A DNA stretch of 64,000 nucleotides, taken from the IMG/VR virus record IMGVR_UViG_2867207765_000001, positions 1 to 64,000 of that record, one strand, 5' to 3'. How positions within the stretch are numbered: position 1 is the first letter of the stretch; each line of letters opens with the position of its first letter. A program made the position numbers and the translations under genes. This DNA comes from a virus. Lineage: Duplodnaviria > Caudoviricetes. Below, piece after piece: positions 1 to 64,000 of the stretch. The notes beneath the pieces were generated by a model. The model saw only the letters and a program-made list of their open reading frames with translations. It was not told where the DNA came from and did not search any database.

Positions 1-1344
1 GCTCCGTTCTTCGAGGCGGACGAGGACGTGGTCGCCGGCGAGTACGAGCGTGTGCTGCTCAACTACCTCGGCCCGAACGACATCGGCTCGGACCACCTCC
101 GCGCGCTCCACCGTCTCGGCTACCTGCCGCTGCTGGTGAAGGGGCTCCCGGAGGGTTCCCTGGCACCGTTCGGCGTGCCAACCGTGCTCGTCGAGAACAC
201 GCACCCCGACTTCTTCTGGCTGCCGAACTACATCGAGACAGCGCTGTCAGCATCCATCTGGCACCCGTCCACGTCCGCGACGATCTCGACCATGTACCGC
301 GAGCTCATGGAGTCGTGGGCGGAGAAGACCGGCGGCGACCCCGCCGCCATCGACTTCCAAGCACACGACTTCTCGATGCGCGGGCAGACCAGCATCGAGT
401 CCGCAGCAGCATCCGGGGCTGGTCATCTGCTCTCGTTCCTCGGGACGGACAGCATCCCGTCCATCGACTTCATCGACCGGTACTACCCGGGCGACAACGG
501 CTGGGTCGCCGCATCCGTGCCTGCCACAGAGCACTCGGTGATGTGCCTCCGAGGCCAGGAAGGCGAACTCGAGACGTTCTCACGCCTGCTCGACCTGTAC
601 CCTGCCGGCATCGTTTCCGCAGTCGCCGACGGGTACGACTTCTTCGCCGTGCTCACCGAGATCCTGCCCACCCTCAAGAGCAAGATTCTCGCCCGCGACG
701 GCAAGCTCGTCATCCGACCCGACTCCGGCGACCCGGTCGACATCATGACCGGCACGTACGTCGTCACCGACGACAACCGTGCCGAATACGAGGCGAAGAA
801 GGCCGCCGGCACGCTCACCGTCGAGGAACTCGGCCCCATCGAGCTGCTCGACCAGGTGTTTGGCCACACCGTCAACGCCAAGGGCTTCAAGGTCCTCGAC
901 CAGCACATCGGCCTCATCTACGGCGACAGCATCACCCTCGACCGCGCCCAGCGCACCTTCGAACGCCTCGCCGCGAAGGGCTGGGCGTCCACCAACGTCG
1001 TCCTCGGCATCGGTTCGTTCACCTTCCAGTACACGACCCGCGACTCGCTGGGCTCGGCCGTGAAGGCGACCTGGGCCGAGGTGGACGGACGAGGCGTCGA
1101 CATCCAGAAGGACCCGAAGACGGGCAGCGGCAAGAAGTCGGCAAAGGGTCGCCTCGCGGTGATCCTCGGCGACGACGGCGAGAAGGTCCTCGTCGAGCAG
1201 GCGACCCCCGAGGACGAGGCACGCAGCCTCATCCAGCCGGTCTGGAAGGACGGCGAGTTCATCAACCCGGTGTCCTTCGCCGACGTTCGCAACACACTCC
1301 GTGCGGAGCGCGCCGCCCGAGCCACACGTCGAGCCGCCGCGTGA
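1..1344 (+). CDS. nadV: Nicotinamide phosphoribosyltransferase (NAMPT), 5' truncated by window
   Basis: Motifs HDFSMRG, SVPATEHSVMC, LVIRPDSGDP, GLIYGDSITL, KDPKT..KKSAKG. Confidence 0.95.
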   Translation, partial: APFFEADEDVVAGEYERVLLNYLGPNDIGSDHLRALHRLGYLPLLVKGLPEGSLAPFGVPTVLVENTHPDFFWLPNYIETALSASIWHPSTSATISTMYRELMESWAEKTGGDPAAIDFQAHDFSMRGQTSIESAAASGAGHLLSFLGTDSIPSIDFIDRYYPGDNGWVAASVPATEHSVMCLRGQEGELETFSRLLDLYPAGIVSAVADGYDFFAVLTEILPTLKSKILARDGKLVIRPDSGDPVDIMTGTYVVTDDNRAEYEAKKAAGTLTVEELGPIELLDQVFGHTVNAKGFKVLDQHIGLIYGDSITLDRAQRTFERLAAKGWASTNVVLGIGSFTFQYTTRDSLGSAVKATWAEVDGRGVDIQKDPKTGSGKKSAKGRLAVILGDDGEKVLVEQATPEDEARSLIQPVWKDGEFINPVSFADVRNTLRAERAARATRRAAA

Positions 1345-1754
1345 ACGACCGCATCTACGGGTTCACGGATGCCGATCACTTCCTGTCGAACTTCCACGTG
1401 GAGGCGGACGGACTGACGGCGGAACACCGGTTCCAGAGCGCGAAGACCTTCTCGCCGGCCTGGATCCGACGCGTGCTGTCCGCTCCGACCCCCGCCAAAG
1501 CGAAGTACCACGGCAGGTCGCTGCCGCTCCGCCCCGATTGGGAGGAGGCGAAGGTCGGAGTGATGCGCCACATCGTCGCGACGAAGTTCACCGACGCCGA
1601 CCTCGCCGACCGCCTCCTCGCAACCGGTCACGCCGAACTCATCGAAGCGAACACCTGGGGCGACCGCACCTGGGGCGTGGACGCGAACACGGGTGAGGGG
1701 CGGAACCTCCTCGGCCGGATCCTCATGGAGACGCGCACCGCCCTCCGCGCATAA
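1341..1754 (+). CDS. NADAR (YbiA-like) family protein
   Basis: FLSNF, EHRFQSAK, LLATG.AELIEANTWGDRTWGV, GRNLLGRILMETR; GTG start overlaps nadV stop. Confidence 0.9.
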   Translation: MNDRIYGFTDADHFLSNFHVEADGLTAEHRFQSAKTFSPAWIRRVLSAPTPAKAKYHGRSLPLRPDWEEAKVGVMRHIVATKFTDADLADRLLATGHAELIEANTWGDRTWGVDANTGEGRNLLGRILMETRTALRA

Positions 1755-1875
1755 CCGGAACGGAGTCGCCCGGCGCACCACCTGCGCGGCGACTGACGCT
1801 TCTCAACGCAGGTGAGCATGCTTCTCACCGTTGAGATGGAGCGCTGCAGGAAATGACGCGCGGCGACGGCGGTGT

Positions 1876-1885
1876 CCGCGCATAG
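1876..1885 (+). promoter_or_regulatory. Class A motif CCGCGCATAG (representative of ~34 copies)
   Basis: See findings; 7 nt before tnpB GTG. Confidence 0.8.
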
Positions 1886-1892
1886 AGGGGAT

Positions 1893-3434
1893 GTGAGCGG
1901 TTCGACGTTGCGGGATGCGACGGCACCTGGTGGTGTCGGGTCACGTCAGCGTGCCTACCGGTTCGCGCTTGACCCGACCCCTGCGCAGGTTCGGGCGCTG
2001 TTGTCCCACGCGGGCGCGGCGCGGGTGGCGTTCAACACGATGCTCGCCGTGGTGCGGGCGAACCTGGACCAGCGGACCGCGGAACGCTCCTACGGCGTCC
2101 CCGACGCGGACCTGACCCCGTCCCTGTCCTGGTCGAAAGTCAGTCTCCGGAATGGGTGGGTGGCGCGGCGGGATACGGTCGCACCGTGGTGGCCGGAGAA
2201 CGCCCGGGAGGCATACACGTCCGGCTGCTTCGCCCTCGCCGCAGCGCTCGACAACTGGTCCAAGTCGCGCAGCGGCGCGCGGGCTGGCGCGCCGGTCGGG
2301 TTCCCGCGGTTCAAGACCCGGACCCGGTCGAAGCCGTCCGTGAAGTTCGAAGGCGTCACCGCGAAGCTGCTCCCGTCCGGCCACACCATTCACTTGCCGC
2401 GTGTCGGGAAGGTGCACACCCACGAGTCCACCCGGAAGCTCGGCCGGCTCGTGGAGCAGGGCTCCGCGAAGGTGAACTCCGTCACCGTCTCCTACGACCG
2501 CGGCCGGTGGGTTGCCGCGTTCCAGGTCGAGCAGGTCACCATCGTCCGGCCCCGGCCGGTGGGTCCGCGGTCGGTGGTGGGTATCGACGTGGGGGTGAAG
2601 GACCTCATCGTCGTTGCTCGCCCGGACGGCACCGAGGTGGAACGGCTCCGCGCCCCGAAGGACCTCGCCGCTGCCCTCGGCCGGCTTCGCACCCTGCAGC
2701 GGCAGGCCGCCCGGCAGGTCGGCCCGTACGACGTCGTGTCCAAGCGGCGGCAGCAGCCATCCGCGGGCTGGCTGCGAACACAGGACCGCATCCGGAAGGT
2801 GCACGCTCGGGTGGCGAACCTCCGGCAGGACCGGCTCCACAAGCTCACCACCCGACTCGCGCAGACGCACGACGTGGTCGGCATCGAACACCTCAACGTC
2901 CGAGGGATGACCGCGCGCGCGAAGCCGAAGCCGCACACGAGCCGGCCGGGAGTGTTTCTGCCGAACCGGCGGCGGCAGAAGGCCGGACTTGCCCGGTCCG
3001 TCGCGGACGCCGGGTTCGCGACGCTGCACCAGCAGCTGCAGTACAAGACGTCCTGGTTCGGGAGCACCCTGGTGCGCGCGGACCGGTTCTACCCGTCCTC
3101 CAAAACATGCTCCGGATGCGGGTCAGTGAAAGCCAAGCTGACCCTCGCCGAGCGGGAGTACGTGTGCACCACCTGCGGCATGGTCATCGACCGTGACCTC
3201 AACGCCGCAGTCAACCTCGCCCGCCACGCAGCAGCACAAGCGGCCGAGAACGGTCCGGACGAGGGTAGCTCGTTCGTCAGCGGTGGAGGCACCCAGAAGA
3301 CCCAGCCAGCAACAGCCGGCACGGGCAGGAGCCAACGAAACCGCAACCCCACCAGCACCACGGGGACTCCCTCGCCGCAAGGCCAGGGCAGCACTCAACC
3401 CAGTGAGACCAGTCTCACCTCAGTTGAGAACTGA
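1893..3434 (+). CDS. tnpB: RNA-guided endonuclease TnpB (IS607-type sequence)
   Basis: AYRFALDPT N-terminus, RuvC motifs GIDVG / GIEHL / DRDLNAAVNL, Zn finger CSGC..CTTC; GTG start 7 nt after CGCATAG motif. Confidence 0.95.
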   Translation: MSGSTLRDATAPGGVGSRQRAYRFALDPTPAQVRALLSHAGAARVAFNTMLAVVRANLDQRTAERSYGVPDADLTPSLSWSKVSLRNGWVARRDTVAPWWPENAREAYTSGCFALAAALDNWSKSRSGARAGAPVGFPRFKTRTRSKPSVKFEGVTAKLLPSGHTIHLPRVGKVHTHESTRKLGRLVEQGSAKVNSVTVSYDRGRWVAAFQVEQVTIVRPRPVGPRSVVGIDVGVKDLIVVARPDGTEVERLRAPKDLAAALGRLRTLQRQAARQVGPYDVVSKRRQQPSAGWLRTQDRIRKVHARVANLRQDRLHKLTTRLAQTHDVVGIEHLNVRGMTARAKPKPHTSRPGVFLPNRRRQKAGLARSVADAGFATLHQQLQYKTSWFGSTLVRADRFYPSSKTCSGCGSVKAKLTLAEREYVCTTCGMVIDRDLNAAVNLARHAAAQAAENGPDEGSSFVSGGGTQKTQPATAGTGRSQRNRNPTSTTGTPSPQGQGSTQPSETSLTSVEN

Positions 3435-3484
3435 CAGCGACCCCGTAACGTCGTCACCGCACCCCAAGCACAGGAAGCATTCAC

Positions 3485-4126
3485 GTGACCGACCGTCAGC
3501 AGCCCCTCATTGCCATCGACGTCGTCCCCATCGGGTACGACGCCGCGTCGATGACGGTGCAGTACGGCACCGCGGAGCGGCTGTTCGCCCCCTTCGCGGG
3601 AGAGCAAGCGCTGCCCGGCGTGCTCCTCGGCGCTGATGAGTTGCTCACCGAAGCAGCCCACCGCGCCCTCCGCGACAAAGCCGGCGTCCCAGCAGGGGAC
3701 GTCCGGCATCTGACGCAGATCGGAGCATTCGACGGTCCCGGCCGCGACCCCCGCGACAAGGCCGTCAGCATCGCGTTCATCGCCATTGTCACGTCGCACG
3801 ACACCTTCGAACTCGGATGGCACGAATGGGCAGAAACACCCTCCCTTCCATTCGACCACGGCACCATCGTCGCGGCCGCGAAAGACGTCGCCCGCACCCG
3901 ACTGTGGACCGACCCAGCGTTCACTCAAGCGCTCACCGGCGACACCTTCCTCACCGCCGACGCCGCCGCCATCACCAGCCAGGTCACCGGACACACTCCC
4001 GCCCCCGCCAACTTCCACAGAACCCTCACCCGGAACCCAGCCCTCACATCTGAGCAACGGACTCAGGGCGGCGCTCACGGACGCAGCATGACCCAGTGGG
4101 CGTGGGCCGGGGCGCTGAGGCCCTAA
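3485..4126 (+). CDS. NUDIX-domain protein, NrtR-like regulator (NUDIX + C-terminal HTH)
   Basis: ALPGVLL..DE.L.EAA.R.L, F..PGRDPR, LPFDH, ANFHR; adjacent to NAD salvage genes. Confidence 0.8.
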   Translation: MTDRQQPLIAIDVVPIGYDAASMTVQYGTAERLFAPFAGEQALPGVLLGADELLTEAAHRALRDKAGVPAGDVRHLTQIGAFDGPGRDPRDKAVSIAFIAIVTSHDTFELGWHEWAETPSLPFDHGTIVAAAKDVARTRLWTDPAFTQALTGDTFLTADAAAITSQVTGHTPAPANFHRTLTRNPALTSEQRTQGGAHGRSMTQWAWAGALRP

Positions 4127-4130
4127 CGGC

Positions 4131-4757
4131 TTACGTTCGCCGTCCCAGCAACCAAGCGACAACGTCCGGGTCCGCCGCCATCCATCTGCGGCCGCCCAAG
4201 GAGACGGCTCGGAGCGAGACGCCGGCGTCGAGTTCCTTCGCCAACGGACGTGCCATCCGCTTGTTGACGTAGCCGACGGGGCCTGCGTCGGCGTGCACGC
4301 ACACGGCGTACGGGTCTGCTTCATTGTCGGGTTCTCGGACGAGGCTGAGCGCTGCACCCGGAGACAGATCCGCGTGCTTGATAATCAGCGCAAGATACTC
4401 GGTGCCGCGCAGCTGCCCCGTCCACAGCCCCAGGCTCCGGAGCTTCCCGTTCGCAACGTTGACGAGCTGCCCCGTCGTCTCCTCCTCGAACCACAACGCC
4501 TGGTCATGCATACGGAGACGGAACGGCGGGCGACCGTCAGCTCTGGGCACCAGCAACGCATCCCACCGCTCCGACGGCAGGTAGATGCTCGGTGGGGGAG
4601 TGCGCGGCACGGAAACGGACACCGGTGGCAGCCCTGTTGCGGGTCGCGGCGGGCTCGGCTTCGGCTGCAACGCCGTCGTCTGAGCTGTCTGCGGAGCCGG
4701 GACCACAGCCCTGGTGCGTGACCGGCGGCGGAACAGGTCGAAGAAACCCACGCTCAT
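4131..4757 (-). CDS. HIRAN-domain protein
   Basis: C-terminal LSLVREPDNEADPYAVCVH...VGYV..LA..LD.G. Confidence 0.75.
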   Translation of the reverse strand: MSVGFFDLFRRRSRTRAVVPAPQTAQTTALQPKPSPPRPATGLPPVSVSVPRTPPPSIYLPSERWDALLVPRADGRPPFRLRMHDQALWFEEETTGQLVNVANGKLRSLGLWTGQLRGTEYLALIIKHADLSPGAALSLVREPDNEADPYAVCVHADAGPVGYVNKRMARPLAKELDAGVSLRAVSLGGRRWMAADPDVVAWLLGRRT

Positions 4758-4906
4758 CCCCTCCCGATGGTTTCGTCAGCGTACCGACGAAAACACGCAG
4801 CAGGAACGCTCGCCCCGCCGACACCGGTGCCGGCGCATAGGGGCTGGCGACCTGGGGACGTCCCGGTCGTTCATCGCCGGCCTGGGGCCGGCCCTGCCCG
4901 AACGGA

Positions 4907-6016
4907 GTGTTGGTCGTGAAGACCTTCCGTGCTCACTATCTGGTGCCGAGCATCGTCACCGTCGCCGCGGTTGTCGTCGGCTTCCTCTACGGCGGAGCGC
5001 AAACCGCGCTGCTGGTCGCCATCCTCGGTGCGATGGAGGTGTCGTTGTCGTTCGACAACGCCATCGTCAACGCCCGCGTCATCGAGAAGCTCTCCCCGAA
5101 GTGGCGGAAGATCTTCCTCACCGCGGGGCTTGCCATCGCGGTCCTCGGGATGCGGTTCATCCTTCCTGTCCTCCTCGTCGTCGCCACGACGGGCCTGGCC
5201 CCGGCGAAGGTGGTGTCCCTCGCGCTGGCGAAGGGGAACCCCACCCATCCCGGAACGTTCGGGTACTACCTCACGCAGGCGCACCCGCAGATCGCTGCGT
5301 TCGGTGGGATGTTCCTGCTGCTGCTGTTCCTCGAGTTCATGTTCGAGGACCGGGAGATCATGTGGCTGACGTGGCTGGAAAAGCCGCTGGCGAAGGTCGG
5401 GCAGCTCGACGCGCTCGCCTACGCGGTTGCCGGCGGCGCGCTGATCGTCGCCGGTTCCATCGCCGAGCACCCCGCGAAGGTGTTCGTCGCAGGCCTGTGC
5501 GGCATCGTCGCGTACATCCTCGTCAACGGTCTCGGGTCCCTGTTCGAGGGTAGCGAGGAAGGCATCCACGGCTCGTCGGAGGACATCGCCGACGGCATGG
5601 CAGGTCGCGGTCCCGCCGGTGTCACCAAGCTCGTCGGCAAGGCGGCGTTCTTCATGTTCCTCTACCTCGAGGTCCTCGACTCGTCGTTCTCGTTCGACGG
5701 TGTCATCGGCGCATTCGCCATCACCGCGGACCCCATCGTCATCGCCCTCGGCCTCGGCGTCATCGGCGCCCTGTTCGTCCGGTCCCTGACGGTCCACATG
5801 GTGGAAGCGGGAACCCTCGACGCGTACGTGTACCTCGACCACGGCGCCCACTGGTCCATTGGTGCGCTCGCCGGGCTGCTCATCGCCAGCATCGGCTGCG
5901 ACATCCCCGATGTGGTCACCGGACTCATCGGCGTCGTCCTCATCGGCGCGGCGGTCATCACCTCCCACCTGCGGAACAAGCGCATCGCGAAGCAGACCCT
6001 GCTCGCCGCCGTTTAG
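4907..6016 (+). CDS. DUF475 / TerC-related integral membrane protein
   Basis: EVSLSFDNAIVNA, LEVLDSSFSFDGVIGAFAIT, YL.HGAHWSIG; multiple TM helices. Confidence 0.9.
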   Translation: MLVVKTFRAHYLVPSIVTVAAVVVGFLYGGAQTALLVAILGAMEVSLSFDNAIVNARVIEKLSPKWRKIFLTAGLAIAVLGMRFILPVLLVVATTGLAPAKVVSLALAKGNPTHPGTFGYYLTQAHPQIAAFGGMFLLLLFLEFMFEDREIMWLTWLEKPLAKVGQLDALAYAVAGGALIVAGSIAEHPAKVFVAGLCGIVAYILVNGLGSLFEGSEEGIHGSSEDIADGMAGRGPAGVTKLVGKAAFFMFLYLEVLDSSFSFDGVIGAFAITADPIVIALGLGVIGALFVRSLTVHMVEAGTLDAYVYLDHGAHWSIGALAGLLIASIGCDIPDVVTGLIGVVLIGAAVITSHLRNKRIAKQTLLAAV

Positions 6017-6078
6017 CCCGTTCCCGCATAGGACCTGCCGCAGTCGAACTCGTCGGCTACGGAGCTGAAAGGTTCACC

Positions 6079-6297
6079 ATGCCCGGCACCATCAGCGACG
6101 GCCGCCGCTCGGACACCCCGTCCGCAGCGGCGGCTGTTCATCGTTCCCTCCGCAACCGCTTCCACGCCTGGGTCGCCGCGTGGATCGTCGCCGACGACCC
6201 GCACCCCGAGTACTCGCGCTTGGACCGCATGGACGGCCTCCGCGACTACCAGCTGCCGCAACCGGCGACGCATAGATCTGCCGCGTCCGCCTCGTGA
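6079..6297 (+). CDS. Small hypothetical protein
   Basis: GAAAGG RBS, upstream CGCATAG motif, GC3-biased codons. Confidence 0.5.
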   Translation: MPGTISDGRRSDTPSAAAAVHRSLRNRFHAWVAAWIVADDPHPEYSRLDRMDGLRDYQLPQPATHRSAASAS

Positions 6298-6323
6298 CGC
6301 GTCCCGCATCGAGAAGGAACCGC

Positions 6324-6884
6324 ATGCACATCAGCTTGGAGAAGAACCAGGTCATCACCCTCGAGAAGGGCGGCCGGACCCTCACCCGAATCCGCCTCGG
6401 CCTCGGTTGGGACGCGGTGAAGCGCCGCTTCGGACGGCAGAAGGACATCGACCTCGACGCGTCCGTCATCGTCTACGGCGACGGGAAAGCCCTCGACGTC
6501 ATCTACTTCGGTCAGCTGCTCTCCCGTGACGGCGCCATCAACCACCTCGGTGACAACCTCACCGGAGATGGTGACGGCGACGACGAGCAGATCATCATCG
6601 ACCTCACCCAGGTGGACCCCCGCGCCGACAAGCTCGCGCTGGTCGTCACCTCCTACTCCGGGCAGAGCTTCGACCAGGTCGCCAACGTGTACGCCCGCGT
6701 GAACGACCTGAACGACTCCGAGGAGGAGCTCGCCCGGTACAACCTCGCAGACACCGGAGCACTCACCGGCGTCATCGTCGCCAAGCTCACCCGCGTCGGC
6801 GATGCGTGGCAGTTCACCGCGCTCGGCATCCCCGCCGCGGGACGCACCGCATCCAATCTCATCCCCACGGCGTTCGCCGTCTGA
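6324..6884 (+). CDS. TerD/TerZ family protein
   Basis: ISLEKNQ, LGLGWD, DLDAS, HLGDNLTGDGDGDDEQI, WQFTALG. Confidence 0.93.
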   Translation: MHISLEKNQVITLEKGGRTLTRIRLGLGWDAVKRRFGRQKDIDLDASVIVYGDGKALDVIYFGQLLSRDGAINHLGDNLTGDGDGDDEQIIIDLTQVDPRADKLALVVTSYSGQSFDQVANVYARVNDLNDSEEELARYNLADTGALTGVIVAKLTRVGDAWQFTALGIPAAGRTASNLIPTAFAV

Positions 6885-6957
6885 GGGCCCCGTCATGCCC
6901 GTGTACAGCCTCTTCGGCTCCCACCCCCATCCCACACCGCAGCATCAGGAGAACCCC

Positions 6958-7542
6958 GTGACCATCAGCCTCGAGAAGAACAAGCCGATCAGCCTCACCA
7001 AGGCGGACCCCGGCATCAAGCGTGCGGTCGTCGGCCTCGGATGGAAGCCCCGCGCAACCAGCGGCGCCGAGTTCGACCTCGACGCGTCCGCCATCGTCCT
7101 CCGCAACGACGGCTCCAAGCACACGCTGCGCGACTTCGTGTTCTACGGCAATCAGTCGCACTCCTCCGGTGCGATCAACCACCAGGGCGACAACCGCACC
7201 GGCAACGGCGACGGCGACGACGAGCAGATCCTCATCGACCTCGCCAAGCTGCCGGAGAACATCGCCCGGATCGTGTTCATCGTCTCCATCAACGACGCGG
7301 AGAAGCGCAACCAGCGGTTCGGACTCGTCGACGACGCATACTTCCGCATCGTCAACGTGGACACCAAGGAGGAAGCCGTGAAGTTCGACCTCCGCGAGGA
7401 CGCCGCCGCCGAGCACACCATCGCCATCGGTGAGCTCTACAAGGACAACGGTGCGTGGCAGGTCGTCGGGCGCGCGCAGGGCCTCCAGGACGGTCTCGCC
7501 GGCGCGCTCACCCACTACGGCGTGGACCCCTCCGACGTCTGA
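6958..7542 (+). CDS. terD: TerD family protein
   Basis: VGLGW, FDLDAS, FVFYGN, GDNRTGNGDGDDEQI, GELYK.NG.W; AGGAG RBS. Confidence 0.95.
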   Translation: MTISLEKNKPISLTKADPGIKRAVVGLGWKPRATSGAEFDLDASAIVLRNDGSKHTLRDFVFYGNQSHSSGAINHQGDNRTGNGDGDDEQILIDLAKLPENIARIVFIVSINDAEKRNQRFGLVDDAYFRIVNVDTKEEAVKFDLREDAAAEHTIAIGELYKDNGAWQVVGRAQGLQDGLAGALTHYGVDPSDV

Positions 7543-7552
7543 CGCACCCACC

Positions 7553-7587
7553 GCGGGTGGAACGACCAGCACGGTCGTTCCACCCGC
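7553..7587 (+). terminator. GC-rich hairpin after terD
   Basis: GCGGGTGGAACGACC-N5-GGTCGTTCCACCCGC perfect stem. Confidence 0.6.
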
Positions 7588-7615
7588 CCATCACCGTCCG
7601 CAGAAGGGACAACCC

Positions 7616-8803
7616 GTGCCATCTCTCACCCCGCCGAAGCCTGCGAACGAGCAGCCGGCGCTCATCCTCGACACCCCGGAACCGGTCGAGGAGGTCGAAC
7701 CGTCCGCCGCGCAGGCGATGCTGGACCCGATCAGTCCGAGCCGGGAGCTCGAGATCGGCTCGACGGCGAAGCAGTTCCTCGGCGATGTCACCACCTTCAA
7801 CCCGAACTCGCCCCGGTTCGGTGAGATGCTCGCCGACGTCCGCAACCTCGCCGCGAAGGAGATCGTCGCCAGCAGCGCCGGCGCGAATCGCCTCCTCGAC
7901 CGGTCTGCGGCAAGCATCAAGAGCAAGGGCGGCGACTCCTCGTCGAAGGTCATCGCCACCCTCAGCGACCTTCGCAGCACCGTGCAGGACCTCACCCCGA
8001 ACGCCGCCGACCTCAGCACCGGCGCGAAGATCCTCGGGTTCCTCCCCGGCGGGAACCGCATCCGGAAGTACTTCCAGAAGTATGAGACGGCGCAGGAGAA
8101 GCTCGACGGCATCGTCGCCTCCCTCACCGCCGGCGCCACCGAACTGCAGCGTGACAACGCCGAGCTGGAGAACGAGAAGCGGAAGCTGTGGGACGCGATG
8201 GGCTCCCTCAACGAGTACATCGTCCTCGCCCAGAAGATGGACGGTGAACTCGTCACCAGCATCGACACCCTCCGCAGCAGCGGGAACATCGACGCGGCGA
8301 ACACCCTCGAGACGAAGATGCTGTTCGAGGTGCGACAGCGGCAGCAGGACCTGCTCACCCAGCTCGCCGTCGCCGTTCAGGGCTACATGGCGATGGACCT
8401 CACCCAGAAGAACAACATCGAACTGGTGAAGGGCGTCGAGCGGGCGAAGACTACGACGCTGTTCGCGTTACGGACCGCCATCATCACCGCACAGGCGCTG
8501 GACTCGCAGGTCAAGGTCCTCGAAGCGTTGGACAAGACGAAGGAGGTCACCGAGAACGTCATCCTGTCCACCAGTGCCATGCTCCGTGACAACACCCTTC
8601 GCGTACAGCAGAAAGCCGTCGAACCGGCAGTCGCCATCGACACGCTCACCCGCGCGTTCGACGACATCTACGCCACCCTCGACGCCATCGACACGTTCCG
8701 ACAGCAGGCGAACACCGTCATGCAGGGCAACATCACCGCTCTGACCACGCAGCTGGAGCGAGCGAAGCCGAAGCTCGAGGAAGCCCGCGCCCTGGACGCG
8801 TAA
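7616..8803 (+). CDS. telA: Toxic anion resistance protein (TelA family)
   Basis: L.DLR.TV.DL.P, KILGFLP.GN.IRKYFQKY, VRQRQQDLLTQLAV.VQGY, NN.EL.KGV.RA.TTT; Ter context. Confidence 0.9.
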   Translation: MPSLTPPKPANEQPALILDTPEPVEEVEPSAAQAMLDPISPSRELEIGSTAKQFLGDVTTFNPNSPRFGEMLADVRNLAAKEIVASSAGANRLLDRSAASIKSKGGDSSSKVIATLSDLRSTVQDLTPNAADLSTGAKILGFLPGGNRIRKYFQKYETAQEKLDGIVASLTAGATELQRDNAELENEKRKLWDAMGSLNEYIVLAQKMDGELVTSIDTLRSSGNIDAANTLETKMLFEVRQRQQDLLTQLAVAVQGYMAMDLTQKNNIELVKGVERAKTTTLFALRTAIITAQALDSQVKVLEALDKTKEVTENVILSTSAMLRDNTLRVQQKAVEPAVAIDTLTRAFDDIYATLDAIDTFRQQANTVMQGNITALTTQLERAKPKLEEARALDA

Positions 8804-8885
8804 GCGCCACAGCACGACCCGGCAGCGGGCCCGGAGGATTCGTCCACGGGCCCGCTACCAGCTTCCCAGCCGCATAGAACCCGGC

Positions 8886-9614
8886 ATGACCGACCCCACC
8901 ATCCCGGCGCCCGTCCGGTTCTTCGAAGGCGACTGCCGCGAGTTCCTCCCCATCGACGCCGACGTCGTCATCACCGACCCGCCCTATGGCGTGGACCGTC
9001 ACGGCCGCATGCTCGGCCAGATCGCCAGCAACTACCACGGCAAGGGCGCCCACACCCGCGGGTACTACGACCACGACTCGGACAAGTTCGCCGAGATCCT
9101 CACCCCCGCGTTCAACGGGATGCTGCACTCCCTGCCGAAGGGCGGTTCCCTCATCGCGTTCTGCGGGAACCGTACGTTCGCGGAGATGGTCACCATCGCC
9201 ACCCACGCCGGGTTCCAGATGCTCGACGTGCTCGTATTCACTGGCGGAGGCTCGTTCGCGAAGAGTCGAACAATGCTCATGCCTCGTCACGAGCTCGCGT
9301 TCTTCGCTCGTCGCCCCGGCGGCACGCGGGAGATCAACCCGAACCGGAACATCGCGAACCTGTTCGACATCCCGAAAACCAAGGGGGAGTCGAAGCATCC
9401 GACGACGAAGCCGCAGACGTGGATGCGCCGCGTCGTCGAGGTGTTCTCCGAGCCGGGTGAGACCATCCTCGACCCGTTCGCCGGATCCGGAAGCACCCTC
9501 GTCGCCGCACGCAACCTCGGCCGCCCGTCCATCGGCATCGAGCATGAGCACCCGTACGCGAACATCGCCCGCGAACGGCTCGGGCTGCCCCTCCAACCGC
9601 CGTTCGCCGCCTGA
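8886..9614 (+). CDS. DNA amino-methyltransferase (N6-A/N4-C, beta class), orphan
   Basis: ITDPPY, HPTTKP, ILDPFAGSGST..AA..LGR..IGIE. Confidence 0.92.
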   Translation: MTDPTIPAPVRFFEGDCREFLPIDADVVITDPPYGVDRHGRMLGQIASNYHGKGAHTRGYYDHDSDKFAEILTPAFNGMLHSLPKGGSLIAFCGNRTFAEMVTIATHAGFQMLDVLVFTGGGSFAKSRTMLMPRHELAFFARRPGGTREINPNRNIANLFDIPKTKGESKHPTTKPQTWMRRVVEVFSEPGETILDPFAGSGSTLVAARNLGRPSIGIEHEHPYANIARERLGLPLQPPFAA

Positions 9615-10069
9615 TGCGGTGGTTCACCCGCGACGCCAGCACGCCGCCGGCTGAGCAGGTGGGCGGAGCGCCGCCAACCGCGACTGACCGGTACCGGGAC
9701 GGCCTCGACCAGCTGGCGGCAGCTGCACGTCAGGCGTCCGCAGTCATCTCACCCGCAGCGTTCTCCACACTGCGACGCATCGACGACGTCCTCCGCCCGA
9801 TGGTCAACGACCTAGAGGGATGCAGCATCCCCGCGGAGCAGGACGTCGCCGTGCAGCAGTTCATCCACGAGTTCGTTCCCGACACCCTCACCCTGTTCCT
9901 CGGGCTGCCCGCCGCGGACCAAGCAGACGGCGGCCGCGGCGACCAGATGCTCGTCGAACAGCTCACCGCAGTCGAGCAGGCGGCAGCAGACCTCGCAGAC
10001 CGTGCCCACGGCGACGCATTCAACGGAATGGAGGTGAACGCCCTGTTCCTTCGAGAAGCGTTGCGCTGA
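9614..10069 (+). CDS. Hypothetical helical protein, possibly XpaC-like TelA partner
   Basis: ..VPDTL..FL.LP, L.EQL, NALFL; Ter/TelA context. Confidence 0.5.
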   Translation: MRWFTRDASTPPAEQVGGAPPTATDRYRDGLDQLAAAARQASAVISPAAFSTLRRIDDVLRPMVNDLEGCSIPAEQDVAVQQFIHEFVPDTLTLFLGLPAADQADGGRGDQMLVEQLTAVEQAAADLADRAHGDAFNGMEVNALFLREALR

Positions 10070-10107
10070 CTGCCCTGCTGGCGGCCGGCATCGGGCATAG
10101 GCGCTGC

Positions 10108-10659
10108 ATGACCGTGAACCTGATGCCGGGGCAGAACATCAACCTGTCCGAGGTCCTCGGCGTGCAGCAGGAGGTGACGGTCGGTTTCCGCTGGCAGGTC
10201 ACCCGGTCCCATTCCGTGGAACCGGAAGTGGTGCCGATGGCGGTGCTGCTGACCGCGGACGGGAAGGCGCTTGACGCGGACGCGGCCGCGTTCTTCAACC
10301 AGCTCGACGTCGCCGACGGCGCCGCCCGGTACGTCTCCGGGGACGACCAGGAGCAGGTGGACCTCAACCTCGCTGGCCTGCCCGACTCGGTGGAGAAGGT
10401 GGTGTTCCTGCTGTTCGTCAATCCGGACCAGCGGCAGCCCGGCAGCTTCGACGCCGTCGACGGTGTCAGCACCCGCGTCGCTGACGCCAACGGCAGCACC
10501 ATCGCGGTGTTCGACGTTCCACCGGGGCAGCGGGGGTTGACGGTCATCGTCACCGGGGAGGTGTACCGGCACCGCGGACAGTGGAAGTACCGTGCGCTCG
10601 GGGACGGGTTCACCGGCGGCATCGTCGACGTCGCCGGCACGTACGGGGTCGCACTGTGA
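10108..10659 (+). CDS. Divergent TerD-family protein
   Basis: L.PGQN, FFNQ, DDQEQV.L.L..LP..VEKVVF, GEVYRHRGQWKYRALGDGF.GG. Confidence 0.85.
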   Translation: MTVNLMPGQNINLSEVLGVQQEVTVGFRWQVTRSHSVEPEVVPMAVLLTADGKALDADAAAFFNQLDVADGAARYVSGDDQEQVDLNLAGLPDSVEKVVFLLFVNPDQRQPGSFDAVDGVSTRVADANGSTIAVFDVPPGQRGLTVIVTGEVYRHRGQWKYRALGDGFTGGIVDVAGTYGVAL

Positions 10660-10817
10660 CCGCGCGGCTGCTCGGCGCGGCCATCGCCGCCGTCCTGCTG
10701 TTCATCCTCAGCGCGTCGACGTGGGGTGCCGGTGTCGCGTGCACGTGCGTTGTCAGCGTCGCCGCGGTCGCCGCCGGCGTGGTCCTGATGTTCCGGACGG
10801 GACGAGCGGACCGGTGA
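10656..10817 (+). CDS. Small membrane protein
   Basis: Two hydrophobic helices; translationally coupled. Confidence 0.5.
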   Translation: MTARLLGAAIAAVLLFILSASTWGAGVACTCVVSVAAVAAGVVLMFRTGRADR

Positions 10818-10999
10818 CCGCCGTTCGCATGGTCACCCTCGTCGCGGCCGCTGCCGGGTTCCTCATCTGTGCTGCGTTCCTGTTCGCCGTCGCCGGGCCC
10901 GACGCAGCGCTGTTCGCCGTGTCCGCACCAGTCCTCCTCGCCGCGGTGACGGGCGCCCTACTGCGCGTCACCGACCGCATCGGTGGAGGATCACGATGA
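10814..10999 (+). CDS. Small membrane protein
   Basis: Two hydrophobic helices; translationally coupled. Confidence 0.5.
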   Translation: MTAVRMVTLVAAAAGFLICAAFLFAVAGPDAALFAVSAPVLLAAVTGALLRVTDRIGGGSR

Positions 11000-11601
11000 C
11001 CGGCGCCACCGCACGCCGGCACTGGCCGTTCCTCACCCGCCGCCAACACCGCAGCGACGCACCACCAGCGCAGGTGACGGCGGGATCCCTGACGCTGCCG
11101 AGCCGTCACACGCTCGACCTCTCCACCCCCGCAGCTGTTACCGCCGCGCCCACCGACACAGCCCCAACGCCCCAGCGCTCAGCCGGCTTCGCAGCCGTTC
11201 GCGGCGCCGTCACCATCGACGGAGAGCACCCCACCGTGCGGCTCTCCGCGCTGCAGTCCGCCATCGGGTCGCTCCGCATCGACGGCGGTGCCACAGCCCT
11301 GTGGGAAACCAGCGACCGGACCACCGGGGTCGTAGGCCCAGCCGACCCCCTCGCGGCCGGATCCCGGCACGCAAACCGGCCACTCATCGAACGGGTCGGC
11401 AGCGCCATCATCATCAGCCTCAGACACGTGCACGACCTCCGCCGCCTCGTCATCGAACCGGCCGACCGCATCATCACCGTCGCCACAGCAGGTGAAGCAA
11501 CCATCACCGTCAACGGCACCCTGTACCTGCACCACCTCGGCGGCATCCTCGAACTCCGCGCCGAACCGGGCACCACCGTCAGCGATTACCGCGTCCCGTA
11601 A
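10996..11601 (+). CDS. Hypothetical protein (Ter cluster-associated)
   Basis: GGAGG RBS, ATGA overlap; no confident family. Confidence 0.6.
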   Translation: MTGATARRHWPFLTRRQHRSDAPPAQVTAGSLTLPSRHTLDLSTPAAVTAAPTDTAPTPQRSAGFAAVRGAVTIDGEHPTVRLSALQSAIGSLRIDGGATALWETSDRTTGVVGPADPLAAGSRHANRPLIERVGSAIIISLRHVHDLRRLVIEPADRIITVATAGEATITVNGTLYLHHLGGILELRAEPGTTVSDYRVP

Positions 11602-11746
11602 CTGGTGGGCGTGGACGGCGAAGCGCACCGAGGCCGCGTCCAATCACCGACCAACGTCACGACCAGGAACGCACACCCAGACGCTCCGGCAGCAACAGCA
11701 GCGGGGACCGCTCCGCCGCCTGATGCTCAGCCGCATAGGGGTGGGT

Positions 11747-12400
11747 ATGACAGCCAAGCAACGTCCGCTGCCGCCGTTCATCGGGTTCGGCGGGTATCTC
11801 CGGTCCGGGAAAGACACCATCGCCGACCATCTCGTCGACGCGCACGGGTTCGTGAAGCTGAACATGTCCGCGCCCATCCGGGACTTCCTCCTCGCGGTGA
11901 ACCCCATCATCTACGCGAAGCCGTTGACGAAGCGGCAAGCGCTCGCCGCACTGTTCGGCCGACCCGTCGACTACACGTACCTGCGGTACCGCGAGTACGA
12001 ACAGTTGGCCGGCGGGTACACGGAGGCGAAGAAGCATCCGGAAGCGCGAGCCCTCCTGCAGCGCATCGGCTACGACGGCGGCCGGCTCGTCATCGGAGAC
12101 GACGTGTGGACGAACCTCATCGCCCGCACCGTCGCCGAATACCGGCAGGCCGGAGTCGGCGTCATCATCTCCGGCATCCGGTTCCCGAACGAGCAGACCC
12201 TCGTCCGCGAGCACGGCGGCCGCCTCGTCTGGGTGGACCGTCCGTCCCTCCCCAAGCCGACGAACACCACCGCCGGTCACGCCACCGAGCAGACCCTCAC
12301 CGCCGACACGTTCGACGACGTCCTCGTCAACGACGGCTCCCTGACCGACCTGTACCGCGCCGGGGAGCGACTCCTCGGCCTCGAGGAGACCACCGCATGA
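11747..12400 (+). CDS. Deoxynucleoside monophosphate kinase (phage type)
   Basis: IGFGGYLRSGKDT, RALLQRIG..GR, IISGIRFPNE, H.TE, NDGSL. Confidence 0.88.
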   Translation: MTAKQRPLPPFIGFGGYLRSGKDTIADHLVDAHGFVKLNMSAPIRDFLLAVNPIIYAKPLTKRQALAALFGRPVDYTYLRYREYEQLAGGYTEAKKHPEARALLQRIGYDGGRLVIGDDVWTNLIARTVAEYRQAGVGVIISGIRFPNEQTLVREHGGRLVWVDRPSLPKPTNTTAGHATEQTLTADTFDDVLVNDGSLTDLYRAGERLLGLEETTA

Positions 12401-13035
12401 ACAGCAGCAACTACCGCGGCCTCTGGGTCACCTTCGAAGGCGGCGACGGAGTCGGGAAGAGCACCCAGGCGGAGTACGCACGCCAGTACCTCCGCAGCAT
12501 CGGCCGTGACGTCATCCGCACCCGCGAGCCTGGCGGCACCGAACTCGGCGTGCAGATCCGCCAACTCATCCTGCACGGGAAGGGCGACATCGACCCACAC
12601 GCGGAAGCGCTGCTGTTCGCCGCGGACCGCGCCCAGCACGTCCGTGCGTACGTCAAGCCGAACCTCGCCGCCGGCGTCGACGTCATTCAGGACCGGTACC
12701 TGGACTCCTCCGTCGCCTACCAGGGTGCCGGCCGCGACCTCGACCCAGAGGAAGTGCGGCACCTCAGCGTGTGGGCGACCGAGGGAGCGCTCCCGGAACT
12801 GACCATCCTCCTCGACCTGGACCCCGCCATCGCCGCCGCCCGCGTCGGTGGTCGTGGCGCCGCGGACCGCATCGAAGCGGAGCCGAACGAGTTCCGGAAG
12901 CGGCTGCGGGCAGAGTTCCTCCTGCAGGCAGACCGGGACCCTGACCGGTTCGTCATCATCGACGCTCGACTCACCGAGGTGGAAGTCGCCGCCCGAGTCC
13001 GCGCCGCCATCACCAAACGCCTCCTCAGCCGATGA
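12397..13035 (+). CDS. tmk: Thymidylate kinase
   Basis: TFEGGDGVGKSTQ, TREPGGT, EALLFAADRAQH, DRY.DSS.AYQG. Confidence 0.96.
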   Translation: MNSSNYRGLWVTFEGGDGVGKSTQAEYARQYLRSIGRDVIRTREPGGTELGVQIRQLILHGKGDIDPHAEALLFAADRAQHVRAYVKPNLAAGVDVIQDRYLDSSVAYQGAGRDLDPEEVRHLSVWATEGALPELTILLDLDPAIAAARVGGRGAADRIEAEPNEFRKRLRAEFLLQADRDPDRFVIIDARLTEVEVAARVRAAITKRLLSR

Positions 13036-13658
13036 GCGCCAACCACCCGCTGCGGCAAGCAGCGAAGACCCTGTCACGGCGAACCGGGAACCGCGCCATC
13101 CGGTGGGGTGTCGGAAGCGCCGTCGTCCTCATCGGCATCGCCGCGCTCGCCGGCTACTCCGCGCAGTCCACCTGGGTTTCGGAGACCACCGCGAACGCCG
13201 ACACGGTCGCAAACTACGAGAACCAGACCCTCAAGACCGACGCGAAGGTCACCCGCAGCTCCGAGGCGAACGCGGTGTACACGGAGATCAAACGAACCTA
13301 CGGGTCGCAGTGGAACAACCTCGTCACCTACATCAGCACCACCCGCACCCGCCAGGCAGCCAGCGCGCATGCCGAAGCAAGCCGCGTCGCCGCGAAACTC
13401 GTGTTCCCGAACCTCCGCGCCGACTATCAGTCATGGGCGACAGAGCGCGCGGAATCGGAACCAGCTCTCTCCGCCGAGCAGCAGGCGGAGCTTGACGTGT
13501 ACTCCGTCTACGAGCAGACCTGCCAGGACTGGTACCACCAGAAGACGCAGCAGGACACCATCAACCGGTTCCAGAATGAATTCGCTCCCGCGAACGCCAC
13601 CATCGTCGAGATCCGAGCCACGGAACTAGCTCTGAACCAGTGCAAGGGCACCGCATGA
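13032..13658 (+). CDS. Membrane-anchored/secreted hypothetical protein
   Basis: N-terminal TM helix, Cys pair. Confidence 0.65.
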   Translation: MSANHPLRQAAKTLSRRTGNRAIRWGVGSAVVLIGIAALAGYSAQSTWVSETTANADTVANYENQTLKTDAKVTRSSEANAVYTEIKRTYGSQWNNLVTYISTTRTRQAASAHAEASRVAAKLVFPNLRADYQSWATERAESEPALSAEQQAELDVYSVYEQTCQDWYHQKTQQDTINRFQNEFAPANATIVEIRATELALNQCKGTA

Positions 13659-14155
13659 GCCACCGGAAGAGCACCAGCAAGCGCTACACGAACAGCACCT
13701 CGAAGCCGGCGGCAGCCGCCATCCGCCGCCGGCTCCTGCCAGCCACCCGCAGCGGATGGCGGCTGACAATTCTCGGCACCTTCACCGGCATCACCGCCGC
13801 CGCTGTCCCCACCGGCTGGTTCGTCGGGAAGCACCTCGACGACGAAGGCACGTTCCTGATGGTGAGCTTCGTGCTGCCGTTCCTACTGTCCCTACCTGCC
13901 GCCGCTGGATACCTCGCCATCGCAGCCCGAGGCGCGCTGGAACGACTGCCACGCATCCGGTTCAGCAGCTGGCCAGCCAAGAGTCGCAGCGTCGTCTGCA
14001 CCGCCATCGGCATCGCCGCATCAGCCGGCGTCGCCGTCGGCATCCAAGTCGTCCTCGGAAATATTCCCGTCGGGCTGCTCGCTGCCGCAGCGCTCGCCGC
14101 AGCCGCCGCGGTGTCGGACATCGTCGCCGTCATCCGCCGCAGATTCGTCGCATAG
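13655..14155 (+). CDS. Four-TM membrane protein
   Basis: Hydrophobic segments; coupled to upstream gene. Confidence 0.6.
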   Translation: MSHRKSTSKRYTNSTSKPAAAAIRRRLLPATRSGWRLTILGTFTGITAAAVPTGWFVGKHLDDEGTFLMVSFVLPFLLSLPAAAGYLAIAARGALERLPRIRFSSWPAKSRSVVCTAIGIAASAGVAVGIQVVLGNIPVGLLAAAALAAAAAVSDIVAVIRRRFVA

Positions 14156-14163
14156 AAGCAACC

Positions 14164-14853
14164 GTGCACAGAACATCGACCCTGGCCACGCCGACGAGTC
14201 AGCCCACCCGGCAGCTACCGGGAACCCCGACCCTCATCAAGCAGGACGGCTACACCCACGTTGTCCTCGTCGCCGGGTACGCGGGCAGCGGCAAAAGCGA
14301 GTTCAGCAAGCGCGTCGCCGAAGGGCTCGCATGGCCGGTGCTGGACAAGGACGTCATGACTGGCCCCCTCGTGGAAGGGCTCATCGGACGGATCTCCGGC
14401 GACCCGAACGACCGGCACTCCCCGGCGTACCTGACGCTGGTGCGTCCGCTCGAGTACCAGGGACTACTCGACGCAACCCTCGACAACGTCCGCGCGGGTG
14501 TGTCCGTCGTCGTCACCGCACCGTTCCTGCAGGAGCTGCAGCGCCCGCAGTGGGTGACATGGCTGCACAACGCGTTGAAGGCACATGGAGCGCGCCTGCA
14601 CATCGTGTGGGTGGACTGCGACGAGGAAATGATGCGGGCCCGCATCACCCAGCGCGGTGCCGGCCGCGACACTTGGAAGCTCGCCAACTGGTCTGACTAC
14701 ATCGCCGACATCAACCCCGCCCCGTACCGGAACGCCGCAGATCAGGTGGTCGACAACACTCTCGAAGCGTTCACCTCCCTCGACGAAGCAGCATCCCGGT
14801 TCATTGCCTCCGTCGCAGCGCCCCTCGCTCCCGTCCGCGCACCCATCTGGTAG
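14164..14853 (+). CDS. P-loop kinase (AAA_33 / polynucleotide-kinase-like)
   Basis: LVAGYAGSGKS, LDKD, SVVVTAPF, R.RI..RG..RD.WKL..W. Confidence 0.8.
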   Translation: MHRTSTLATPTSQPTRQLPGTPTLIKQDGYTHVVLVAGYAGSGKSEFSKRVAEGLAWPVLDKDVMTGPLVEGLIGRISGDPNDRHSPAYLTLVRPLEYQGLLDATLDNVRAGVSVVVTAPFLQELQRPQWVTWLHNALKAHGARLHIVWVDCDEEMMRARITQRGAGRDTWKLANWSDYIADINPAPYRNAADQVVDNTLEAFTSLDEAASRFIASVAAPLAPVRAPIW

Positions 14854-14864
14854 CCGAAACGTCG

Positions 14865-14899
14865 AACGCCCCGTCACTTTCAAGGTGACGGGGCGTTTT
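14865..14899. terminator. Intrinsic terminator between convergent genes
   Basis: AACGCCCCGTCACTT-TC-AAGGTGACGGGGCGTTTT. Confidence 0.8.
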
Positions 14900-14929
14900 G
14901 CTTTGCGTCGACGGATGGAGCAGACGACG

Positions 14930-15166
14930 TCAGAGCACGAAGAAGGACACCACCATCGCCGCTACACCAACCACGATGGCGGCTTTCCCCAGCCCGGACA
15001 GCATCACCGACAGCTGCCGCACCAACACGAAACCAGCGTCCGTGCGCGCCAGACGCGCGGCGAGGAACACCGGGCGGGCAACGAACTGCGCGGCGACACC
15101 GGCGACACCAATGATGAAGAGAGTGTTGAGGATGACGTTCAGCATGAGGGGTTCTTCCGTCGACAA
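14930..15166 (-). CDS. Small two-TM membrane protein
   Basis: Hydrophobic; upstream CCGCGCATAG on minus strand. Confidence 0.55.
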   Translation of the reverse strand: MSTEEPLMLNVILNTLFIIGVAGVAAQFVARPVFLAARLARTDAGFVLVRQLSVMLSGLGKAAIVVGVAAMVVSFFVL

Positions 15167-15322
15167 ATATAGCGATGACGGCGGTCGCCCCTGGCGAACC
15201 TCTCGGCATCACCTCTATGCGCGGACGACAGCGAATCCATGCACTGCTTCCTCTTTCTCGCCGCATCAGCAGGAGCTGTCCCCGCCACCGCGCCGGACGA
15301 ACCCACGCCCGGAGCAGCCCCG

Positions 15323-15772
15323 ATGCCCTTCTTCCGTCAGCACACCGTCGTCCTCGGCGACCCGCACCGCGACGCCGCCAACTCGATGTTCCGCACCGAC
15401 TTCTGGGGCCTGCTATTCAGCGTGGACAGCCCCGCCGGCACCTGGGGTAGAGCATGGCGCGCCGCCATCGCAGCGGCTCCCATCGCCGCGGCCGCATCCG
15501 CGTTGACCGCGCTCACCATCTGGGGCTGCTGCATCGTCCCCACCCAAGACCACCGAGCGGTGCAAGCCGTCGAAACCGGCTGCCACCTCGAAGACAGCAA
15601 CCTCAGCCGCACCATCACCGGAAGCAGCAGCGGCCGCATCCGCATCAACGGCACCGTCAACTACACCGACAGCAGCGGTGACACCCTCGCCGGCTGGGTG
15701 CAGAACAACCGGGTCCGGTTCGTCACCATCGACACCGGCGCAACCATCTGCAGCATCCCCGACCGCTACTGA
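15323..15772 (+). CDS. Hypothetical membrane protein
   Basis: GGAG RBS, one TM helix. Confidence 0.55.
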   Translation: MPFFRQHTVVLGDPHRDAANSMFRTDFWGLLFSVDSPAGTWGRAWRAAIAAAPIAAAASALTALTIWGCCIVPTQDHRAVQAVETGCHLEDSNLSRTITGSSSGRIRINGTVNYTDSSGDTLAGWVQNNRVRFVTIDTGATICSIPDRY

Positions 15773-15809
15773 CCGCACGCCTCCCGCGCCGCCCGCGCAT
15801 AGAGGCAGC

Positions 15810-16598
15810 ATGCCCCAGCAGCAGACCGCACCGGACACCACCGACGTCGGCGACGTGTTCAAGGCCCGGGAACGGATGCACCGCGCCGTCCTCCCCGCCG
15901 ACGAATACGTCATCCTCCGCCTCGACGGTCGGGCGTTCCACACCTACTGCCGGGACCTGAACAAGCCGTACGACCTGCAGTTCATGGCGGACATGGACGC
16001 CGCCACGCTCGCGCTCAGCGAGCACATCTCCGGGGTTCGACTCGCGTACGTGCAGTCCGACGAGATCAGCCTCATCATCACCGCATGGACGCCGGAGAAC
16101 CCCGCCGGACAGCTGATGTTCGGCGGTGCGACGCAGAAACTCGTCAGCGTCACCGCCTCCCGCGCAGCGTCGGTGTTCAACCGGCTCCGCCCAACGGCAC
16201 CCATCGCCGACTTCGACGCCCGCGTGTTCACCCTCCCCACCCGGGACGACGTCCGCAGCTACCTCGCGTGGCGGCAAAGCGACGCACGACGGAACACCCT
16301 GTCGATGCTCGCCCGGACCGTCTTCTCCGCCCGCACCCTGCACGGGCTGTCCTCCGACCAGCAGCGTCAGCTGCTGCGCGACAACGGCCATGAACCGAAC
16401 ACGCTGCCGGCACGGTTCCGGAACGGCCGCGTCGTCGTCACCACCCTGACGCCGACCACCACAACGTTCAAGCACGGGAACACCGGACGGGTCCAAACCG
16501 TTGAGACCACCAGGCGCACGCGCAGCACCGTTCCCGCCCCGAACTTCGTCTCGGGCGACGGCGACCACCTCATCCCCGCGGAGCCGCCCACCCTCTAG
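15810..16598 (+). CDS. tRNA(His) guanylyltransferase Thg1-like protein
   Basis: ILRLDGRAFH, AYVQSDEISL, QKLVS, FDARV, YLAWRQ.DA.RN. Confidence 0.93.
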   Translation: MPQQQTAPDTTDVGDVFKARERMHRAVLPADEYVILRLDGRAFHTYCRDLNKPYDLQFMADMDAATLALSEHISGVRLAYVQSDEISLIITAWTPENPAGQLMFGGATQKLVSVTASRAASVFNRLRPTAPIADFDARVFTLPTRDDVRSYLAWRQSDARRNTLSMLARTVFSARTLHGLSSDQQRQLLRDNGHEPNTLPARFRNGRVVVTTLTPTTTTFKHGNTGRVQTVETTRRTRSTVPAPNFVSGDGDHLIPAEPPTL

Positions 16599-16646
16599 CC
16601 GCGCCCCATCCTTCTCGCGACCCCAGCCACAACCCAAGGAGCACCC

Positions 16647-16877
16647 GTGCCGCAGTCCGCGCCCGCCATCGAGTCCATCACCCCCACCGCCACCACCGAG
16701 CGGACCTTCACCAGCAACGACCGCTGCGACGCCTGCGGAGCACAGGCATACGTCGCCGCGACGTTCCTCGCCTCGGAGCTGCTGTTCTGCGGCCACCACT
16801 ACCGCAAGCACCAGAACGCCATCGAGGAGCAGGCCGCGTACGTCCTCGACCGCACGGACACCATCGCCGCGAAGTAG
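16647..16877 (+). CDS. Small actinobacterial Zn-binding protein
   Basis: DRCDACGAQAY...LLFCGHH; AAGGAG RBS. Confidence 0.8.
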   Translation: MPQSAPAIESITPTATTERTFTSNDRCDACGAQAYVAATFLASELLFCGHHYRKHQNAIEEQAAYVLDRTDTIAAK

Positions 16878-17014
16878 CTCAGTCACAGCCCGGTAGCAAA
16901 ACCGCGGCCGGTTCGCCCTCTGAGGCATAGAACCGGTCGCGGTTCGCGCATTGGCGGTCCGCACTCCCGACAGTTGGAGCCACCCGGGCTCCTACCCGAC
17001 AGAGGGAAGGACCA

Positions 17015-17707
17015 ATGCGTCTCACTCGAACTCACGCGACTATCGCCGCCATCACCATGGCGGTCACCGCAGGAGCAACCATCACGTCCGGATCGCTCGC
17101 ATTCGCAGACCCGGTCCTCACCGCGCAGTCCGCGCCGACAGCAGCGGTCGCGCGACCACATCCGTTGCCGAAGCCAGCAGAACAGACCTACACCGCGCCG
17201 GACTCCACAACCGTCGCCGACGTCAGCCGCGACGGATTCACGGTCACCGCCCCGAAGCCGAAGCCGAAGGCGAAAGCTGTTCCGACGCCGGCCCCGGCCG
17301 CGGCGACGCCCGCAGCGGCAGCAGTCGCACACGCAGCGGCTGCGACAGCAGTCACCCCAGCAACCGTCACGTCGCAGGTGCCAGCAGCGACGACATGGGA
17401 CACCAGTGCCGGCTCCAACCAGGCGTACGCGTCATCACAGCTCGCCTCCTACGGCTGGGGGCAGGACCAGATGGGATGCCTGGTGAGCTTGTGGAACCAG
17501 GAGTCCTCCTGGAACCCGTCCGCGGAGAACCCCTCCGGCGCGTACGGCATCCCACAGGCGTTGCCCGGCAGCAAGATGTCGTCCGCCGGCGCCGACTGGC
17601 AGACGAACCCGCACACGCAGATCACCTGGGGCCTGCAGTACATCCAGGGCACCTACGGAATCCCGTGCGCCGCGTGGTCGCACGAAACCTCCGCCGGCTG
17701 GTACTGA
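17015..17707 (+). CDS. Secreted lytic transglycosylase-like protein
   Basis: Signal peptide, Ala/Pro linker, CL..LW.QESSWNP.A.N.SGAYGIPQALPGSKM, TQI.WGL.YI...YG.PC.AW. Confidence 0.9.
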   Translation: MRLTRTHATIAAITMAVTAGATITSGSLAFADPVLTAQSAPTAAVARPHPLPKPAEQTYTAPDSTTVADVSRDGFTVTAPKPKPKAKAVPTPAPAAATPAAAAVAHAAAATAVTPATVTSQVPAATTWDTSAGSNQAYASSQLASYGWGQDQMGCLVSLWNQESSWNPSAENPSGAYGIPQALPGSKMSSAGADWQTNPHTQITWGLQYIQGTYGIPCAAWSHETSAGWY

Positions 17708-17791
17708 CCACTGCCGACCCCGACGGCCCGCCCACTGTGAGAACGGTGCGCGGGCCGTTCCGCGTTACAGACCGCCGCATACACGTAGGGC

Positions 17792-18007
17792 ATGACGGTC
17801 CTCGACACTGACGCCTTCATCACCCTCCGAGCGGACAGCAACGTCCACGCTCACCATCCCCGATTCGCGGCGACAGGGCCGTTCCGCACCATCGTGGTGC
17901 GGGACCTTCCCGGAGCGTTCGGAGACCCGCTCGTCCACCGTGTGCTCCTGGAATCGGTGACGGAGCCCGGCCTGCAAGTGTGGGTGTCGGACACCGACAT
18001 CAGCTGA
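17792..18007 (+). CDS. Hypothetical protein
   Basis: Upstream CGCATAC motif. Confidence 0.5.
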   Translation: MTVLDTDAFITLRADSNVHAHHPRFAATGPFRTIVVRDLPGAFGDPLVHRVLLESVTEPGLQVWVSDTDIS

Positions 18008-18062
18008 AGGAGGATGTCGGTGGCAGCGGCGAAGCTACCCCCATTCGGGAAGGACAACGCGA

Positions 18063-18404
18063 ATGGGTATCACCGACACACTCGCTCCGGCGTTCACCAT
18101 CGACTACCGGTGGACGGTGACTCTAGAGCGTGACACGCGCGCCGCTCGAGGGGAATCAACCCCGCCCTCCGGCACCCGCACGGCCGGTTGGGTGGTCACC
18201 TGCCGCGACCAAAGCGGGCAGGTGGTGTTCATCTCCGGTTGGAAAGGTGACCTCGGCGACGTCGCCAGGCGCACCGTCGCCGCGCTCACCGACGTGCATG
18301 GGCCGTCAGTGCCCGGCCAGGTGAAGCACACCGTTGCCGGGTCAGCGGCGGAGTTCCGGTCCCTGGTCGGGACGACAACGGAGCTCGCCCTCGCCGCCGC
18401 ATGA
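18063..18404 (+). CDS. Hypothetical protein
   Basis: AAGGA RBS; coding-like composition. Confidence 0.55.
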   Translation: MGITDTLAPAFTIDYRWTVTLERDTRAARGESTPPSGTRTAGWVVTCRDQSGQVVFISGWKGDLGDVARRTVAALTDVHGPSVPGQVKHTVAGSAAEFRSLVGTTTELALAAA

Positions 18405-18459
18405 AACGACGAACGCGGCCGGAGTCGGAAGACTGCGGCCGCGTGCGTCGAACGTTTGG

Positions 18460-18624
18460 TCAGAAGATCCGGAACGACAGACCTGGCGCGAGGCGGATGC
18501 TGATGTGACCGCGGCTGTTGATGGTGACCGGTCCGAGCTTCTTCGTCACGGACACCCCGCTCTTCGACATGTTCACGCGCGTGTTCTTGCCGGCCCTGAT
18601 GGTCTTGCGGTAGATGAGGCCCAT
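18460..18624 (-). CDS. DUF4236-like small basic protein
   Basis: MGL.YRK.I..G...R.N.SKSG.S...G...N.RG......PGL.F. Confidence 0.75.
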   Translation of the reverse strand: MGLIYRKTIRAGKNTRVNMSKSGVSVTKKLGPVTINSRGHISIRLAPGLSFRIF

Positions 18625-18705
18625 GACGTGTCCTTCCGGTGGTGGTGAGTGGCCGTCGGATACGGCCACACGATGTATGCGCGGAACATCTCAGTTCCGT
18701 GCGGT

Positions 18706-19218
18706 CTACGGCTTCCGGACGACCGGGAGGTGTCCAGCGAGAGCGTTCCCCGCTGCCTGGTCCAGCCACGTGATGTGCGCGGTCGGGTCCTCCGACCGGT
18801 ACACGCGGGCGAGCGGGTGGTCGTTGAACTTCACCGTCTCCGCCTCGTACAGGTGCGCGAACGGCGTCTGACCAATCCGTTCGATGTCACGGGCTTCGGA
18901 CGCGACCGCGGACAGCACCCGGTGAGCCAGGACTCGGTCCGCTTCGGTCGCGAGGATACCGTCCTCCCCAACCTCCGCCGGCGACGCCACGACGACCTCC
19001 TCGGTGACATTCGCGTCCCCGACGCCGAGCGCCCGGTTCAGGTCCTGGCGGAGCGCCTCCACCTCAGCGTCACGGGCATCCCAGCCTGCCTCGAACGTGC
19101 CCCGCGCCGACGAGTAGTGCGGGGACGCAGGGGTCAGCCGCTCACCGTTCGGCGCAGTCGCGGTCCGCAGGTACTCCTGCCACTTGGTCTCACGGTCGAA
19201 ATCGGTCAACGACGACAT
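18706..19218 (-). CDS. Hypothetical phage-like protein
   Basis: AGGAG RBS; F.AGW.AR motif. Confidence 0.65.
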   Translation of the reverse strand: MSSLTDFDRETKWQEYLRTATAPNGERLTPASPHYSSARGTFEAGWDARDAEVEALRQDLNRALGVGDANVTEEVVVASPAEVGEDGILATEADRVLAHRVLSAVASEARDIERIGQTPFAHLYEAETVKFNDHPLARVYRSEDPTAHITWLDQAAGNALAGHLPVVRKP

Positions 19219-19290
19219 GCATGCTCCTGCTGTACGGGTCCAGCGCGCTTGATACGCCGGCTCTTCGCAGCAGAGGTATGCGGCGAAACG

Positions 19291-19656
19291 TCAGTCCCGG
19301 AACTCCAACCGCAGCCCCAGCGACTCCGCCTGCCGTTCAAACTCCGGCCACAGCCACGACGGCACCGCCGCTTCAGCGCCGCGACCGTCACCGGCGAACA
19401 CCTGTGCCGCCTGCCGAAGTGTTTCCACCTCCCGCAGCAGATTCGTCCGCATCGGCTCGGGCGCGTTCTTCGCGTACTCCTCACGCCCCTTCGCCAACGT
19501 CAGTAGCAGCAGCGACGAACGGAGGAACGCATCCTCACCTGCAGTCGATGACGCCTGCGCGGCGTGCGCGGCACGGAACCGTTCCGCTGCCTCCGCCTCA
19601 TCTGCGTCCGCTCGACGCACCATCCGAGCAAGGTACGGCGGCATGTCATCAGTCAT
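19291..19656 (-). CDS. Hypothetical protein
   Basis: ATG 8 nt after GGCATAG motif. Confidence 0.6.
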   Translation of the reverse strand: MTDDMPPYLARMVRRADADEAEAAERFRAAHAAQASSTAGEDAFLRSSLLLLTLAKGREEYAKNAPEPMRTNLLREVETLRQAAQVFAGDGRGAEAAVPSWLWPEFERQAESLGLRLEFRD

Positions 19657-19681
19657 GCGGGTCCCTATGCCGCGGCGCCGG

Positions 19682-20002
19682 TCAGTGCTCGTCGCCCACG
19701 AAGCGGGTGCCCGCGGGAACGGTGACGATGAGCGCCGGGTCGGAGTCGCGGTCCGGCCGCTTCGTGAACCGGATGGGCCACGACGGGAACGTGCCCGTGT
19801 TCCGGATGGCGATGGTCCAATCGGCGTCGCTGTCCCGGCGGCCGAACTCCACATCCACGATGAGCGAGCCGCCGTCCGAGCCGATGAACCTCCCCGACCA
19901 CGGACCGTACACGTTGAACTCATCAGCCCCTGGAATCCTGCCTTCGACTTCAACGAGGTCGTCGGACGCGCCGTAGATCAGAACGTCGATGGTGTCGGTC
20001 AT
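19682..20002 (-). CDS. Hypothetical phage-like protein
   Basis: IYGASDDLVEVEG...EF; GAAAGG RBS. Confidence 0.7.
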   Translation of the reverse strand: MTDTIDVLIYGASDDLVEVEGRIPGADEFNVYGPWSGRFIGSDGGSLIVDVEFGRRDSDADWTIAIRNTGTFPSWPIRFTKRPDRDSDPALIVTVPAGTRFVGDEH

Positions 20003-20208
20003 GCGGTCGGCCTTTCAAGGGGAGATGGACGGCCTTCGACGGCGTCGCGGCGCGCGGACGCAAGCCCGTACCGGATGGCACCGCCGACGGACTTCCGATA
20101 CCAAGGGGAGGCGCACCGCAGCGCCACGGAAGCGACCAGGTACGCGACGTGGTCGCGGGTTTTCCCGAACCATGTGTTTGGCGGTGTCGGCAGGGGGTGT
20201 TCTCTCAT
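19999..20208 (-). CDS. Hypothetical protein
   Basis: ATG 8 nt after CGCATAG; stop overlaps next start. Confidence 0.5.
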   Translation of the reverse strand: MREHPLPTPPNTWFGKTRDHVAYLVASVALRCASPWYRKSVGGAIRYGLASARRDAVEGRPSPLERPTA

Positions 20209-20355
20209 GCACGCTTCTATGCGGCGGTCGCAAAGCGTGGGGCGGGATCCGCGCATAGAGCCACAGACAGTCGAGGACACCGCCATGACGAATCTGCACG
20301 AGGGCATCCGCGCCTGGGCGAAGGGCATCTACCCGACCGAGGCCGCGGCGGAGCT

Positions 20356-22000
20356 TGACGCTTCTCAACGCAGGTGAGCATGCTTCTCGCCGCTGAGACG
20401 GAGCGCTGCGGGCGGTACGCGCGGCTCGTGCGTTGTCCGCGCATAGAGGGGGTGTGAGCGGTTCGGCGTTGCGGGAGGCGACGGCACCTGGTGGTGCTGG
20501 GTCGCATCAGCGTGCGTACCGGTTTGCACTGGACCCGACCCCCGCGCAGGTTCGGGCGCTGCTGTCTCACGCGGGCGCGGCGCGGGTGGCGTTCAACACG
20601 ATGCTCGCCGTGGTGCGGGCGAACCTGGACCAGCGGACCGCCGAACGCTCCTACGGGATCCCCGACGTGGAGCTGACCCCGTCCCTGTCCTGGTCGAAAG
20701 TCAGTCTCCGGAATGGGTGGGTGGCGCGGCGGGATACGGTGGCGCCGTGGTGGCCGGAGAACGCCCGGGAGGCATACACGTCCGGCTGCTTCGCCCTCGC
20801 CGCAGCGCTAGACAACTGGTCGAAGTCGCGGAACGGTGCGCGGGCTGGCGCGCCGGTCGGGTTCCCACGGTTCAAGTCCCGGACCCGGTCGAAGCCGTCG
20901 GTGAAGTTCGAAGGCGTCACCGCGAAGCTGCTGCCCACCGGGCACACCATTCACTTGCCGCGCATCGGGAAGGTGCACACCCACGAATCCACCCGGAAGC
21001 TCGGCCGGCTCGTGGAAGCGGGGCAGGCGAAGGTGAACTCCGTCACCGTCTCCTACGACCGCGGCCGGTGGTTCGCCGCGTTCCAGGTCGAGCAGGTCGC
21101 CATCGTCCGGCCGCGACCGCTCGGCCCGAAGTCCGTGGTCGGTATCGACGTGGGGGTGAAGGACCTCATCGTTGTCGCTCGCCCCGACGGCTCCGAAGTG
21201 GAACGGCTCCGCGCCCCGAAGGACCTCGCGAAAGCCGCCGCGACTCTAAAGGCACTGCAGCGGCAGGCCGCCCGTCAGGTCGGCCCCTACGACGTCGTGT
21301 CCAAGCGGCGGCAGCAGCCATCCGCGGGCTGGCTACGCACGCAGGCGCGCATCCGAAAGGTGCACGCCCGGGTCGCGAACCTCCGCGCCGACCGGCTCCA
21401 CAAACTCACCACCCGACTCGCACGCGAGTTCGATGTGGTCGGCATCGAGCACCTCAACGTCCGAGGGATGCTGGCGCGTGCGAAGCCGAAGCCGCATCCG
21501 AGCCGGCCGGGGGTGTTCCTGCCGAACCGGCGGCGGCAGAAGTCCGGACTCGCCCGGTCCGTCGCCAACGCATCCTTCTCGACGCTGCATCAGCAGCTGC
21601 AGTACAAGACGTCCTGGTTCGGGAGCACCCTGGTGCGCGCGGACCGGTTCTACCCGTCCTCCAAAACATGCTCCGGATGCGGGTCAGTGAAAGCCAAGCT
21701 GACCCTCGCCGAGCGGGAGTACGTGTGCACCACCTGCGGCATGGTCATCGACCGTGACCTCAACGCCGCAGTCAACCTCGCCCGCCACGCAGCAGCGTCG
21801 GTAGCGGAGGAGTCAGGTCCGGACGAGGGTAGCTCGTTCGTCAGCGGTGGAGGCACCCAGAAGCCCCAGCCAGCAGCAGCCGGCACGGGCAGGAGCCAAC
21901 GAAACCGCAACCCCACCAGCACCACGGGGACTCCCTCGCCGCAAGGCCAGGGCAGCACTCAACCCAGTGAGACCAGTCTCACCCCAGTTGAGAACTGACA
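20356..22000 (+). mobile_element. tnpB-only insertion element, copy 2 (5-bp TSD GAGCT)
   Basis: GAGCT at 20351-20355 and 22001-22005; termini TGACGCTTCTCAAC ... GTTGAGAACTGACA. Confidence 0.92.
20454..21998 (+). CDS. tnpB: RNA-guided endonuclease TnpB (IS607-type sequence)
   Basis: Paralog of 1893-3434 with intact RuvC D/E/D and Zn finger. Confidence 0.95.
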   Translation: MSGSALREATAPGGAGSHQRAYRFALDPTPAQVRALLSHAGAARVAFNTMLAVVRANLDQRTAERSYGIPDVELTPSLSWSKVSLRNGWVARRDTVAPWWPENAREAYTSGCFALAAALDNWSKSRNGARAGAPVGFPRFKSRTRSKPSVKFEGVTAKLLPTGHTIHLPRIGKVHTHESTRKLGRLVEAGQAKVNSVTVSYDRGRWFAAFQVEQVAIVRPRPLGPKSVVGIDVGVKDLIVVARPDGSEVERLRAPKDLAKAAATLKALQRQAARQVGPYDVVSKRRQQPSAGWLRTQARIRKVHARVANLRADRLHKLTTRLAREFDVVGIEHLNVRGMLARAKPKPHPSRPGVFLPNRRRQKSGLARSVANASFSTLHQQLQYKTSWFGSTLVRADRFYPSSKTCSGCGSVKAKLTLAEREYVCTTCGMVIDRDLNAAVNLARHAAASVAEESGPDEGSSFVSGGGTQKPQPAAAGTGRSQRNRNPTSTTGTPSPQGQGSTQPSETSLTPVEN

Positions 22001-22470
22001 GAGCTCCTCATCCGCACCGGCCTCGCCACCGACGACGCACCCTTCTACAGCGAGACCGACGGTCCGTTCACCGAAGTTCGCGCCGACAAGATCCTCAACG
22101 TCGCCCGGAACTACTCCCACAGCCAGGAGAAGATCCTGCGCCTCGTCGTCTCCCTCCTCGGCAAAGCCGACGTGAACCTCCGAGACGCATTCCGAGGGCT
22201 CGACCGCGCCAACCTCCACGTGGCGCTCGCCGCCATCAGCCACGCCACCGGCGCCCACGAGATGTTCGACAAGGCGAACACGCCGCACCCCAGCGAAGGT
22301 GGACCCGTCGTCGCGTGGCCGACCATCTGAAGCCAGGACCCACGAAGCGGCCCGCCGAACCCGGCAGAGCGCGTCGTCCCGCGTCGAGCGAGACGGTGAG
22401 GCACGACAGGTGAGTCCCCGAAACGTCGCCGTTCCCCTGACATGTCGGCGGCTGCTGCGACGATGTGCGG

Positions 22471-22854
22471 ATGGCTTTCATCGAACACAACCGCGGTCTC
22501 CGTCACCAGTTCACGAACGCCGGCGCTCGCCGTGCAGCCCTTGAACAGGCCGGAGACGCGATCGTCAAGGCGCTCCCGGACGCCGCGAACCGCTTCGCCG
22601 CGATCACCAAGGCGTCCTCCACCGCAAAGAGCGACGATCTGCGCGACGCCTGGGACGCCATCGGCGACGGCGCCAGCAAGGGGCACATCCACGTCTTCGA
22701 CGGCTCGGGCGAGAACGAAGTCAACGCTCGACTGTGGTTCGACGAGGCGTTCGAGAACGGCGTTGTGCAGGGGTACGTCCGAGGTGCAGACAAGGCGCAG
22801 GTCGACGAACTCGCCGCCGCGCTCGAGGCGATCTTCGCGGAGCACGCCGCCTAG
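22471..22854 (+). CDS. Hypothetical protein
   Basis: Coding-like composition. Confidence 0.6.
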   Translation: MAFIEHNRGLRHQFTNAGARRAALEQAGDAIVKALPDAANRFAAITKASSTAKSDDLRDAWDAIGDGASKGHIHVFDGSGENEVNARLWFDEAFENGVVQGYVRGADKAQVDELAAALEAIFAEHAA

Positions 22855-22923
22855 CGAGTGCTCGTTCAGAAGGGCCCGGAACTGCTCGTGCTCGCCCGGC
22901 CCTTCTCCGCTGCGCAGCGCCAG

Positions 22924-22933
22924 CCGCGCACAT
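22924..22933 (+). promoter_or_regulatory. Class B motif CCGCGCACAT (representative of 8 copies)
   Basis: See findings; exactly 7 nt before start codon. Confidence 0.8.
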
Positions 22934-22940
22934 CACAGGC

Positions 22941-23606
22941 ATGACGACCTGGAACGCAGCCGACCACCTCCGCGCCGGTCAAGTCGGCGTCCCTGGCAAC
23001 GCCGGGTCCTTCGCCGGGAAGCGGAACACTGGCGACGACGTCACCCTGCTCGCCCCAGCCGCCGCGTCCGCGGACCCGTTCGCGTTGACCGCGGGTGAGG
23101 ACCGCCGCCGGAAGCGTCGCATCCGCACCGGGGACCGTCCCGACACCGTCACGTGGCGTCCCTCGGACTCCCTCGGCCCCATCCAGTTCGACCGCGGCGG
23201 GCAGGTTGCCGAGCTGACGCTCAAGAGCGTTCTCGTGTTCGCCCCAGAGCAGGGCACCGCCGGCGACACCTGGACCATCAGCCGCGCCAGCATCGAGGAC
23301 CTCGAGGCGCACATCGCACCCGACGAGGACGGCGGACCGTACGCCGCGGCGCTGTTCGACATGCTCGTTCAACGCGGCGCGCTGCGCCCACTCGACGACG
23401 CCGAGCGTGCGAAACTCGGCCCGCAGTACGCCGCAACACAGCGGAAGCAGGGGTCCTTTCACAACGACGAGCAGATGCGCCGGCAGGTCGAGAACCTTCA
23501 CGTCGTCAACCGGGACGCCGTGCTCGCCATTTACCCGGAGCTCACCAAGAACGGCGCCGGATGGCGCACCTACGCCGAACAGACCGGGTCACCGATCTGG
23601 AAGTAG
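22941..23606 (+). CDS. Leader-motif protein 1 (hypothetical)
   Basis: N-term MTTWNAADHLRAGQVGVPGNAGSFAGKRNTGDDVTL; CCGCGCACAT-N7-ATG. Confidence 0.8.
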   Translation: MTTWNAADHLRAGQVGVPGNAGSFAGKRNTGDDVTLLAPAAASADPFALTAGEDRRRKRRIRTGDRPDTVTWRPSDSLGPIQFDRGGQVAELTLKSVLVFAPEQGTAGDTWTISRASIEDLEAHIAPDEDGGPYAAALFDMLVQRGALRPLDDAERAKLGPQYAATQRKQGSFHNDEQMRRQVENLHVVNRDAVLAIYPELTKNGAGWRTYAEQTGSPIWK

Positions 23607-23644
23607 CAGACCGGCAGTAAGTCGACCGCGGGCATGCTTGTGGT

Positions 23645-24631
23645 GTGCCTCCGTTCGAACCAGCGCTTGCCCGCGCCGCCTCCCGCATCCCGCACCAGCT
23701 GCCTGGCGGGGTGCGGTTCGAGCCGAAGTTCGACGGCTGGCGCCTCATCGCAGAACGCTGCAACGGCAGCACCCGCCTCTGGTCCCGACGGAACACCGAC
23801 CTGACCGCTCACCTGCCCGACATCGCGGACGCCGTCGCCGACCAGGTGCCAGACGGGTTCACCCTCGACGGCGAAGTGGTCGTCTGGTCCGACGATGGGG
23901 AACGGCTCGATTTCCCAGCCCTGCAACGCCGGCTGATTACCAGCCGCCGCGACATCACCCAGACCATCCGCGACCACCCCGCGCACTACGTCGTCTTCGA
24001 CCTGCTCACCGTCGCCGGCCGCGACATCACCGCAGTGCCGCTCCGCAGCCGACGCGAACTCCTCACCGAACTCGCCGCCGACTGGCGGCCGCCACTGCAC
24101 CTCTGCCCGCAAACCGACAACCCCGACCTCGCCGAGGAATGGTTCCGCGACATGCCCGCCGCCGGCATCGAAGGCATCGTCGCGAAAGCCGCCAACGCGC
24201 CCTACCAGCCCGGGGAACGCACGTGGGTGAAAGTCAAACACCGGGACAGCGTCGACGTCGTCTGCGCCGCCGTCACCGGCACCCTCACCAACCCACAAGA
24301 ACTCATCGTCGGCCTACCCATCGACGGGGAGCTCCGCATCGTCGGCCGGACTGCACCCCTCGCCACGGCGGCAGCGCGCACCCTCGCGGCGTTCCTCGAG
24401 GAACCCGGCGCCGACCACCCCTGGCCCGAAGAGGTACCAGCCACCACCATCGAACAATTCGGCGGCGGCCGCGGCACCATCCACCTCACCCGAGTGAAAC
24501 CACTCACCATCGAAGTCAGCGCCGACACCGCCTGGTCCGGACGACGCTTCCGCCACACCCTGCGCTACCTCAGACCGCGACCAGAACTGAACCCAGACGA
24601 CGTCGAACTGCCGGACGCGCTCAGACGGTGA
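23645..24631 (+). CDS. ATP-dependent DNA ligase (LigC/LigD-ligase-like)
   Basis: EPKFDGWR, LDGEVV, FDLL, EGIVAK, YQPGER.WVKVK, RFRH...R.R. Confidence 0.93.
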   Translation: MPPFEPALARAASRIPHQLPGGVRFEPKFDGWRLIAERCNGSTRLWSRRNTDLTAHLPDIADAVADQVPDGFTLDGEVVVWSDDGERLDFPALQRRLITSRRDITQTIRDHPAHYVVFDLLTVAGRDITAVPLRSRRELLTELAADWRPPLHLCPQTDNPDLAEEWFRDMPAAGIEGIVAKAANAPYQPGERTWVKVKHRDSVDVVCAAVTGTLTNPQELIVGLPIDGELRIVGRTAPLATAAARTLAAFLEEPGADHPWPEEVPATTIEQFGGGRGTIHLTRVKPLTIEVSADTAWSGRRFRHTLRYLRPRPELNPDDVELPDALRR

Positions 24632-25115
24632 TGGGTGGTCCTCGCGCGGCCACTCACAGAGAAGCGACCGTGGCCCTCGCCACAGCGAACTCGGGCGACC
24701 GCCTGCTCCTTGATAGTTGACAACCGTGCTGAGAACGGGTCTAGGGGTCGCTGCCGGGTGAAATCTCCCTTCAGTCGCCGCTAGCCAACGGGTTAGTCGG
24801 CGGAGCGCGGGGGGAAATCCCTGAGATCGCCGCCGGCGAACAGATTGATGGGCGGATGACACTTCGCGACGTGAGCGATGGCTAGCTCACGAGCCCACAC
24901 TTCATCAGGAGCAGGGGCGAGCGAATGCTTGCACTCCGAGCACCATGCGCTTCGCCACGGGTCGTCATAGCCCAGAGCAGGCAAGTACGTTATGGCCACG
25001 CCCAGGAAGCTATCGGCGTTGGTCATGGGGTGCAACGCACGGCCCTTCGTCCGGTTCCGCATGCGAAACCGTCGCAGGCGGCTCCTCTGCCTGGCTCAAG
25101 AGAGGAGCTGCCGGG

Positions 25116-26318
25116 TCAGCCCTTCACGCAGAGCAGCGTCTGCAGATGCTCGACGACGTCGACGAGGTCGGACTGCGCGGCGATGACCGAGTGGATGTCC
25201 TTGTAGGCGCCGGGGATCTCGTCGATGACCGCCGTGTCGCGGCGGGACTCGATGGAACCCATCTGCTCGTTCAGGTCGTCGAGGGTGAAGCGGCGCTTCG
25301 CCTCCGAGCGGGACATCTTCCGGCCGGCGCCGTGGGACGCCGACTGGTACGACGCGTCGTTGCCGAGGCCTCTGACAATGAAGGAACCCGTGCCCATCGA
25401 GCCGGGAATGAGCGCGAGGTCGCCCTTGCCGGCGCGGATCGCGCCCTTGCGGGTGACGAGCATCTCGCGGCCGTCGATGATCTCCTCCGCCACGTAGTTG
25501 TGGTGGACGTTGATGTCGGAGTCGAACACCACGTTGAGCTGTTCGTAGTGCTTCGCGAACGCCTGCTTCGCGAGCCCCATCATGATCGCGCGGGAACGGA
25601 GGGCGTACTCCTGCGCCCAGGAGAGGTCGCGACGGTACGCGTCCATCTCCGGTGAGCCCTTGAGGAACACAGCGAGGTCACGAGCTTCCTTCGGCAGGTC
25701 CTGGTTGTGCGGCAGTCCCTTCGCGATGGCGATGTGCTGCTCGGCGAGCTCCTTGCCGATGTTCCGCGAACCGGAGTGCAGCGTCAGCCAAAGACGTCCC
25801 TCGGAGTCGGAGCACACTTCGATGAAGTGATTGCCGCCCCCAAGCGATCCCATCTGCTGGTGGGCTCGCTTCTCACGGTCCTGGACGCCGGAATGCAGGT
25901 TCTTGAACTGGCCCCAGAAGTTCGTCCAGCCGCGGTCGAGGCCGAGCTTGCGGACGTTCACCGGGTCCTCGTGGGAGTTGAACCCGACCGGGATTGCGTT
26001 CTCGAGCGATGCGCGCAGCTGCGGGAGACGATCGAGGTGTTCGACGGTGAGGTTCGTGCGAACCGCAGAGACACCGCAGCCGATGTCGACGCCGACCGCG
26101 TTCGGGCTGATCGCCTGCTCCATCGCGATGACAGACCCCACAGTCGCGCCTTTGCCCAGATGCACGTCCGGCATAACCCTGATGCCGTGCACCCAAGGCA
26201 GGTTGCCGATAGCGCGAAGCTGCTGCACAGCCTGCGACTCGACCTCGTGCTCATGCGCCCACATGAGCGTGTCGGTCTTCGAGCCGCGGAGCGGGACGGG
26301 GAACTCGTGGTTCGTCAT
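25116..26318 (-). CDS. rtcB: RNA-splicing ligase RtcB
   Basis: MPDVH.GKG, VGVDIGCG, GSLGGGNHF, LHSGSR, HHNY, RKGA, PGSMG, SHGAGR, DEIP.AYK. Confidence 0.97.
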   Translation of the reverse strand: MTNHEFPVPLRGSKTDTLMWAHEHEVESQAVQQLRAIGNLPWVHGIRVMPDVHLGKGATVGSVIAMEQAISPNAVGVDIGCGVSAVRTNLTVEHLDRLPQLRASLENAIPVGFNSHEDPVNVRKLGLDRGWTNFWGQFKNLHSGVQDREKRAHQQMGSLGGGNHFIEVCSDSEGRLWLTLHSGSRNIGKELAEQHIAIAKGLPHNQDLPKEARDLAVFLKGSPEMDAYRRDLSWAQEYALRSRAIMMGLAKQAFAKHYEQLNVVFDSDINVHHNYVAEEIIDGREMLVTRKGAIRAGKGDLALIPGSMGTGSFIVRGLGNDASYQSASHGAGRKMSRSEAKRRFTLDDLNEQMGSIESRRDTAVIDEIPGAYKDIHSVIAAQSDLVDVVEHLQTLLCVKG

Positions 26319-26366
26319 GGTTCCTCTATGCGCGGCGCGCCGGGGGAGCGGGCGGCGCGGACGGTA

Positions 26367-26699
26367 TCAGCGGGTGATGGCGCTGATGCTGGTGATGGGA
26401 GTGGTCTGTCGGACGGTGCCGACGTAGCCGTCGTCGCCGGTGCGGTCGGGCTTCACGAACGCGATCCGGCCGGGGAGCCCGACGACGAGAAGGAGGCTGT
26501 CGCAGTCGATGGTGTCCCCGTCGCCGTACGCCGCTTCCGCATCGTGGCGGGGGTCGGGCGACACGTCGGCGGGGAGGCGGCACATCGTCACGTGATGGTC
26601 GTCGGTGAGGGTGAAATGGTAGCGGCTGCCGCTTCGGGTGGTGACGGCGTACGTGCCGGCGGGGCTCTCCGTGGTGAGTGTGGTGAGGGCTTCGGTCAT
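26367..26699 (-). CDS. Hypothetical protein
   Basis: ATG 7 nt after GGCATAG; VTTRSGS.Y ... RQTTPI.SI. Confidence 0.65.
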   Translation of the reverse strand: MTEALTTLTTESPAGTYAVTTRSGSRYHFTLTDDHHVTMCRLPADVSPDPRHDAEAAYGDGDTIDCDSLLLVVGLPGRIAFVKPDRTGDDGYVGTVRQTTPITSISAITR

Positions 26700-26752
26700 G
26701 GTCGTCCTATGCCGCACGAGAGGCGGGAGGTGGCCATGGGCGCACTCGAGAG

Positions 26753-27349
26753 CTACGCGATCGCGTCCTGCATCAGGAACGTGCCGCCGTCGGAGATGGT
26801 GCGCCACGACCGTTGACGCGGCTCCTTCAAGAGCACGCGTCCGCGGGTGTCCCGGGTGACGCGGACGTTCTCGTACGTCTGCCAGCCAGTGCCGCCCATG
26901 TACCAGCCATACCGGGCGAGGGTCCCGCGACGAACCTCACCCACGGGGATGTCCGCAGCTTCGTACCCGCCGGCGTCCCGGAACGCCTGCACGTCCCGCT
27001 TCACCTCGTCGAGGCTGTGCATCGTCTGCAGCAGGTAGATGGCAGTGTCTTCGCTGTCGTCGTTCGTGGTCGCCAGCGACGGGAGGCGGCCCTTGAACGA
27101 GTCGTTGTACGGATACGCGCCCTTCTCTTCGAGGTCAGCGCGCACCGCGGCGTACTCCGGGTACAGGTGCCGGACCTGCTCGTTGTCCTGGTAGCGGCCG
27201 TTGAACACGAATGGCTCCGGCGCTGCGGTGGAAGCGCCGAGCGTGACGTCGTCAGCGGGTGAGTGGCCCTTCCCGACGAACGCGCCGCCGTTGCCCGGTA
27301 CGCCCTTCTGGCTTGCGCGAGGATGATCCGACTCATTCCAGGTGGTCAT
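26753..27349 (-). CDS. Leader-motif protein 2 (hypothetical)
   Basis: N-term MTTWNESDHPRASQKGVPGNGGAFVGKGHSPADDVTL; GCACACAT-N7-ATG. Confidence 0.8.
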   Translation of the reverse strand: MTTWNESDHPRASQKGVPGNGGAFVGKGHSPADDVTLGASTAAPEPFVFNGRYQDNEQVRHLYPEYAAVRADLEEKGAYPYNDSFKGRLPSLATTNDDSEDTAIYLLQTMHSLDEVKRDVQAFRDAGGYEAADIPVGEVRRGTLARYGWYMGGTGWQTYENVRVTRDTRGRVLLKEPRQRSWRTISDGGTFLMQDAIA

Positions 27350-27412
27350 AGCCCGGATGTGTGCGGCGATGGTGCAGATGACCATTCGAGGAGAGCCCTC
27401 GACTTGTGGGCA

Positions 27413-28534
27413 CTACTGCTGCGGAGGATCGAGATTGGGTCGGTTTCCGTCCTTCCACTGGTCGAGGACCGCCTTGAGAATGTGGGCTGCAAAAGCATGC
27501 CCCTGACTCATGGTCGCGGGCACAGTGTGGTCGACGTCTTCGTCGACGGTCGTGTCAACACTGATCACATACCCATCCGCGGCAGTGAGCAGGGTCCCGT
27601 AGAAGTTATCGACGTCGTACCCGTCATAGGTGTAGTGGGTGCCACTTGGTCTGTTTCCAGTGTCTTTGTATATGGCGAGACTCAGATCCTCACGGTCCGA
27701 CATCTCAGTCGCACCCTCGCTATCAATGTACGGAGTGATGGAGCAAGCGATGTCGGAGTGGTCTTCCGTTGCCTCCGCAAGCGCGCCGTAGTCGGCGTTC
27801 GGAAGCGAGGTTGAGTAGCCGGAGTCTTCGACGATGCCGGTAAACCATGCGCAGACGTCTTCGCCGGGTTCGCTGGAGGTGTTGCCGTTGGCTTCCGCAG
27901 ATGCGTTTCCGCCGCTGGTGGCGTAGCCACCGCTCACCGTGCTGCTACTGCCCTCTCCGCTCGCTTGCGCTGTCCCGGTGCTGGATGGCGCTGTCACCTC
28001 GACGATGACGCGGAGGGACTTCTCGCCGGGAAAGAGCGATTTCGTGCCAGCGGAATAGGACGCGGTGGCGGGTGCGTCCGTGACAAAGTCCTCGACGTTT
28101 GAGGATCCAACCTGGCGGTCCCACTCGTAGGTGGACGCCGGCATGGTTCCGGCGGTTGCACCGGTCACCGGGGCGTACCCAGTTTTCGCCAGCGCTGCAT
28201 TCACCGCCTGGTGAGTAGTGGACGTCGGTCGGTAGACGAACACGGTGAGGTCGAACTGTGACGGTGCGGAGCCGGCCGACTCGAGGAGATCCGAGCAGAC
28301 AAGGTCTGCGGCGGGTACCGGCGCAGTGACGTTGCGGGTGGCCTCCACGTTGAACTGTCTCTGGTAGAGCCGCTCGAGCGGCGCGACCTGCGGGGTAGTG
28401 CATGACTTCTCGGCAGCGGTCTTCGCTGTCGGCGCCGCCGTCGGCGACGGTGACGGTGCTGTGTGCGCGGAGCAGCCGGTGACGGACGCGGCGACCGCGG
28501 CAGCGAGAAGCAGAGCGATACTGAGCCGACGCAT
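27413..28534 (-). CDS. Lipoprotein
   Basis: Lipobox VTGC after signal peptide. Confidence 0.75.
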   Translation of the reverse strand: MRRLSIALLLAAAVAASVTGCSAHTAPSPSPTAAPTAKTAAEKSCTTPQVAPLERLYQRQFNVEATRNVTAPVPAADLVCSDLLESAGSAPSQFDLTVFVYRPTSTTHQAVNAALAKTGYAPVTGATAGTMPASTYEWDRQVGSSNVEDFVTDAPATASYSAGTKSLFPGEKSLRVIVEVTAPSSTGTAQASGEGSSSTVSGGYATSGGNASAEANGNTSSEPGEDVCAWFTGIVEDSGYSTSLPNADYGALAEATEDHSDIACSITPYIDSEGATEMSDREDLSLAIYKDTGNRPSGTHYTYDGYDVDNFYGTLLTAADGYVISVDTTVDEDVDHTVPATMSQGHAFAAHILKAVLDQWKDGNRPNLDPPQQ

Positions 28535-28630
28535 CGGAACCTCATTCGGGGTTGAAGTCCGCTCAGGTTAGAACAGCGATGGGAGCGGCGACAAGCGTAT
28601 TCCGCTGCGACCCGGACGCGCCGCGCCATC

Positions 28631-29161
28631 TCAGAGGTCGAAGGCGACGAGCTCTCCGGCCGCGGTCCACCCGACCTGAGCGCAGTCGACGGAGCCGGTC
28701 CAGCGGGGGAGAGTGTGGTGTTCCTCCCTGGTGGGCATGCGGACCCGTTCCATGCGGAGGACAGGTACATCGTCGATGAATTCCTCGACGGCGGTGGCGA
28801 TGGGGATCTCCCCGGTCTTGCCGTACCGCTGCGACCAGTTGGCTTCCCGCCACGAGTCGAGAAGCCCCTCTTCGGCGATGGGGACCTTCATGACGTCGGT
28901 GTTGGTGTGGAAGACGATGCGAGTCCGTCCGACCTCGTACGGGTGCTGCTCTGCCAGGGTGTGAGCGAGCGTGACGAAGCGTTCCCGGTCGGGAAGGTTC
29001 GGGTCGCGGAAGATGCCCTCGAGCTCGGTGTGGGTCAGCGGCACCGTCTCAGCGTAGGACGGCACTGGGGCGGACAGCGCCTCGCCGGCGTCCGGGCGGA
29101 GAGTAGCAGCGAACTGACCTCCGGCTCGGACGCCGGCGGGAACACGGGAAGCGACAGTCAC
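28631..29161 (-). CDS. Leader-motif protein 3, protein-kinase-like fold cargo
   Basis: N-term SRVPAGVRAGGQFAATLR; GRTRIVF..VMKVP..E..LRMERV..VD..QVG....LVAFD resembles a minimal kinase-like domain. Confidence 0.65.
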   Translation of the reverse strand: MTVASRVPAGVRAGGQFAATLRPDAGEALSAPVPSYAETVPLTHTELEGIFRDPNLPDRERFVTLAHTLAEQHPYEVGRTRIVFHTNTDVMKVPIAEEGLLDSWREANWSQRYGKTGEIPIATAVEEFIDDVPVLRMERVRMPTREEHHTLPRWTGSVDCAQVGWTAAGELVAFDL

Positions 29162-29179
29162 GCACCCCATGTGCGCGGG

Positions 29180-30772
29180 CTACTTCCGCGGCGTGGCGGT
29201 GCTCGACGGAGCGACGCTGTTCGTCGGAGCCGATGCGGACGCGGCTCGTTTCGTCAGCTCCTCGGTGATCCGGTTCGCCAGCGCCTGCAGCTGCGCCGGC
29301 GTCATCTTCGACAGGTCCCCGCCGGCCGAGCTGGTGTCGCCGATGCTGCTGTCGTTCGACGAGGCGTTCCCGGAACTCCCGGCAGCTTGCGTGCCGGTGG
29401 AGGTGACGATGTTGCCGTCCTCGTCGAACAGCGTGGACTTGCCGTTCTCGTCGATGACCGCGCGGTACACGACACCCTGCGACTGGCCGATGGATGCCAC
29501 CCACTCGTTCTTCCGACCGGGAACGATCTCGAACACCTTGAGCCCACTGGCCCAGCCGGTCAACCAACTGCTGCTCTGACGCACCTCGGACGCCACGCTG
29601 CTGTTCGCCTGACGGGCGTGCTTCTTGTCGTACTTGAACACGGTGATGGGGTTCCGGGTGCCGTGGGTGCCGACGGATGCGTCCACCACCGACAGGGCGA
29701 CGACGGAGTTCGACGACCCGGGCGGGGTCAGCGGGGTGACGTACGTGGCGTGGCCGGTGGACGTCTGGCGGAGGCCGAGTTCGGTCGGGTTGAACGCGTC
29801 CGGGTTGCCGGAGTCGGAGGAGGTGTCGTCGTAGCCGGCGCGGTTGAACCAGTAGTCGGAGAACGACCCGAGTGCCCGCAACGCGGCGCGCTGCCGTGCG
29901 GCGAGGGACTGCGGGTACACGGGGCCCGGCAGCGCGGTGATGGTGTGCGCCGCGGTGACGATGCTGAGCTGCCCGGTGCTGCCGTTGTAGACGGCGTCGC
30001 CGTAGAACGTCTCCGACGTGTTCCAGAACCCTTCGATGCGGGACAGGGGGACGACGACCTTCGCGGTGGACCCGTCGCAGAAGCCGTACACGTCGCCCTT
30101 GGTGAACGTCACTGTCGGCGGGGTCAGCTCGTCGATGTGACGGCCGAGGCTGTTGGACCAGAGGCCACCGCCGATGCGGAGCTTCGCGGAGCGGGAGAAG
30201 TTGCAGGTGGTGACATCCGACGGGGTTGCCTCACCGTAGAGCGGGATGTCCTGCGACTGAACCGACTCGTACCCGGCGCCGAACCCGCGGCGCTGCACTA
30301 ACGCATCCCAGAGGCCGTTCTTCGCCTGGTCGTTCAACGACTTGACGTTCAAGGCGGTGCCGGTGGTGTTTCCGAGGTTCTTCGTCGATGACGTGTCAGC
30401 GACCTTGAACGGGGTGCGCTCCCCGAACGAGGGCGCCGTGTGGTTCACCGTCTTCACGTCCCCGAGGTACAGCCGGTCAACCTGGTAGTTGTGCGGCACC
30501 CACGCGAAGATGATCGTCCCGACGAGGGCGAGGCCGAGAAACGTCCCGGCGATACCCGCCGCGGCCCCGCGGACGATGAACGTCGCTGCGAGGAGCACCG
30601 CCATCACCAGCAGGGGGATGAGGACGAACGCGTCCGCGGTGAACCATCGGGCGAAACCGTGGACCATCTGCGGCCCCCAGAAGATGGCGGGGATGCCGAC
30701 ACAGATTCCGACGATGACCACGGCGGTGACGAGCGCACCAACCGCTGTCGAGAACGTAGAAGAGCGACGCAT
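29180..30772 (-). CDS. Large membrane protein (3 TM + extracellular domain)
   Basis: N-terminal hydrophobic helices; upstream CCGCGCATAG. Confidence 0.8.
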   Translation of the reverse strand: MRRSSTFSTAVGALVTAVVIVGICVGIPAIFWGPQMVHGFARWFTADAFVLIPLLVMAVLLAATFIVRGAAAGIAGTFLGLALVGTIIFAWVPHNYQVDRLYLGDVKTVNHTAPSFGERTPFKVADTSSTKNLGNTTGTALNVKSLNDQAKNGLWDALVQRRGFGAGYESVQSQDIPLYGEATPSDVTTCNFSRSAKLRIGGGLWSNSLGRHIDELTPPTVTFTKGDVYGFCDGSTAKVVVPLSRIEGFWNTSETFYGDAVYNGSTGQLSIVTAAHTITALPGPVYPQSLAARQRAALRALGSFSDYWFNRAGYDDTSSDSGNPDAFNPTELGLRQTSTGHATYVTPLTPPGSSNSVVALSVVDASVGTHGTRNPITVFKYDKKHARQANSSVASEVRQSSSWLTGWASGLKVFEIVPGRKNEWVASIGQSQGVVYRAVIDENGKSTLFDEDGNIVTSTGTQAAGSSGNASSNDSSIGDTSSAGGDLSKMTPAQLQALANRITEELTKRAASASAPTNSVAPSSTATPRK

Positions 30773-30857
30773 GGAAGAGATCCGTTCTGTCGGCGCGAGC
30801 CGCCGACATCATCCCTATGCGCGGGACCACGTCGGGGCTGCCGCGCACATGCGGAGC

Positions 30858-31775
30858 GTGACCCATCAGTTCGTGCGTAAGTCCCAGACCGGAGAGCCCA
30901 CCAGCAACGGAGGCCACTTCGGCAGCCACAAGCGCAGCAACGACCAGGTCAACCTCGGTCAGCTCGCCGCACCAGCAGGGGTTGGCAAGGAAGCCACCGT
31001 CTGGTGGGTGGAGGAGGTGCCACCGGTCGGCCGGCAGCGCAAGCCCCGCCGGGAACGGAAGTCGGGCACCATCTGCGTCACACTCCCCGTCATCGCGGCG
31101 GAGGACGCCCCGGTGACGTTCCGGGTGCCGTCGGAGTTCACCGATGACGAATCGGAAGTCCGCGAGTTCCGTACGTACGACGGGGCCCTCTACTGGTCGA
31201 CGCCGTTCCACGACACCCACGCCACCGCCGAACAACTTCTCGGGCAGGTTGCATCCCGTGTCGGCCAGGAGACGCATCCCAGCAAGGACCACGCCCAGCG
31301 GGAGGCGCAGGAGCGGCTGCGGGACATTGTCGTCATCGACGGGATCGTCTGGGAGAGGACTGCGGAACCCGGCTACCAGATCCGCACCTACGGGGAACCC
31401 GGCGGGAAGGACAGCAGAACCACCATCGGGTACGGCATCAAGGCCGCCGACAAGCACGGAGATCCGTGGTTCCCCGCCAGCCCGGCCGGATACGGCACCG
31501 CCGTTCACGCCGCCCTCGAACTCGCCGCACAACGCGGCGATACTGAGTCCATGGAACGTATCCCGCAGACGAAGCAGATCGGCACCGCACCGGAGACGCC
31601 GGTCGGGACGTTCTGGGATGAGCCGAAGTTCCAGCAAGGCCTCCTCGAGGACATCCGCACCGAGATTGCCGATCGGAAGTACGAAGGCCGCGACACACCC
31701 GACATCATGGAGAAGCTCTACGCGCAGCGCGGCGACCTCGTCCGGAAGCTCCGCGCAGCTGGCTACGACGCGTAA
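30858..31775 (+). CDS. Leader-motif protein 4 (paralog family A)
   Basis: N-term RKSQTGEPTSNGGHFGSHKRSNDQVNL; FR.YDG.LY, V.IDG.VW..T.EP.Y. Confidence 0.8.
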   Translation: MTHQFVRKSQTGEPTSNGGHFGSHKRSNDQVNLGQLAAPAGVGKEATVWWVEEVPPVGRQRKPRRERKSGTICVTLPVIAAEDAPVTFRVPSEFTDDESEVREFRTYDGALYWSTPFHDTHATAEQLLGQVASRVGQETHPSKDHAQREAQERLRDIVVIDGIVWERTAEPGYQIRTYGEPGGKDSRTTIGYGIKAADKHGDPWFPASPAGYGTAVHAALELAAQRGDTESMERIPQTKQIGTAPETPVGTFWDEPKFQQGLLEDIRTEIADRKYEGRDTPDIMEKLYAQRGDLVRKLRAAGYDA

Positions 31776-31802
31776 TACGCCGCGGCCGCGCACATGCCGG
31801 TC

Positions 31803-32798
31803 ATGACCGCAGACAGCATCATCCGCAAGAGCCACACCGGGGAAGCCGGGAACCGCGGTGAGTTCGGAACGCACCGCCACGACGACGACACCATCGACCT
31901 TGGCGTTGCTGGAAAGGGAGCATCCCTGCCCGCGTACGAGCAGGAGGTGGGCATCTCCTGGTACGAGATGGGGCTGCCGTCCTCTCGTCACCGTAAGTTT
32001 GTTCCAATCAAGCAGGAGGGGACCCACATCGTTCGGATCCCGCAGGTCTCCGCGGCCGATGCTCCGGAAGCGATGACCTACATCAGCAAGGACGTCTGGA
32101 CAAAGGAGGAGACGGAGCACCGTTTCCGAGCCATCGACGGTGAGCTGTACCGGCTCGTGCCAGGCGGTGCTGACGCGGTCACCGGCATCGCCCGGAGGGA
32201 GAGCTCCGGCTCCCAGTACCCCGACCGTTGGGGTGAGACGGTTGGCTCAGCGAAGGTACGTCAGCAAATGGACGAAGCGATCGAGGACTTCGTCCTCATC
32301 GACGGTGAAGCGTGGAGGCGAACGCCGGAGCCTGTGTATCAGGTGTCTAACCCTGGGATGGGCGGGAGCTACGCGTTCATCAATGTCGCTGGCGCACCGG
32401 ACACCAGCGAGGAGGCAGCCAGCAGCGACTTCTTCCCCGCCGACCAGTACGAAGAAGCAGTCGCGTTCGCTGGGCGGTTCGGACACGAGGTCAGCGGACC
32501 GGACGAGGGGAACCGCATCACACCCATGAACGGGTTCATCCCCGGGTCGACCTGGACTCCAGCGACCCGCATCTCGTTCCCCGACGAGCCGCTGTACACG
32601 CTCGACAGTACACAGTTCGCGAGCGCGTTCGCTGAGGTGCGGAGCACGGTGGAGTCGGTGCCCGGTGCCGTCACAGTCGTCGATGACGGGCGAGGCGGCA
32701 CCCGCCGAAAGGTCGACTGGACGAAATTCACCGCTCATCAAAAGTCGCAGTACGAGAACTACGTCACGCGCGCGGTCGAGGAGGGATACCTCCTCTAA
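31803..32798 (+). CDS. Leader-motif protein 5 (paralog family A)
   Basis: N-term RKSHTGEAGNRGEFGTHRHDDDTIDL; FRAIDGELY, IDGEAWRRTPEPVY, FPADQYEEAV. Confidence 0.8.
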   Translation: MTADSIIRKSHTGEAGNRGEFGTHRHDDDTIDLGVAGKGASLPAYEQEVGISWYEMGLPSSRHRKFVPIKQEGTHIVRIPQVSAADAPEAMTYISKDVWTKEETEHRFRAIDGELYRLVPGGADAVTGIARRESSGSQYPDRWGETVGSAKVRQQMDEAIEDFVLIDGEAWRRTPEPVYQVSNPGMGGSYAFINVAGAPDTSEEAASSDFFPADQYEEAVAFAGRFGHEVSGPDEGNRITPMNGFIPGSTWTPATRISFPDEPLYTLDSTQFASAFAEVRSTVESVPGAVTVVDDGRGGTRRKVDWTKFTAHQKSQYENYVTRAVEEGYLL

Positions 32799-32879
32799 CC
32801 AGTGCCGCCACGAGCGCCGCTGCGCCGCCAGGTGTTGCGGCGCTTCGTTGGTTCAGCAGTCCCCGCGCACATGCTGGTC

Positions 32880-33896
32880 ATGAACATGTCCACACCAGCG
32901 CACAAGGGGCAGGTCGGCGAACCCGGCCACGCCGGGCACTTCGCTCACACCCGTCACGACCACGACGAATCGGTCACCCTCAGCCTCGGCGCCCAGCCCG
33001 GCCGCGTTGACCTCGCACCGCTCACCCGCGAGGTCGACGTCGCCTGGTACGACCAGGAGCTCCCCTCGAAGCGGCACCGGAAGACAGTTGCCGTGGAGAA
33101 GCGCGGTACGGTCACGGTGAGCATCCGCCGGATCGCCGTCGAGGACGCTCCCGCAGCGTTCTCGCGCCCCCTCGGACCGGAGAGCGACGCCGCCGTCATC
33201 AACTACCGGGTCGTCGACGGCCAGCTGTACTCCGACGCGGACGACCGCCGCGGTGAGCCATGGTCTGCAGTCAATGACCTCATCGACGACTGGGCTAACC
33301 AGTCACAGGCCGACCAGTGGCACCACAAGACGGAGTCGGAGGTGAAAGCAAGCATCGAAGAGCGCGCCGAACGCGTCGTCGTCATCGACGACAAGACATG
33401 GGGGAAGGCGAAGGAGCCCGTGTACGGGATCACCACCTTCGGTCCCGGCGGAGGCGGCACCAGCATCTTCATCGAGACGGCGCCAACCACACAGCACGAA
33501 GCCGCAGACCCCTCCTACTTCCCAGCAGACCAGTACGACGAGGCGGTCGCATACGCGGTCGAAACGGCGACCCGCCGGGGCGACACCCAGTCGCTGGGTC
33601 GTCTGCAAGCCGCACCACGCATCGAAGTGACCGGGGCGTTCCAGCCGGGAACGACCTGGAACCCGGCACCACGGTTCGAGTTCCAGTACGCATGGGAGAA
33701 CCACGCCCGCGGGTTCGCCGCGTCATTCGCACAGCTCCGAAACGGCATCGCCTCAGTTCCCGGGGCCGTCGTCGTCGAACCGGACGGGAACGGCGGAACC
33801 CAACGACGGGTGGACTGGACGACGGTCACCGCCGAACACAAGTCGGCGTACAAGAGCTACCTCGACCGCGCCGCGGAAGAAGGCATCCTCCTCTAG
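32880..33896 (+). CDS. Leader-motif protein 6 (paralog family A)
   Basis: N-term HKGQVGEPGHAGHFAHTRHDHDESVTL; YRVVDGQLY, EPVY, FPADQYDEAV, RRVDWT. Confidence 0.8.
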   Translation: MNMSTPAHKGQVGEPGHAGHFAHTRHDHDESVTLSLGAQPGRVDLAPLTREVDVAWYDQELPSKRHRKTVAVEKRGTVTVSIRRIAVEDAPAAFSRPLGPESDAAVINYRVVDGQLYSDADDRRGEPWSAVNDLIDDWANQSQADQWHHKTESEVKASIEERAERVVVIDDKTWGKAKEPVYGITTFGPGGGGTSIFIETAPTTQHEAADPSYFPADQYDEAVAYAVETATRRGDTQSLGRLQAAPRIEVTGAFQPGTTWNPAPRFEFQYAWENHARGFAASFAQLRNGIASVPGAVVVEPDGNGGTQRRVDWTTVTAEHKSAYKSYLDRAAEEGILL

Positions 33897-33955
33897 CCGG
33901 GAACGACGGAGCGCCGCGGTCCGCTGGGCGGGCCGTGGCGCTTCGATGTTCGGGG

Positions 33956-34561
33956 TCAGACGGCAGTAGCGGGAGAGGTGGGTGTGCCGCGCAGGGCCGT
34001 CAGGAGCTCCCGTCGCATCCGCAGGAGCCGGTCGTCCTGCTCGGTCAGCTCCTGCTGCAACGTGTCCGGGTGATCCAGTTCCAGCTGCTCCCAGAACGAC
34101 ATCTCGCCTGGCGCTTCCGCGCGAGCGGCGAGGAGCAGCAGCGTCGCAACGTACTGCGTCTGCGCGATGAGACGACGGACCGCGTTCCGCGTTCGACGCG
34201 GCTGCGGGCCGGCTTCCTGATACGCCTCGAGCACCCGCTGCAATTCAACGACATGGCCAGTCACCGCAGCCCGGTAGCCGGGCATCGTGGCGAACTCCGG
34301 CGACGACGGAGCGATTCGAGGCTTCGGAAACAGCAGCAGCCGCACGATGACGTACACGCTGCAGGCAATGAGGACACAGAACCAGCCGGATCCGATGACA
34401 TCCGATCCCGAAGCGTCCAGGCCGCGCAGGAACGCCACACCGAGCAGCGCCACCGGTGCGGCCATGACCATGCGGATGAGGACCGGTCGGATGGTGTGCA
34501 CACCGACGACGACGTAGTCGTCGATGGCGGAGTACACGATGCGGGTGCGGGAGCCGAGCAT
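33956..34561 (-). CDS. Two-TM membrane protein (start uncertain)
   Basis: Hydrophobic helices; upstream GCGCATAG. Confidence 0.55.
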   Translation of the reverse strand: MLGSRTRIVYSAIDDYVVVGVHTIRPVLIRMVMAAPVALLGVAFLRGLDASGSDVIGSGWFCVLIACSVYVIVRLLLFPKPRIAPSSPEFATMPGYRAAVTGHVVELQRVLEAYQEAGPQPRRTRNAVRRLIAQTQYVATLLLLAARAEAPGEMSFWEQLELDHPDTLQQELTEQDDRLLRMRRELLTALRGTPTSPATAV

Positions 34562-34622
34562 GCTGCGTCCGTTCGTCACGTGAGGTGCGGTCGAACGGTC
34601 TATGCGCAGCCACTCAAGGCAG

Positions 34623-34696
34623 TGCCCCCGCCGGGACTCGAACCCGGAGTCTGCCGGGTAGAAGCCGGCTGCCGTGTCCAGTTGGGCCACGGAGGC
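34623..34696 (-). tRNA. tRNA-Arg(TCT)
   Basis: Anticodon arm GCCGG-CTTCTAC-CCGGC; GGTTCGAGTCC. Confidence 0.85.
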
Positions 34697-34728
34697 AGAG
34701 GAGCCCACAGCGCAAGACAGGGCCGCGG

Positions 34729-34943
34729 CTACGCGGCGCGAGCGACAATGTCGTCGAACTCGTCGTCGGTGACGTCGTTCAGCGTCTGGTAGCCAGACGT
34801 CTGAAGTCGGTCGGCGACCTGAGCGAGCCAGGACAGGTCGTCCGGGTCAGCGTCGTGACGCTCGAGCAGGTACGCGCGGATGTCCGCCGGGCTCTTCCGG
34901 CCATGGCATCACGGATGCGCGTTGAGGTGGTGAAAACAGCCAT
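34729..34943 (-). pseudogene. Small frameshifted ORF (MAVFTTS...DIRAYLL...DDEFDDIVARAA)
   Basis: AAGGAG RBS; coding-like frame switches near 34895. Confidence 0.35.
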
Positions 34944-35354
34944 GGGAGATGCTCCTTCCAGAAGCGAATGTTCGAAGTTGTTCATGTGCTGCCGACAAGG
35001 GGGCGAGTGCCGCTACCGTTCCGGCTGTGGCGTTGCGATGGAGTATGGGATTACCCGGGCCGTTCTACCTTTCCGGGCGAGTGTTCCCGCGAATGCCGCA
35101 CGGGCGGCGAACCAGTCTCCGCGCCCTCAGCCGCGACCCCGCTGTTCGCGCCGGCGGTCGCTTCATGCGGCTGCTGCTGGTCGGCACCTGGTGGCTCGGT
35201 GTTGGGATGCTGATTGTCGGCTACTGGATGTACCTCGGGTTCATAGCCGGCGTCTGGTGGGTGATTGCGTCGATCGTCGAGCGGAGACTGCTGCCGTGGC
35301 CTGTTCCCGCTCATGCATGGCGGTTCTGGCGTCACACGGGCGTTTGAACCGGGA

Positions 35355-35429
35355 TGGAGCGGCAGGCGGGACTCGAACCCGCTCCTCCTCGTCGGCAACG
35401 AGGTGCTCTACCAGTTGAGCTACTGCCGC
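35355..35429 (-). tRNA. tRNA-Gly(GCC)
   Basis: CCTCG-TTGCCGA-CGAGG; CCA encoded. Confidence 0.9.
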
Positions 35430-35501
35430 ACGGTCGACGGCGAGCGCAGGCATCAGATACTGCGTTCACCGACGTGGTGCTGCCGGTGACCGCGGAGCGG
35501 C

Positions 35502-35972
35502 CTACTTCCGCACCGACGGTGTGGGCGATGGTGCCTCGTCGGGCGCCGGCAGTGGTGCCGTCCCGCGCAGGGGCGAAGGAACCGGCTTCGGAGCGACGGC
35601 ACCAGCAGGACTGGTCGCCGCGATCCCCGGAGCGATAGCCCCCACCGCAGGAGCAGCGGCACGCGGCGGCGTCCTGCCGCCAGCGCTAGCCCCAGCGGTC
35701 GTCGAGGAGCCCGACACTGTCCCCGCAGTGGTGCTGCCCGTGCCTGAGGTGCTTCCGGCGCTCGAGGTGGCGCCGGGCGGCGCGGGCGGCGCCGTGGCGC
35801 CGCCCAGCTGTGTCGTCGTGGTGGTGACGTCAGGGATGACGTGCTGCACGCTGCCGCCTCCGGAGACGAACAGGGCAGTGAGGACGGCGGCCGCTACCGC
35901 GACAACTACGAGAGCGGTAACGAGGATGACCCGCGAACGCTTGGCGCGCACGACGAACTCGTTAGTCCGCAT
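35502..35972 (-). CDS. Membrane-anchored Thr/Ser/Pro-rich protein
   Basis: AAGGAG RBS, N-terminal TM helix. Confidence 0.55.
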   Translation of the reverse strand: MRTNEFVVRAKRSRVILVTALVVVAVAAAVLTALFVSGGGSVQHVIPDVTTTTTQLGGATAPPAPPGATSSAGSTSGTGSTTAGTVSGSSTTAGASAGGRTPPRAAAPAVGAIAPGIAATSPAGAVAPKPVPSPLRGTAPLPAPDEAPSPTPSVRK

Positions 35973-36041
35973 AACTCTCCTTCCCCTTCTGGTATTGTTG
36001 TTGTGAACGACAGGAATGGTTCAGTTCCTGTTTCCGATGGG

Positions 36042-36114
36042 TGCCCCCGGCAGGTATCGAGCCCGCGTCCCCCGATTAAAAGTCGGGTGCTATTTCCGTC
36101 TCAGCTACGGAGGC
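36042..36114 (-). tRNA. tRNA-Lys(TTT)
   Basis: CCCGA-CTTTTAA-TCGGG; atypical T-loop. Confidence 0.8.
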
Positions 36115-36115
36115 A

Positions 36116-36190
36116 TGGAGCCTGAACCGGGATTCGAACCCGGGACATTCCGCTTACGATGCGGTTGCTCTACCACTGAGCTATTCAGGC
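36116..36190 (-). tRNA. tRNA-Thr(CGT)
   Basis: CCGC-ATCGTAA-GCGG; GGTTCGAATCC; CCA. Confidence 0.85.
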
Positions 36191-36271
36191 TTGGATTGTT
36201 CCCGCCGGGAGGGTGTACATCCCGGCGGGAACAACGCTTCTATGCGCGGGCAGTTCCGGCTGCTGCGGCGA

Positions 36272-36985
36272 TTAGTTGCGGCAGCCGTTCCGGTACCAGT
36301 CCAGCGACTCCTGCAGCTGCTCCGGCGTGCCGTACTCGAGGCGGATTTGCGCCGGTCCGGTGAGCTCCCGCATGAGCACCCGAGGGGGCTGGAACGGGAA
36401 GCCGGCGTTCTCCAACCGGTCGTCCGCCTGCACAGCGTTCTTCCACGGGGTGTCGCCGGCCGGGTCGTAGAACCGGACCTCGTTGAGGAGCGCGGACCTC
36501 GTAACCCCGCTCTCGTCGGCGGAATCGAACCGAAGCAGGCCAAGTTCCGCTCGGAACCGGTACGCCAGCTTCCCGTCCTCGTCTCGCGCCCACGGATGCA
36601 CGCCCTTCAGCGCGGTGTAGCCCGCACGCTCCCGGAAGTCCGGGACGGCGTTCGCCACCACAAGAAGCGGCAGCGTGTACATCCAGCTCTGCCGGTCTGT
36701 CGGGGTGATGATGAGCAGCGACGTCAGCTGCACAGTGGCGTCACCGAGCACCATCGGCGTGTACGGGACCGGGTTCCGTGTGATCGTCACCGTGTCCGGC
36801 ACCTTGCCCTCGAGACGGGACAGCGGAAACACCGCCGACTCCGGCTGCGCGTCGCGGTCCCCGGTCCCGAGGAGCTCCAGCGTCACGTCCTCACCATCGA
36901 TGGCGGCCACCCGGCCGTACCGCGGGAGACCCCGCTCCTGAGCGGAGATGTACGCGTTGCCGCCGACGTAAAGGTTCCTGGTCAC
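36272..36985 (-). CDS. Hypothetical protein
   Basis: GGAG RBS, upstream CCGCGCATAG. Confidence 0.65.
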   Translation of the reverse strand: MTRNLYVGGNAYISAQERGLPRYGRVAAIDGEDVTLELLGTGDRDAQPESAVFPLSRLEGKVPDTVTITRNPVPYTPMVLGDATVQLTSLLIITPTDRQSWMYTLPLLVVANAVPDFRERAGYTALKGVHPWARDEDGKLAYRFRAELGLLRFDSADESGVTRSALLNEVRFYDPAGDTPWKNAVQADDRLENAGFPFQPPRVLMRELTGPAQIRLEYGTPEQLQESLDWYRNGCRN

Positions 36986-37061
36986 GAGCGCTGCTCCGTT
37001 CCGCGGCGCCGTCGCGGCGCCGTCACGACCTCTATGCGCGGAACGGTGACACTCCTGTGCG

Positions 37062-37135
37062 AGGCGACGACAGGAATCGAACCTGCGTGACCCGGGTTGC
37101 AGCCGGGCGCCTACGTGCCACTCAGCCACGCCGCC
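37062..37135 (-). tRNA. tRNA-Cys(GCA)
   Basis: CCCGG-CTGCAAC-CCGGG; U73. Confidence 0.88.
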
Positions 37136-37436
37136 ATGATGTGCCCGCCGCGGGAGCGTGACTCCCCGCGGGCGACTCCCAGATGTTGCACCGGGAGGTG
37201 GTTCGCGGGCGGGAGAGGCCCGACCCAGAGTCGCCCCTGGCCGGCTTGCACCGCTCGATTCCCCGGACCTTGCCGGGCCTGCGCACCCCGACGCAGCCTG
37301 CTGCTTCGGAGACGGCTTCGGACTCCGCCCCTGAAGGCGTCACCGCGTCGCGTGAAAGGCGCGCGCCCACCTGTGAAGGTGAGCACGATGAGTGTGCGAC
37401 TGCTCCACCGCGTCGTACGCGGTGTGCGTGGACCTG

Positions 37437-37883
37437 CTACCCGTTGGACGGGCCAGCGGGCACGGTGGTGGCGGTCGGCATGGGTGTTCCGTGCGGGACC
37501 GGGGTGATGGAGCCGTTGTCGCCGACGACTGCGCCGGCGTCGGGGACGGCCGGTGTGAAGTCGCGGACGAACGGTGTCTCCGTGACCGCACCCCGAACGG
37601 ACTCGCCGAGCGCGGGAACCGTCTGGCCGGCCCGGTAGTACACCCACGTGGTGGCGACCTCGTGTTCCGCGCAGTTTTCGTCCGGAAGCCGCTCCAACGT
37701 CTTCGTGTCGGAGCAGACCTTCGCGTACCAGTACGTCGTGTGTTGGGCGGACGAGCCATCGTCCGTCATCAGGCCCAAGGACCAGAAGATGCCGATCAGG
37801 AAGACGAACAGGGAGATGACCAAGCAGATGGGAAGGACTGCGTCCTCGATGTCACCGCGATCAGAGCGGAGGAAGTTCTTCAC
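37437..37883 (-). CDS. Membrane-anchored protein, paralog of 46497-47024
   Basis: YA..C....T..R..D.NC ... W.YY..G.TVPA.G shared. Confidence 0.7.
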   Translation of the reverse strand: MKNFLRSDRGDIEDAVLPICLVISLFVFLIGIFWSLGLMTDDGSSAQHTTYWYAKVCSDTKTLERLPDENCAEHEVATTWVYYRAGQTVPALGESVRGAVTETPFVRDFTPAVPDAGAVVGDNGSITPVPHGTPMPTATTVPAGPSNG

Positions 37884-37949
37884 GCCGTCCCCTATGCCTG
37901 CGACATCGGATGAGAAGGGCGGGCCGCCGCGCCCAACAACTGAGCGGCT

Positions 37950-38020
37950 TGGACCTGGTCAGACTCGAACCCGCGGTGCCCGGCATGCCCTGCAGGTGCG
38001 CCACCGGCTGCGCGACAGGC
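37950..38020 (-). pseudogene. Degenerate tRNA-Ala(GGC) copy
   Basis: Aligns by eye to 38241-38313 with broken stems. Confidence 0.65.
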
Positions 38021-38240
38021 GTGCCCGGCCGTCGCGCGTGAGTGCGCGACGGCCGGATTGTCGCTTCCCCGCAACAGTGGCCGACGGTATTGCCGCAACT
38101 TGATACGGGTACTACTTCGGGTTGCCCAGATGGATGGTCCGGAGTTACCGCTGCCGCCTCTACCGTCGCGGGGCGCCCGCCGGCGGGTGCTGGTGCGACG
38201 GCCTGTACGGCAATGTCCGTGCGTCTCCCAACGCACGACG

Positions 38241-38313
38241 TGGACCTGGCCGGGCTCGAACCGGCGACCCCCTGCATGCCATGCAGGTGCGCTACCAACT
38301 GCGCCACAGGCCC
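38241..38313 (-). tRNA. tRNA-Ala(GGC)
   Basis: CCTGC-ATGGCAT-GCAGG; G3:U70. Confidence 0.92.
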
Positions 38314-38420
38314 ATGCTTCCGGCCGTCGGACAGGTTCTGCTGCCGACAGCCGGACCGTTCCACTGATCGGCTCAGTGGGAAGCCTCCCCACTCCTATGC
38401 AGGGTGGGGACGTTCAGCCG

Positions 38421-39482
38421 CTACGCGTCATTCTTCATCGCGTACTTGTTGCTGATGGCCTTCCAGGACGCGCGGATGACCTTCCCGTCCACGACGATCT
38501 TCGACGTTGTCTTCGCCCGCCAGACGACACCCTCGGCGTTGCGCTGCGGATTCACCAGCGACTTCAGACCGTCGACCTGCGCGAGCGCCTCGTCCGAGGT
38601 GTGCGGGTACGGCAGGTCGTAGACGGGAACGGCGATGTCGAGGACGAACTGCGGCCAGGAGTCGCGGGGGAGCTCCTGCCCGTCGACGATGAGGGTGAAC
38701 GCGGCGAAGGTGACGTCGCGGAGCTGCAGCGGGTTCTTCTGGATGCCGGGCCCGAACAGCTCACCCTGCAGGGCGATGGTGTTCGCGTCCGGGAACGCGC
38801 TGCGGAGCCGGTTGTGCAGGTCGAGTTCGAGGGCCTTCTTCCACATGGAGTGGTCCTCGTTCCGCTTGAACTCGTAGTTGCGGCCAGCGACACCGTCCTG
38901 GTCGCCGAGGATGAACACCGTCATCGACGTGCCGTCGACCTTCTCGGTGGCGACCCACTCGACGTCGCGGGCGCGCAGCGGCTCCGACACGTTCTGGATG
39001 CGCTCCTCGTCCGTCTTTGGGAACTGCGCGGGGAAGTTCCCAGCGACGTCACCGGCGATACCAGCAGGCAGCGGCGGGTCCCACTTGCGGACCCGGAGGA
39101 CGTCGGTGACGTCGGTGCCGAAGTCGAGGCCGGCGACCTCGGGGAACTCGGACAGCGGGAACACGATGCCCTGCGAGTACTGGCCGCGGAGCTTCGCGGT
39201 CTTGAGGACATGGCCGGTGAACCCGGTCAGCGCGTCGGTGCGTACGCCACGCGGGGCGAGGAACGCGAACCGCGGGTCGGTGGTGTCCAGGTGGGAGTCC
39301 ACCTCGATGTACACGCACGGGTCGCCGATGGAGAACTCGCCCTTCTTCACCACGACGTCCCAGCCGCGGACGCGAACACGCTCGATGGCGTCGGCGTCAG
39401 GGATGGGCTGCACGTCGAGGATGGTTTCAACGGTTGCGAGTGCACGTTCCGTCGTGGGCGGCTGAATGAGGATGTCGGTCAT
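38421..39482 (-). CDS. ATP-dependent RNA ligase, DRB0094/Rnl5-like
   Basis: N-terminal OB (PIPDADAIE..V.GW.VVVKKGEF, YIE.DS), ATEKVDGTS, QGELFGPGIQKN, EGVV, KAISNKY. Confidence 0.92.
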   Translation of the reverse strand: MTDILIQPPTTERALATVETILDVQPIPDADAIERVRVRGWDVVVKKGEFSIGDPCVYIEVDSHLDTTDPRFAFLAPRGVRTDALTGFTGHVLKTAKLRGQYSQGIVFPLSEFPEVAGLDFGTDVTDVLRVRKWDPPLPAGIAGDVAGNFPAQFPKTDEERIQNVSEPLRARDVEWVATEKVDGTSMTVFILGDQDGVAGRNYEFKRNEDHSMWKKALELDLHNRLRSAFPDANTIALQGELFGPGIQKNPLQLRDVTFAAFTLIVDGQELPRDSWPQFVLDIAVPVYDLPYPHTSDEALAQVDGLKSLVNPQRNAEGVVWRAKTTSKIVVDGKVIRASWKAISNKYAMKNDA

Positions 39483-39534
39483 GGCTCTTCTATGCGCGGA
39501 GTTCGGCGCTGCAATGCAACAGCAGCTGGCGGGA

Positions 39535-39885
39535 TCACGCTATGGCGAATGCAGTGATCCGATGTCCGTTCTCGGTGAACCAGGTGCCGTGCTGACCTCC
39601 GATGAGGACGAGCTCATCGTCTTTCCCGTCGAGGCGGGCGATGGCGCACACCCCGTCGGTGTCGGCGATGAAGGTGCCGGTGTAGGCGAAGTGGTCGTCA
39701 CCTCCGGCGCTGATGCTGAACACTGCCCGGTCACCGTCCTGTGCGGCCGCGACGTTCACCGGGGTGAGCCCGTCGGTGCTGACCCCGTGCGCGGAGAGGT
39801 TGACGGCAGACGGGGTGAACGTCTTCTCGCTGAAGCGGCCGTCGGTGCTGCGGGGATGGTCGGAGGTCACAAACGTGGCGGTCAT
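39535..39885 (-). CDS. Leader-motif protein 7
   Basis: N-term FVTSDHPRSTDGRFSEKTFTPSAVNL; GCACACAG-N7-ATG. Confidence 0.8.
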   Translation of the reverse strand: MTATFVTSDHPRSTDGRFSEKTFTPSAVNLSAHGVSTDGLTPVNVAAAQDGDRAVFSISAGGDDHFAYTGTFIADTDGVCAIARLDGKDDELVLIGGQHGTWFTENGHRITAFAIA

Positions 39886-39928
39886 AACCGATCTGTGTGC
39901 GGCAGCCAGCCGGCGGTGCCGATGGGGC

Positions 39929-40708
39929 CTACTTCTCCGGCCGGGTGAGGCGGTACAGGGTGCAGTCGCCGCGTCGGACGGTGACGGAGTCGCCGTCGAG
40001 GTCCTCCTCGAGAAGGCCGCGGCGGACCAGGGAGTCCACGGTCTCCTGGTTGTAGCAGTACGCGTCGTCGCCGATCATGGCGTGCCCGGACCGGTGCCCG
40101 TCGACGACGTATACGCGGCCGCGGCCGTACTTGTCGGCGAACTCGAGTGCGTCCTTCGCGACGGCGGAGACGCCTGAGTCGCGCGGCTTCCACTTCGGCG
40201 GTGTGTAGAACTGCACGGCGGGGAAGGACGTGGCGAACCGCTGCCCGGCGAGCGGCCCGTCCTGGAACTCCCATGGCGTTGGGTCGTACGTCTCGCCCTT
40301 CCGGAGGTTGCGGGATGGAGCGTCGGCGGCTGGGTCGTTCCAGTCGGCCAGCGGCAGCTCGCGCTCAGTGAAGGCGCGGAGACGGTCGCCGTCCTCAGTG
40401 AACCACGTTCCGCTGGCGGTACGGGACGCGGTGATGCGGGCGCCGGTGCCGTCCGCGTCGATGGTGACGAACTCTCCGTCAGCGGCGTCAACAGTGCCGC
40501 GGAAGGTGCGCGTGTCATCGTAGGTGTGAACGCGGACGGTGACCCGCTGGCCCTCGTGCACTCGTTCCAGGGCGACGATCCCGTGCTTGTCCGTGTTCAC
40601 CATGGTGGTGCCGGCGCGCTCGAGGGTGACGGCGTCACCCGTGAACGTCTTCTCGGCGAACTTCCCGGAACGGGCGCGGGGGTGGTCGGACTCAATGAAG
40701 GCGGTCAT
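39929..40708 (-). CDS. Leader-motif protein 8 (N-half paralogous to protein 7)
   Basis: N-term FIESDHPRARSGKFAEKTFTGDAVTL; shares GTWFTE.G.R..AF. Confidence 0.8.
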   Translation of the reverse strand: MTAFIESDHPRARSGKFAEKTFTGDAVTLERAGTTMVNTDKHGIVALERVHEGQRVTVRVHTYDDTRTFRGTVDAADGEFVTIDADGTGARITASRTASGTWFTEDGDRLRAFTERELPLADWNDPAADAPSRNLRKGETYDPTPWEFQDGPLAGQRFATSFPAVQFYTPPKWKPRDSGVSAVAKDALEFADKYGRGRVYVVDGHRSGHAMIGDDAYCYNQETVDSLVRRGLLEEDLDGDSVTVRRGDCTLYRLTRPEK

Positions 40709-40728
40709 GCTCGGGATGTGCGCGGCGG

Positions 40729-40801
40729 TGCCGTTGGCGGGACTCGAACCCGCGACCTTCCGCTCCGGAGGCGGACGCTCTATCCACTGAGCTACAACGG
40801 C
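40729..40801 (-). tRNA. tRNA-Arg(CCG)
   Basis: TCCGC-CTCCGGA-GCGGA. Confidence 0.93.
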
Positions 40802-40814
40802 GGGTCCTCGCAGA

Positions 40815-41348
40815 TCATGCGAGGGAGGCGTAGAACTCCCTCATCAGTTCCACGTGGGCGGGGGTAAGCCCGAGACCCGGTACGGGGGCGATGAGCAGGC
40901 TTGGCGTCGGCGTGGTGAGCGTGCGAACCTCATCGCCGTACTCGGGCACCTCAGTGTCATCCACCCACACGAACGGCCGTTCGTCGCTGGCCTGGTCGCG
41001 GAGCAGTGCGTCACGCTTCCACAAGCCGAGTTCCCCGTCCTCCCCGCACGGGTACGGGGTGACGCGGCCGCCGGTGAGAACGCCGCGGAACTTCGGAACC
41101 AGTTTCCGCGCGACGAGGAGGTCCTCGCACCACGACGAATGCCATACCAGCTCAACGCCGAAATCCTGAACAACCTGGTTGAGGGCGTCCAGCAGCGCGT
41201 AGGAGAAAGTGGTGTGCCGCACCATGCCGAAACCTCCGCCGAGTTTCTGCGTGACGGTGAGCTTCACCGTTTCACCAGACCAAACCCGGCCGGCGTAGTC
41301 AGCGGCGAGGCAGTCATCGACATCAAGGTACAGAACCGGTTGCGGCAT
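40815..41348 (-). CDS. HAD-superfamily phosphatase (RNA-repair-associated type)
   Basis: VLYLDVDDCL, LVWHSSW, WK, PFVWVDD, P...GLT. Confidence 0.8.
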   Translation of the reverse strand: MPQPVLYLDVDDCLAADYAGRVWSGETVKLTVTQKLGGGFGMVRHTTFSYALLDALNQVVQDFGVELVWHSSWCEDLLVARKLVPKFRGVLTGGRVTPYPCGEDGELGLWKRDALLRDQASDERPFVWVDDTEVPEYGDEVRTLTTPTPSLLIAPVPGLGLTPAHVELMREFYASLA

Positions 41349-41388
41349 TCGACACGCATCCTTCCCGTGATGAGGCTGACTTTCGTTG

Positions 41389-41462
41389 TCCGGATGACAG
41401 GATTTGAACCTGCGACCTCCCGCTCCCAAAGCGGGCGCTCTACCAAACTGAGCTACATCCGG
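41389..41462 (-). tRNA. tRNA-Pro(TGG)
   Basis: CCCGC-TTTGGGA-GCGGG. Confidence 0.93.
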
Positions 41463-41485
41463 ATAGTCCCGCCACAGCGGAACCG

Positions 41486-41558
41486 TGGACCTGATCGGAT
41501 TCGAACCGACGACATCTGCCTTGCAAAAGCAGCGCTCTACCAACTGAGCTACAGGCCC
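41486..41558 (-). tRNA. tRNA-Ala(TGC)
   Basis: CTGCT-TTTGCAA-GGCAG; G3:U70. Confidence 0.93.
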
Positions 41559-41940
41559 GTAACCTACCGAGGCAGGCTGATGGTCAGAAGTACACGGCGA
41601 ACCGGTGGTGAACACGATGTCTCCTCGGTTGGCGTGCACCACCTCTATGCGCGGAAGAACCAGTCGGCGGGGCTCAGTCGCCGACGAGCGCTTGGAGCGC
41701 TGCGCCGCGCTCAGCGGCACGAGCCAACGCGTCCGCGCGGATCGCCGCCCACCGCCGCTTCCACACCATCCGATGAACTCCGTCCGCTCGCCGGTGCGGC
41801 TGCTTCGGCCAGAAGGCGATGGCCTCCGGGGAGCGCCGTGAGGCAAGGAGACGACGAGCAGACCGACGCATGCTCAGGAGGATGCGGCGACGTCGGCAGG
41901 GTCGGCGGTAAGTTCACAGGCTTCGCGCGTCGCGTTGGGA

Positions 41941-42648
41941 TTAGTGGCCGACCGTTTCAATCGCTTGGAGTTCCTTCTCGCAAAGCTCTAGGCTTCGCTG
42001 CGCAGCGGCGCAGATGCCTTCAAATAGCACGGCGAACGCGACCGCGCCAGCGGTACTTAGTGGGTGGGATGCCTTGGCTTCTCGCATGGCAGATCCCCAC
42101 TCGTCGTCGATACGCAGGTTGCGATTGACGAAGCGATTCCCCACCGCTGCCAGAGTACCGTCCTCTGTCGCTAGTCCACGATCCGATATCGCCATCCCGA
42201 GATCTATGCCGGTGTCCAACATCGTGCGTGCTCTCTCGAACGCGTTTTGGAACCGAGTTAAAGCGTCCGATCTTCGGATGCTTTCGTCGTACTCGTCCCG
42301 GCGATCTAGGCGTTGAGCAGGCAGGTTGACTGGGGTTACGTCGCCCGCACTCGTGAATAGAAACAGCGCGACATCAGCATCAGCGGCGACTTTGAGAGCA
42401 GCCGAGGAGTAGCCGGAGCTGGAGTAGAAGATGGCATTCGCAACAGAGTGAGCGGCACCGCGTAGGCGCTGAATGTCAGGGGACCCGACGGGCTGCACCA
42501 AGTGCTTGACCTGAGCCACGGCGAGCTCCGCCCTGACGTCAATCCCACCATCCGCGCCTGACCCTGTCCGTCGAGCGTCAGTGAAGCCCAGAGCCCGCAT
42601 GTGCGCCTCAGCAAGCTCCTCCGCCATCTGCCAGGTGAATATCCGCAC
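41941..42648 (-). CDS. Mrr-like restriction endonuclease domain protein
   Basis: AE..A...M..LGF.DA..T..GADGGIDV.....AQVK, .DIQRL.G, SGY. Confidence 0.8.
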   Translation of the reverse strand: MRIFTWQMAEELAEAHMRALGFTDARRTGSGADGGIDVRAELAVAQVKHLVQPVGSPDIQRLRGAAHSVANAIFYSSSGYSSAALKVAADADVALFLFTSAGDVTPVNLPAQRLDRRDEYDESIRRSDALTRFQNAFERARTMLDTGIDLGMAISDRGLATEDGTLAAVGNRFVNRNLRIDDEWGSAMREAKASHPLSTAGAVAFAVLFEGICAAAQRSLELCEKELQAIETVGH

Positions 42649-42790
42649 GAGGTCAACGTATCGAGTACCTCCGACCTTGTGGCCACGACAGGACTTGCGC
42701 CTGTTCCTCCGCATTTTCTGGGCGGCGCTCTACTGCATGCGCTACGCGGCCTCAGCCGCAGATGACCGCCTGCGTGGCACGGAGGGGGTG

Positions 42791-43177
42791 TCAGTCCCAG
42801 TAGCCGCCGCCCCAGGGGCTGCGGCGGTGCCGACGGACGGGGACGGTGTCCTCGTCGATAGTGCCGGTGGCGCTCCAGCCGCCGCGCGCCCGGGCGAGGG
42901 TGACGCGGGTGTTGTGCCGGTCCGGCTTCCACCAACGCAGGTGGACGTCGTCCACGGTGCGGTGGCAGCGGTGGTGCTCCCACGCCTGGGCGACGGATCC
43001 GGCGGACCATGCCATGGTGTGTCGGCAGTGGGGGAGGCCGCGGGATCCGGCGCGTGCGGGCCGGTCGATGTCGCACTCGGCGCGGTGGTGCTGCCACCGG
43101 GAGTGGTCCTCACCACGCCAGTTGCGAGAATCGTTGAGAACGACCCACGTAGGGGTGTCCTTGCGTGTTCGAGACAT
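42791..43177 (-). CDS. Basic Cys/His-rich hypothetical phage-like protein
   Basis: MSRTRKD.P.WV start. Confidence 0.6.
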   Translation of the reverse strand: MSRTRKDTPTWVVLNDSRNWRGEDHSRWQHHRAECDIDRPARAGSRGLPHCRHTMAWSAGSVAQAWEHHRCHRTVDDVHLRWWKPDRHNTRVTLARARGGWSATGTIDEDTVPVRRHRRSPWGGGYWD

Positions 43178-43333
43178 GAGGCGCCTGCTCTCGAACGTCA
43201 CCTTCGGGTTGGGTCCCTCTGCGGGGTGACGTTCACTACAGGTCGGGGGTGCTCATAGTGTTGTCCTTTCCTTGATGAAGTAGCGGCGAGGGCGCCGCCA
43301 TGGGTGGGCTGCTGGCCGGTGGGCCGGTGCATG

Positions 43334-43410
43334 TGGTTGCGGAGGCAGGATTCGAACCTGCGACCTCTGGGTTATGGGCCCAGCGAGCTACCGAACTGCT
43401 CTACTCCGCG
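43334..43410 (-). tRNA. tRNA-fMet(CAT)
   Basis: C1:A72 mismatch, GGG/CCC anticodon stem, CCA. Confidence 0.95.
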
Positions 43411-43623
43411 GTCTGTGGTGCCACTCGACGGTGAGTGGCGGGCCGCCGGCGCTTGGGGCGCGTGTAGGCGGCGAATGTCTTCTCGCAGACGGAGTCGGCC
43501 ATTGCCTGCTCGTCTGGGATGTCGGATACGTTGCGGAGGTCATCAAGCAGATGCATGAGTTCCTCCGCCTCTTTCTCAGTGAGGCTGATGCTGACGCTCA
43601 CATCGCTCCTGACTCCGTGCCGG

Positions 43624-43696
43624 TACCCCCAACGGGATTCGAACCCGTGCGACCGCCTTGAAAGGGCGGCATCCTTGGCCGCTAAATGATGGGGGC
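43624..43696 (-). tRNA. tRNA-Glu(TTC)
   Basis: CCGCC-CTTTCAA-GGCGG. Confidence 0.92.
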
Positions 43697-43765
43697 GTAG
43701 GGGCCGGCGTTGCCGCCGGCCGTTGTCACCTCTATGCGCGGAGGTGGACGCGTGGTGTGCGAAAG

Positions 43766-43838
43766 CAGCCCGTACCGGATTCGAACCGGTGTTACCTGGC
43801 TGAGAACCAGGCGTGCTTGGCCACTGCACTAACGGGCC
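43766..43838 (-). tRNA. tRNA-Glu(CTC)
   Basis: CCTGG-TTCTCAG-CCAGG. Confidence 0.9.
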
Positions 43839-43848
43839 AGGGCGCCGT

Positions 43849-44208
43849 TCAGTAGGGCGCGTTCTCGGAGGACTTCACGATGCTGTGCACCGAGCTCGGG
43901 TCGGTGTGGAACGTCGGGCACTCCGACTTGGGGAGTGACAGGCGGAGCACCTTTCCGCACCTGCTGCACGCTTCCTCGTGGTAGCAGGTCCAGTCGCGGT
44001 CACGTCCGAACAGGTAGTCGAACGTTCCTGGACGGGGGAGCCCGCACGTGTAGACGCGGGTCCACCGGGTGTTGATGCGGATGATGGGGGTGTGCTCCCG
44101 GCCGACGTGGCCCTTGCACCACCGCTTCGTGTTCTTCCGCCGGTGCGGGGTGTGCTTCCACGCGTCGTCAGCGGGACGCTCCGTGGCGGTGGACTGCAGT
44201 GTCGTCAT
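43849..44208 (-). CDS. Cys/His-rich hypothetical phage-like protein
   Basis: GGAGG RBS; WCKGHVGREH, C.H...C..CGK. Confidence 0.7.
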   Translation of the reverse strand: MTTLQSTATERPADDAWKHTPHRRKNTKRWCKGHVGREHTPIIRINTRWTRVYTCGLPRPGTFDYLFGRDRDWTCYHEEACSRCGKVLRLSLPKSECPTFHTDPSSVHSIVKSSENAPY

Positions 44209-44244
44209 GACGGGCCTCCTCGGCGATGTTCGGATGAGTGGGGG

Positions 44245-44317
44245 CTCCCCGTCGAGGATTCGAACCTCGACCTACCGGCTCCAAAGGCCGACGTGCTGCC
44301 AGTTACACCAACGGGGA
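44245..44317 (-). tRNA. tRNA-Gln(TTG)
   Basis: TCGGC-CTTTGGA-GCCGG. Confidence 0.9.
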
Positions 44318-44353
44318 ATAGGCGCCACGGACGGCGCCAAGGTGATGTTGCGG

Positions 44354-44426
44354 CTCCCCGCCAAGGATTCGAACCTCGACTTACCTCGACCAGAACGAGG
44401 CGTGCTGCCAGTTACACCAACGGGGA
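44354..44426 (-). tRNA. tRNA-Gln(CTG)
   Basis: CCTCG-TTCTGGT-CGAGG. Confidence 0.9.
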
Positions 44427-44688
44427 TCAGACAGATGCTTTACGTCGGCCGTCATTCCGACGTGGTACCGACGCTTCCGGCCGAGGATCCATGGCGTCGG
44501 CGTTGTGCCTCTCGGGGGACTCGAACCACCCGTGACCCTCCACGCCAACTAGCGAGGCGTGCTTCCACACCACCGAAGCTCCTCGACGCCGTTCGCGGCC
44601 GACGCCGTCCGAGATACCGGAGATCAGCCCGGCATCCGGTTGTGTCGCGCCGGGGCGCTGCATTGCGCTGCACGCCGGCATGACAGCG

Positions 44689-44761
44689 TGCCCCTCGAGG
44701 GATTCGAACCCCCGACTCCCGCATCCGTAGTGCGGTGCTCTATCCACTGAGCTAGAGAGGC
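44689..44761 (-). tRNA. tRNA-Arg(ACG)
   Basis: CCGCA-CTACGGA-TGCGG. Confidence 0.93.
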
Positions 44762-44961
44762 ATACGAGACGAACACCATGCGTCGGTCATCGCGGTGGTT
44801 GGACGACGGCAGCTGTTCCGTCCCAACCCGTGCAGATTCTGCTTCCACGCCGAATAGATACTGCCTAGATGACTCGTCGTGGCCGGTCCGGAATCGACCC
44901 GGAACCATCACGGTCAGCGTTGAACGCCATCCGGCCTGCCCACCGACTGGTGGGCGTTGCG

Positions 44962-45046
44962 GGTGAATGAGGGGAATCGAACCCCCACGCCCTTCCGGGC
45001 ACCGGACTCACATTCCGGCGCGGCTACCAATTACGCCACATCCACC
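44962..45046 (-). tRNA. tRNA-His(GTG) with long variable arm
   Basis: CCGGA-ATGTGAG-TCCGG; encoded G-1:C73; variable arm TGCCC-GGAA-GGGCG. Confidence 0.85.
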
Positions 45047-45069
45047 ATGGAGACGCTGCGCGTCTCTCG

Positions 45070-45141
45070 CTCCCCGACAAGGATTCGAACCTCGACTAAC
45101 TGGACCAGAACCAGTCGTGCTGCCATTTACACCATCGGGGA
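45070..45141 (-). tRNA. tRNA-Gln(CTG), second copy
   Basis: ACTGG-TTCTGGT-CCAGT. Confidence 0.9.
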
Positions 45142-45402
45142 ATGTCTCCTCCGTCCGGGCACGGGCGGGGGAGAGGTGCCGTCTCAGCGTGTCGAGACGG
45201 CGGGTGTCTGGCATGTCGGAACGCCCATGATGAGGGGCTTCCCGGCGTGGTCCGGACGTTCATGTTCAGCGGCCGGTGGCAACCGACCATCACGCTGCTG
45301 TGACCGGGTTGTACGGGCTGTACCGGTCGGCAAACGCCCTTGCCAGGACGTCCCGTGTCCCGCCGACTGGCCGAGGTTCGGGCCTCGCGTCGTGCGGTGT
45401 TG

Positions 45403-45475
45403 TCGCGCCGGGAGGTATCGATCCTCCGACCTACGGGTTATGAGTCCGCCGCTCTACCATCTGAGCTACAGCGCG
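45403..45475 (-). tRNA. tRNA-Met/Ile2(CAT)
   Basis: GCGGA-CTCATAA-CCCGT; atypical T-loop ATCGATA. Confidence 0.8.
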
Positions 45476-45487
45476 TCGTGTGTTGCG

Positions 45488-45573
45488 TGCCCGATGCCGG
45501 GGTCGAACCGGCACGCCCGTTTCCGGGCACAGACCCCTCAAGCCTGCGTGTCTACCGGTTCCACCAACCGGGC
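45488..45573 (-). tRNA. tRNA-Leu(GAG)
   Basis: CAGGC-TTGAGGG-GTCTG; long variable arm. Confidence 0.9.
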
Positions 45574-45579
45574 ATCGTG

Positions 45580-45662
45580 TACCCGCCGCGGGACTTGAAC
45601 CCGCACGCCCTTTTGGGCACCGGCACCTAAGGCCGGCGCGTCTGTCATTTCGCCAGGCGGGC
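45580..45662 (-). tRNA. tRNA-Leu(TAG)
   Basis: CCGGC-CTTAGGT-GCCGG; long variable arm. Confidence 0.88.
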
Positions 45663-45778
45663 AAGAACACCGGCCCGGGTCGGGTCCGTGTTCGGTTAGA
45701 CCGTGACGCCGAGGTTCTCGAGGAACTCCGCAACGTCGTTGGTCAGGATGTAGTCGTCCTGCGTGTCGTCGTCCACGG

Positions 45779-46006
45779 TCACTCCGGCTTCATCAGCTGG
45801 TAGATCTCCGCGCACTCCGGGCAGACGGGGAAGTTCTTCGGGTCCTTCGTTGGCAGCCACACCTTCCCGCAGAGGGCGGTGGCGGGCTTGCCTTCCAACC
45901 AGATGAGGTCGAAGTCGGTCTTCTTCACGTAGTGGGAGAACAGGTCGTGGTCACCGGTGTCGGTGGTCTGCTCGAGCTGCTGACGCTCGAGGAGGTCGCT
46001 GGCCAT
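45779..46006 (-). CDS. DUF3039-family actinobacterial protein
   Basis: GDHD.FSHYVKK, G.P..ALCGKVW.P..DP..FPVCPEC.EIY. Confidence 0.88.
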   Translation of the reverse strand: MASDLLERQQLEQTTDTGDHDLFSHYVKKTDFDLIWLEGKPATALCGKVWLPTKDPKNFPVCPECAEIYQLMKPE

Positions 46007-46063
46007 TCGGGGTCCTTTCGTTGACGTGACTCCTATGCGCGGAACCGGTGATTCGGTGGTGTG

Positions 46064-46150
46064 TGCCCGCCGCGGGAGTCGAACCCGCACGCCCCTCCCG
46101 GGGGCGGCGCATTTTGAGTGCGCTGCGTCTACCTGTTCCGCCAGGCGGGC
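46064..46150 (-). tRNA. tRNA-Leu(CAA)
   Basis: GCGCA-CTCAAAA-TGCGC. Confidence 0.92.
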
Positions 46151-46157
46151 GAAGATG

Positions 46158-46246
46158 CGGGCACGGCAGGATTCGAACCTGCGGGACGTGTTGCCACGTC
46201 CGCCGGCTTAGCAAGCCGGAGCGATCAGCCTCTCCGCCACGTGCCC
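46158..46246 (-). tRNA. tRNA-Ser(GCT)
   Basis: CCGGC-TTGCTAA-GCCGG; long variable arm; G73. Confidence 0.9.
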
Positions 46247-46379
46247 GAGGTGCCCTGGCAGTTAGCGAGGTGCCGCTCGCCCTGACAGCATCCGGGTCCA
46301 GATGTCCGAGGCGGGTCGACCGTCGCTACTCGGCAGGGAGCCGACCGGAACACGTTCCGGTCTCACCCTGGTCTCACTG

Positions 46380-46468
46380 CGGGAAGGGAGGGATTCGAAC
46401 CCTCGAGACGGCTTGCACCGTCTACCGCCTTTCCAAGGCGGCGCAATCGACCGCTATGCGACCTCCCC
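46380..46468 (-). tRNA. tRNA-Ser(GGA)
   Basis: CCGCC-TTGGAAA-GGCGG. Confidence 0.92.
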
Positions 46469-46496
46469 AAGGTGGCGAGCTGAAGCCCGCCACGAC

Positions 46497-47024
46497 CTAC
46501 TCGTCGTCGTCGGAGACGGACGAGAAGGAGTTCTCCTCCTCATCCTCGTCGACGCTGCTGCCGCCGCCGGAGTTCTCGTCCTCATCGACGCTGCTGCCAC
46601 CGCCGGAGTTCTCGTCCTCATCCGGGTCCGAGTACGTCGATGACTGCTCGTCGTCCTCCTCGTCCGCGGAGCCGACAGCACCGGACTTCGACACGGCGCC
46701 ACCGGTGGACGGGATGCCCGTCGTGACCGAGGAACCGGACGGGATGCTCTTCGTTCCCGACCCGTACGACGACCCGACAGCGGGAACGGTCGCACCGTAC
46801 GGGTAGAAGTACCACAGGAACGCGGCGTCGCCGCTTGTCGAGGGTGTCGCCGAGCAGTTCGAGTCAGCGACACGCTTGTGCGTCGTCTTCGCTACGCACG
46901 CTTCCGCGTACGAGTGAGGAGTGGTGGTGCTGCAGGCGGTGGTGCCGAGGAGGAGCAGCGCCGTGCCGGCGACGACGGTGAAGATGGTGCCGCCGCGGGT
47001 GGAGCGGAGCCGATGTGTGTTCAT
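46497..47024 (-). CDS. Lipoprotein with acidic repeat tail
   Basis: Lipobox TTAC; DEDENSGGGSSV x2; ATG 7 nt after CGCATAG. Confidence 0.75.
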   Translation of the reverse strand: MNTHRLRSTRGGTIFTVVAGTALLLLGTTACSTTTPHSYAEACVAKTTHKRVADSNCSATPSTSGDAAFLWYFYPYGATVPAVGSSYGSGTKSIPSGSSVTTGIPSTGGAVSKSGAVGSADEEDDEQSSTYSDPDEDENSGGGSSVDEDENSGGGSSVDEDEEENSFSSVSDDDE

Positions 47025-47063
47025 GCTGCCTCTATGCGCGGCAGGGGACCGCGGGTGAGCGGT

Positions 47064-47454
47064 TGGTGGACCCGGGGGGAGTTGAACCCCCGTCTTCCGT
47101 GACTGAACGAAGCCTTCTACGTGCGTAGTTCACCGTGGGCTGCTTTTCGACCTCGGCGTCTGCGGTGAACAGCGCGGCCGGCAGGTCTAGACACAATGGT
47201 GATGACGGTCCGGGGTGTGCCCAACCGGGTCGTCATGGTCGTCTGCTGCTGACCCCGACACCGCGGGCGAAACCGTTCCCGTTGCGGTGTGCGAGGGACT
47301 CGCCATGAGTCTCGCGCGCATCAAGCGGCGAGGGCGTAGTCGGTGCGAGAAGCGTTGGCATCTCTTGGTGGACGGTCTGATTGGCGAGGTGGCCGTCCAA
47401 CCCTCGGCACGCTTCTCATCGAAGCAACCCACGGAATCGAAACCCGTCGAGCCC
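47064..47454 (-). ncRNA. ssrA: tmRNA, tag (A)ANASRTDYALAA*
   Basis: 5' GGGCTCGACGGGTTTCGA pairs with 3' CGGGTCCACCA (G3:U70); T-arm GGGGGTTCAACTCCCCC; internal tag ending YALAA-stop. Confidence 0.95.
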
Positions 47455-47460
47455 GGAGCT

Positions 47461-47732
47461 GGGCGACCGTAACGGCGTCGCCCGTGAACCCGCACTGCTG
47501 CGGGTACCGCAACCCACCCTTGGCAAGCCCGGGTGGGGAAGAATTGTGGTGGCAGCCGATTCCCGTACGGCCGCTCGGCCGAGCGTCGATAGGCAGCAAC
47601 GGTCATGCGGAGGCCACTCTCCGTCGCGCAGCTGCTCGGTGGGAAGCGTCGGTGCGCAGGTCGTCCGCTGCAGGGGTCGAGAGGGCCGGAAAGCAAGCGC
47701 TAGATTCCCCCAGTCCGCCTTCGCGAGCCGTT
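47461..47732 (-). ncRNA. Candidate Ms1-like RNA (~270 nt)
   Basis: Non-coding gap between tRNA-Thr and tmRNA; blocks resembling actinobacterial Ms1 as recalled; 3' hairpin GGGCGAC..GTCGCCC. Confidence 0.5.
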
Positions 47733-47775
47733 GCATTTGCTTCCCTTGCCCGCGTTGACGCACCGACACATTCCG

Positions 47776-47847
47776 AGCCCCGAGTCGGGATTGAACCGAC
47801 GACCCCCGCCTTACCATGGCGGTGCTCTACCACTGAGCTATCGGGGC
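47776..47847 (-). tRNA. tRNA-Thr(GGT)
   Basis: CCGCC-ATGGTAA-GGCGG. Confidence 0.92.
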
Positions 47848-48102
47848 ATGCGCCGGAGACCGAAGCCTCGGCGACTGGGATCCGGCCGACCACGGCCGCA
47901 TGAGCCGTCGAACCCGGATCAGACCGTTCGGCACGGGCCCTCCCGCGGCGGCGATGACCGCTTCCGGGAACAGGGGCGTGCCAGTCACGGCAAGGTGATG
48001 CGCCTGGGAGAGGTAGACGAGCGCGGTCAGCTTCTTCGGCTGCCGGCGGAGCGTCGGGTCGCGCAGCAGCAGGTACTCGGCGACCGTTTCGGACTTCGTC
48101 AT
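47827..48102 (-). CDS. Truncated/degenerate Panacea (SocA/DUF4065)-like protein
   Basis: VAEYLL...KKL..LVYLSQA.HLA..G.PLF.E...A...GPV; 3' end runs into tRNA. Confidence 0.6.
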   Translation of the reverse strand: MTKSETVAEYLLLRDPTLRRQPKKLTALVYLSQAHHLAVTGTPLFPEAVIAAAGGPVPNGLIRVRRLMRPWSAGSQSPRLRSPAHAPIAQW

Positions 48103-48133
48103 CCGCTCGTTCCTCTCTCGTTGGCGGCTGGTG

Positions 48134-48201
48134 TGGTTCCCCAGGGGCTCGAACCCTGCAGAGCTGGTGTGTAAGACCTGCTTGCGCCCTGCGCGAGAAC
48201 C
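48134..48201 (-). tRNA. Atypical tRNA-Val(TAC) with shrunken D-arm
   Basis: Acceptor GGTTCTC/GGGAACC-A, loop CTTACAC, T-arm AGGGTTCGAGCCCCT; D-arm only GCGC-AGG-GCGC. Confidence 0.55.
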
Positions 48202-48310
48202 AGGTGCCGAATCGCGGGAGGAGGCCGTCACGCCTCCGCCCGCGTTCACCGAGTTGCGCGGAGTGACGATAGCGCGCGGTCCGGCATCGGGATGTTCGAC
48301 GCATCCCTCG

Positions 48311-48385
48311 AGCCGCCTGTCGGATTTGAACCGACGGCCCTCCGCTTACAAGGCGGACGCTCTGGCCAAACTGAGCTAAGGCGGC
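48311..48385 (-). tRNA. tRNA-Thr(TGT)
   Basis: TCCGC-CTTGTAA-GCGGA. Confidence 0.93.
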
Positions 48386-48390
48386 ATGTG

Positions 48391-48548
48391 GGCCAGGAGG
48401 TGGACTTGAACCACCAACTACGTCGTCGTCGCGGGAGCGACCCGCGCCGGCACGTCGTAGCGCTCCGACTGTCTCTGTGATGATGAACCAGGGCTAGCGC
48501 CTGCATCACGGAGCAGAAGGACCAGGTGTACCGTTTACCGATCCTGGC
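48391..48548 (-). ncRNA. 158-nt tRNA-like RNA with expanded central region
   Basis: Acceptor GCCAGGA/TCCTGGC, D-like arm, perfect T-arm GGTGG-TTCAAGT-CCACC, extra hairpins in place of the anticodon arm. Confidence 0.6.
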
Positions 48549-48800
48549 AGAGCCCGTTTCGCGCAGCCGCGGGCATTCGGCTTGCCGGGACCTATCAACC
48601 CGGCTCCAGTGCGAGCGCTTGCAGGAGTTTCACGTCCGAGGGCGTGTGGAGCCTGCCACTCCAAGTAGGCGACTGCGAAGCCGTACCGGTTGCCCGGCAC
48701 CCGGCCTTCCCGACCGGGCCACCCTGTACGTGGGTGTAACTGCGCCGCGGGCCTAGAACTCCGCGGCGTCAGAAGGCAACCCGTCGGCGCCATCCTGATC
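48549..48800 (-). ncRNA. Large structured RNA candidate (GOLLD-like 3' domain?)
   Basis: Consecutive hairpins, no credible ORF; GTCGCCTACTT..GGCAGGCTCCA..AAACTCCTGCAAG blocks. Confidence 0.4.
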
Positions 48801-48810
48801 GCAATCTCGG

Positions 48811-48885
48811 CTCCCCCGGGAGGGCTCGAACCTCCAAAACCTCCGAGTTAACAGCTCGGCGCTCTGCCAATTGAGCTACAGGGGA
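48811..48885 (-). tRNA. tRNA-Asn(GTT)
   Basis: CCGAG-CTGTTAA-CTCGG. Confidence 0.9.
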
Positions 48886-49073
48886 ATACTCCGCCCCAGC
48901 GCATCGGGACGGGAAGGTAGTGCAGGGTCTCCCACCCCACGTCGCGGACGCTGGGTTGGTCGTGATGCACATGGTTGACAGCGACCTGCGGTAACAGGTC
49001 GTGCGCTGCTGCGGCCGGACTGTACGGGGTGTACCGGCGCTGCGATCCGCCTTTTACCGAGGCGTCCCGTGAG

Positions 49074-49145
49074 TGGTCAGGGGAGGAGTTGAACCTCCGA
49101 CTTCCGTCTTATCAGGACGGCACTCTTCCGCTGAGTTACCCGACC
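49074..49145 (-). tRNA. tRNA-Ile(GAT)
   Basis: CCGTC-CTGATAA-GACGG. Confidence 0.88.
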
Positions 49146-49153
49146 AAGGTGCG

Positions 49154-49226
49154 TGCCCCCACTTGGACTTGAACCAAGGACTCGCCGGGTAAGAGCCGGC
49201 TGCTCTACCAACTGAGCTATAGAGGC
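49154..49226 (-). tRNA. tRNA-Lys(CTT)
   Basis: GCCGG-CTCTTAC-CCGGC. Confidence 0.9.
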
Positions 49227-49334
49227 GAAGGTCGACAGGTCCGTGTGCGGTGTTCGGGCGGGTAGCCAACCGCCGTGCTTTCGAGTGCACGCTGACCACA
49301 CGGTCCTGTCTGACGGGATGTACGGTCCCGTTTG

Positions 49335-49407
49335 AGCGGTAAGCGGGGCTCGAACCCGCGACATCCACTTTGGAAGAGTGGCGCTCTACCAGCTGAGCTA
49401 TTACCGC
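49335..49407 (-). tRNA. tRNA-Gly(TCC)
   Basis: CCACT-CTTCCAA-AGTGG; U73. Confidence 0.92.
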
Positions 49408-49569
49408 GAACACGCCGTGGCGTGTGAGCTTGAACGTTCCGACCAGGATTCGAACCTGGGAATGCCAGCGCCGTGCACAGCGAACTGGTCGCCAACGCCA
49501 CGCGTCGGCTCGTGCTCCTCTCGGCTTCGGAACGTCAAGTGTGTGCGACGGCTGGTCGGGCCGTCGAAG

Positions 49570-49659
49570 TGGCGGGTGGTGAGGGATTTGAACCCCCGTC
49601 CCGTTCGCACGGGATGCGGTTTTCAAGACCGTCGCATTCGGCCGCTCTGCCAACCACCC
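49570..49659 (-). tRNA. tRNA-Ser(TGA)
   Basis: CGGT-CTTGAAA-ACCG; long variable arm; CCA. Confidence 0.92.
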
Positions 49660-49754
49660 AAGTCTGGCCGCCGAGTTCCTGCCTCGGCGGCGCACGGCTT
49701 TCGGGACCCGGATGCCGTGCCCGGTGTGAACGCCCCAACTAGCGCGTCCCCGTG

Positions 49755-49846
49755 CGGAGGGCGTGGGAGTCGAACCCACACGCGGAGGTGGAACCCCGCA
49801 GTCCGATTTCGAATCGGGTGCCGCCGACCAATCGGCTGGGCCCTCC
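49755..49846 (-). tRNA. tRNA-Ser(CGA)
   Basis: CCGA-TTCGAAA-TCGG; long variable arm. Confidence 0.85.
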
Positions 49847-49933
49847 AACACTCACCGTTGATCTTCCTCAGCCCCACACCGCGTCTGGACCCGCTGGGGG
49901 ATGCGCTCACGGTGAGCACGTGGGGGAGTGCAG

Positions 49934-50007
49934 CGACCCTGACCGGACTTGAACCGGCGACCTCCGCCTTGACGGGGCGGCGCTCTCACCAGCTGAGCTA
50001 CAGGGCC
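49934..50007 (-). tRNA. tRNA-Asp(GTC)
   Basis: CCGCC-CCGTCAA-GGCGG (C at position 33). Confidence 0.88.
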
Positions 50008-50030
50008 GAGACCGCCGCGGACGCGACGGC

Positions 50031-50118
50031 TGGTGGGTGGTGAGAGATTCGAACTCCCGAGGGGGCGAACCCCGCCTGGTTTACAGCCAGGTGCCATCGG
50101 CCTCTAGGCGAACCACCC
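50031..50118 (-). tRNA. tRNA-Tyr(GTA)
   Basis: CCTGG-CTGTAAA-CCAGG; variable arm; CCA. Confidence 0.92.
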
Positions 50119-50486
50119 AGGACCGACGCCCTGGTGGACGCCGGTGTTGGTGGCTTCGAGCCGTGGCCTCGAGGTGATGGCAGGGGTGGCGGGGGTTGCG
50201 ATGATGTGCGTCCCGGTCGCCGGTCGTGCCGTCGGTGAGGTCACGGCTCGAAGCCGTGTGTTGTGTCTTGCACTGTGGAGTTCCGAAGACCCGCGAGGGG
50301 TGCTGTGCCCGTGGCGGCGGTGAGCGTGGTGCTCGTTTCCGTTGCCGGCTCTACCTCTATGCGCGGAGGTTGGAGACGGCGGGAGGCAGGTTCCCTGGCG
50401 GCTTCGTACCTCGCACAGTGACACACGCCGGACCTGGTGAAGTCCGACGTTCCAGGGGCCGGTCGGTAAGGGCCGGCCCCTGTTGT

Positions 50487-50512
50487 TGTCTTGCGCTGTG
50501 GAGTTCTCAAAA
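50487..50512 (-). promoter_or_regulatory. rrn boxA-like element (second copy 50264-50289)
   Basis: TTTTGAGAACTCCACAGCGCAAGACA and CTTCGGAACTCCACAGTGCAAGACA. Confidence 0.5.
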
Positions 50513-50537
50513 TGCGTCGCCATCTGGTGGCGATAGG

Positions 50538-50610
50538 CAGGGGTGACAGGACTCGAACCTGCAACTCGCGGTTTTGGAGGCCGCTGCTCTTCCAGTTGAG
50601 CTACACCCCT
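50538..50610 (-). tRNA. tRNA-Trp(CCA)
   Basis: GCGG.-CTCCAAA-.CCGC; AGGGGTG/CACCCCT acceptor. Confidence 0.92.
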
Positions 50611-50970
50611 ATGTCGTGATCTTCGCGTTGCTGCTGGAAACAACAAACGAGGCGGGGACTTCCAGTTCCGTGAAGCGTGTCGGCTTCGGTCCTGGAGGTC
50701 CCCGCCTCGTGGAAGAGTGCGGGCCGTCTGGGCTTACATGCCGTTCACCTGGAACTTCGCCTGGTAATCGGGGGTCGAGCAGTTCTGCCATTCGTTGCCG
50801 TTCGGCGTCATGGCAGCGCGCAGCACACGACCGGAGTCGTGTCGCTGGATCAAGAGCGCTGACATGAGATGCCTTTCGGACAGAGCGGGTGGACCGCAGG
50901 AATGCGAACGGTCGACAATGTAGCGTCGACGTCCGACTTCGCCAAACATTACGGCGTGTCGCGCGGGAAG

Positions 50971-52419
50971 TTAGGCTTCGGCGGGACCCTTGTACGCCTC
51001 GTCGGGGACGTTCAGCAGGTCGAAATGCTGGAACGTTTCCGGCTGCTGTTCCGCGGGTGCGATGACGTCATCGAACGCGGGAATGGGAGCGGCCGGGGGA
51101 ACGGGAAGCGGCAGCGGCGACCCGTCGATAGCGGACGGAACCGTCGCCGAAGAAGGTGTCGCCGCTGGGAACGTCCACGCCTGCTCCGCGTCGGACACTG
51201 CCGCTGGGGCGGGGGATGCCTCCGGGAACGTCCACGTGGGCTCCGCGTCGGGTTCCGGCGCCGGAGAGGTCTCCTCCGTGGTGGGGGCCGGCACGTCGAC
51301 AGGGGCTGCGGGAGCGGGTTCCGTCAGGTACGCGAGCGCTTCCTCCGCACGGGCCTGCAGCACCTCGTCGGACTCTGCCTCGGCAAGCCCTTCGACCGGA
51401 GCGTTCACGTCGTAGTTCAGCTCGATGAGCGGTGCGTTGTAGTCCTCGCCGGAGCTCTGACCCCCGAGGTCGTACGAACCGAACTGGAAGGTCTCGTCCG
51501 GCGGGGTGACACCGAGCCCTTCGAAGTCCGTGGCGGAGAACCCGAACTGCGCACCATCCCACGGAGCGGCCTCGGACGGCTGAACCAGCGGCGCGTCGAC
51601 GTGGAACGGCTCCGCCACCACGGGGAAGTCCGGGATCGGGGCGGGAGCGACCGGGTCGAGGCTGACGGGGAACGCCGGACCGTGCTCATCCGGGAACTGC
51701 GGAACGTCGACGGGAGCCGAGCCGGTGAACGGGTCCTGTCTGTCGAACGGAGTCTGGCCCGGGAACGACGACGGGAACGGTTCGGCGTCAGCGAACGCCG
51801 ACGGCTGCGGCGCTTCGGGCTGCTCCGGGGCGGACTTCCGCAGCACGTCCAGGTTCGCGTCGCCGAACAGCGCCGAAGCGGGCAGCGGCGTACCGAACGC
51901 CGGATGCGTGTACGCGTCACCCGCGTCGATGAGGCCAAGCTCCACGGCAGCGCCAAGCAGCGTCCCGCGAAGCGGTTCGTCGACCTCCGGGCCCGGGGCG
52001 GCCAGCACCGTCCCCTCCTCGAGGAGAGACGGATGCTCCACGGCGACCGCCGCAGCGATGGGGGACTCCGCGGCGGCGGCAGACACCAGCGCCTTCGCCC
52101 GTGCCGTCACCTCCTCATCGAGAGCCCGGATCTGCTCGAGGACCGCTGACTCCTGCGACCAGTCGAGGACCACCTCGGCGATGTGCTGCGGAACGGCGGG
52201 GATCCCGAACCGGGCATCCACCTCCGTCCGGTACGCGTCAGCATCGACGCCGAGCAGCGCCGCTGCAAGCCGGGACACGGGAATGCGGACCGGCGGGTCG
52301 CTGAGCTTGTTCTCCAGCACCCATCCACGGCCGTGCAGGAGCAGATGCGCGAGGTTCGTGGCGAGCGGGTTGGAGCTCCGGAGCTCGTCGATCTTGTCGT
52401 GCTCGGGGGTGTTGGACAC
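50971..52419 (-). CDS. Hypothetical protein with long Pro/acidic low-complexity C-terminus
   Basis: GAAAGG RBS, upstream CGCATAG; P/A/E/D-rich with spaced Phe. Confidence 0.75.
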   Translation of the reverse strand: MSNTPEHDKIDELRSSNPLATNLAHLLLHGRGWVLENKLSDPPVRIPVSRLAAALLGVDADAYRTEVDARFGIPAVPQHIAEVVLDWSQESAVLEQIRALDEEVTARAKALVSAAAAESPIAAAVAVEHPSLLEEGTVLAAPGPEVDEPLRGTLLGAAVELGLIDAGDAYTHPAFGTPLPASALFGDANLDVLRKSAPEQPEAPQPSAFADAEPFPSSFPGQTPFDRQDPFTGSAPVDVPQFPDEHGPAFPVSLDPVAPAPIPDFPVVAEPFHVDAPLVQPSEAAPWDGAQFGFSATDFEGLGVTPPDETFQFGSYDLGGQSSGEDYNAPLIELNYDVNAPVEGLAEAESDEVLQARAEEALAYLTEPAPAAPVDVPAPTTEETSPAPEPDAEPTWTFPEASPAPAAVSDAEQAWTFPAATPSSATVPSAIDGSPLPLPVPPAAPIPAFDDVIAPAEQQPETFQHFDLLNVPDEAYKGPAEA

Positions 52420-52594
52420 GTCGTGCCTTTCGGGGCGGTTGTGCGGCATGCGGCGCCGGTGGCGGTCAGAGGGTTCTATGCGGCGGAACCGGGCCCTGTC
52501 GCACCGCCCAGCTCCGCACGGAACCGCTTCCTGAGCAGCGGTCGCGTATGGCAGGATTCGGGGCACGCGTGAGGCCCGACCCGAACGGAAGCTC

Positions 52595-54205
52595 ATGAAC
52601 GTCCGACGCATCATCGCTGTCGTCATCGCTCTTGCTGTCGCTGCTGTCGCCGCTGGCTGCACGGCGCTCCCGCCTGGCACGAGCACCGTCCACGGTTCGA
52701 CGATGGCCGTCACCGCGAGCGCTGCGGCGAACCTGGTGGCACCGACGGTGACGGTGGACATCCCGAAAGGATCGGTGAAGGGCAGCGGTCATCTCGCGGT
52801 GGTTCCGGCGCTGACCGACAGTGGAGTCGCCGTGTTCTCCATTCGGCTCACCGGTGCGACCCTGACCGGTCCCATGACGCTGACGTTCCCGCACGCCAGG
52901 ACGAAGGACAGTGCGAAGCCGTTCATCGCTTATTCGGAAGCGCGGACCGGTGCGCTCACTCCCGTGTCGAACATCAAGGTCACCAGCGCCGGCGCCGTCG
53001 TCAGCACCACCCACTTCTCCTTCTGGCTGGTGTCCTGGGCCTCCGACGTCATCAACGGCATCAAGCAGGTCATCCAGACCGTTCTTGCGAAGACGCAGGC
53101 GGCTGGGCCGCCGACCTGTGCCAGCGAGGACAAGGCCCGAGCGGGCGGCCTCACGGTGACCAGTGGCTCCGGGAACAGCGTCTACTGGTGCGTCGGACTG
53201 AACGCCGCCGGGCAGACCGAGGTGAAAGTCACCAACCCGCGGAACTTCCCAGTCGTCATGGACTCCACACCCGGACTCACCCTCGAGAACCCAGACCCGG
53301 AGTGGGTTGCCGCCATCAAACGGTTCACCGGCGGCGCACCAGCACGTCACCCCGGCGACACCGTCTACGTCGTCAACGCGGGGGAAACCGAATCGTTCGT
53401 GCTGACGGGAACCACCGCGCAGACCATCCACGTCGAACCCAGCGAGTTGGGGTTCTTCGTGCAAGGGCTCGTCCTCGCCGCGCAGATGGTCGTCCTCCTC
53501 GTGACGCACAAGCCTCTCGGCGTCGCGAAGGAGCTGCCGTCGAAGGCGCCGAACGCCGCGGTCGCGTTCTACCGGTACGTTGCCGCGAACGCAGAATGCG
53601 CAGTGCCAGAAGGGAAGCTGCTGCTGGGCTCGAAGCTCGACAACATCGCCGATGGGATGAAAGCCGTCGCGACCGGGCTGGAAGCGGCAGCGGAGTGCGT
53701 CGTCCCGTCGCTGAAGGTCAGCAACCTCATCGCGCAAGGAGCGAGCACCCTCACCACGCTGTTCAGCACGGTGGTCGACGCGGTGACACTCGTCCTCAAC
53801 GCGCCCGTCGAAATTGTGGAGAGCATCGCCGGCTACGACGTGACACTCACCCCGCCGCTGCCGCAGTGGCAGCAGTGCCGGAAGCCGACGGAGACACTCT
53901 CCGAGGCGTATCGGGCTGCTGACGCCACGCTGACAATCTGCACCAAGGGCGCTGGCGACAGCACGAGCGTCGCACCGCAACGCGCGTACTTCACCTCGTC
54001 CGTCTACGGCAACCACACCATCGAAGACTGGGGCTACCAAGGCGACGGTGACTGCGGCAGCTGGGACAACAGCGACACCAACACCGTCTGCGTCGGCTAC
54101 ACCCAGCAGCCCGGATCCAACGCCATGGAGATGGAGGTGTTCACCCCGGCCACCACCGGCATCGTCAACATCCCCGTGCTGCAGACGTACCCGCCGATGC
54201 AGTGA
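52595..54205 (+). CDS. Large lipoprotein/secreted protein
   Basis: Lipobox AAGC; T.HFS motif; paired Cys. Confidence 0.75.
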   Translation: MNVRRIIAVVIALAVAAVAAGCTALPPGTSTVHGSTMAVTASAAANLVAPTVTVDIPKGSVKGSGHLAVVPALTDSGVAVFSIRLTGATLTGPMTLTFPHARTKDSAKPFIAYSEARTGALTPVSNIKVTSAGAVVSTTHFSFWLVSWASDVINGIKQVIQTVLAKTQAAGPPTCASEDKARAGGLTVTSGSGNSVYWCVGLNAAGQTEVKVTNPRNFPVVMDSTPGLTLENPDPEWVAAIKRFTGGAPARHPGDTVYVVNAGETESFVLTGTTAQTIHVEPSELGFFVQGLVLAAQMVVLLVTHKPLGVAKELPSKAPNAAVAFYRYVAANAECAVPEGKLLLGSKLDNIADGMKAVATGLEAAAECVVPSLKVSNLIAQGASTLTTLFSTVVDAVTLVLNAPVEIVESIAGYDVTLTPPLPQWQQCRKPTETLSEAYRAADATLTICTKGAGDSTSVAPQRAYFTSSVYGNHTIEDWGYQGDGDCGSWDNSDTNTVCVGYTQQPGSNAMEMEVFTPATTGIVNIPVLQTYPPMQ

Positions 54206-54208
54206 GAC

Positions 54209-55237
54209 CTACTTCGCCCGGTGGGTGATGAGGGCTTCCGCGTACGCCGGCCACCATGCGCCTGCGACGGGAGCGCCGTTGCAGGCGCCGTCGGATTCAC
54301 CTGGCGTTTTCACCCACAGCAGCGCGTCGAGGTGCGGGTCGCCGGTGATGACCTTCGGCGGCAGTCCGAGGCCGGCGCCGACCGGGTTGCACCAGGTGCC
54401 CTTCCAGCCCTGCCCGTTCCGGGATGTGTCGATGATGTAGTGGGCGCCGCCGGTGAGCGCGGACACCTTCTCCGCGTACGCGCGTTCGTTCGCCGTGGGG
54501 TAGAAGTTCGACACGTTCGTGTAGAAGCCTCGTGCCCCAGCGATCCAGGCGGAGCGAAGCCGGTGCGCTTGCAGGTCAGCGGAGTTCCAGTTGCAGTTCC
54601 CGCCGTCGAGGTACGCGGCGACGCCAGCGTCCGCGAACTGGTGCACGGCTTCCTTGAGGAGCGGGTACCGGGCGTCGGCGGCAGCCGGGCAGGAGGTCAG
54701 CAGCGACAGGGAGTCCGGTTCGATGAGGACGACGGAGCGGGTCCCGCGGAGGTGGCTGGCGATGACGCCGTTCCAGGTCTGGTACGCGCTGGGGGTGAGG
54801 CCGCCGGCGGACAGGTTTCCGCAGTCCCGTTCCGGGATGGCGTAGGTGACGAACACGGCGGTCTGCCCGAGCTTCTTCGCCGCGGCGGTGATGGTGTCCA
54901 CCTTCTGCGCTGCCTGCGCCGGCGTGAACCAGTCACCGAGCCAGGTGGCGGTCGGATAGGCGGCCAGGGTGCGGGCGGCCGCGGCGCGGGCAGCGTCATG
55001 GCTGGCGGTGAGGGCGGCGGCCGCGCGTGCCGCTTCCGAGTTCGGGTCGTTGTAGATGCCGTTGCCGAACACCTGCGCAGCGGTCGCGGTGTGCTCCATC
55101 CCCTCAGTCAACGCTGGGGTAGGTGCCGGGGCTGCGTTCGCGGTACCGCTGGTGAGCGCGCAGCCGGCCAGGGACAGGAACGCTGCGACGGCCGCAACGC
55201 CGAAGGTGAGACGACGGCGGACGGAGGCAGCGGACAT
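54209..55237 (-). CDS. Glycoside hydrolase family 6 (cellulase), lipoprotein signal
   Basis: YAIPERDCG, IEPDSL, YLD.G...W, RGFYTNVSNF, IDTSRNG, WCNP.GAGLG, WVKTPGESDG; lipobox LAGC. Confidence 0.93.
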   Translation of the reverse strand: MSAASVRRRLTFGVAAVAAFLSLAGCALTSGTANAAPAPTPALTEGMEHTATAAQVFGNGIYNDPNSEAARAAAALTASHDAARAAAARTLAAYPTATWLGDWFTPAQAAQKVDTITAAAKKLGQTAVFVTYAIPERDCGNLSAGGLTPSAYQTWNGVIASHLRGTRSVVLIEPDSLSLLTSCPAAADARYPLLKEAVHQFADAGVAAYLDGGNCNWNSADLQAHRLRSAWIAGARGFYTNVSNFYPTANERAYAEKVSALTGGAHYIIDTSRNGQGWKGTWCNPVGAGLGLPPKVITGDPHLDALLWVKTPGESDGACNGAPVAGAWWPAYAEALITHRAK

Positions 55238-55255
55238 GGCGGTGCGGCTTTCTTC

Positions 55256-56104
55256 TCAGATGGGCAGAGCGATGTTGAACCGCTCCTGCAGGACGGTGCG
55301 GGTGATGGTGCGAGCGGTTCCGAGGAGGTCGGATGCTTTGTCCTGACGGATGTGGAGGGTGCGGGCGATCTCGGTGACGGTGCCCATCGCCGGCGGTTCG
55401 CTGTACAGGTCGCCGAGCCACACCTCGGCGGTCTTGCCCAGTTCGCTGGAATGCTCGAAGCAGGTTTCGATGGCGAGTTCGACGAGCTCGCGACCTTCGA
55501 TAGGGGAGATGACGTAGTCGTCCTCTTCGACGGCGCGGTCGTGGTCGGCGATGTCGGCCACGGGGAGCACCCCGTCAAGGTCGGTCAGTTCGACGAGGAC
55601 GCCCTGCTTCTCCGGGTTGGAGCGGCGGGCACGCATCTGCTCGTTCGCGGCGTCAACGATCTCGGTTCGCTCCGGCTCCCGGCCGAGCTTCTTCCGAAGG
55701 TCCTCCCGGACGCGGGCGATGTGGCGCTGCTTCCGCTGCAACGCGACCATGCCGCTTGCCGCGGTCACTTCGGAGCTGTTGAAGTACGCCAGCGCCGCGT
55801 ACCGGCTGATGCCGTTCAGGTACGAGTACCAGGCTTCGACCTTGTCGTGCTTGCCGGGAAGCACCGCTTCGCGGAGCACCTCGAGGGTGCGTTCCGCGAT
55901 GACGCTGATGACGTCGTCGCGGTGGCTGCCGTACACGTCGCCGGAGTGACGTCCGAGGGTGCGAGCCCACTGCTGGAAGTGGGGAAGCATGTACCGGAGG
56001 ACCTTGTCCTCGACGCGGCGTCGCGCGGTCTGGTTGGGAGCGGTTCGCAGCTCGTCGATCATGACGGCGAGTTCTGCGGAGTACCGCTTGCTGTCGGCGG
56101 TCAA
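55256..56104 (-). CDS. Sigma-70-family sigma factor (divergent; start may be 56158)
   Basis: Region-2-like DDVISVI...YSYL, region-3 LRKKLGREPERTEI, C-terminal HTH TVTEIARTLHI...AR. Confidence 0.7.
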   Translation of the reverse strand: MTADSKRYSAELAVMIDELRTAPNQTARRRVEDKVLRYMLPHFQQWARTLGRHSGDVYGSHRDDVISVIAERTLEVLREAVLPGKHDKVEAWYSYLNGISRYAALAYFNSSEVTAASGMVALQRKQRHIARVREDLRKKLGREPERTEIVDAANEQMRARRSNPEKQGVLVELTDLDGVLPVADIADHDRAVEEDDYVISPIEGRELVELAIETCFEHSSELGKTAEVWLGDLYSEPPAMGTVTEIARTLHIRQDKASDLLGTARTITRTVLQERFNIALPI

Positions 56105-56514
56105 CGGGTTCCCCCTGAGATGCGGGCTGGTCGAGGTGTGAACGGGAAGCCGGGCCATGGGGTGGCGGAGTTGTTCCCGAGGGCGTCGCAGAACGCCATG
56201 AACCGGCGGCCGCCGGCGCGGGCGTCGAGCAGCCAGGCGATGGTGAACTTCCGTGGAGCGACGTCGGAGCCGGTGAGATGCAGCACATGCCGGGTGATGC
56301 GGGCGACCGTTTCGTCGCCGACGCCGGGCTGGGCGAGCAGCAGCTGCTTGAGGGTGATGCGCAGCAGCGGCTTCCCGTTGGGCTTGCAGGCGAGGCGGAT
56401 GACGTCGTGGACGCTCGCCCGGCCGGTGGCGACGTGCATCAGTGCGGTGGCGCGGAGGTGCCGGGCGGCGGCGCGGGCACTGTTCGCGTCAGCCAGCGGC
56501 GGGCGGACGTTCAT
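56101..56514 (-). CDS. Actinobacterial IHF (mIHF/H2TH)-like DNA-binding protein
   Basis: A.AAR..RA..L....G ... L.QLLLAQPGVG...V..I. Confidence 0.65.
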   Translation of the reverse strand: MNVRPPLADANSARAAARHLRATALMHVATGRASVHDVIRLACKPNGKPLLRITLKQLLLAQPGVGDETVARITRHVLHLTGSDVAPRKFTIAWLLDARAGGRRFMAFCDALGNNSATPWPGFPFTPRPARISGGTR

Positions 56515-57491
56515 TCGTCCCCGCCCGCGTCTGGAGCTGCGGTGATCTCGTCGCGGTACAGCCGCTGCGTGGTGGCGATGTCGGGCCCTGCGGTCAGGGC
56601 TGCGAGGGCACGCTTCTTCGCGAGGGAGTCGTTCGGGTACAGGAGCTTGTACTCGGTGAGGAGCTCGTCGAGGGTGGACACCTGCGACTTCGCGAACACC
56701 CGCCGCACCTTCGGGCCGACCTTCGGGTCGCCGATCTGACGCCGGACCGCTTCCTCGGCGCGGGCACGGATACCGACGGTGAAAAAATGCATCGGGTCGA
56801 CACGGTCGAAACGGTGCGGGTCGAGCGCGGTGTCGATCATCCGCTGGATGACGGAGGTGCCGTTCTGCCCGAACAGCATCGTGGATGCGAGGTCCTCGAG
56901 CGTGATCTCATCGACGACGCCGGCGAGGGGGATGCCCTTGTGCTGGGCGATTTCCGCGGCGACGATGTTGTTCGCTGCGTGCAGGCGCTGCTTCGTGAAG
57001 TACTCGAATCCGCTCATCAGCTCCCAACGGGCGGTCTCCCCGGTGCGGACGATGCGTCGCAGCTCCCGGTCACGCTGCGCAGCGCTCAGCGAGGACCGCA
57101 CGACGACCGGCACCTGCAACGTGTCGTTGAGGTTCGCTGCGGTGGTGACCCGCAGTGGGGTGAACGGCACCTTCGCGGTCCCGTCGCTGTGGTTCCCGAG
57201 CCCGGTCAGCGTCCACGGCACGGTGGCGTCCTCCGCCATCAGGAGAACGGGGCCGTCCGGGTACGACAGCCGCGACGGCATCGTCTGCTTCACCCCGTCG
57301 ACGACGCCCTTCCGGCCGACGTCGATTTGCGGGAGCACCCACACCCAGGACGGGAGCACAGCGATGACGCCAGGCACGAACGGGATGTTCTCGGCGCTCT
57401 TGATGAGCGCTTCGGCGTGGCGGCCCGCGATGATGCTGCCGAGGTTGTCGCACAGCTGCGCGAGGCGGGGGAGGTGAGGTTCTTCGTTCAT
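56511..57491 (-). CDS. Hypothetical protein in transcription-factor operon
   Basis: Translationally coupled between whiB and mIHF-like gene. Confidence 0.7.
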   Translation of the reverse strand: MNEEPHLPRLAQLCDNLGSIIAGRHAEALIKSAENIPFVPGVIAVLPSWVWVLPQIDVGRKGVVDGVKQTMPSRLSYPDGPVLLMAEDATVPWTLTGLGNHSDGTAKVPFTPLRVTTAANLNDTLQVPVVVRSSLSAAQRDRELRRIVRTGETARWELMSGFEYFTKQRLHAANNIVAAEIAQHKGIPLAGVVDEITLEDLASTMLFGQNGTSVIQRMIDTALDPHRFDRVDPMHFFTVGIRARAEEAVRRQIGDPKVGPKVRRVFAKSQVSTLDELLTEYKLLYPNDSLAKKRALAALTAGPDIATTQRLYRDEITAAPDAGGDE

Positions 57492-57864
57492 CACTGCGAG
57501 TGGTGCTTCCGGTCGGCAGGGTGGGCGAGTTCGGCCAGCGGGTCGGCGCTGGTGCGCGCCGCCCGTCGGTCTATGCGGGCGTACCGGGCGAAGCGGGAAG
57601 CGTCGGGTTCCGGGGCGAACGCCTGCGTTGACGCCGCTCGAGCGAAGCCGGGGAGCTCGGCGAGTTCCGCGGCGGTGTGACCGCCGTGCACGCCGAACTG
57701 CTCCCCGTTGCCGAGGGCGTACGCGAGGCACTGCTCCCGGACGGTGCAGACGGTGTTGCAGATCTCCTTCGCGACGTCCTCCGACGCCGTCTCGAACCAC
57801 ATGTCAGGGTCGAACCGGCATTCCGCCTGCTCGCGCCAGTCCCGGTCGTTGGCGGTCCCGGCGG

Positions 57865-57868
<4 letters not shown>
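57491..57868 (-). CDS. whiB: WhiB-family transcription factor
   Basis: W..QA.C, DP..WF, AK.IC..C.VR.QCL.YAL, FGVHGG. Confidence 0.9.
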
Positions 57869-60210
<2,342 letters not shown>

Positions 60211-60229
60211 GCCCCACCTATGCGAACCG

Positions 60230-60579
60230 GCTGGTATCGGGCGCAGGAACGGCGCACACCTACCGAGGAGGGCAGAAGCAAGTCAGATGGCTTGCCGTGC
60301 TCACCCCGCTTACCCGAAGGTCAAGTCAGCCAGAACCCAGTAGTTCAGCGGGCAGGAGACCCCATGGCCCCCTACTTACTTACCTACTTACTTCTGTAGA
60401 TAGCTCTAAGAAGAAGAAGAAAGGGTACTTCCGGGGGTACATACACTCCATCTCCCTCTCTATACCTCTACCCTCCAGACGTAAGCAGCAAGCCTGGAAC
60501 CAAAAAACCCAGGTCGGGGCTTGTTTGCTGGCTTTTTGGGGTGGAGGCCGCGGGGAGCGCGGCTGCCGAAACCGGTCCT
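60230..60579. other. Putative replication origin / divergent promoter region
   Basis: Most conspicuous AT-rich tract in the window; TACTTACTTACCTACTTACTT, (AAG)n, CAAGTCAG x2; directly upstream of primase-helicase. Confidence 0.5.
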
Positions 60580-60593
60580 GCATAGGGGTTGGC

Positions 60594-63500
60594 ATGACCG
60601 ATCCGCAGACCAGCGACCTCGACTACCAGGCAGGCCTCCACAGCCTGCACTCCACCCTCGGCGACACCGTGCTCCGCAACCGGACGCCGTGGACCGCCTC
60701 CGACTATGCGCCGTCGATCACCGGACAGGGCGCGAAGAAGCTCGCCGCGTCCGGCATCGCCCCGCTCGTCGCCATCGCCCGCGGCTACGAGACTGTCGAC
60801 CAGGCGAACGCGAAGGACTTCGCCGAGCGGCACAGCCTCGGCGACGGACGCAGCAAGCGCGGCAGCCAGTTCCGTTCCCTGTTCCACGAGGACAACAACG
60901 TCCTGTACATGCCGTGGAACCCCGTGTCCCGGACGAAGCAGCACCGCGACCTCCTCGCCCCAGAGCTCAGCCCCGTCGTCCAGCTCCGCCCGGCGATGCC
61001 CCGGTACGTGGAGAACAAGCCCCTGAAGTACGAGTTCCTCACCGGCACGGGCACCGTCCTCGACTTCCACCCGTCAGTCACCGCGGACTGGGTCGGCACG
61101 GTCGGCACGTACCTCATCGCGGAGGGCATGCTCAAGGGCGACGCCGCGCTCACCGCCCAGCTGCGCAAGCACGTCCCCGACGCGCTCCTCTTCATCGGCC
61201 CGATGGACATGTCCCGCGAAGCGGCGATGAAGCGTCTCGCCATGCTGCTCGACAGCGTCCCGGTCGAGCAGCGCGTCGCCATCGTCAACATCGCCGGCGT
61301 CGGCAACTGGCGGAACAACCCCGAGTGGGTGTCACTGCGGTTCAAGGAGCGCAAGGTCCTCGTCGCGTTCGACGGCGACATCGCCAGCAACTACAACGTG
61401 TGGAAGCAGGGCAAGGACCTCTTCGGCTACATCGAGACGTCCAAGGGCGGCGAGCCGGTGCTCCTGGACCTGTCCCTCGCCGCCGGAGGCGAGGAAGCGA
61501 TCGAGGACGACTCCCACCTCGGCATCGACGACTACCTCGCCAAGGTCGGCGACTGGGACGACCTGATGAGCGCCGAGCAGACGGAGTTCCCGGACATGCC
61601 CGACGTGAAGGAGTCCACCCGCGACGGCGAGTGGCAGGTCCGCAACGGCGGCACCACCGTGGACCTGTACACGCAGGACAAGGACCCCAGCGGCAACGAC
61701 CTCGGCACCGGACGGTGGATCACCAAGTACCACCTCGGCGGCCGGGTCACCTTCTTCGAGACCCGACGCGCACCCTCCGAGGCGGAGCAGGAAGGCCAGC
61801 CGTTCAAGACCGGTGTGAAGGACGAGCACTACCCCTCGTTCTGCGCCGTCGAGATCGGATGGAAGGACGAGGCGACCAACGAGCGCACGTTCGTCGAGGT
61901 CACCGGACCGAACACCCTGCTGAACTACCAGCCGGTTGACTGGGTCCGACACGGCGCCGTCATCCCGAACGCACTCCTGGCCCACCCGGAGTGGCCGCCG
62001 GCGGACGGCCGGAACTGGCTCGCCGCGGTGAAACGGAACGAGGCGGAGAGCCAGGCGAACCGTGTCCGATGGACCGTCATGGGCTGGGTGCCCGCAGCGG
62101 AGTCGAAGACGCAGGCGTTCATCGCCGGCGACACGATCATCGCCGCCAACGACGACATCCGAGAGAGCACCCTCATCGGCGTCGACGAGAACGCGCTGGC
62201 GAAGGCCAGCCGGTTCGGTGTCCACGACGTGTACACCGGCCCGAACTACACCGACCCGACCGGCCAGTACAACCTCGCCGACGACATCCGCACCGTCGTG
62301 AGCGCGTGGATCACCAAGAGCCCGTGGCTGTCGCAGGAGATCGCGGTGACCATGCTCGCCCTCGCGCTGCGGCCCGCGGTACCGGTCCCCACGTCGGTGG
62401 CGTCGTACCTGGTCGGCCCGCCGCAGAAGGGAAAGTCGTGGTCCGCGAAGCAGATCATGACCTTCTGGCAGGCCACCCGTGGCAGCTGGACCGAGCTGCC
62501 CGGCAACGCCGGTGACACGTTCGCGTCCACCGAGAACGCCGTCGCATCCACCATGCTGTGGGTCGCCGACGACCTCGCCCCGACGCAGGACCGCCGGAAG
62601 GCGGACGCAATGGAGTCCAACATCGGTGACCTCATCCGTCAGGTGCACAACAAGCTCGGCAAGCGACGCATGAACCAGGACCTGTCCGCCAAGACGGTGC
62701 AGACCCCGCGAGCCGAGTTCATCGTCACCGCGGAGAACGAGCACTCCACGCAGTCCATCCGCGAGCGGTGCGTCATCGTCGAGTTCAAGGGCCTCAACTC
62801 GGAGCACATGGCCGAAGCGGAGCGCATCGGCACCGAGGAGACCACCGCGTCCCGCATCACCGCTGCGTACCTGCGGTGGTTCATCGCTCGTGGCGAGGAG
62901 CTCGGGTGGGCGGAGATGATCGACGAGATCAAGGACGACCGCCGCGAAGCCATCGTGAAGACCAAGGGCATCCTCGGCACGTTCGACATCAAGGTCGGAG
63001 ACGTCACCCGTCCGTCGGAGATCGTCGGCGACCTGTCCGCCGGCCTGGTGTACTTCGCGCAGTTCTGCGAGGACCTCGGGCTGACCGACATCGCCGAGCA
63101 GATCACGTGGGCGGAGGACGGCTGGCTGTACGGGCTGGCCAAGCAGGTCTCCTACGCGCACCTCGACAAGGCTGACGCTGCCCCCGGCGCGGTCCTCCTC
63201 GACGCGATCCGGTCCCTCCTGGCCGCCGGCTCGGCGCACATCCAGAACATCGACGACCCGTCGCGGCCGCCGATCGTTGACGGTGAGGACCAGAAGCAGC
63301 TCAACGTGCTCCTCGGATGGCAGGCCGACTCGCAAGGCGACTTCCGCCCGCGGGGGAAGTCCATCGGGAACATGTCGAAGCGACGGGACCCGGCAACGGG
63401 CCAGGATGTCCCGGTCATCTACCTCGCCAACCACGACGCGTTCAACGAGGCGCAGCGGCAGTACTCGAAGCGGATCCCGCACGGTGCGTCCTCGACCACG

Positions 63501-63674
63501 TACTGGAAGAACGTGTGGGACCTCGACCTCATCCACCCGCTGTTCCGGGGCCGCCGACCCGCAAAGGGCGTGACGGTCCAGTACCGGATCGGCAAGACCG
63601 ACAACCGTCCGTACGGCATCCCCGTCGGGCTGGACGCCCTGTTCCCGGAGGACGCGACCCCCGAGGAGGACTGA
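60594..63674 (+). CDS. Primase-helicase fusion (TOPRIM/DUF3854-like + P-loop helicase)
   Basis: QLRP..P, KYE, IAEGMLKGDA, VAFDGD...N.NV, GIDDYL; GPPQKGKS, VADD, TAEN, S.RER. Confidence 0.8.
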   Translation: MTDPQTSDLDYQAGLHSLHSTLGDTVLRNRTPWTASDYAPSITGQGAKKLAASGIAPLVAIARGYETVDQANAKDFAERHSLGDGRSKRGSQFRSLFHEDNNVLYMPWNPVSRTKQHRDLLAPELSPVVQLRPAMPRYVENKPLKYEFLTGTGTVLDFHPSVTADWVGTVGTYLIAEGMLKGDAALTAQLRKHVPDALLFIGPMDMSREAAMKRLAMLLDSVPVEQRVAIVNIAGVGNWRNNPEWVSLRFKERKVLVAFDGDIASNYNVWKQGKDLFGYIETSKGGEPVLLDLSLAAGGEEAIEDDSHLGIDDYLAKVGDWDDLMSAEQTEFPDMPDVKESTRDGEWQVRNGGTTVDLYTQDKDPSGNDLGTGRWITKYHLGGRVTFFETRRAPSEAEQEGQPFKTGVKDEHYPSFCAVEIGWKDEATNERTFVEVTGPNTLLNYQPVDWVRHGAVIPNALLAHPEWPPADGRNWLAAVKRNEAESQANRVRWTVMGWVPAAESKTQAFIAGDTIIAANDDIRESTLIGVDENALAKASRFGVHDVYTGPNYTDPTGQYNLADDIRTVVSAWITKSPWLSQEIAVTMLALALRPAVPVPTSVASYLVGPPQKGKSWSAKQIMTFWQATRGSWTELPGNAGDTFASTENAVASTMLWVADDLAPTQDRRKADAMESNIGDLIRQVHNKLGKRRMNQDLSAKTVQTPRAEFIVTAENEHSTQSIRERCVIVEFKGLNSEHMAEAERIGTEETTASRITAAYLRWFIARGEELGWAEMIDEIKDDRREAIVKTKGILGTFDIKVGDVTRPSEIVGDLSAGLVYFAQFCEDLGLTDIAEQITWAEDGWLYGLAKQVSYAHLDKADAAPGAVLLDAIRSLLAAGSAHIQNIDDPSRPPIVDGEDQKQLNVLLGWQADSQGDFRPRGKSIGNMSKRRDPATGQDVPVIYLANHDAFNEAQRQYSKRIPHGASSTTYWKNVWDLDLIHPLFRGRRPAKGVTVQYRIGKTDNRPYGIPVGLDALFPEDATPEED

Positions 63675-63693
63675 CACCACTCCGCACACCGCA

Positions 63694-63726
63694 CAGCGCG
63701 TCCCGTCCACCCGACGGGACGCGCTG
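63694..63726 (+). terminator. GC-rich hairpin after primase-helicase
   Basis: CAGCGCGTCCCGTC...GACGGGACGCGCTG. Confidence 0.55.
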
Positions 63727-63771
63727 CGCGGTTGCCGTTCCGCCGCATCCCCGGACGCGGAAGGGAACACG

Positions 63772-64000
63772 ATGACCAACTCGAGCAAGGACAAGGGCGA
63801 CCGCGGGGAACGTGAAGCCGTCGAAGCGTTTCAGACACTGTGCCCAGACCTGCTGGTGTGGAACGCGCAGCGGCTCCTCGGCGCCGGCCGGAAGGAGGAC
63901 GTCGGTGACCTCCTCGTCATCGACGACGTCGCCGTGCAGGTGAAAGCGTTCGCCGCGAAGTACCTCTCGAAGGGCGTCTACGAAGCGGCGAACGGCGCAG
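63772..64000 (+). CDS. Phage-type Holliday junction resolvase (PD-(D/E)XK), 3' truncated
   Basis: N.SK.KGDRGERE, GAG...D.GD, VQVK. Confidence 0.8.
   Translation, partial: MTNSSKDKGDRGEREAVEAFQTLCPDLLVWNAQRLLGAGRKEDVGDLLVIDDVAVQVKAFAAKYLSKGVYEAANGA

Follow-up and report, generated by a model that had tools for sequence, protein, structure and literature searches.

An IS607-type TnpB gene in an element with TG...CA inverted repeats and 5-bp target-site duplications on a Curtobacterium megaplasmid

IS607 elements have neither terminal inverted repeats (TIRs) nor target-site duplications (TSDs) (PMC6188088), and as the family is described in PMC6188088 and PMC13565253, these absences, together with GG ends, define it. 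An IS607-type TnpB gene present in a 64,000-nucleotide stretch of DNA (hereafter the window; positions 1 to 64,000 of IMG/VR virus record IMGVR_UViG_2867207765_000001) lies in an element that has both TIRs and TSDs, which raises the question of how this element moves. An earlier note, made from the sequence alone, had proposed that the TnpB was captured by, or is mobilised in trans by, a different, DDE-like transposition chemistry. We conclude that some enzyme other than IS607's own probably moves the element.

The element and its TnpB gene

The first copy in the window is 1,643 bp long (1794–3436); it begins TGACGCTTCTCAAC and terminates GTTGAGAACTGACA. A second copy on the same strand (20356–22000; 1,645 bp) is 91% identical to it, with homology running from exactly TGAC to ...TGACA plus one common G. 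Re-reading of the sequence gave the same copy coordinates, end strings and flanking repeats (GCGAC and GAGCT) as the earlier note, whose proposed search for further copies was productive. The element matches a Curtobacterium megaplasmid record, NZ_CP126274.1, which carries five full copies with pairwise identities of 90–96%, while no other element in this plasmid exceeds two copies. A related plasmid, CP018784.1, has a 272-bp internally deleted derivative in which both ends are preserved and which is flanked by a separate perfect 5-bp duplication, GCCGC. Solitary remnants of the element are also present, three of them with the TG tip intact. Alignment of the copies revealed variant blocks shared among them in mosaic fashion, and their divergence of 4–10% gives no evidence of recent movement.

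In copy 1 the tnpB gene (1893–3434, + strand; frame open from 1872) encodes 513 aa by the annotation of the corresponding public record, and in copy 2 it encodes 514 aa (20454–21998). The GTG start lies 99 nt from the left tip. The earlier note placed the stop codon within the last 5 bp of the element, and the TGA at 3432–3434 is indeed two bases before the end. Its assignment of the predicted RNA-guided endonuclease to the IS607 type held, with the NCBIfam model IS607_TnpB (NF038280) scoring 446.1 bits (cut-off 350) and the IS200_TnpB model 183 bits, below its own cut-off of 425. Likewise, a Pfam search of the element matched TnpB domains only (PF01385 and PF07282), with no transposase and no other ORF family, as the note had read it, and the RuvC D/E/D residues that it found intact are kept, with the zinc ribbon, in all five full copies (GIDVG, GIEHLN, DRDLNAA and CxxC...CxxC). 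These catalytic motifs align to those of solved TnpBs. The tnpB frame is open in 5/5 copies, and a core dN/dS of 0.25 indicates that TnpB is under purifying selection; to judge from the open frames, the core dN/dS and the catalytic motifs, the protein is probably functional. A promoter-like motif, GCGCATAGAGG, lies 4 nt upstream of the GTG start (1878–1888, + strand) and occurs 36 times in the 607-kb plasmid, against about 0.4 expected by our own estimate. Expression of tnpB appears to be driven by a promoter motif common to many genes of the host megaplasmid.

A putative omega-RNA scaffold overlaps the 3' end of tnpB (3230–3436, + strand, the 5' limit being approximate), and its last stem–loop is the palindrome of the right end (see below). 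The predicted fold has an energy of –77.6 kcal/mol (z –2.67), and synonymous divergence in the tail of tnpB is half that in the core. An Rfam search with this segment returned no family, the only hit being a chance lncRNA match (E 0.55).

The closest TnpB relatives, at 53–57% identity, belong to canonical IS607 elements (loci L031, L034, L126 and L127), in which a serine tnpA overlaps the tnpB start and the ends read ...AACGG. The 3' region and right end of our element are homologous to these canonical ends up to ...GAGAAC, and its end repeats, of the CTCAC/GTGAG type, resemble theirs. By these homologies the element descends from IS607. It differs from family members such as IS1535 in that tnpA is absent, the tips are TG...CA rather than ...GG, the ends form 45-bp inverted repeats and insertion is accompanied by a 5-bp duplication. 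The plasmid's Resolvase matches are all located elsewhere, and none represents a serine-recombinase TnpA within the element.

Close homologues for which the source names an organism are all on megaplasmid-sized contigs, among them two 82%-identical TnpBs on a 559,959-bp contig of a Curtobacterium citreum assembly, with two more on short contigs; this distribution would be odd if a partner transposase were chromosomal. No match to the element was found among phage records, and a protein scan of viral contigs gave no further copy. Searches of viral contigs with end and right-end patterns returned 56 stretches, none with extended similarity, in one scan and 0 in another; in metagenome contigs, the end and right-end pattern scan returned four stretches, all attributable to chance. 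Scanning genome contigs for relatives gave six loci, the best at 53%, and 401 genomes sampled from the phylum plus 401 from the class contained no relative above 57% identity. A sampled genome was chosen by similarity to the IS481 transposase of the plasmid, and a search of its family, which covered 17 already-sampled genomes, gave a single match, of 66%.

Inverted ends, target-site duplications and empty sites

The left end, with its TG tip, occupies 1794–1838 on the + strand and contains a palindrome at 1801–1836 (TCTCAAC-GCA-GGTGAG...CTCACC-GTTGAGA). The right end (3393–3436, + strand) contains the tnpB stop codon, ends in CA and includes a palindrome (CTCAAC-CCA-GTGAGA..TCTCAC-CTCA-GTTGAG). 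The earlier note had described the ends as imperfect inverted repeats, and in a search of the region they form the longest of 34 inverted pairs (24 nt, 79%). Aligned with a single indel, the left end and the inverted right end match at 33/45 positions, a score reached by none of 2000 random 44-mers from the plasmid. TG and CA tips are intact at all 12 ends of six insertions, that is, the five full copies and the 272-bp derivative; such conserved-tip TIRs are a feature of non-autonomous TIR/TSD transposons. Each end is a palindrome. An imperfect hairpin can form at both ends on the same strand, and these hairpins lie 7 nt from their respective tips, symmetrically, as in a TIR. In their two-fold symmetry the ends resemble sites to which a dimeric HTH protein might bind rather than the usual ends of DDE elements.

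Copy 1 is flanked by GCGAC on the left (1789–1793) and on the right (3437–3441), and copy 2 has GAGCT on both flanks. Among the six insertions, the flanking 5-mers agree at 5/5 positions in four, at 4/5 in one and at 3/5 in one. With the base composition found here, the chance probability of any given identical 5-mer pair is 0.0017, and the pair is perfect in 4/6 independent insertions. Copy 2 splits a conserved host gene of 136 aa, whose 5' part (20285–20355, + strand) has the left GAGCT as its last five bases (20351–20355) and whose 3' part (22001–22330, + strand) has the right GAGCT as its first five. This site is uninterrupted in NZ_CP126255.1 and CP018784.1, where the 5-mer occurs once, as GAGCT or GAACT, and the intact proteins read ...EAAVELLIRTG... 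and ...EAATELLIRAG.... In the window, the left piece of the split gene ends ...EAAAE plus CT and the right piece opens ELLIRTG. Because the empty alleles hold the 5-mer once, not twice, the duplication inferred in the earlier note is real. A fixed-length duplication of a variable target, single in the empty sites, is a further feature of TIR/TSD transposons.

The remaining insertions were less informative. The copy-1 flanks are joined without the element in contigs of three other sequencing runs, which is a hint only, as the intervening sequence is not given; in two related plasmids the intergenic flanks of copy 1 are too diverged for the junction to be placed. For the copies at 322, 532 and 224 kb, the corresponding flanks in relatives are rearranged, one-sided or absent, and no empty site was found.

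The target has a one-sided motif, adjoining the left end only. GCG occupies positions –3 to –1 in five of the six insertions (P per site 0.037), and the first duplicated base is G; a G also follows TGACA at three more right-end junctions, which come from two other sequencing runs. IS605/IS607 systems typically show such one-sidedness, DDE enzymes rarely. The preferred insertion site, GCG|G, may be the TAM of the nuclease.

Candidate mobilising enzymes

An end-pattern search of the three megaplasmids recovered only copies and remnants of the element, and no transposase with matching ends. The three plasmids also lack Pfam matches to Tn3, Y1 (PF01797, 0 matches in 3/3), DDE_Tnp_1, DDE_3 and DDE_5 transposases, and their only gene with an rve domain belongs to an IS481 element (359.5–360.5 kb). 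We rejected this IS481 as a partner; its ends (TGTACTGCCCAGGG) are unrelated and it is flanked by a 6-bp duplication, CCTAGC. The canonical IS607 at 96 kb was also set aside, having different end repeats and the end ...GGAACGG. A 15-nt match at 198.87 kb proved to be a chance match inside a restriction-enzyme gene, and a 28-kb segment reaching from a solitary end at 198,105 to the copy at 226,039 was rejected as a composite element as its flanking 5-mers differ. The non-IS607 character of transposition proposed in the earlier note is upheld by the TIRs, the TG...CA tips and the 5-bp TSD; for the DDE-like part of the proposal, the search of the three megaplasmids brought no transposase with matching ends in support.

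We favour, with moderate confidence, the interpretation that this is a non-autonomous TnpB transposon, derived from IS607, with TIRs of ~45 bp and a 5-bp TSD, that is moved in trans by a transposase making a 5-bp stagger; the likeliest type of enzyme is one with a DDE/RNase-H fold. In our reading, neither conservative serine recombination nor single-strand HUH transposition can explain the junctions. An IS607-type serine transposase acting in trans, such as the product of tnpA at 96,041–96,664 on the same plasmid, would have to generate the 5-bp repeats as a by-product of unusual crossovers, which we consider improbable. The type of TnpB is what such an enzyme would lead one to expect, as are the iterated CTCAC/GTGAG-like end motifs, which are found in the canonical relatives and in the plasmid's own IS607; IS607 TnpA is described as binding multiple subterminal repeats (PMC6188088), and among the three megaplasmids, genes with Resolvase domains (including the IS607 tnpA) occur only where there are full copies. 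Nevertheless, the derivative and the remnants reside in plasmids without a Resolvase match, the left-end repeat motifs of the plasmid IS607 (GGTGAACGA) differ, and the tips are TG...CA rather than GG, in an element with the TIRs and TSDs that IS607 lacks (PMC6188088). The empty sites, moreover, show a true doubling. Being conservative, serine recombination uses a 2-bp crossover without DNA synthesis, and so cannot double five variable bases. Nor could the junctions be read as a site-specific crossover at TG or TGAC, since the TGACA that this predicts is absent from the empty allele; no canonical IS607 GG-crossover reading, which the earlier note had named as a potential refutation, fits that allele either. 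Transposition as single-stranded DNA, in the manner of an IS200/IS605 (IS1341-type) element whose subterminal hairpins are recognised by a Y1 HUH transposase, would account for the imperfect hairpins on the same strand at both ends, for TnpB as the only content (as in the IS1341 group) and for insertion next to a preferred short GCG motif on the left side only. We find this very doubtful, as the hairpins are placed symmetrically 7 nt from the tips and the left 5-mers vary, where this family would have asymmetric ends and insert 3' to a fixed site of 4–5 nt, the IS200_TnpB score falls below cut-off, no Y1_Tnp match exists in the three plasmids, and the duplication is proven here while Y1 elements are described as producing none (PMC4810608).

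Two further explanations dispense with a dedicated transposase. The element might have entered staggered breaks made by TnpB or another nuclease, with fill-in and end joining yielding the 5-bp repeats. Consistent with this are the multi-base 5' overhangs that TnpB/Cas12-type RuvC nucleases produce and the search of the replicons carrying the element, which found no partner transposase. We give such a process little credence, since the precise, conserved TG...CA tips and the 45-bp TIRs suggest that a protein recognises the ends, inspection of the flanks by eye showed no common motif 15–25 bp upstream of the duplications, the place expected for a TAM had TnpB made the cut, and a guide taken from the former flank could not specify a new site. 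It is similarly a long shot that TnpB itself, with its RuvC/RNase-H fold, alone or with host repair, excises and inserts the element with no separate transposase. If true, this would explain how five copies, a derivative and remnants come to lie on megaplasmids without a matching-end transposase, and why an asymmetric, TAM-like GCG|G site is combined with a 5-base stagger. Finally, the mosaic variant blocks suggest gene conversion between copies, as might be expected had segmental duplication or recombination, rather than transposition, given rise to them. That origin is scarcely credible, given that in all copies homology ends exactly at the tips, between unrelated flanks with a 5-mer particular to the copy, and given the empty allele.

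Under the favoured interpretation, transposition in trans by an enzyme with a 5-bp stagger, the serine transposase gene would have been lost from a canonical IS607 ancestor, and the ends reshaped to match each other symmetrically. A transposase supplied in trans would then attack the target with a 5-bp stagger, and gap filling would produce the duplication. By analogy with other OMEGA elements, TnpB and its RNA would cut the vacated site, and recombination would restore the element. The guide would begin at the duplicated 5-mer, with the conserved GCG to the left of the duplication acting as TAM. As in Fanzor elements, the palindrome at the right end would also form the final hairpin of the scaffold of the guide RNA.

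Relation to other captured TnpBs

The IS630- and IS5-type partner families of DDE-linked TnpBs make 2–3-bp or TA duplications, not 5-bp ones. TG...CA ends with 5-bp duplications are found in Mu, Tn7, Tn5053/Tn402 and some members of IS3 and IS21. The element resembles the latter group in its tip dinucleotides and duplication length, but the three plasmids lack an rve-type transposase whose ends match, no accessory ATPase genes are linked, and the ends are internal palindromes, unlike the series of direct-repeat binding sites in that group. PMC10691335 describes TnpBs carried by DDE transposons of prokaryotes, all six DDE-linked branches having inverted ends. With these branches, DDE-1 to DDE-6, which have IS630- and IS5-type partners (Altae-Tran et al., 2023), our element shares symmetric inverted ends flanking TnpB, but it has no DDE gene adjoining tnpB or on the replicon. 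Solo TnpBs are, moreover, thought to be mobilised in trans (PMC10691335, PMC13565253). The suggestion in the earlier note of a possibly undescribed association was therefore overstated, as both DDE-transposon TnpBs and trans-mobilised solo TnpBs appear in PMC10691335. The linkage of TnpB to DDE transposons in prokaryotes is already published, and the element is a further variant, not a new kind. Our literature search turned up no published IS607-type TnpB from bacteria that has a 5-bp duplication but no linked transposase. The 272-bp derivative, with both ends and its 5-bp duplication, is like a MITE or other internally deleted non-autonomous element; the main form differs in retaining a protein gene under selection.

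A further parallel is eukaryotic. Capture of Fanzors by eukaryotic TIR/TSD transposons is described in PMC10711439, and the Fanzor1/Fanzor2* elements treated there resemble ours in having an IS607-derived nuclease as sole gene, in being non-autonomous with TIRs and TSDs, and in placing a TIR within the 3' RNA scaffold region, which here is putative. The element differs from them in being bacterial and megaplasmid-borne, with an ordinary IS607 TnpB and a 5-bp duplication. Fanzors, themselves derived from IS607, have been captured repeatedly by eukaryotic TIR/TSD transposons, and the element apparently represents the same step in bacteria. Comparison with its closest relatives, which have remained ordinary IS607 elements, allows the remodelling of its ends to be followed base by base.

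The element thus offers a natural system in which to ask how a guide-RNA nuclease adapts to a target duplication, including whether the duplication enters the guide and whether GCG serves as TAM; whether an asymmetric target motif comes from the transposase or from nuclease-driven selection; and what enzyme recognises palindromic TG...CA ends with a 5-bp stagger. Were the partner to turn out to be a transposase of a novel or unexpected kind, or were none required, the significance would be much greater.

Copies, ends and target-site duplications

The two copies of the TnpB-carrying element lie exactly where the earlier note placed them, copy 1 at window 1794-3436 (1,643 bp) and copy 2 at 20356-22000 (1,645 bp). 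When both were aligned with their flanks, similarity ran from TGACGCTTCTC to ...GAACTGACA plus one shared G. They are the only copies in the window's 94,513-base record, where one additional 32-nt match proved to come from a promoter-like motif and not an element copy. Together with 1 kb of flank per side (794-4436), copy 1 matched NZ_CP126274.1, the 607,661-bp plasmid D40 of Curtobacterium sp. MCBD17_040, at 100%, while the copy-2 region (19356-23000) is 99.3% identical to that record; copy 2 is 1,642 bp long there as compared with 1,645 bp in the window, a discrepancy that probably stems from the assembly of repeated sequence. The window is a provirus by virus-collection class, yet falls within a family of 545-608-kb Curtobacterium megaplasmids rich in hypothetical, TerD, NAD-salvage, nucleotide-metabolism and restriction genes.

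D40 carries five full copies, 90-96% identical in pairs, and a 120-bp left-end remnant; in self-comparison this is the sole element with more than two copies there. Variant blocks are distributed among the five as a mosaic (AQTHDVVG vs AREFDVVG, and KGA-LVPTGH, for example, partition the copies differently), a pattern that suggests gene conversion between them. A sixth insertion is an internally deleted, 272-bp derivative in the C. pusillum plasmid CP018784.1 (174,505-174,776), which retains the promoter motif together with 42 nt of left end and the final 121 nt. Isolated, decayed ends from this family (D40 198,105 and 213,991; plasmid pS16, NZ_CP126255.1, 132,982), one left-end and two right-end, show that older insertions occurred in these two plasmids.

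The imperfect inverted repeats described in the earlier note withstood comparison with random plasmid 44-mers (2000 trials per copy): the score was equalled by none for three copies, by one for a fourth and by five for the other. In copy 1 the left end and the inverted right end match at 33 of 45 positions with one indel, the longest among 34 inverted pairs detected in the region; the remaining D40 copies have 26-32 matches. TG/CA tips are kept at all 12 ends of the six insertions, and TG also in the three solitary remnants (two in D40, one in pS16). Each end is a two-part palindrome beginning 7 nt from its own tip, TCTCAAC-GCA-GGTGAG / CTCACC-GTTGAGA on the left with an equivalent on the right.

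The 5-mers flanking the D40 copies (left/right) are GCGAC/GCGAC, CCGAG/GCGAG, GTTAG/GTTAG, GAGCT/GAGCT and GTGAC/GTACC, and those of the derivative GCCGC/GCCGC. Perfect 5-bp repeats are therefore present at four of six insertions (chance per site 0.0017), and the GTGAC/GTACC pair fits a one-base deletion in the right 5-mer. Copy 2 splits a conserved 136-aa gene with no assigned function (window 20285-20355 and 22001-22330), the 3' piece of which is still an open frame of 109 codons. In the related megaplasmids NZ_CP126255.1 and CP018784.1 this gene is whole and the 5-mer (GAGCT or GAACT) occurs once. The uninterrupted proteins contain ...EAAVELLIRTG... and ...EAATELLIRAG...; the window's left piece stops at ...EAAAE + CT and the right begins ELLIRTG. 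On the earlier note's own test, then, two empty alleles hold the 5-mer once, not twice: the duplication is real, and the observation is now backed by six insertions and two empty alleles.

TnpB and its ancestry

The sole gene in the element is tnpB (Pfam PF12323, PF01385, PF07282), so that no transposase lies inside, as had been reported. It scores 446 bits against NCBIfam IS607_TnpB (cut-off 350), which upholds its assignment to the IS607 type; the IS200-type model stays below its own cut-off. The full frame is open in all five copies, with dN/dS of 0.25 in the core. Catalytic motifs and zinc ribbon are present in every copy and align to solved TnpB structures, confirming intact RuvC residues. 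Synonymous divergence is 0.084 in the last 80 codons vs 0.18 in the core, which fits an overlapping functional RNA; the 3' stretch is predicted to fold more stably than its shuffles (z -2.67), and the last hairpin of the predicted fold is the right-end palindrome.

Close homologues are few. Those at 91-92% identity are on the same plasmid; a C. citreum contig of 559,959 bp carries two at 82%, two short contigs (metagenome or run) give 80-83%, two proteins 60-62%, and the bulk of IS607 TnpBs 50-57%. All proteins of at least 80% identity terminate in ...ETS.T..EN or ...GN, a peptide encoded by the right-end palindrome, and one 60% homologue still ends ...LEN. The 53-57% relatives and those on mycobacterial plasmids are mostly canonical IS607, with a serine tnpA overlapping the start of tnpB and a right end of the form ...CTCAC...GCTCACC...GGCAACGG; one mycobacterial plasmid copy is without upstream tnpA, yet it too ends ...CAACGG. 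The right end in Curtobacterium shares homology with these through ...GAGAAC, after which it reads TGACA whereas the canonical relatives have GG.

Candidate mobilisation systems

Serine recombination is conservative and is therefore unable to double five variable bases. Were TG or TGAC the crossover core, the empty site should contain TGACA, and the empty allele does not; nor does the GG-crossover explanation that the earlier note had set against its own reading fit the empty allele. Passages in two papers describe IS607 elements as having neither terminal inverted repeats nor duplications and as mostly GG-ended (PMC6188088, PMC13565253), whereas this element has inverted repeats, a 5-bp duplication and TG...CA ends; Y1 elements are described as inserting without duplication (PMC4810608). 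The best reading, to which we attach moderate probability, is that a TnpB derived from IS607 is being moved by some other chemistry, one with staggered cuts. The earlier proposal of capture, or mobilisation in trans, by DDE-like chemistry is partly supported; a partner transposase was not found in the three plasmids. Rivals are kept alive by end motifs that are palindromic and IS607-like, by the asymmetry of the target and by the restriction to partner-less megaplasmids.

Neither end patterns nor transposase models revealed an autonomous partner with matching ends in the three plasmids. At up to three mismatches, all pattern matches in D40 fell on the five copies (ten ends) and on two remnants; in the other two plasmids they fell on a single remnant and on the left end of the derivative. 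Reversed patterns, used as control, gave no matches. The only rve-domain gene belongs to an IS481-family element in D40 (NZ_CP126274.1 about 359,460-360,600, outside the window), rejected on its unrelated TGTACTGCCCAGGG... inverted ends and 6-bp CCTAGC duplication. It sits just 5' of a gene bearing the GCGCATAGAGG motif. Resolvase-domain genes occur in D40 only, at three places, one being the tnpA (188 bits, NCBIfam transpos_IS607) of a canonical IS607 (NZ_CP126274.1 96,041-98,390; locus L132 16041-18390; outside the window). This tnpA is followed by an overlapping gene whose 577-aa product matches nothing in Pfam and the TnpB family only weakly (42 bits, below cut-off). This IS607 terminates ...GGAACGG, and its end repeats differ from the element's; on these grounds it was rejected as partner. 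Models for Tn3, Y1, DDE_Tnp_1, DDE_3 and DDE_5 had no match in any of the three plasmids.

The suggestion of an undescribed association stands only in narrower form. PMC10691335 already describes prokaryotic TnpBs linked to DDE transposases, the six branches of this kind all having inverted terminal repeats, as well as solo TnpBs that lie between ends belonging to autonomous relatives; the review PMC13565253 names IS630, 'ISL2' and IS1031 as partners. Our literature searches turned up no account of a bacterial TnpB of IS607 type that combines TG...CA ends with a 5-bp duplication and lacks a linked transposase.

Promoter motif and target choice

The 11-mer GCGCATAGAGG, usually with CC immediately before it, occurs 36 times in the 607-kb D40, about 0.4 being expected (estimate from base composition). 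It lies at both tnpB copies (window 1878-1888 and 20439-20449) and, at approximate window positions, near 15222 (-), 15795 (+), 26330 (-), 37036 (-), 41649 (-), 43736 (-), 47036 (-) and 50361 (-), converted from plasmid coordinates (window = record - 417,248). It often precedes a start codon by 4-10 nt, as it does at both tnpB copies and at the D40 IS607's TnpB-like gene. It resembles a replicon-specific promoter that would serve mRNAs with a short leader or none, and the element appears to have adopted it.

GCG occupies positions -3 to -1 left of the duplication in five of six insertions (P 0.037 per site), and the first duplicated base is G in five of six left and all six right 5-mers; no mirror motif was seen right of the duplication in the six insertions. 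Three further right-end junctions, on contigs from two other sequencing runs and covering the right side only, have G directly after TGACA. An asymmetric target motif is unusual for DDE enzymes, and would be expected if the left-side sequence is the target-adjacent motif (TAM) of the nuclease. Once the element had gone, GCG + 5-mer + right flank would remain, equivalent to a TAM followed by the sequence that the guide targets; with the element in place, ...TGACA would precede that sequence. Such an arrangement would parallel that of Fanzor elements, whose duplication and inverted repeat are described, in passages of PMC10711439 and PMC13565253, as entering the RNA scaffold or the TAM.

What the first reader, a model, noticed from the sequence alone, without database searches (positions are those of the whole stretch)
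22924..40725. Eight proteins share an N-terminal leader peptide AND a dedicated promoter variant: candidate cargo-targeting system
Seen: eight dispersed genes on both strands (starts 22941+, 27349-, 29161-, 30858+, 31803+, 32880+, 39885-, 40708-) begin with a related ~30-aa leader, consensus (HP)R/K..(G.PG)xxG.F......(D/E).V.L. Examples: DHPRASQKGVPGNGGAFVGKGHSPADDVTL; DHLRAGQVGVPGNAGSFAGKRNTGDDVTL; RKSHTGEAGNRGEFGTHRHDDDTIDL; DHPRSTDGRFSEKTFTPSAVNL; RVPAGVRAGGQFAATLR. The leader is fused to at least five unrelated bodies. All eight are preceded by CCGC(G/A)CACA(T/G) exactly 7 nt before the start codon, whereas the other motif-bearing genes use CATAG/CATAC. I saw no CACAT-class site before a gene lacking the leader. 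Inference: a separately timed regulon of cargo proteins carrying a sorting signal, for example for capsid packaging and ejection (by analogy with the T4 capsid-targeting sequence) or for transfer into a recipient cell. The conserved V.L end could be a processing site. HPR..G.F-like peptides do occur in phage proteins, but the one-to-one coupling with a promoter class is the notable point.
Basis: partly seen in the sequence, partly recalled or inferred. Interest (0 to 1): 0.92.

Follow-up and report, generated by a model that had tools for sequence, protein, structure and literature searches.

The report
Leader-tagged protein regulon on megaplasmid
A giant plasmid of a soil actinobacterium marks about fifty unrelated proteins with the same short N-terminal tag and switches them on from their own promoter variant, which looks like a sorting or delivery system that has not been described before.

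Summary
The window lies in the 607-kb Curtobacterium plasmid D40. All eight genes start 7 nt after CCGC(G/A)CACA(T/G) and begin with a disordered leader of about 35 aa: basic residues, G-x-F, about 12 aa, V-x-L. Plasmid-wide, 41 of 43 such start-adjacent sites precede a leader. None of the 37 start-adjacent sites of the general class (CCGCGCATAG) does. The two-class arrangement recurs with diverged promoter sequences in an Arthrobacter plasmid (30 of 34 versus 1 of 65) and in an unnamed Micrococcales element, G367 (34 of 40 versus 1 of 31). Weaker signs appear in two further lineages.

In a related whole genome, the leader matches listed and 40 of 41 general-promoter sites lie on the plasmid contig. 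Bodies are mostly orphans, but include an ArdC-like anti-restriction protein and, in Arthrobacter, a DNA ligase and a CCA-adding enzyme. No capsid, terminase or sheath gene was found. VirB4-like and FtsK-like ATPases and a type IV pilus cluster are conserved.

My best reading (0.4) is a docking or translocation signal for establishment proteins delivered during plasmid transfer. The main rival (0.3) is a cytoplasmic partner-binding or turnover tag on an early regulon. The receptor, transcription start sites and export are untested.

The parts
22924..22933 (+). class B promoter-like site CCGCGCACAT, 7 nt before the ATG at 22941
22941..23606 (+). leader gene 1 (221 aa). Leader is roughly aa 1-37 (DHLRAGQVGVPGNAGSFAGK..DDVTL). 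Orphan body.
27357..27366 (-). class B site CCGCACACAT, 7 nt before the ATG at 27349
26753..27349 (-). leader gene 2 (198 aa). Similar to gene 1 only over the first 50 aa or so. Its pS16 orthologue carries a different leader subtype.
29169..29178 (-). class B site CCGCGCACAT, 7 nt before the GTG at 29161
28631..29161 (-). leader gene 3 (176 aa from the GTG; RefSeq starts it at 29044). Leader RVPAGVRAGGQFAATLRPDAG is conserved in pS16.
30841..30850 (+). class B site CCGCGCACAT, 7 nt before the GTG at 30858. It is back to back with a class A site on the - strand at 30824.
30858..31775 (+). leader gene 4 (305 aa), a distant paralogue of genes 5 and 6
31786..31795 (+). class B site CCGCGCACAT, 7 nt before the ATG at 31803
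31803..32798 (+). leader gene 5 (331 aa; precomputed Pfam PF27633). In the AlphaFold2 model, residues 1-39 have pLDDT below 50 and the body is folded. No structural match.
32863..32872 (+). class B site CCGCGCACAT, 7 nt before the ATG at 32880
32880..33896 (+). leader gene 6 (338 aa), 37% identical to gene 5
39893..39902 (-). class B site CCGCACACAG, 7 nt before the ATG at 39885
39535..39885 (-). leader gene 7 (116 aa), leader SDHPRSTDGRFSEKTF..AVNL
40716..40725 (-). class B site CCGCGCACAT, 7 nt before the ATG at 40708, immediately downstream of tRNA-Arg
39929..40708 (-). leader gene 8 (259 aa). The N-terminal part of its body is paralogous to gene 7.
26326..26335 (-). comparator: class A site CCGCGCATAG, 7 nt before the ATG of RtcB (25116-26318), which has no leader. 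The class is kept in the pS16 orthologue.
39490..39499 (-). comparator: class A site CCGCGCATAG, 7 nt before the ATG of the RNA ligase (38421-39482), which has no leader. The class is kept in pS16.
18773..18782 (-). ninth CCGCGCACAT site in the window. No start codon 7 nt downstream; status unknown.

Best explanation
SHOWN.
- The eight genes are the window's share of about 53 genes on Curtobacterium plasmid D40 that combine two features.
- The first feature is a plasmid-private promoter variant, class B: G-CCGC(G/A)CACA(T/C) at -18 to -8. It mostly lies 7 nt before the start codon, so the mRNAs are probably leaderless.
- The second feature is an N-terminal peptide of about 35 aa, predicted disordered: basic residues, often G.P, then G-x-F, about 12 residues, then V-x-L. 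A flexible linker and an unrelated folded body follow.
- The rest of the plasmid uses class A (T-CCGCGCATAG-AGG) for genes without the leader and for tRNA operons.
- Class A sites are almost confined to the plasmid contig in a related genome, so the plasmid family probably brings its own promoter-recognition factor. A sigma-70-family gene is conserved among three lineages.

INFERRED.
- The leader is a short docking motif read by one conserved plasmid protein.
- Most likely it is a recognition or translocation signal. It would hand establishment and counter-defence proteins to the plasmid's transfer apparatus, so that they reach or act in the recipient cell at the moment of transfer. Examples are the ArdC-like protein and, in the Arthrobacter relative, a NAD-dependent DNA ligase and a CCA-adding enzyme. 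The apparatus comprises two FtsK-family ATPases, VirB4-like ATPases and a type IV pilus.
- Class B promoters would co-regulate this cargo set with mating functions. In two relatives the same class also drives pilin genes.
For: Association of promoter class and leader.
- D40: 41 of 43 versus 0 of 37.
- Arthrobacter plasmid: 30 of 34 versus 1 of 65.
- G367, whose leaders were not used to build the HMM: 34 of 40 versus 1 of 31 (all).
- pS16 orthologues keep their class.
- In G358, 13 of 17 SD-led leader genes have a CCGCCCAC site within 130 nt upstream, and 10 of those 13 read CCGCCCACTT(C/T).
- In G385, leaders follow CCGCCCTTATC while CCGCGCATA is also abundant there.

Co-variation in one orthologue pair. 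The CCA-adding/HD protein has class B' and a leader in Arthrobacter, and class A and no leader in D40.

The leader is a protein-level module.
- Gly codons at the conserved G match genome usage, and the F position ranges from residue 16 to 36.
- Subtypes swap on homologous bodies.
- Residues 1-39 have pLDDT below 50 in front of a body at 80-94.
- The leader precedes known domains: ArdcN 87-189 plus Peptidase_M78 238-311, and DUF7007 55-178.

Plasmid restriction.
- All G001 leader matches that were listed lie on contig C2. G001 had 58 matches in total; 7 matches across the three records searched were not listed.
- Class A motif in G001: 40 of 41 sites on C2.

Machinery conserved across lineages.
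- A 580-aa FtsK/SpoIIIE ATPase, 43-49% identical in all five lineages and embedded among leader genes in G367.
- A 1737-aa FtsK-domain protein.
- Two AAA_10/VirB4-like ATPases.
- A type IV pilus cluster.
- Class B-type promoters drive pilins in G367 and Arthrobacter.

Precedent. An F-type T4SS translocates several plasmid proteins to recipients (abstracts of PMC8406263 and PMC11288057, seen in the listing). ArdC is described as 'transmitted along with the DNA' (abstract of bioRxiv 10.1101/361121, listing).
Against: - No call shows export, cleavage or binding.
- PLSDB/MOB-suite types D40, pS16 and the Arthrobacter plasmid as non-mobilizable, that is, no recognised relaxase.
- Known T4SS substrate signals are C-terminal or internal (recalled), so an N-terminal signal would be atypical.
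- For plasmid R388, ardC had to be expressed in the recipient and not in the donor (abstract of PMC7213743, listing). That favours early expression over protein transfer.
- The coupling has exceptions. Arthrobacter 126942- and LigA 317908+ carry leaders behind class A'. D40 295488 and the Fic gene at 569089 have class B-like sites without a leader.
- The leader is not more conserved than the bodies between D40 and pS16: 35-70% versus 40-76% identity.
- Leaderless transcription is inferred from spacing only. The RNA contigs laid could not show transcript starts.
Confidence: 0.4

Rival explanations
1. Early-establishment regulon without export. Class B genes are the set expressed first in a new host or under a particular plasmid state. 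The leader is a cytoplasmic short linear motif, either a shared partner-binding tag (for example to the incoming DNA or translocase complex, or to a chaperone) or a degron that makes these proteins short-lived.
For: The promoter-class and leader association says nothing about export. Bodies look intracellular and nucleic-acid related: ArdC-like, GmrSD_N, HA, DNA ligase, CCA-adding enzyme and zinc ribbons. R388 ArdC acts when expressed in the recipient (abstract of PMC7213743). Leading-region anti-defence genes are expressed early (abstract of PMC11541004).
Against: This reading does not by itself explain why about 50 unrelated proteins need one conserved docking peptide. The leader genes are scattered on both strands over hundreds of kb rather than forming one leading region. 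No candidate protease or adaptor was identified.
Confidence: 0.3
2. The promoter plus the first 35 codons or so form a 5' cassette that spread by duplication and recombination, or by gene birth on a common template. The shared peptide has no function of its own.
For: Local paralogy exists: genes 4-6, genes 7-8, G000 86421/86766, and tandem arrays in Arthrobacter at 3.9-15 kb. Leaders diverge about as fast as bodies.
Against: G, F and L are at least 90% conserved over 82 leaders from two genera while the DNA is not conserved. The leader persists while the promoter sequence changes between lineages and even when the mRNA has an SD-containing 5'UTR. Subtypes swap on homologous bodies. The leader is fused to known domains.
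Confidence: 0.08
3. N-terminal export signal for the plasmid-borne flagellar type III secretion apparatus.
For: D40 carries a complete flagellar gene set including FlhA, FliPQR, FlhB and FliI at 571.8-601.7 kb. Flagellar and T3SS export signals are N-terminal and disordered (recalled).
Against: The Arthrobacter plasmid has 45 leader matches, but no homologue of the flagellar genes appeared in the D40-versus-Arthrobacter comparison. Only the adjacent sigma factor gene has one. T3SS signals are not sequence-conserved (recalled). The bodies look intracellular.
Confidence: 0.04
4. Cargo-loading signal for a proteinaceous container: a phage capsid as with the T4 capsid-targeting sequence, a contractile injection system, or an encapsulin.
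For: The N-terminal, disordered, modular tag on many unrelated bodies resembles the T4 capsid-targeting sequence and PVC/eCIS cargo signals (recalled). The tool calls the 94.5-kb piece holding the window a virus record.
Against: No Phage_capsid (PF05065) or Terminase_6N (PF03237) in D40 or the Arthrobacter plasmid, and no Phage_sheath_1 (PF04984) in D40. The replicon has RepA/ParA. No phage record resembles the region beyond tRNAs. Encapsulin genes were not searched for.
Confidence: 0.03
5. The conserved element acts at the RNA level, as a 5' mRNA feature of leaderless transcripts, and the peptide similarity is a by-product.
For: Most class B genes start 7 nt after the motif, and many begin ATGAC(C/G).
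Against: Class A leaderless genes also begin ATGACC/GTGAC but lack the leader. Codons at the conserved residues vary as in the genome at large, and the motif position varies from residue 16 to 36. SD-led genes carry the same leader.
Confidence: 0.02

Closest known systems
Effector regulons with secretion signals (T3SS and T4SS effectors; protein transfer by conjugative T4SS such as pED208)
   Same: Many unrelated proteins share a short, disordered targeting signal and are co-regulated with the transfer machine. Conjugative T4SS can carry plasmid proteins into recipients (abstracts of PMC8406263 and PMC11288057, listing). VirB4-like and FtsK-like ATPases are present here.
   Different: The signal here is N-terminal and sequence-conserved (G-x-F ... 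V-x-L). Transfer has not been shown. Each gene has its own promoter variant, mostly with a leaderless start.
T4 capsid-targeting sequence and phage internal proteins
   Same: A short N-terminal tag directs unrelated proteins to one destination. Removal by cleavage is possible.
   Different: No capsid, terminase or sheath gene was found. The replicon is a plasmid with RepA/ParA.
N-terminal packaging signals of PVC/eCIS payloads
   Same: An N-terminal disordered stretch of about 50 aa that is necessary for loading diverse payloads.
   Different: No sheath (PF04984) in D40. About 50 cargo genes are scattered over the replicon rather than clustered beside one injection-system operon.
Leading-region anti-defence islands of conjugative plasmids (PMC11541004, abstract in the listing)
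   Same: Plasmid genes for establishment and anti-restriction, including an ArdC-like member here, set apart from the rest by their regulation.
   Different: The genes here are dispersed on both strands over hundreds of kb and are marked by a protein tag. No single-strand promoter structure is evident.
Element-specific promoter or start-associated motifs: the 34-bp motif over the -10 of 19 pMP7017 promoters (PMC10832533, passages read) and the start-associated sequences of Cluster K mycobacteriophages (recalled)
   Same: A mobile element of Actinobacteria carries its own repeated motif at a fixed place before many genes.
   Different: Here there are two or three related classes, with no canonical -10/-35, a fixed 7-8 nt distance to start codons, and one class tied to a protein leader.

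Membership tests
Phage capsid-targeted internal proteins (T4 CTS type) | The element encodes a capsid, a packaging terminase and a prohead protease | tested here: not met
   PF05065 and PF03237 gave 0 matches in D40 and the Arthrobacter plasmid, while the control genomes matched. This holds only within the reach of these two Pfam models.
Phage capsid-targeted internal proteins (T4 CTS type) | Short N-terminal tag on unrelated proteins | tested here: met
Phage capsid-targeted internal proteins (T4 CTS type) | Tag removed by the prohead protease | not testable with these tools
   Needs N-terminal proteomics.
T4SS-translocated substrates of conjugative elements | VirB4-type ATPase and a coupling-protein-type (FtsK/VirD4-like) ATPase encoded by the element | tested here: met
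   AAA_10 at 43.4 bits in the 1218-aa protein; FtsK_SpoIIIE in the 1737-aa protein; a 580-aa FtsK/SpoIIIE protein annotated by PGAP. These are conserved in relatives.
T4SS-translocated substrates of conjugative elements | Relaxase and oriT present | tested here: inconclusive
   PLSDB/MOB-suite typing is 'non-mobilizable' for D40, pS16 and the Arthrobacter plasmid. I ran no relaxase search of my own.
T4SS-translocated substrates of conjugative elements | Protein shown to enter recipient cells | not testable with these tools
   Needs a CRAfT-type assay.
Flagellar / type III secretion substrates | Export apparatus co-occurs with the substrates | tested here: not met
   D40 has the apparatus. The Arthrobacter plasmid has 45 leader matches but no homologues of the flagellar genes in the plasmid comparison. 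Host chromosomes were not examined.
eCIS / PVC payloads | Contractile sheath and tube encoded nearby | tested here: not met
   PF04984 gave 0 matches in D40. Tube and baseplate families were not searched.
Type IV prepilins (class III signal peptides) | Basic leader ending in G, followed by a hydrophobic helix of about 20 residues with E at +5 | tested here: not met
   After G-x-F the leaders continue with polar residues (H, E, R, D) and have no hydrophobic stretch. True pilins of the same elements do have that stretch.
Actinobacterial leaderless-gene promoters read by the housekeeping sigma factor | -10 hexamer TANNNT about 7 nt upstream of the start codon, used genome-wide | tested here: not met
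   The spacing fits. However, positions -12 to -7 read CATAGA (class A) or CACAT. (class B), with no T at -7. In addition, 40 of 41 class A sites in a whole genome lie on the plasmid contig. The TANNNT consensus is recalled.
ArdC anti-restriction proteins (one member, D40 102398-103678, - strand) | ArdcN ssDNA-binding domain followed by an M78-type metalloprotease domain | tested here: met
   ArdcN 28.2 bits (cut-off 22.6) at residues 87-189. Peptidase_M78 26.3 bits (cut-off 22) at residues 238-311.

The most novel reading that the evidence does not exclude
A family of Micrococcales megaplasmids and integrated elements runs a private transcription system with at least two promoter classes. It uses a dedicated, sequence-conserved N-terminal signal to send about 45-58 unrelated proteins per element through its FtsK/VirB4/pilus transfer apparatus into the recipient cell, ahead of or together with the DNA. 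The cargo includes anti-restriction, DNA-ligase and tRNA-repair enzymes. This would be an 'injected establishment proteome' of a size so far known only for pathogen effector systems.
Probability: 0.3. Interest if true: 0.95.

Novelty: new variant of a known kind. Interest (0 to 1): 0.85.

Why it matters
If the leader is a delivery signal, it defines a new route by which very large plasmids of soil actinobacteria establish themselves against host defences. It would also supply a ready-made list of about 50 candidate establishment and counter-defence proteins per plasmid, most with no known family. The leader is a short portable tag that could be tested directly with reporter fusions.

Whatever the leader does, the data show a plasmid family with promoters that the host chromosome does not use, split into classes. 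That makes the question of how a megaplasmid separates its transcription programme from the host's directly testable with a few reporter constructs and one conserved sigma-factor gene.

Tried and rejected
- Phage origin. Megablast and tblastn against phage records gave only tRNA matches or nothing. A DnaE search gave only distant matches of about 37% identity.
- Family searches on the eight window proteins. Pfam and PHROGs gave nothing significant.
- Word-indexed search with residues 1-45 of one leader found only the query itself.
- Relatives cannot be drawn for a virus record.
- The search for related loci with the 1026-aa backbone protein found one relative only, pCPAA3.
- Structure of gene 5. 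Foldseek against the PDB gave no match at E <= 0.001. The VIA-align wide search gave a best Z of 4.5, below the level that means anything. The body's fold remains unassigned.
- RNA evidence. Four RNA-library runs of one study hold contigs matching parts of the stretch with no differing letters listed (tables 3 and 8), at depths of about 2-28. These include pieces inside leader genes, for example 31965-32290, 32579-32963, 39564-39932 and 40061-40390. Contigs cannot show transcript starts, strand or level, and DNA carry-over is not excluded, so this is no evidence for or against leaderless starts.
- Polyvalent-protein paper PMC5512222. A term search found no mention of such a leader, and my recollection that it treats KTSC was not borne out.
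- 'The leader is more conserved than the body' was tested and not found.
- The ECF sigma factor at D40 111835-112404 was rejected as the promoter reader, because it has no Arthrobacter orthologue.
- Literature. Searches found no description of this leader or of these promoter classes. Only listings and abstracts were seen, apart from passages of PMC5512222 and PMC10832533.

Full report
WHERE THE WINDOW LIES

The window has 67% G+C. Window 22000-42000 is 100% identical to the circular 607,661-bp plasmid D40 of Curtobacterium sp. MCBD17_040, NZ_CP126274.1. For window positions from 22000 on, window position = record position - 417,245. A 3-nt indel separates the two between window 20000 and 22000. 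The 'genome' held for the window is a 94.5-kb piece that the tool calls a virus record.

I fetched the whole plasmid. It has RepA and ParA, a type IV pilus-like cluster, an FtsK/SpoIIIE gene and a full flagellar regulon. The window itself holds 34 tRNA genes, a tmRNA, RtcB, an RNA ligase, a DNA ligase and two TnpB genes.

THE OBSERVATION

CCGCRCACAK occurs 9 times in the window against 1.6 expected, and 0 of 100 shuffles reached 9. RefSeq uses the same start for 7 of the 8 genes. The bodies fall into five unrelated groups.

A second and commoner motif, T-CCGCGCATAG-AGG, occurs 21 times in the 94.5 kb. It stands 7 nt before the start codons of proteins without the leader (RtcB, the RNA ligase, TnpB and others). 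It also stands further upstream of SD-led genes and tRNA clusters, where the position 7 nt downstream is usually a purine. Neither class has a conserved -35 element. The conserved block spans -18 to -5 in class A and -18 to -8 in class B. I therefore read both as promoter -10-region elements, and the adjacent genes as leaderless. This is an inference from spacing. No transcript start was mapped.

PLASMID-WIDE TEST

- CCGCRCACA occurs 70 times in D40 against 11 for the reversed control.
- An HMM seeded on the eight window leaders and iterated over all 21,912 possible N-termini of at least 60 codons found 48 leader genes at E < 0.01. Five more were added by eye from class B sites.
- Of 43 sites CCGC[GA]CACAN + 7 nt + ATG/GTG + ORF of at least 60 aa, 41 carry a leader. 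The two exceptions are 295488 and the Fic gene at 569089. Of 37 equivalent class A sites, none does. The HMM included D40 and Arthrobacter leaders, so for those two replicons the test is partly circular.
- Leader genes without a strict site fall into four groups. Two have an 8-nt spacing. Three have one-mismatch variants of the motif. Three have a class B site followed by an SD-containing 5'UTR. Three sit second in an operon behind a class B gene. One further gene (93858-) fits none of these groups and stayed unclear.

RELATIVES

pS16 (Curtobacterium, about 77% nucleotide identity). Orthologous leader genes keep class B, while RtcB and the RNA ligase keep class A.

Arthrobacter sp. zg-Y1110 plasmid (400 kb).
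- GCCGCACACA occurs 121 times against 0 for the control.
- Sites continuing TAG..., 8 nt before the ATG, precede proteins without the leader.
- Sites continuing G(G/A)..GG(C/T), 7-8 nt before the ATG, precede proteins that start with ..NRQP.G.P.GGQFA...H.EP...L.
- Counts: 30 of 34 against 1 of 65.
- So the Curtobacterium class B sequence CCGCACACAT belongs to the general class here. What is conserved is the existence of a variant class tied to the leader, not its sequence.

The leader HMM (82 leaders, alignment A2; G, F and L are at least 90% conserved).
- It finds 54 matches in D40, 45 in the Arthrobacter plasmid and 58 in the whole genome of C. pusillum AA3. Every listed match in that genome lies on the plasmid contig.
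- It matches in 10 of 401 sampled genomes of the same order, clustered in five of them. Only 18 candidates per genome were scored there, so these counts are lower bounds.

Three of those genomes, fetched.
- G367 has 45 leader genes in 200 kb of a 1.53-Mb contig. Leaders follow C-CCGCACAT(C/G)TACC, and other genes follow TG-CCGCACAT. The counts are 34 of 40 against 1 of 31, and these leaders were not in the HMM. Three of the six exceptions are type IV pilins.
- G385 has leaders behind CCGCCCTTATC, beside abundant CCGCGCATA.
- G358 has 17 leader genes in a 4.28-Mb contig, all with SD-type 5'UTRs. Thirteen have a CCGCCCAC site within 130 nt upstream, and ten of those read CCGCCCACTT(C/T).

The class definitions for the relatives were made after looking at the data. 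The p-values (7e-20 and 6e-13) are therefore descriptive.

THE PROMOTERS ARE PRIVATE TO THE ELEMENT

In the C. pusillum genome, 40 of 41 CCGCGCATAGRG sites are on the 567-kb plasmid contig and 1 is on the chromosome. The reversed control gave 1.

One sigma-70-family gene (regions 2, 3 and 4) is shared by D40, the Arthrobacter plasmid and G367. An ECF sigma factor at 112 kb is not shared. Which factor reads which class is unknown.

THE LEADER IS A PROTEIN-LEVEL MODULE

- Codons at the conserved Gly are GGC 25, GGG 10, GGT 5 and GGA 5 of 45, close to genome usage.
- The Phe lies between residues 16 and 36, and the Phe-to-Leu distance is mostly 12.
- In an AlphaFold2 model of gene 5 (11-sequence alignment, mean pLDDT 78), residues 1-39 are below 50 and the body is at 80-94.
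- In the gene 5 family, close homologues carry the RKSHTGEAGN.GEFGTH subtype and distant ones carry FRE.DHPRA..GMFTDKHH. F21 and L33 are invariant.
- Two window genes and their pS16 orthologues carry different subtypes.
- Overall the leader is not more conserved than the body: 35-70% against 40-76% identity.

WHAT THE BODIES ARE

Of 51 D40 leader proteins scanned, Pfam names only a few: GmrSD_N (2), LRV_2 (2), HA (1), DUF7007 (1), ArdcN (1), Peptidase_M78 (1) and DZR (1). PHROGs adds 'anti-restriction protein' and 'metallo-protease'.

One 427-aa protein has the full ArdC architecture behind the leader. In the Arthrobacter plasmid a CCA tRNA nucleotidyltransferase and the NAD-dependent DNA ligase carry leaders. 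The D40 orthologue of the first lacks the leader and has a class A promoter, so leader and promoter class co-vary. The Arthrobacter ligase has a leader behind a class A' promoter, which is an exception.

A database search with the leader profile returned 41 proteins at E <= 1. All are 'hypothetical' apart from that enzyme. They come from Arthrobacter, Curtobacterium, Cellulosimicrobium and metagenomes. Gene 5's body has no structural match.

MACHINERY

No Phage_capsid or Terminase_6N was found in D40 or the Arthrobacter plasmid, and no Phage_sheath_1 in D40. The flagellar genes of D40 have no counterparts on the Arthrobacter plasmid.

Conserved across the lineages examined:
- A soluble 580-aa FtsK/SpoIIIE ATPase, 43-49% identical. 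In G367 it sits in the middle of a run of leader genes.
- A 1737-aa membrane protein with an FtsK domain.
- Two AAA_10/VirB4-like ATPases. One of them is split by a LAGLIDADG intein in D40.
- Several large proteins without any family.
- Type IV pilus ATPases, platform proteins and a prepilin peptidase.

Class B-type promoters drive pilin genes in G367 and the Arthrobacter plasmid. In D40 they stand upstream of a pilus ATPase operon. PLSDB types all three named plasmids as non-mobilizable.

INTERPRETATION

Shown: a plasmid-family-specific regulon of proteins tagged with the leader, driven by a promoter variant.

Inferred: the leader is a docking motif for one conserved partner. Given about 50 unrelated cargoes, the ArdC-like, ligase and tRNA-repair members, the FtsK-family and VirB4-like ATPases, and the co-regulation with pilins, I rate a translocation or delivery signal for establishment proteins as most likely (0.4).

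The main rival is an early regulon whose leader is a cytoplasmic binding or turnover tag (0.3). R388 ArdC acts when expressed in the recipient, which favours that side (abstract of PMC7213743).

I rate the remaining readings low, for the reasons given under each: a functionless 5' cassette, flagellar export, container loading, and an RNA-level element.

LITERATURE

Five searches and passages of two papers gave no description of this leader or of these promoter classes. pCPAA3 is mentioned only as a tmRNA-bearing megaplasmid (PMC10832533, passage). I have not seen supplements or subscription-journal papers.

Noticed in passing
window 34622-50610 (- strand): An array of 34 tRNA genes plus a tmRNA (47064-47454, tag ANASRTDYALAA) on a plasmid. 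Several clusters sit downstream of class A promoter sites, for example sites at 36249, 41654 and 43741.
   Followed up: partly
window 1876-3434 and 20437-21998: Two IS607-type TnpB genes, 92% identical. Each starts with a GTG 7 nt after a class A site, so the transposon-borne gene uses the plasmid's private promoter.
   Followed up: no
D40 record 562401-566057 (outside the window): The VirB4-like AAA_10 ATPase carries a LAGLIDADG/Hom_end insertion (residues 719-809) and is 1218 aa, against 837 aa in the Arthrobacter orthologue. This is probably an intein.
   Followed up: partly
D40 record 571800-601700 (outside the window): A complete flagellar regulon (FlhA, FlhB, FliPQR, FliI, hook, rod, flagellin, MotAB, CsrA/FliW) is plasmid-borne. 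It is absent from the related Arthrobacter plasmid.
   Followed up: partly
D40 record 23765-48401 and scattered (outside the window): A third promoter-like motif, TTCGCCGCAT(G/C)T, has 22 sites against 8 for the reversed control. Eight lie in the type IV pilus cluster, and others lie before conserved transfer-type operons (129178-, 505238+, 540339+). It resembles the leader-class motif of G367.
   Followed up: partly
window 30815-30850: A class A site on the - strand (30824) and a class B site on the + strand (30841) lie back to back within 36 nt, forming a divergent promoter pair of the two classes.
   Followed up: no
window 20000-22000: The window differs from the RefSeq plasmid record by a 3-nt insertion or deletion somewhere in this interval.
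   Followed up: no
window 28-1344, 4907-6016, 7616-8803, 23645-24631, 25116-26318, 38421-39482: A phage-like auxiliary set on a plasmid: NAPRTase, TerC/DUF475, TelA, an ATP-dependent DNA ligase, RtcB and an RNA ligase with a PHA02142 OB domain. Together with the tRNA array this suggests tRNA and RNA repair as a counter-defence.
   Followed up: partly
G358:C1:830001-950000 and G367:C7:1040001-1240000 (loci L062-L077): Leader-gene clusters lie inside contigs of 4.28 Mb and 1.53 Mb. Relatives of the plasmid may therefore exist integrated in chromosomes or as very large replicons.
   Followed up: partly
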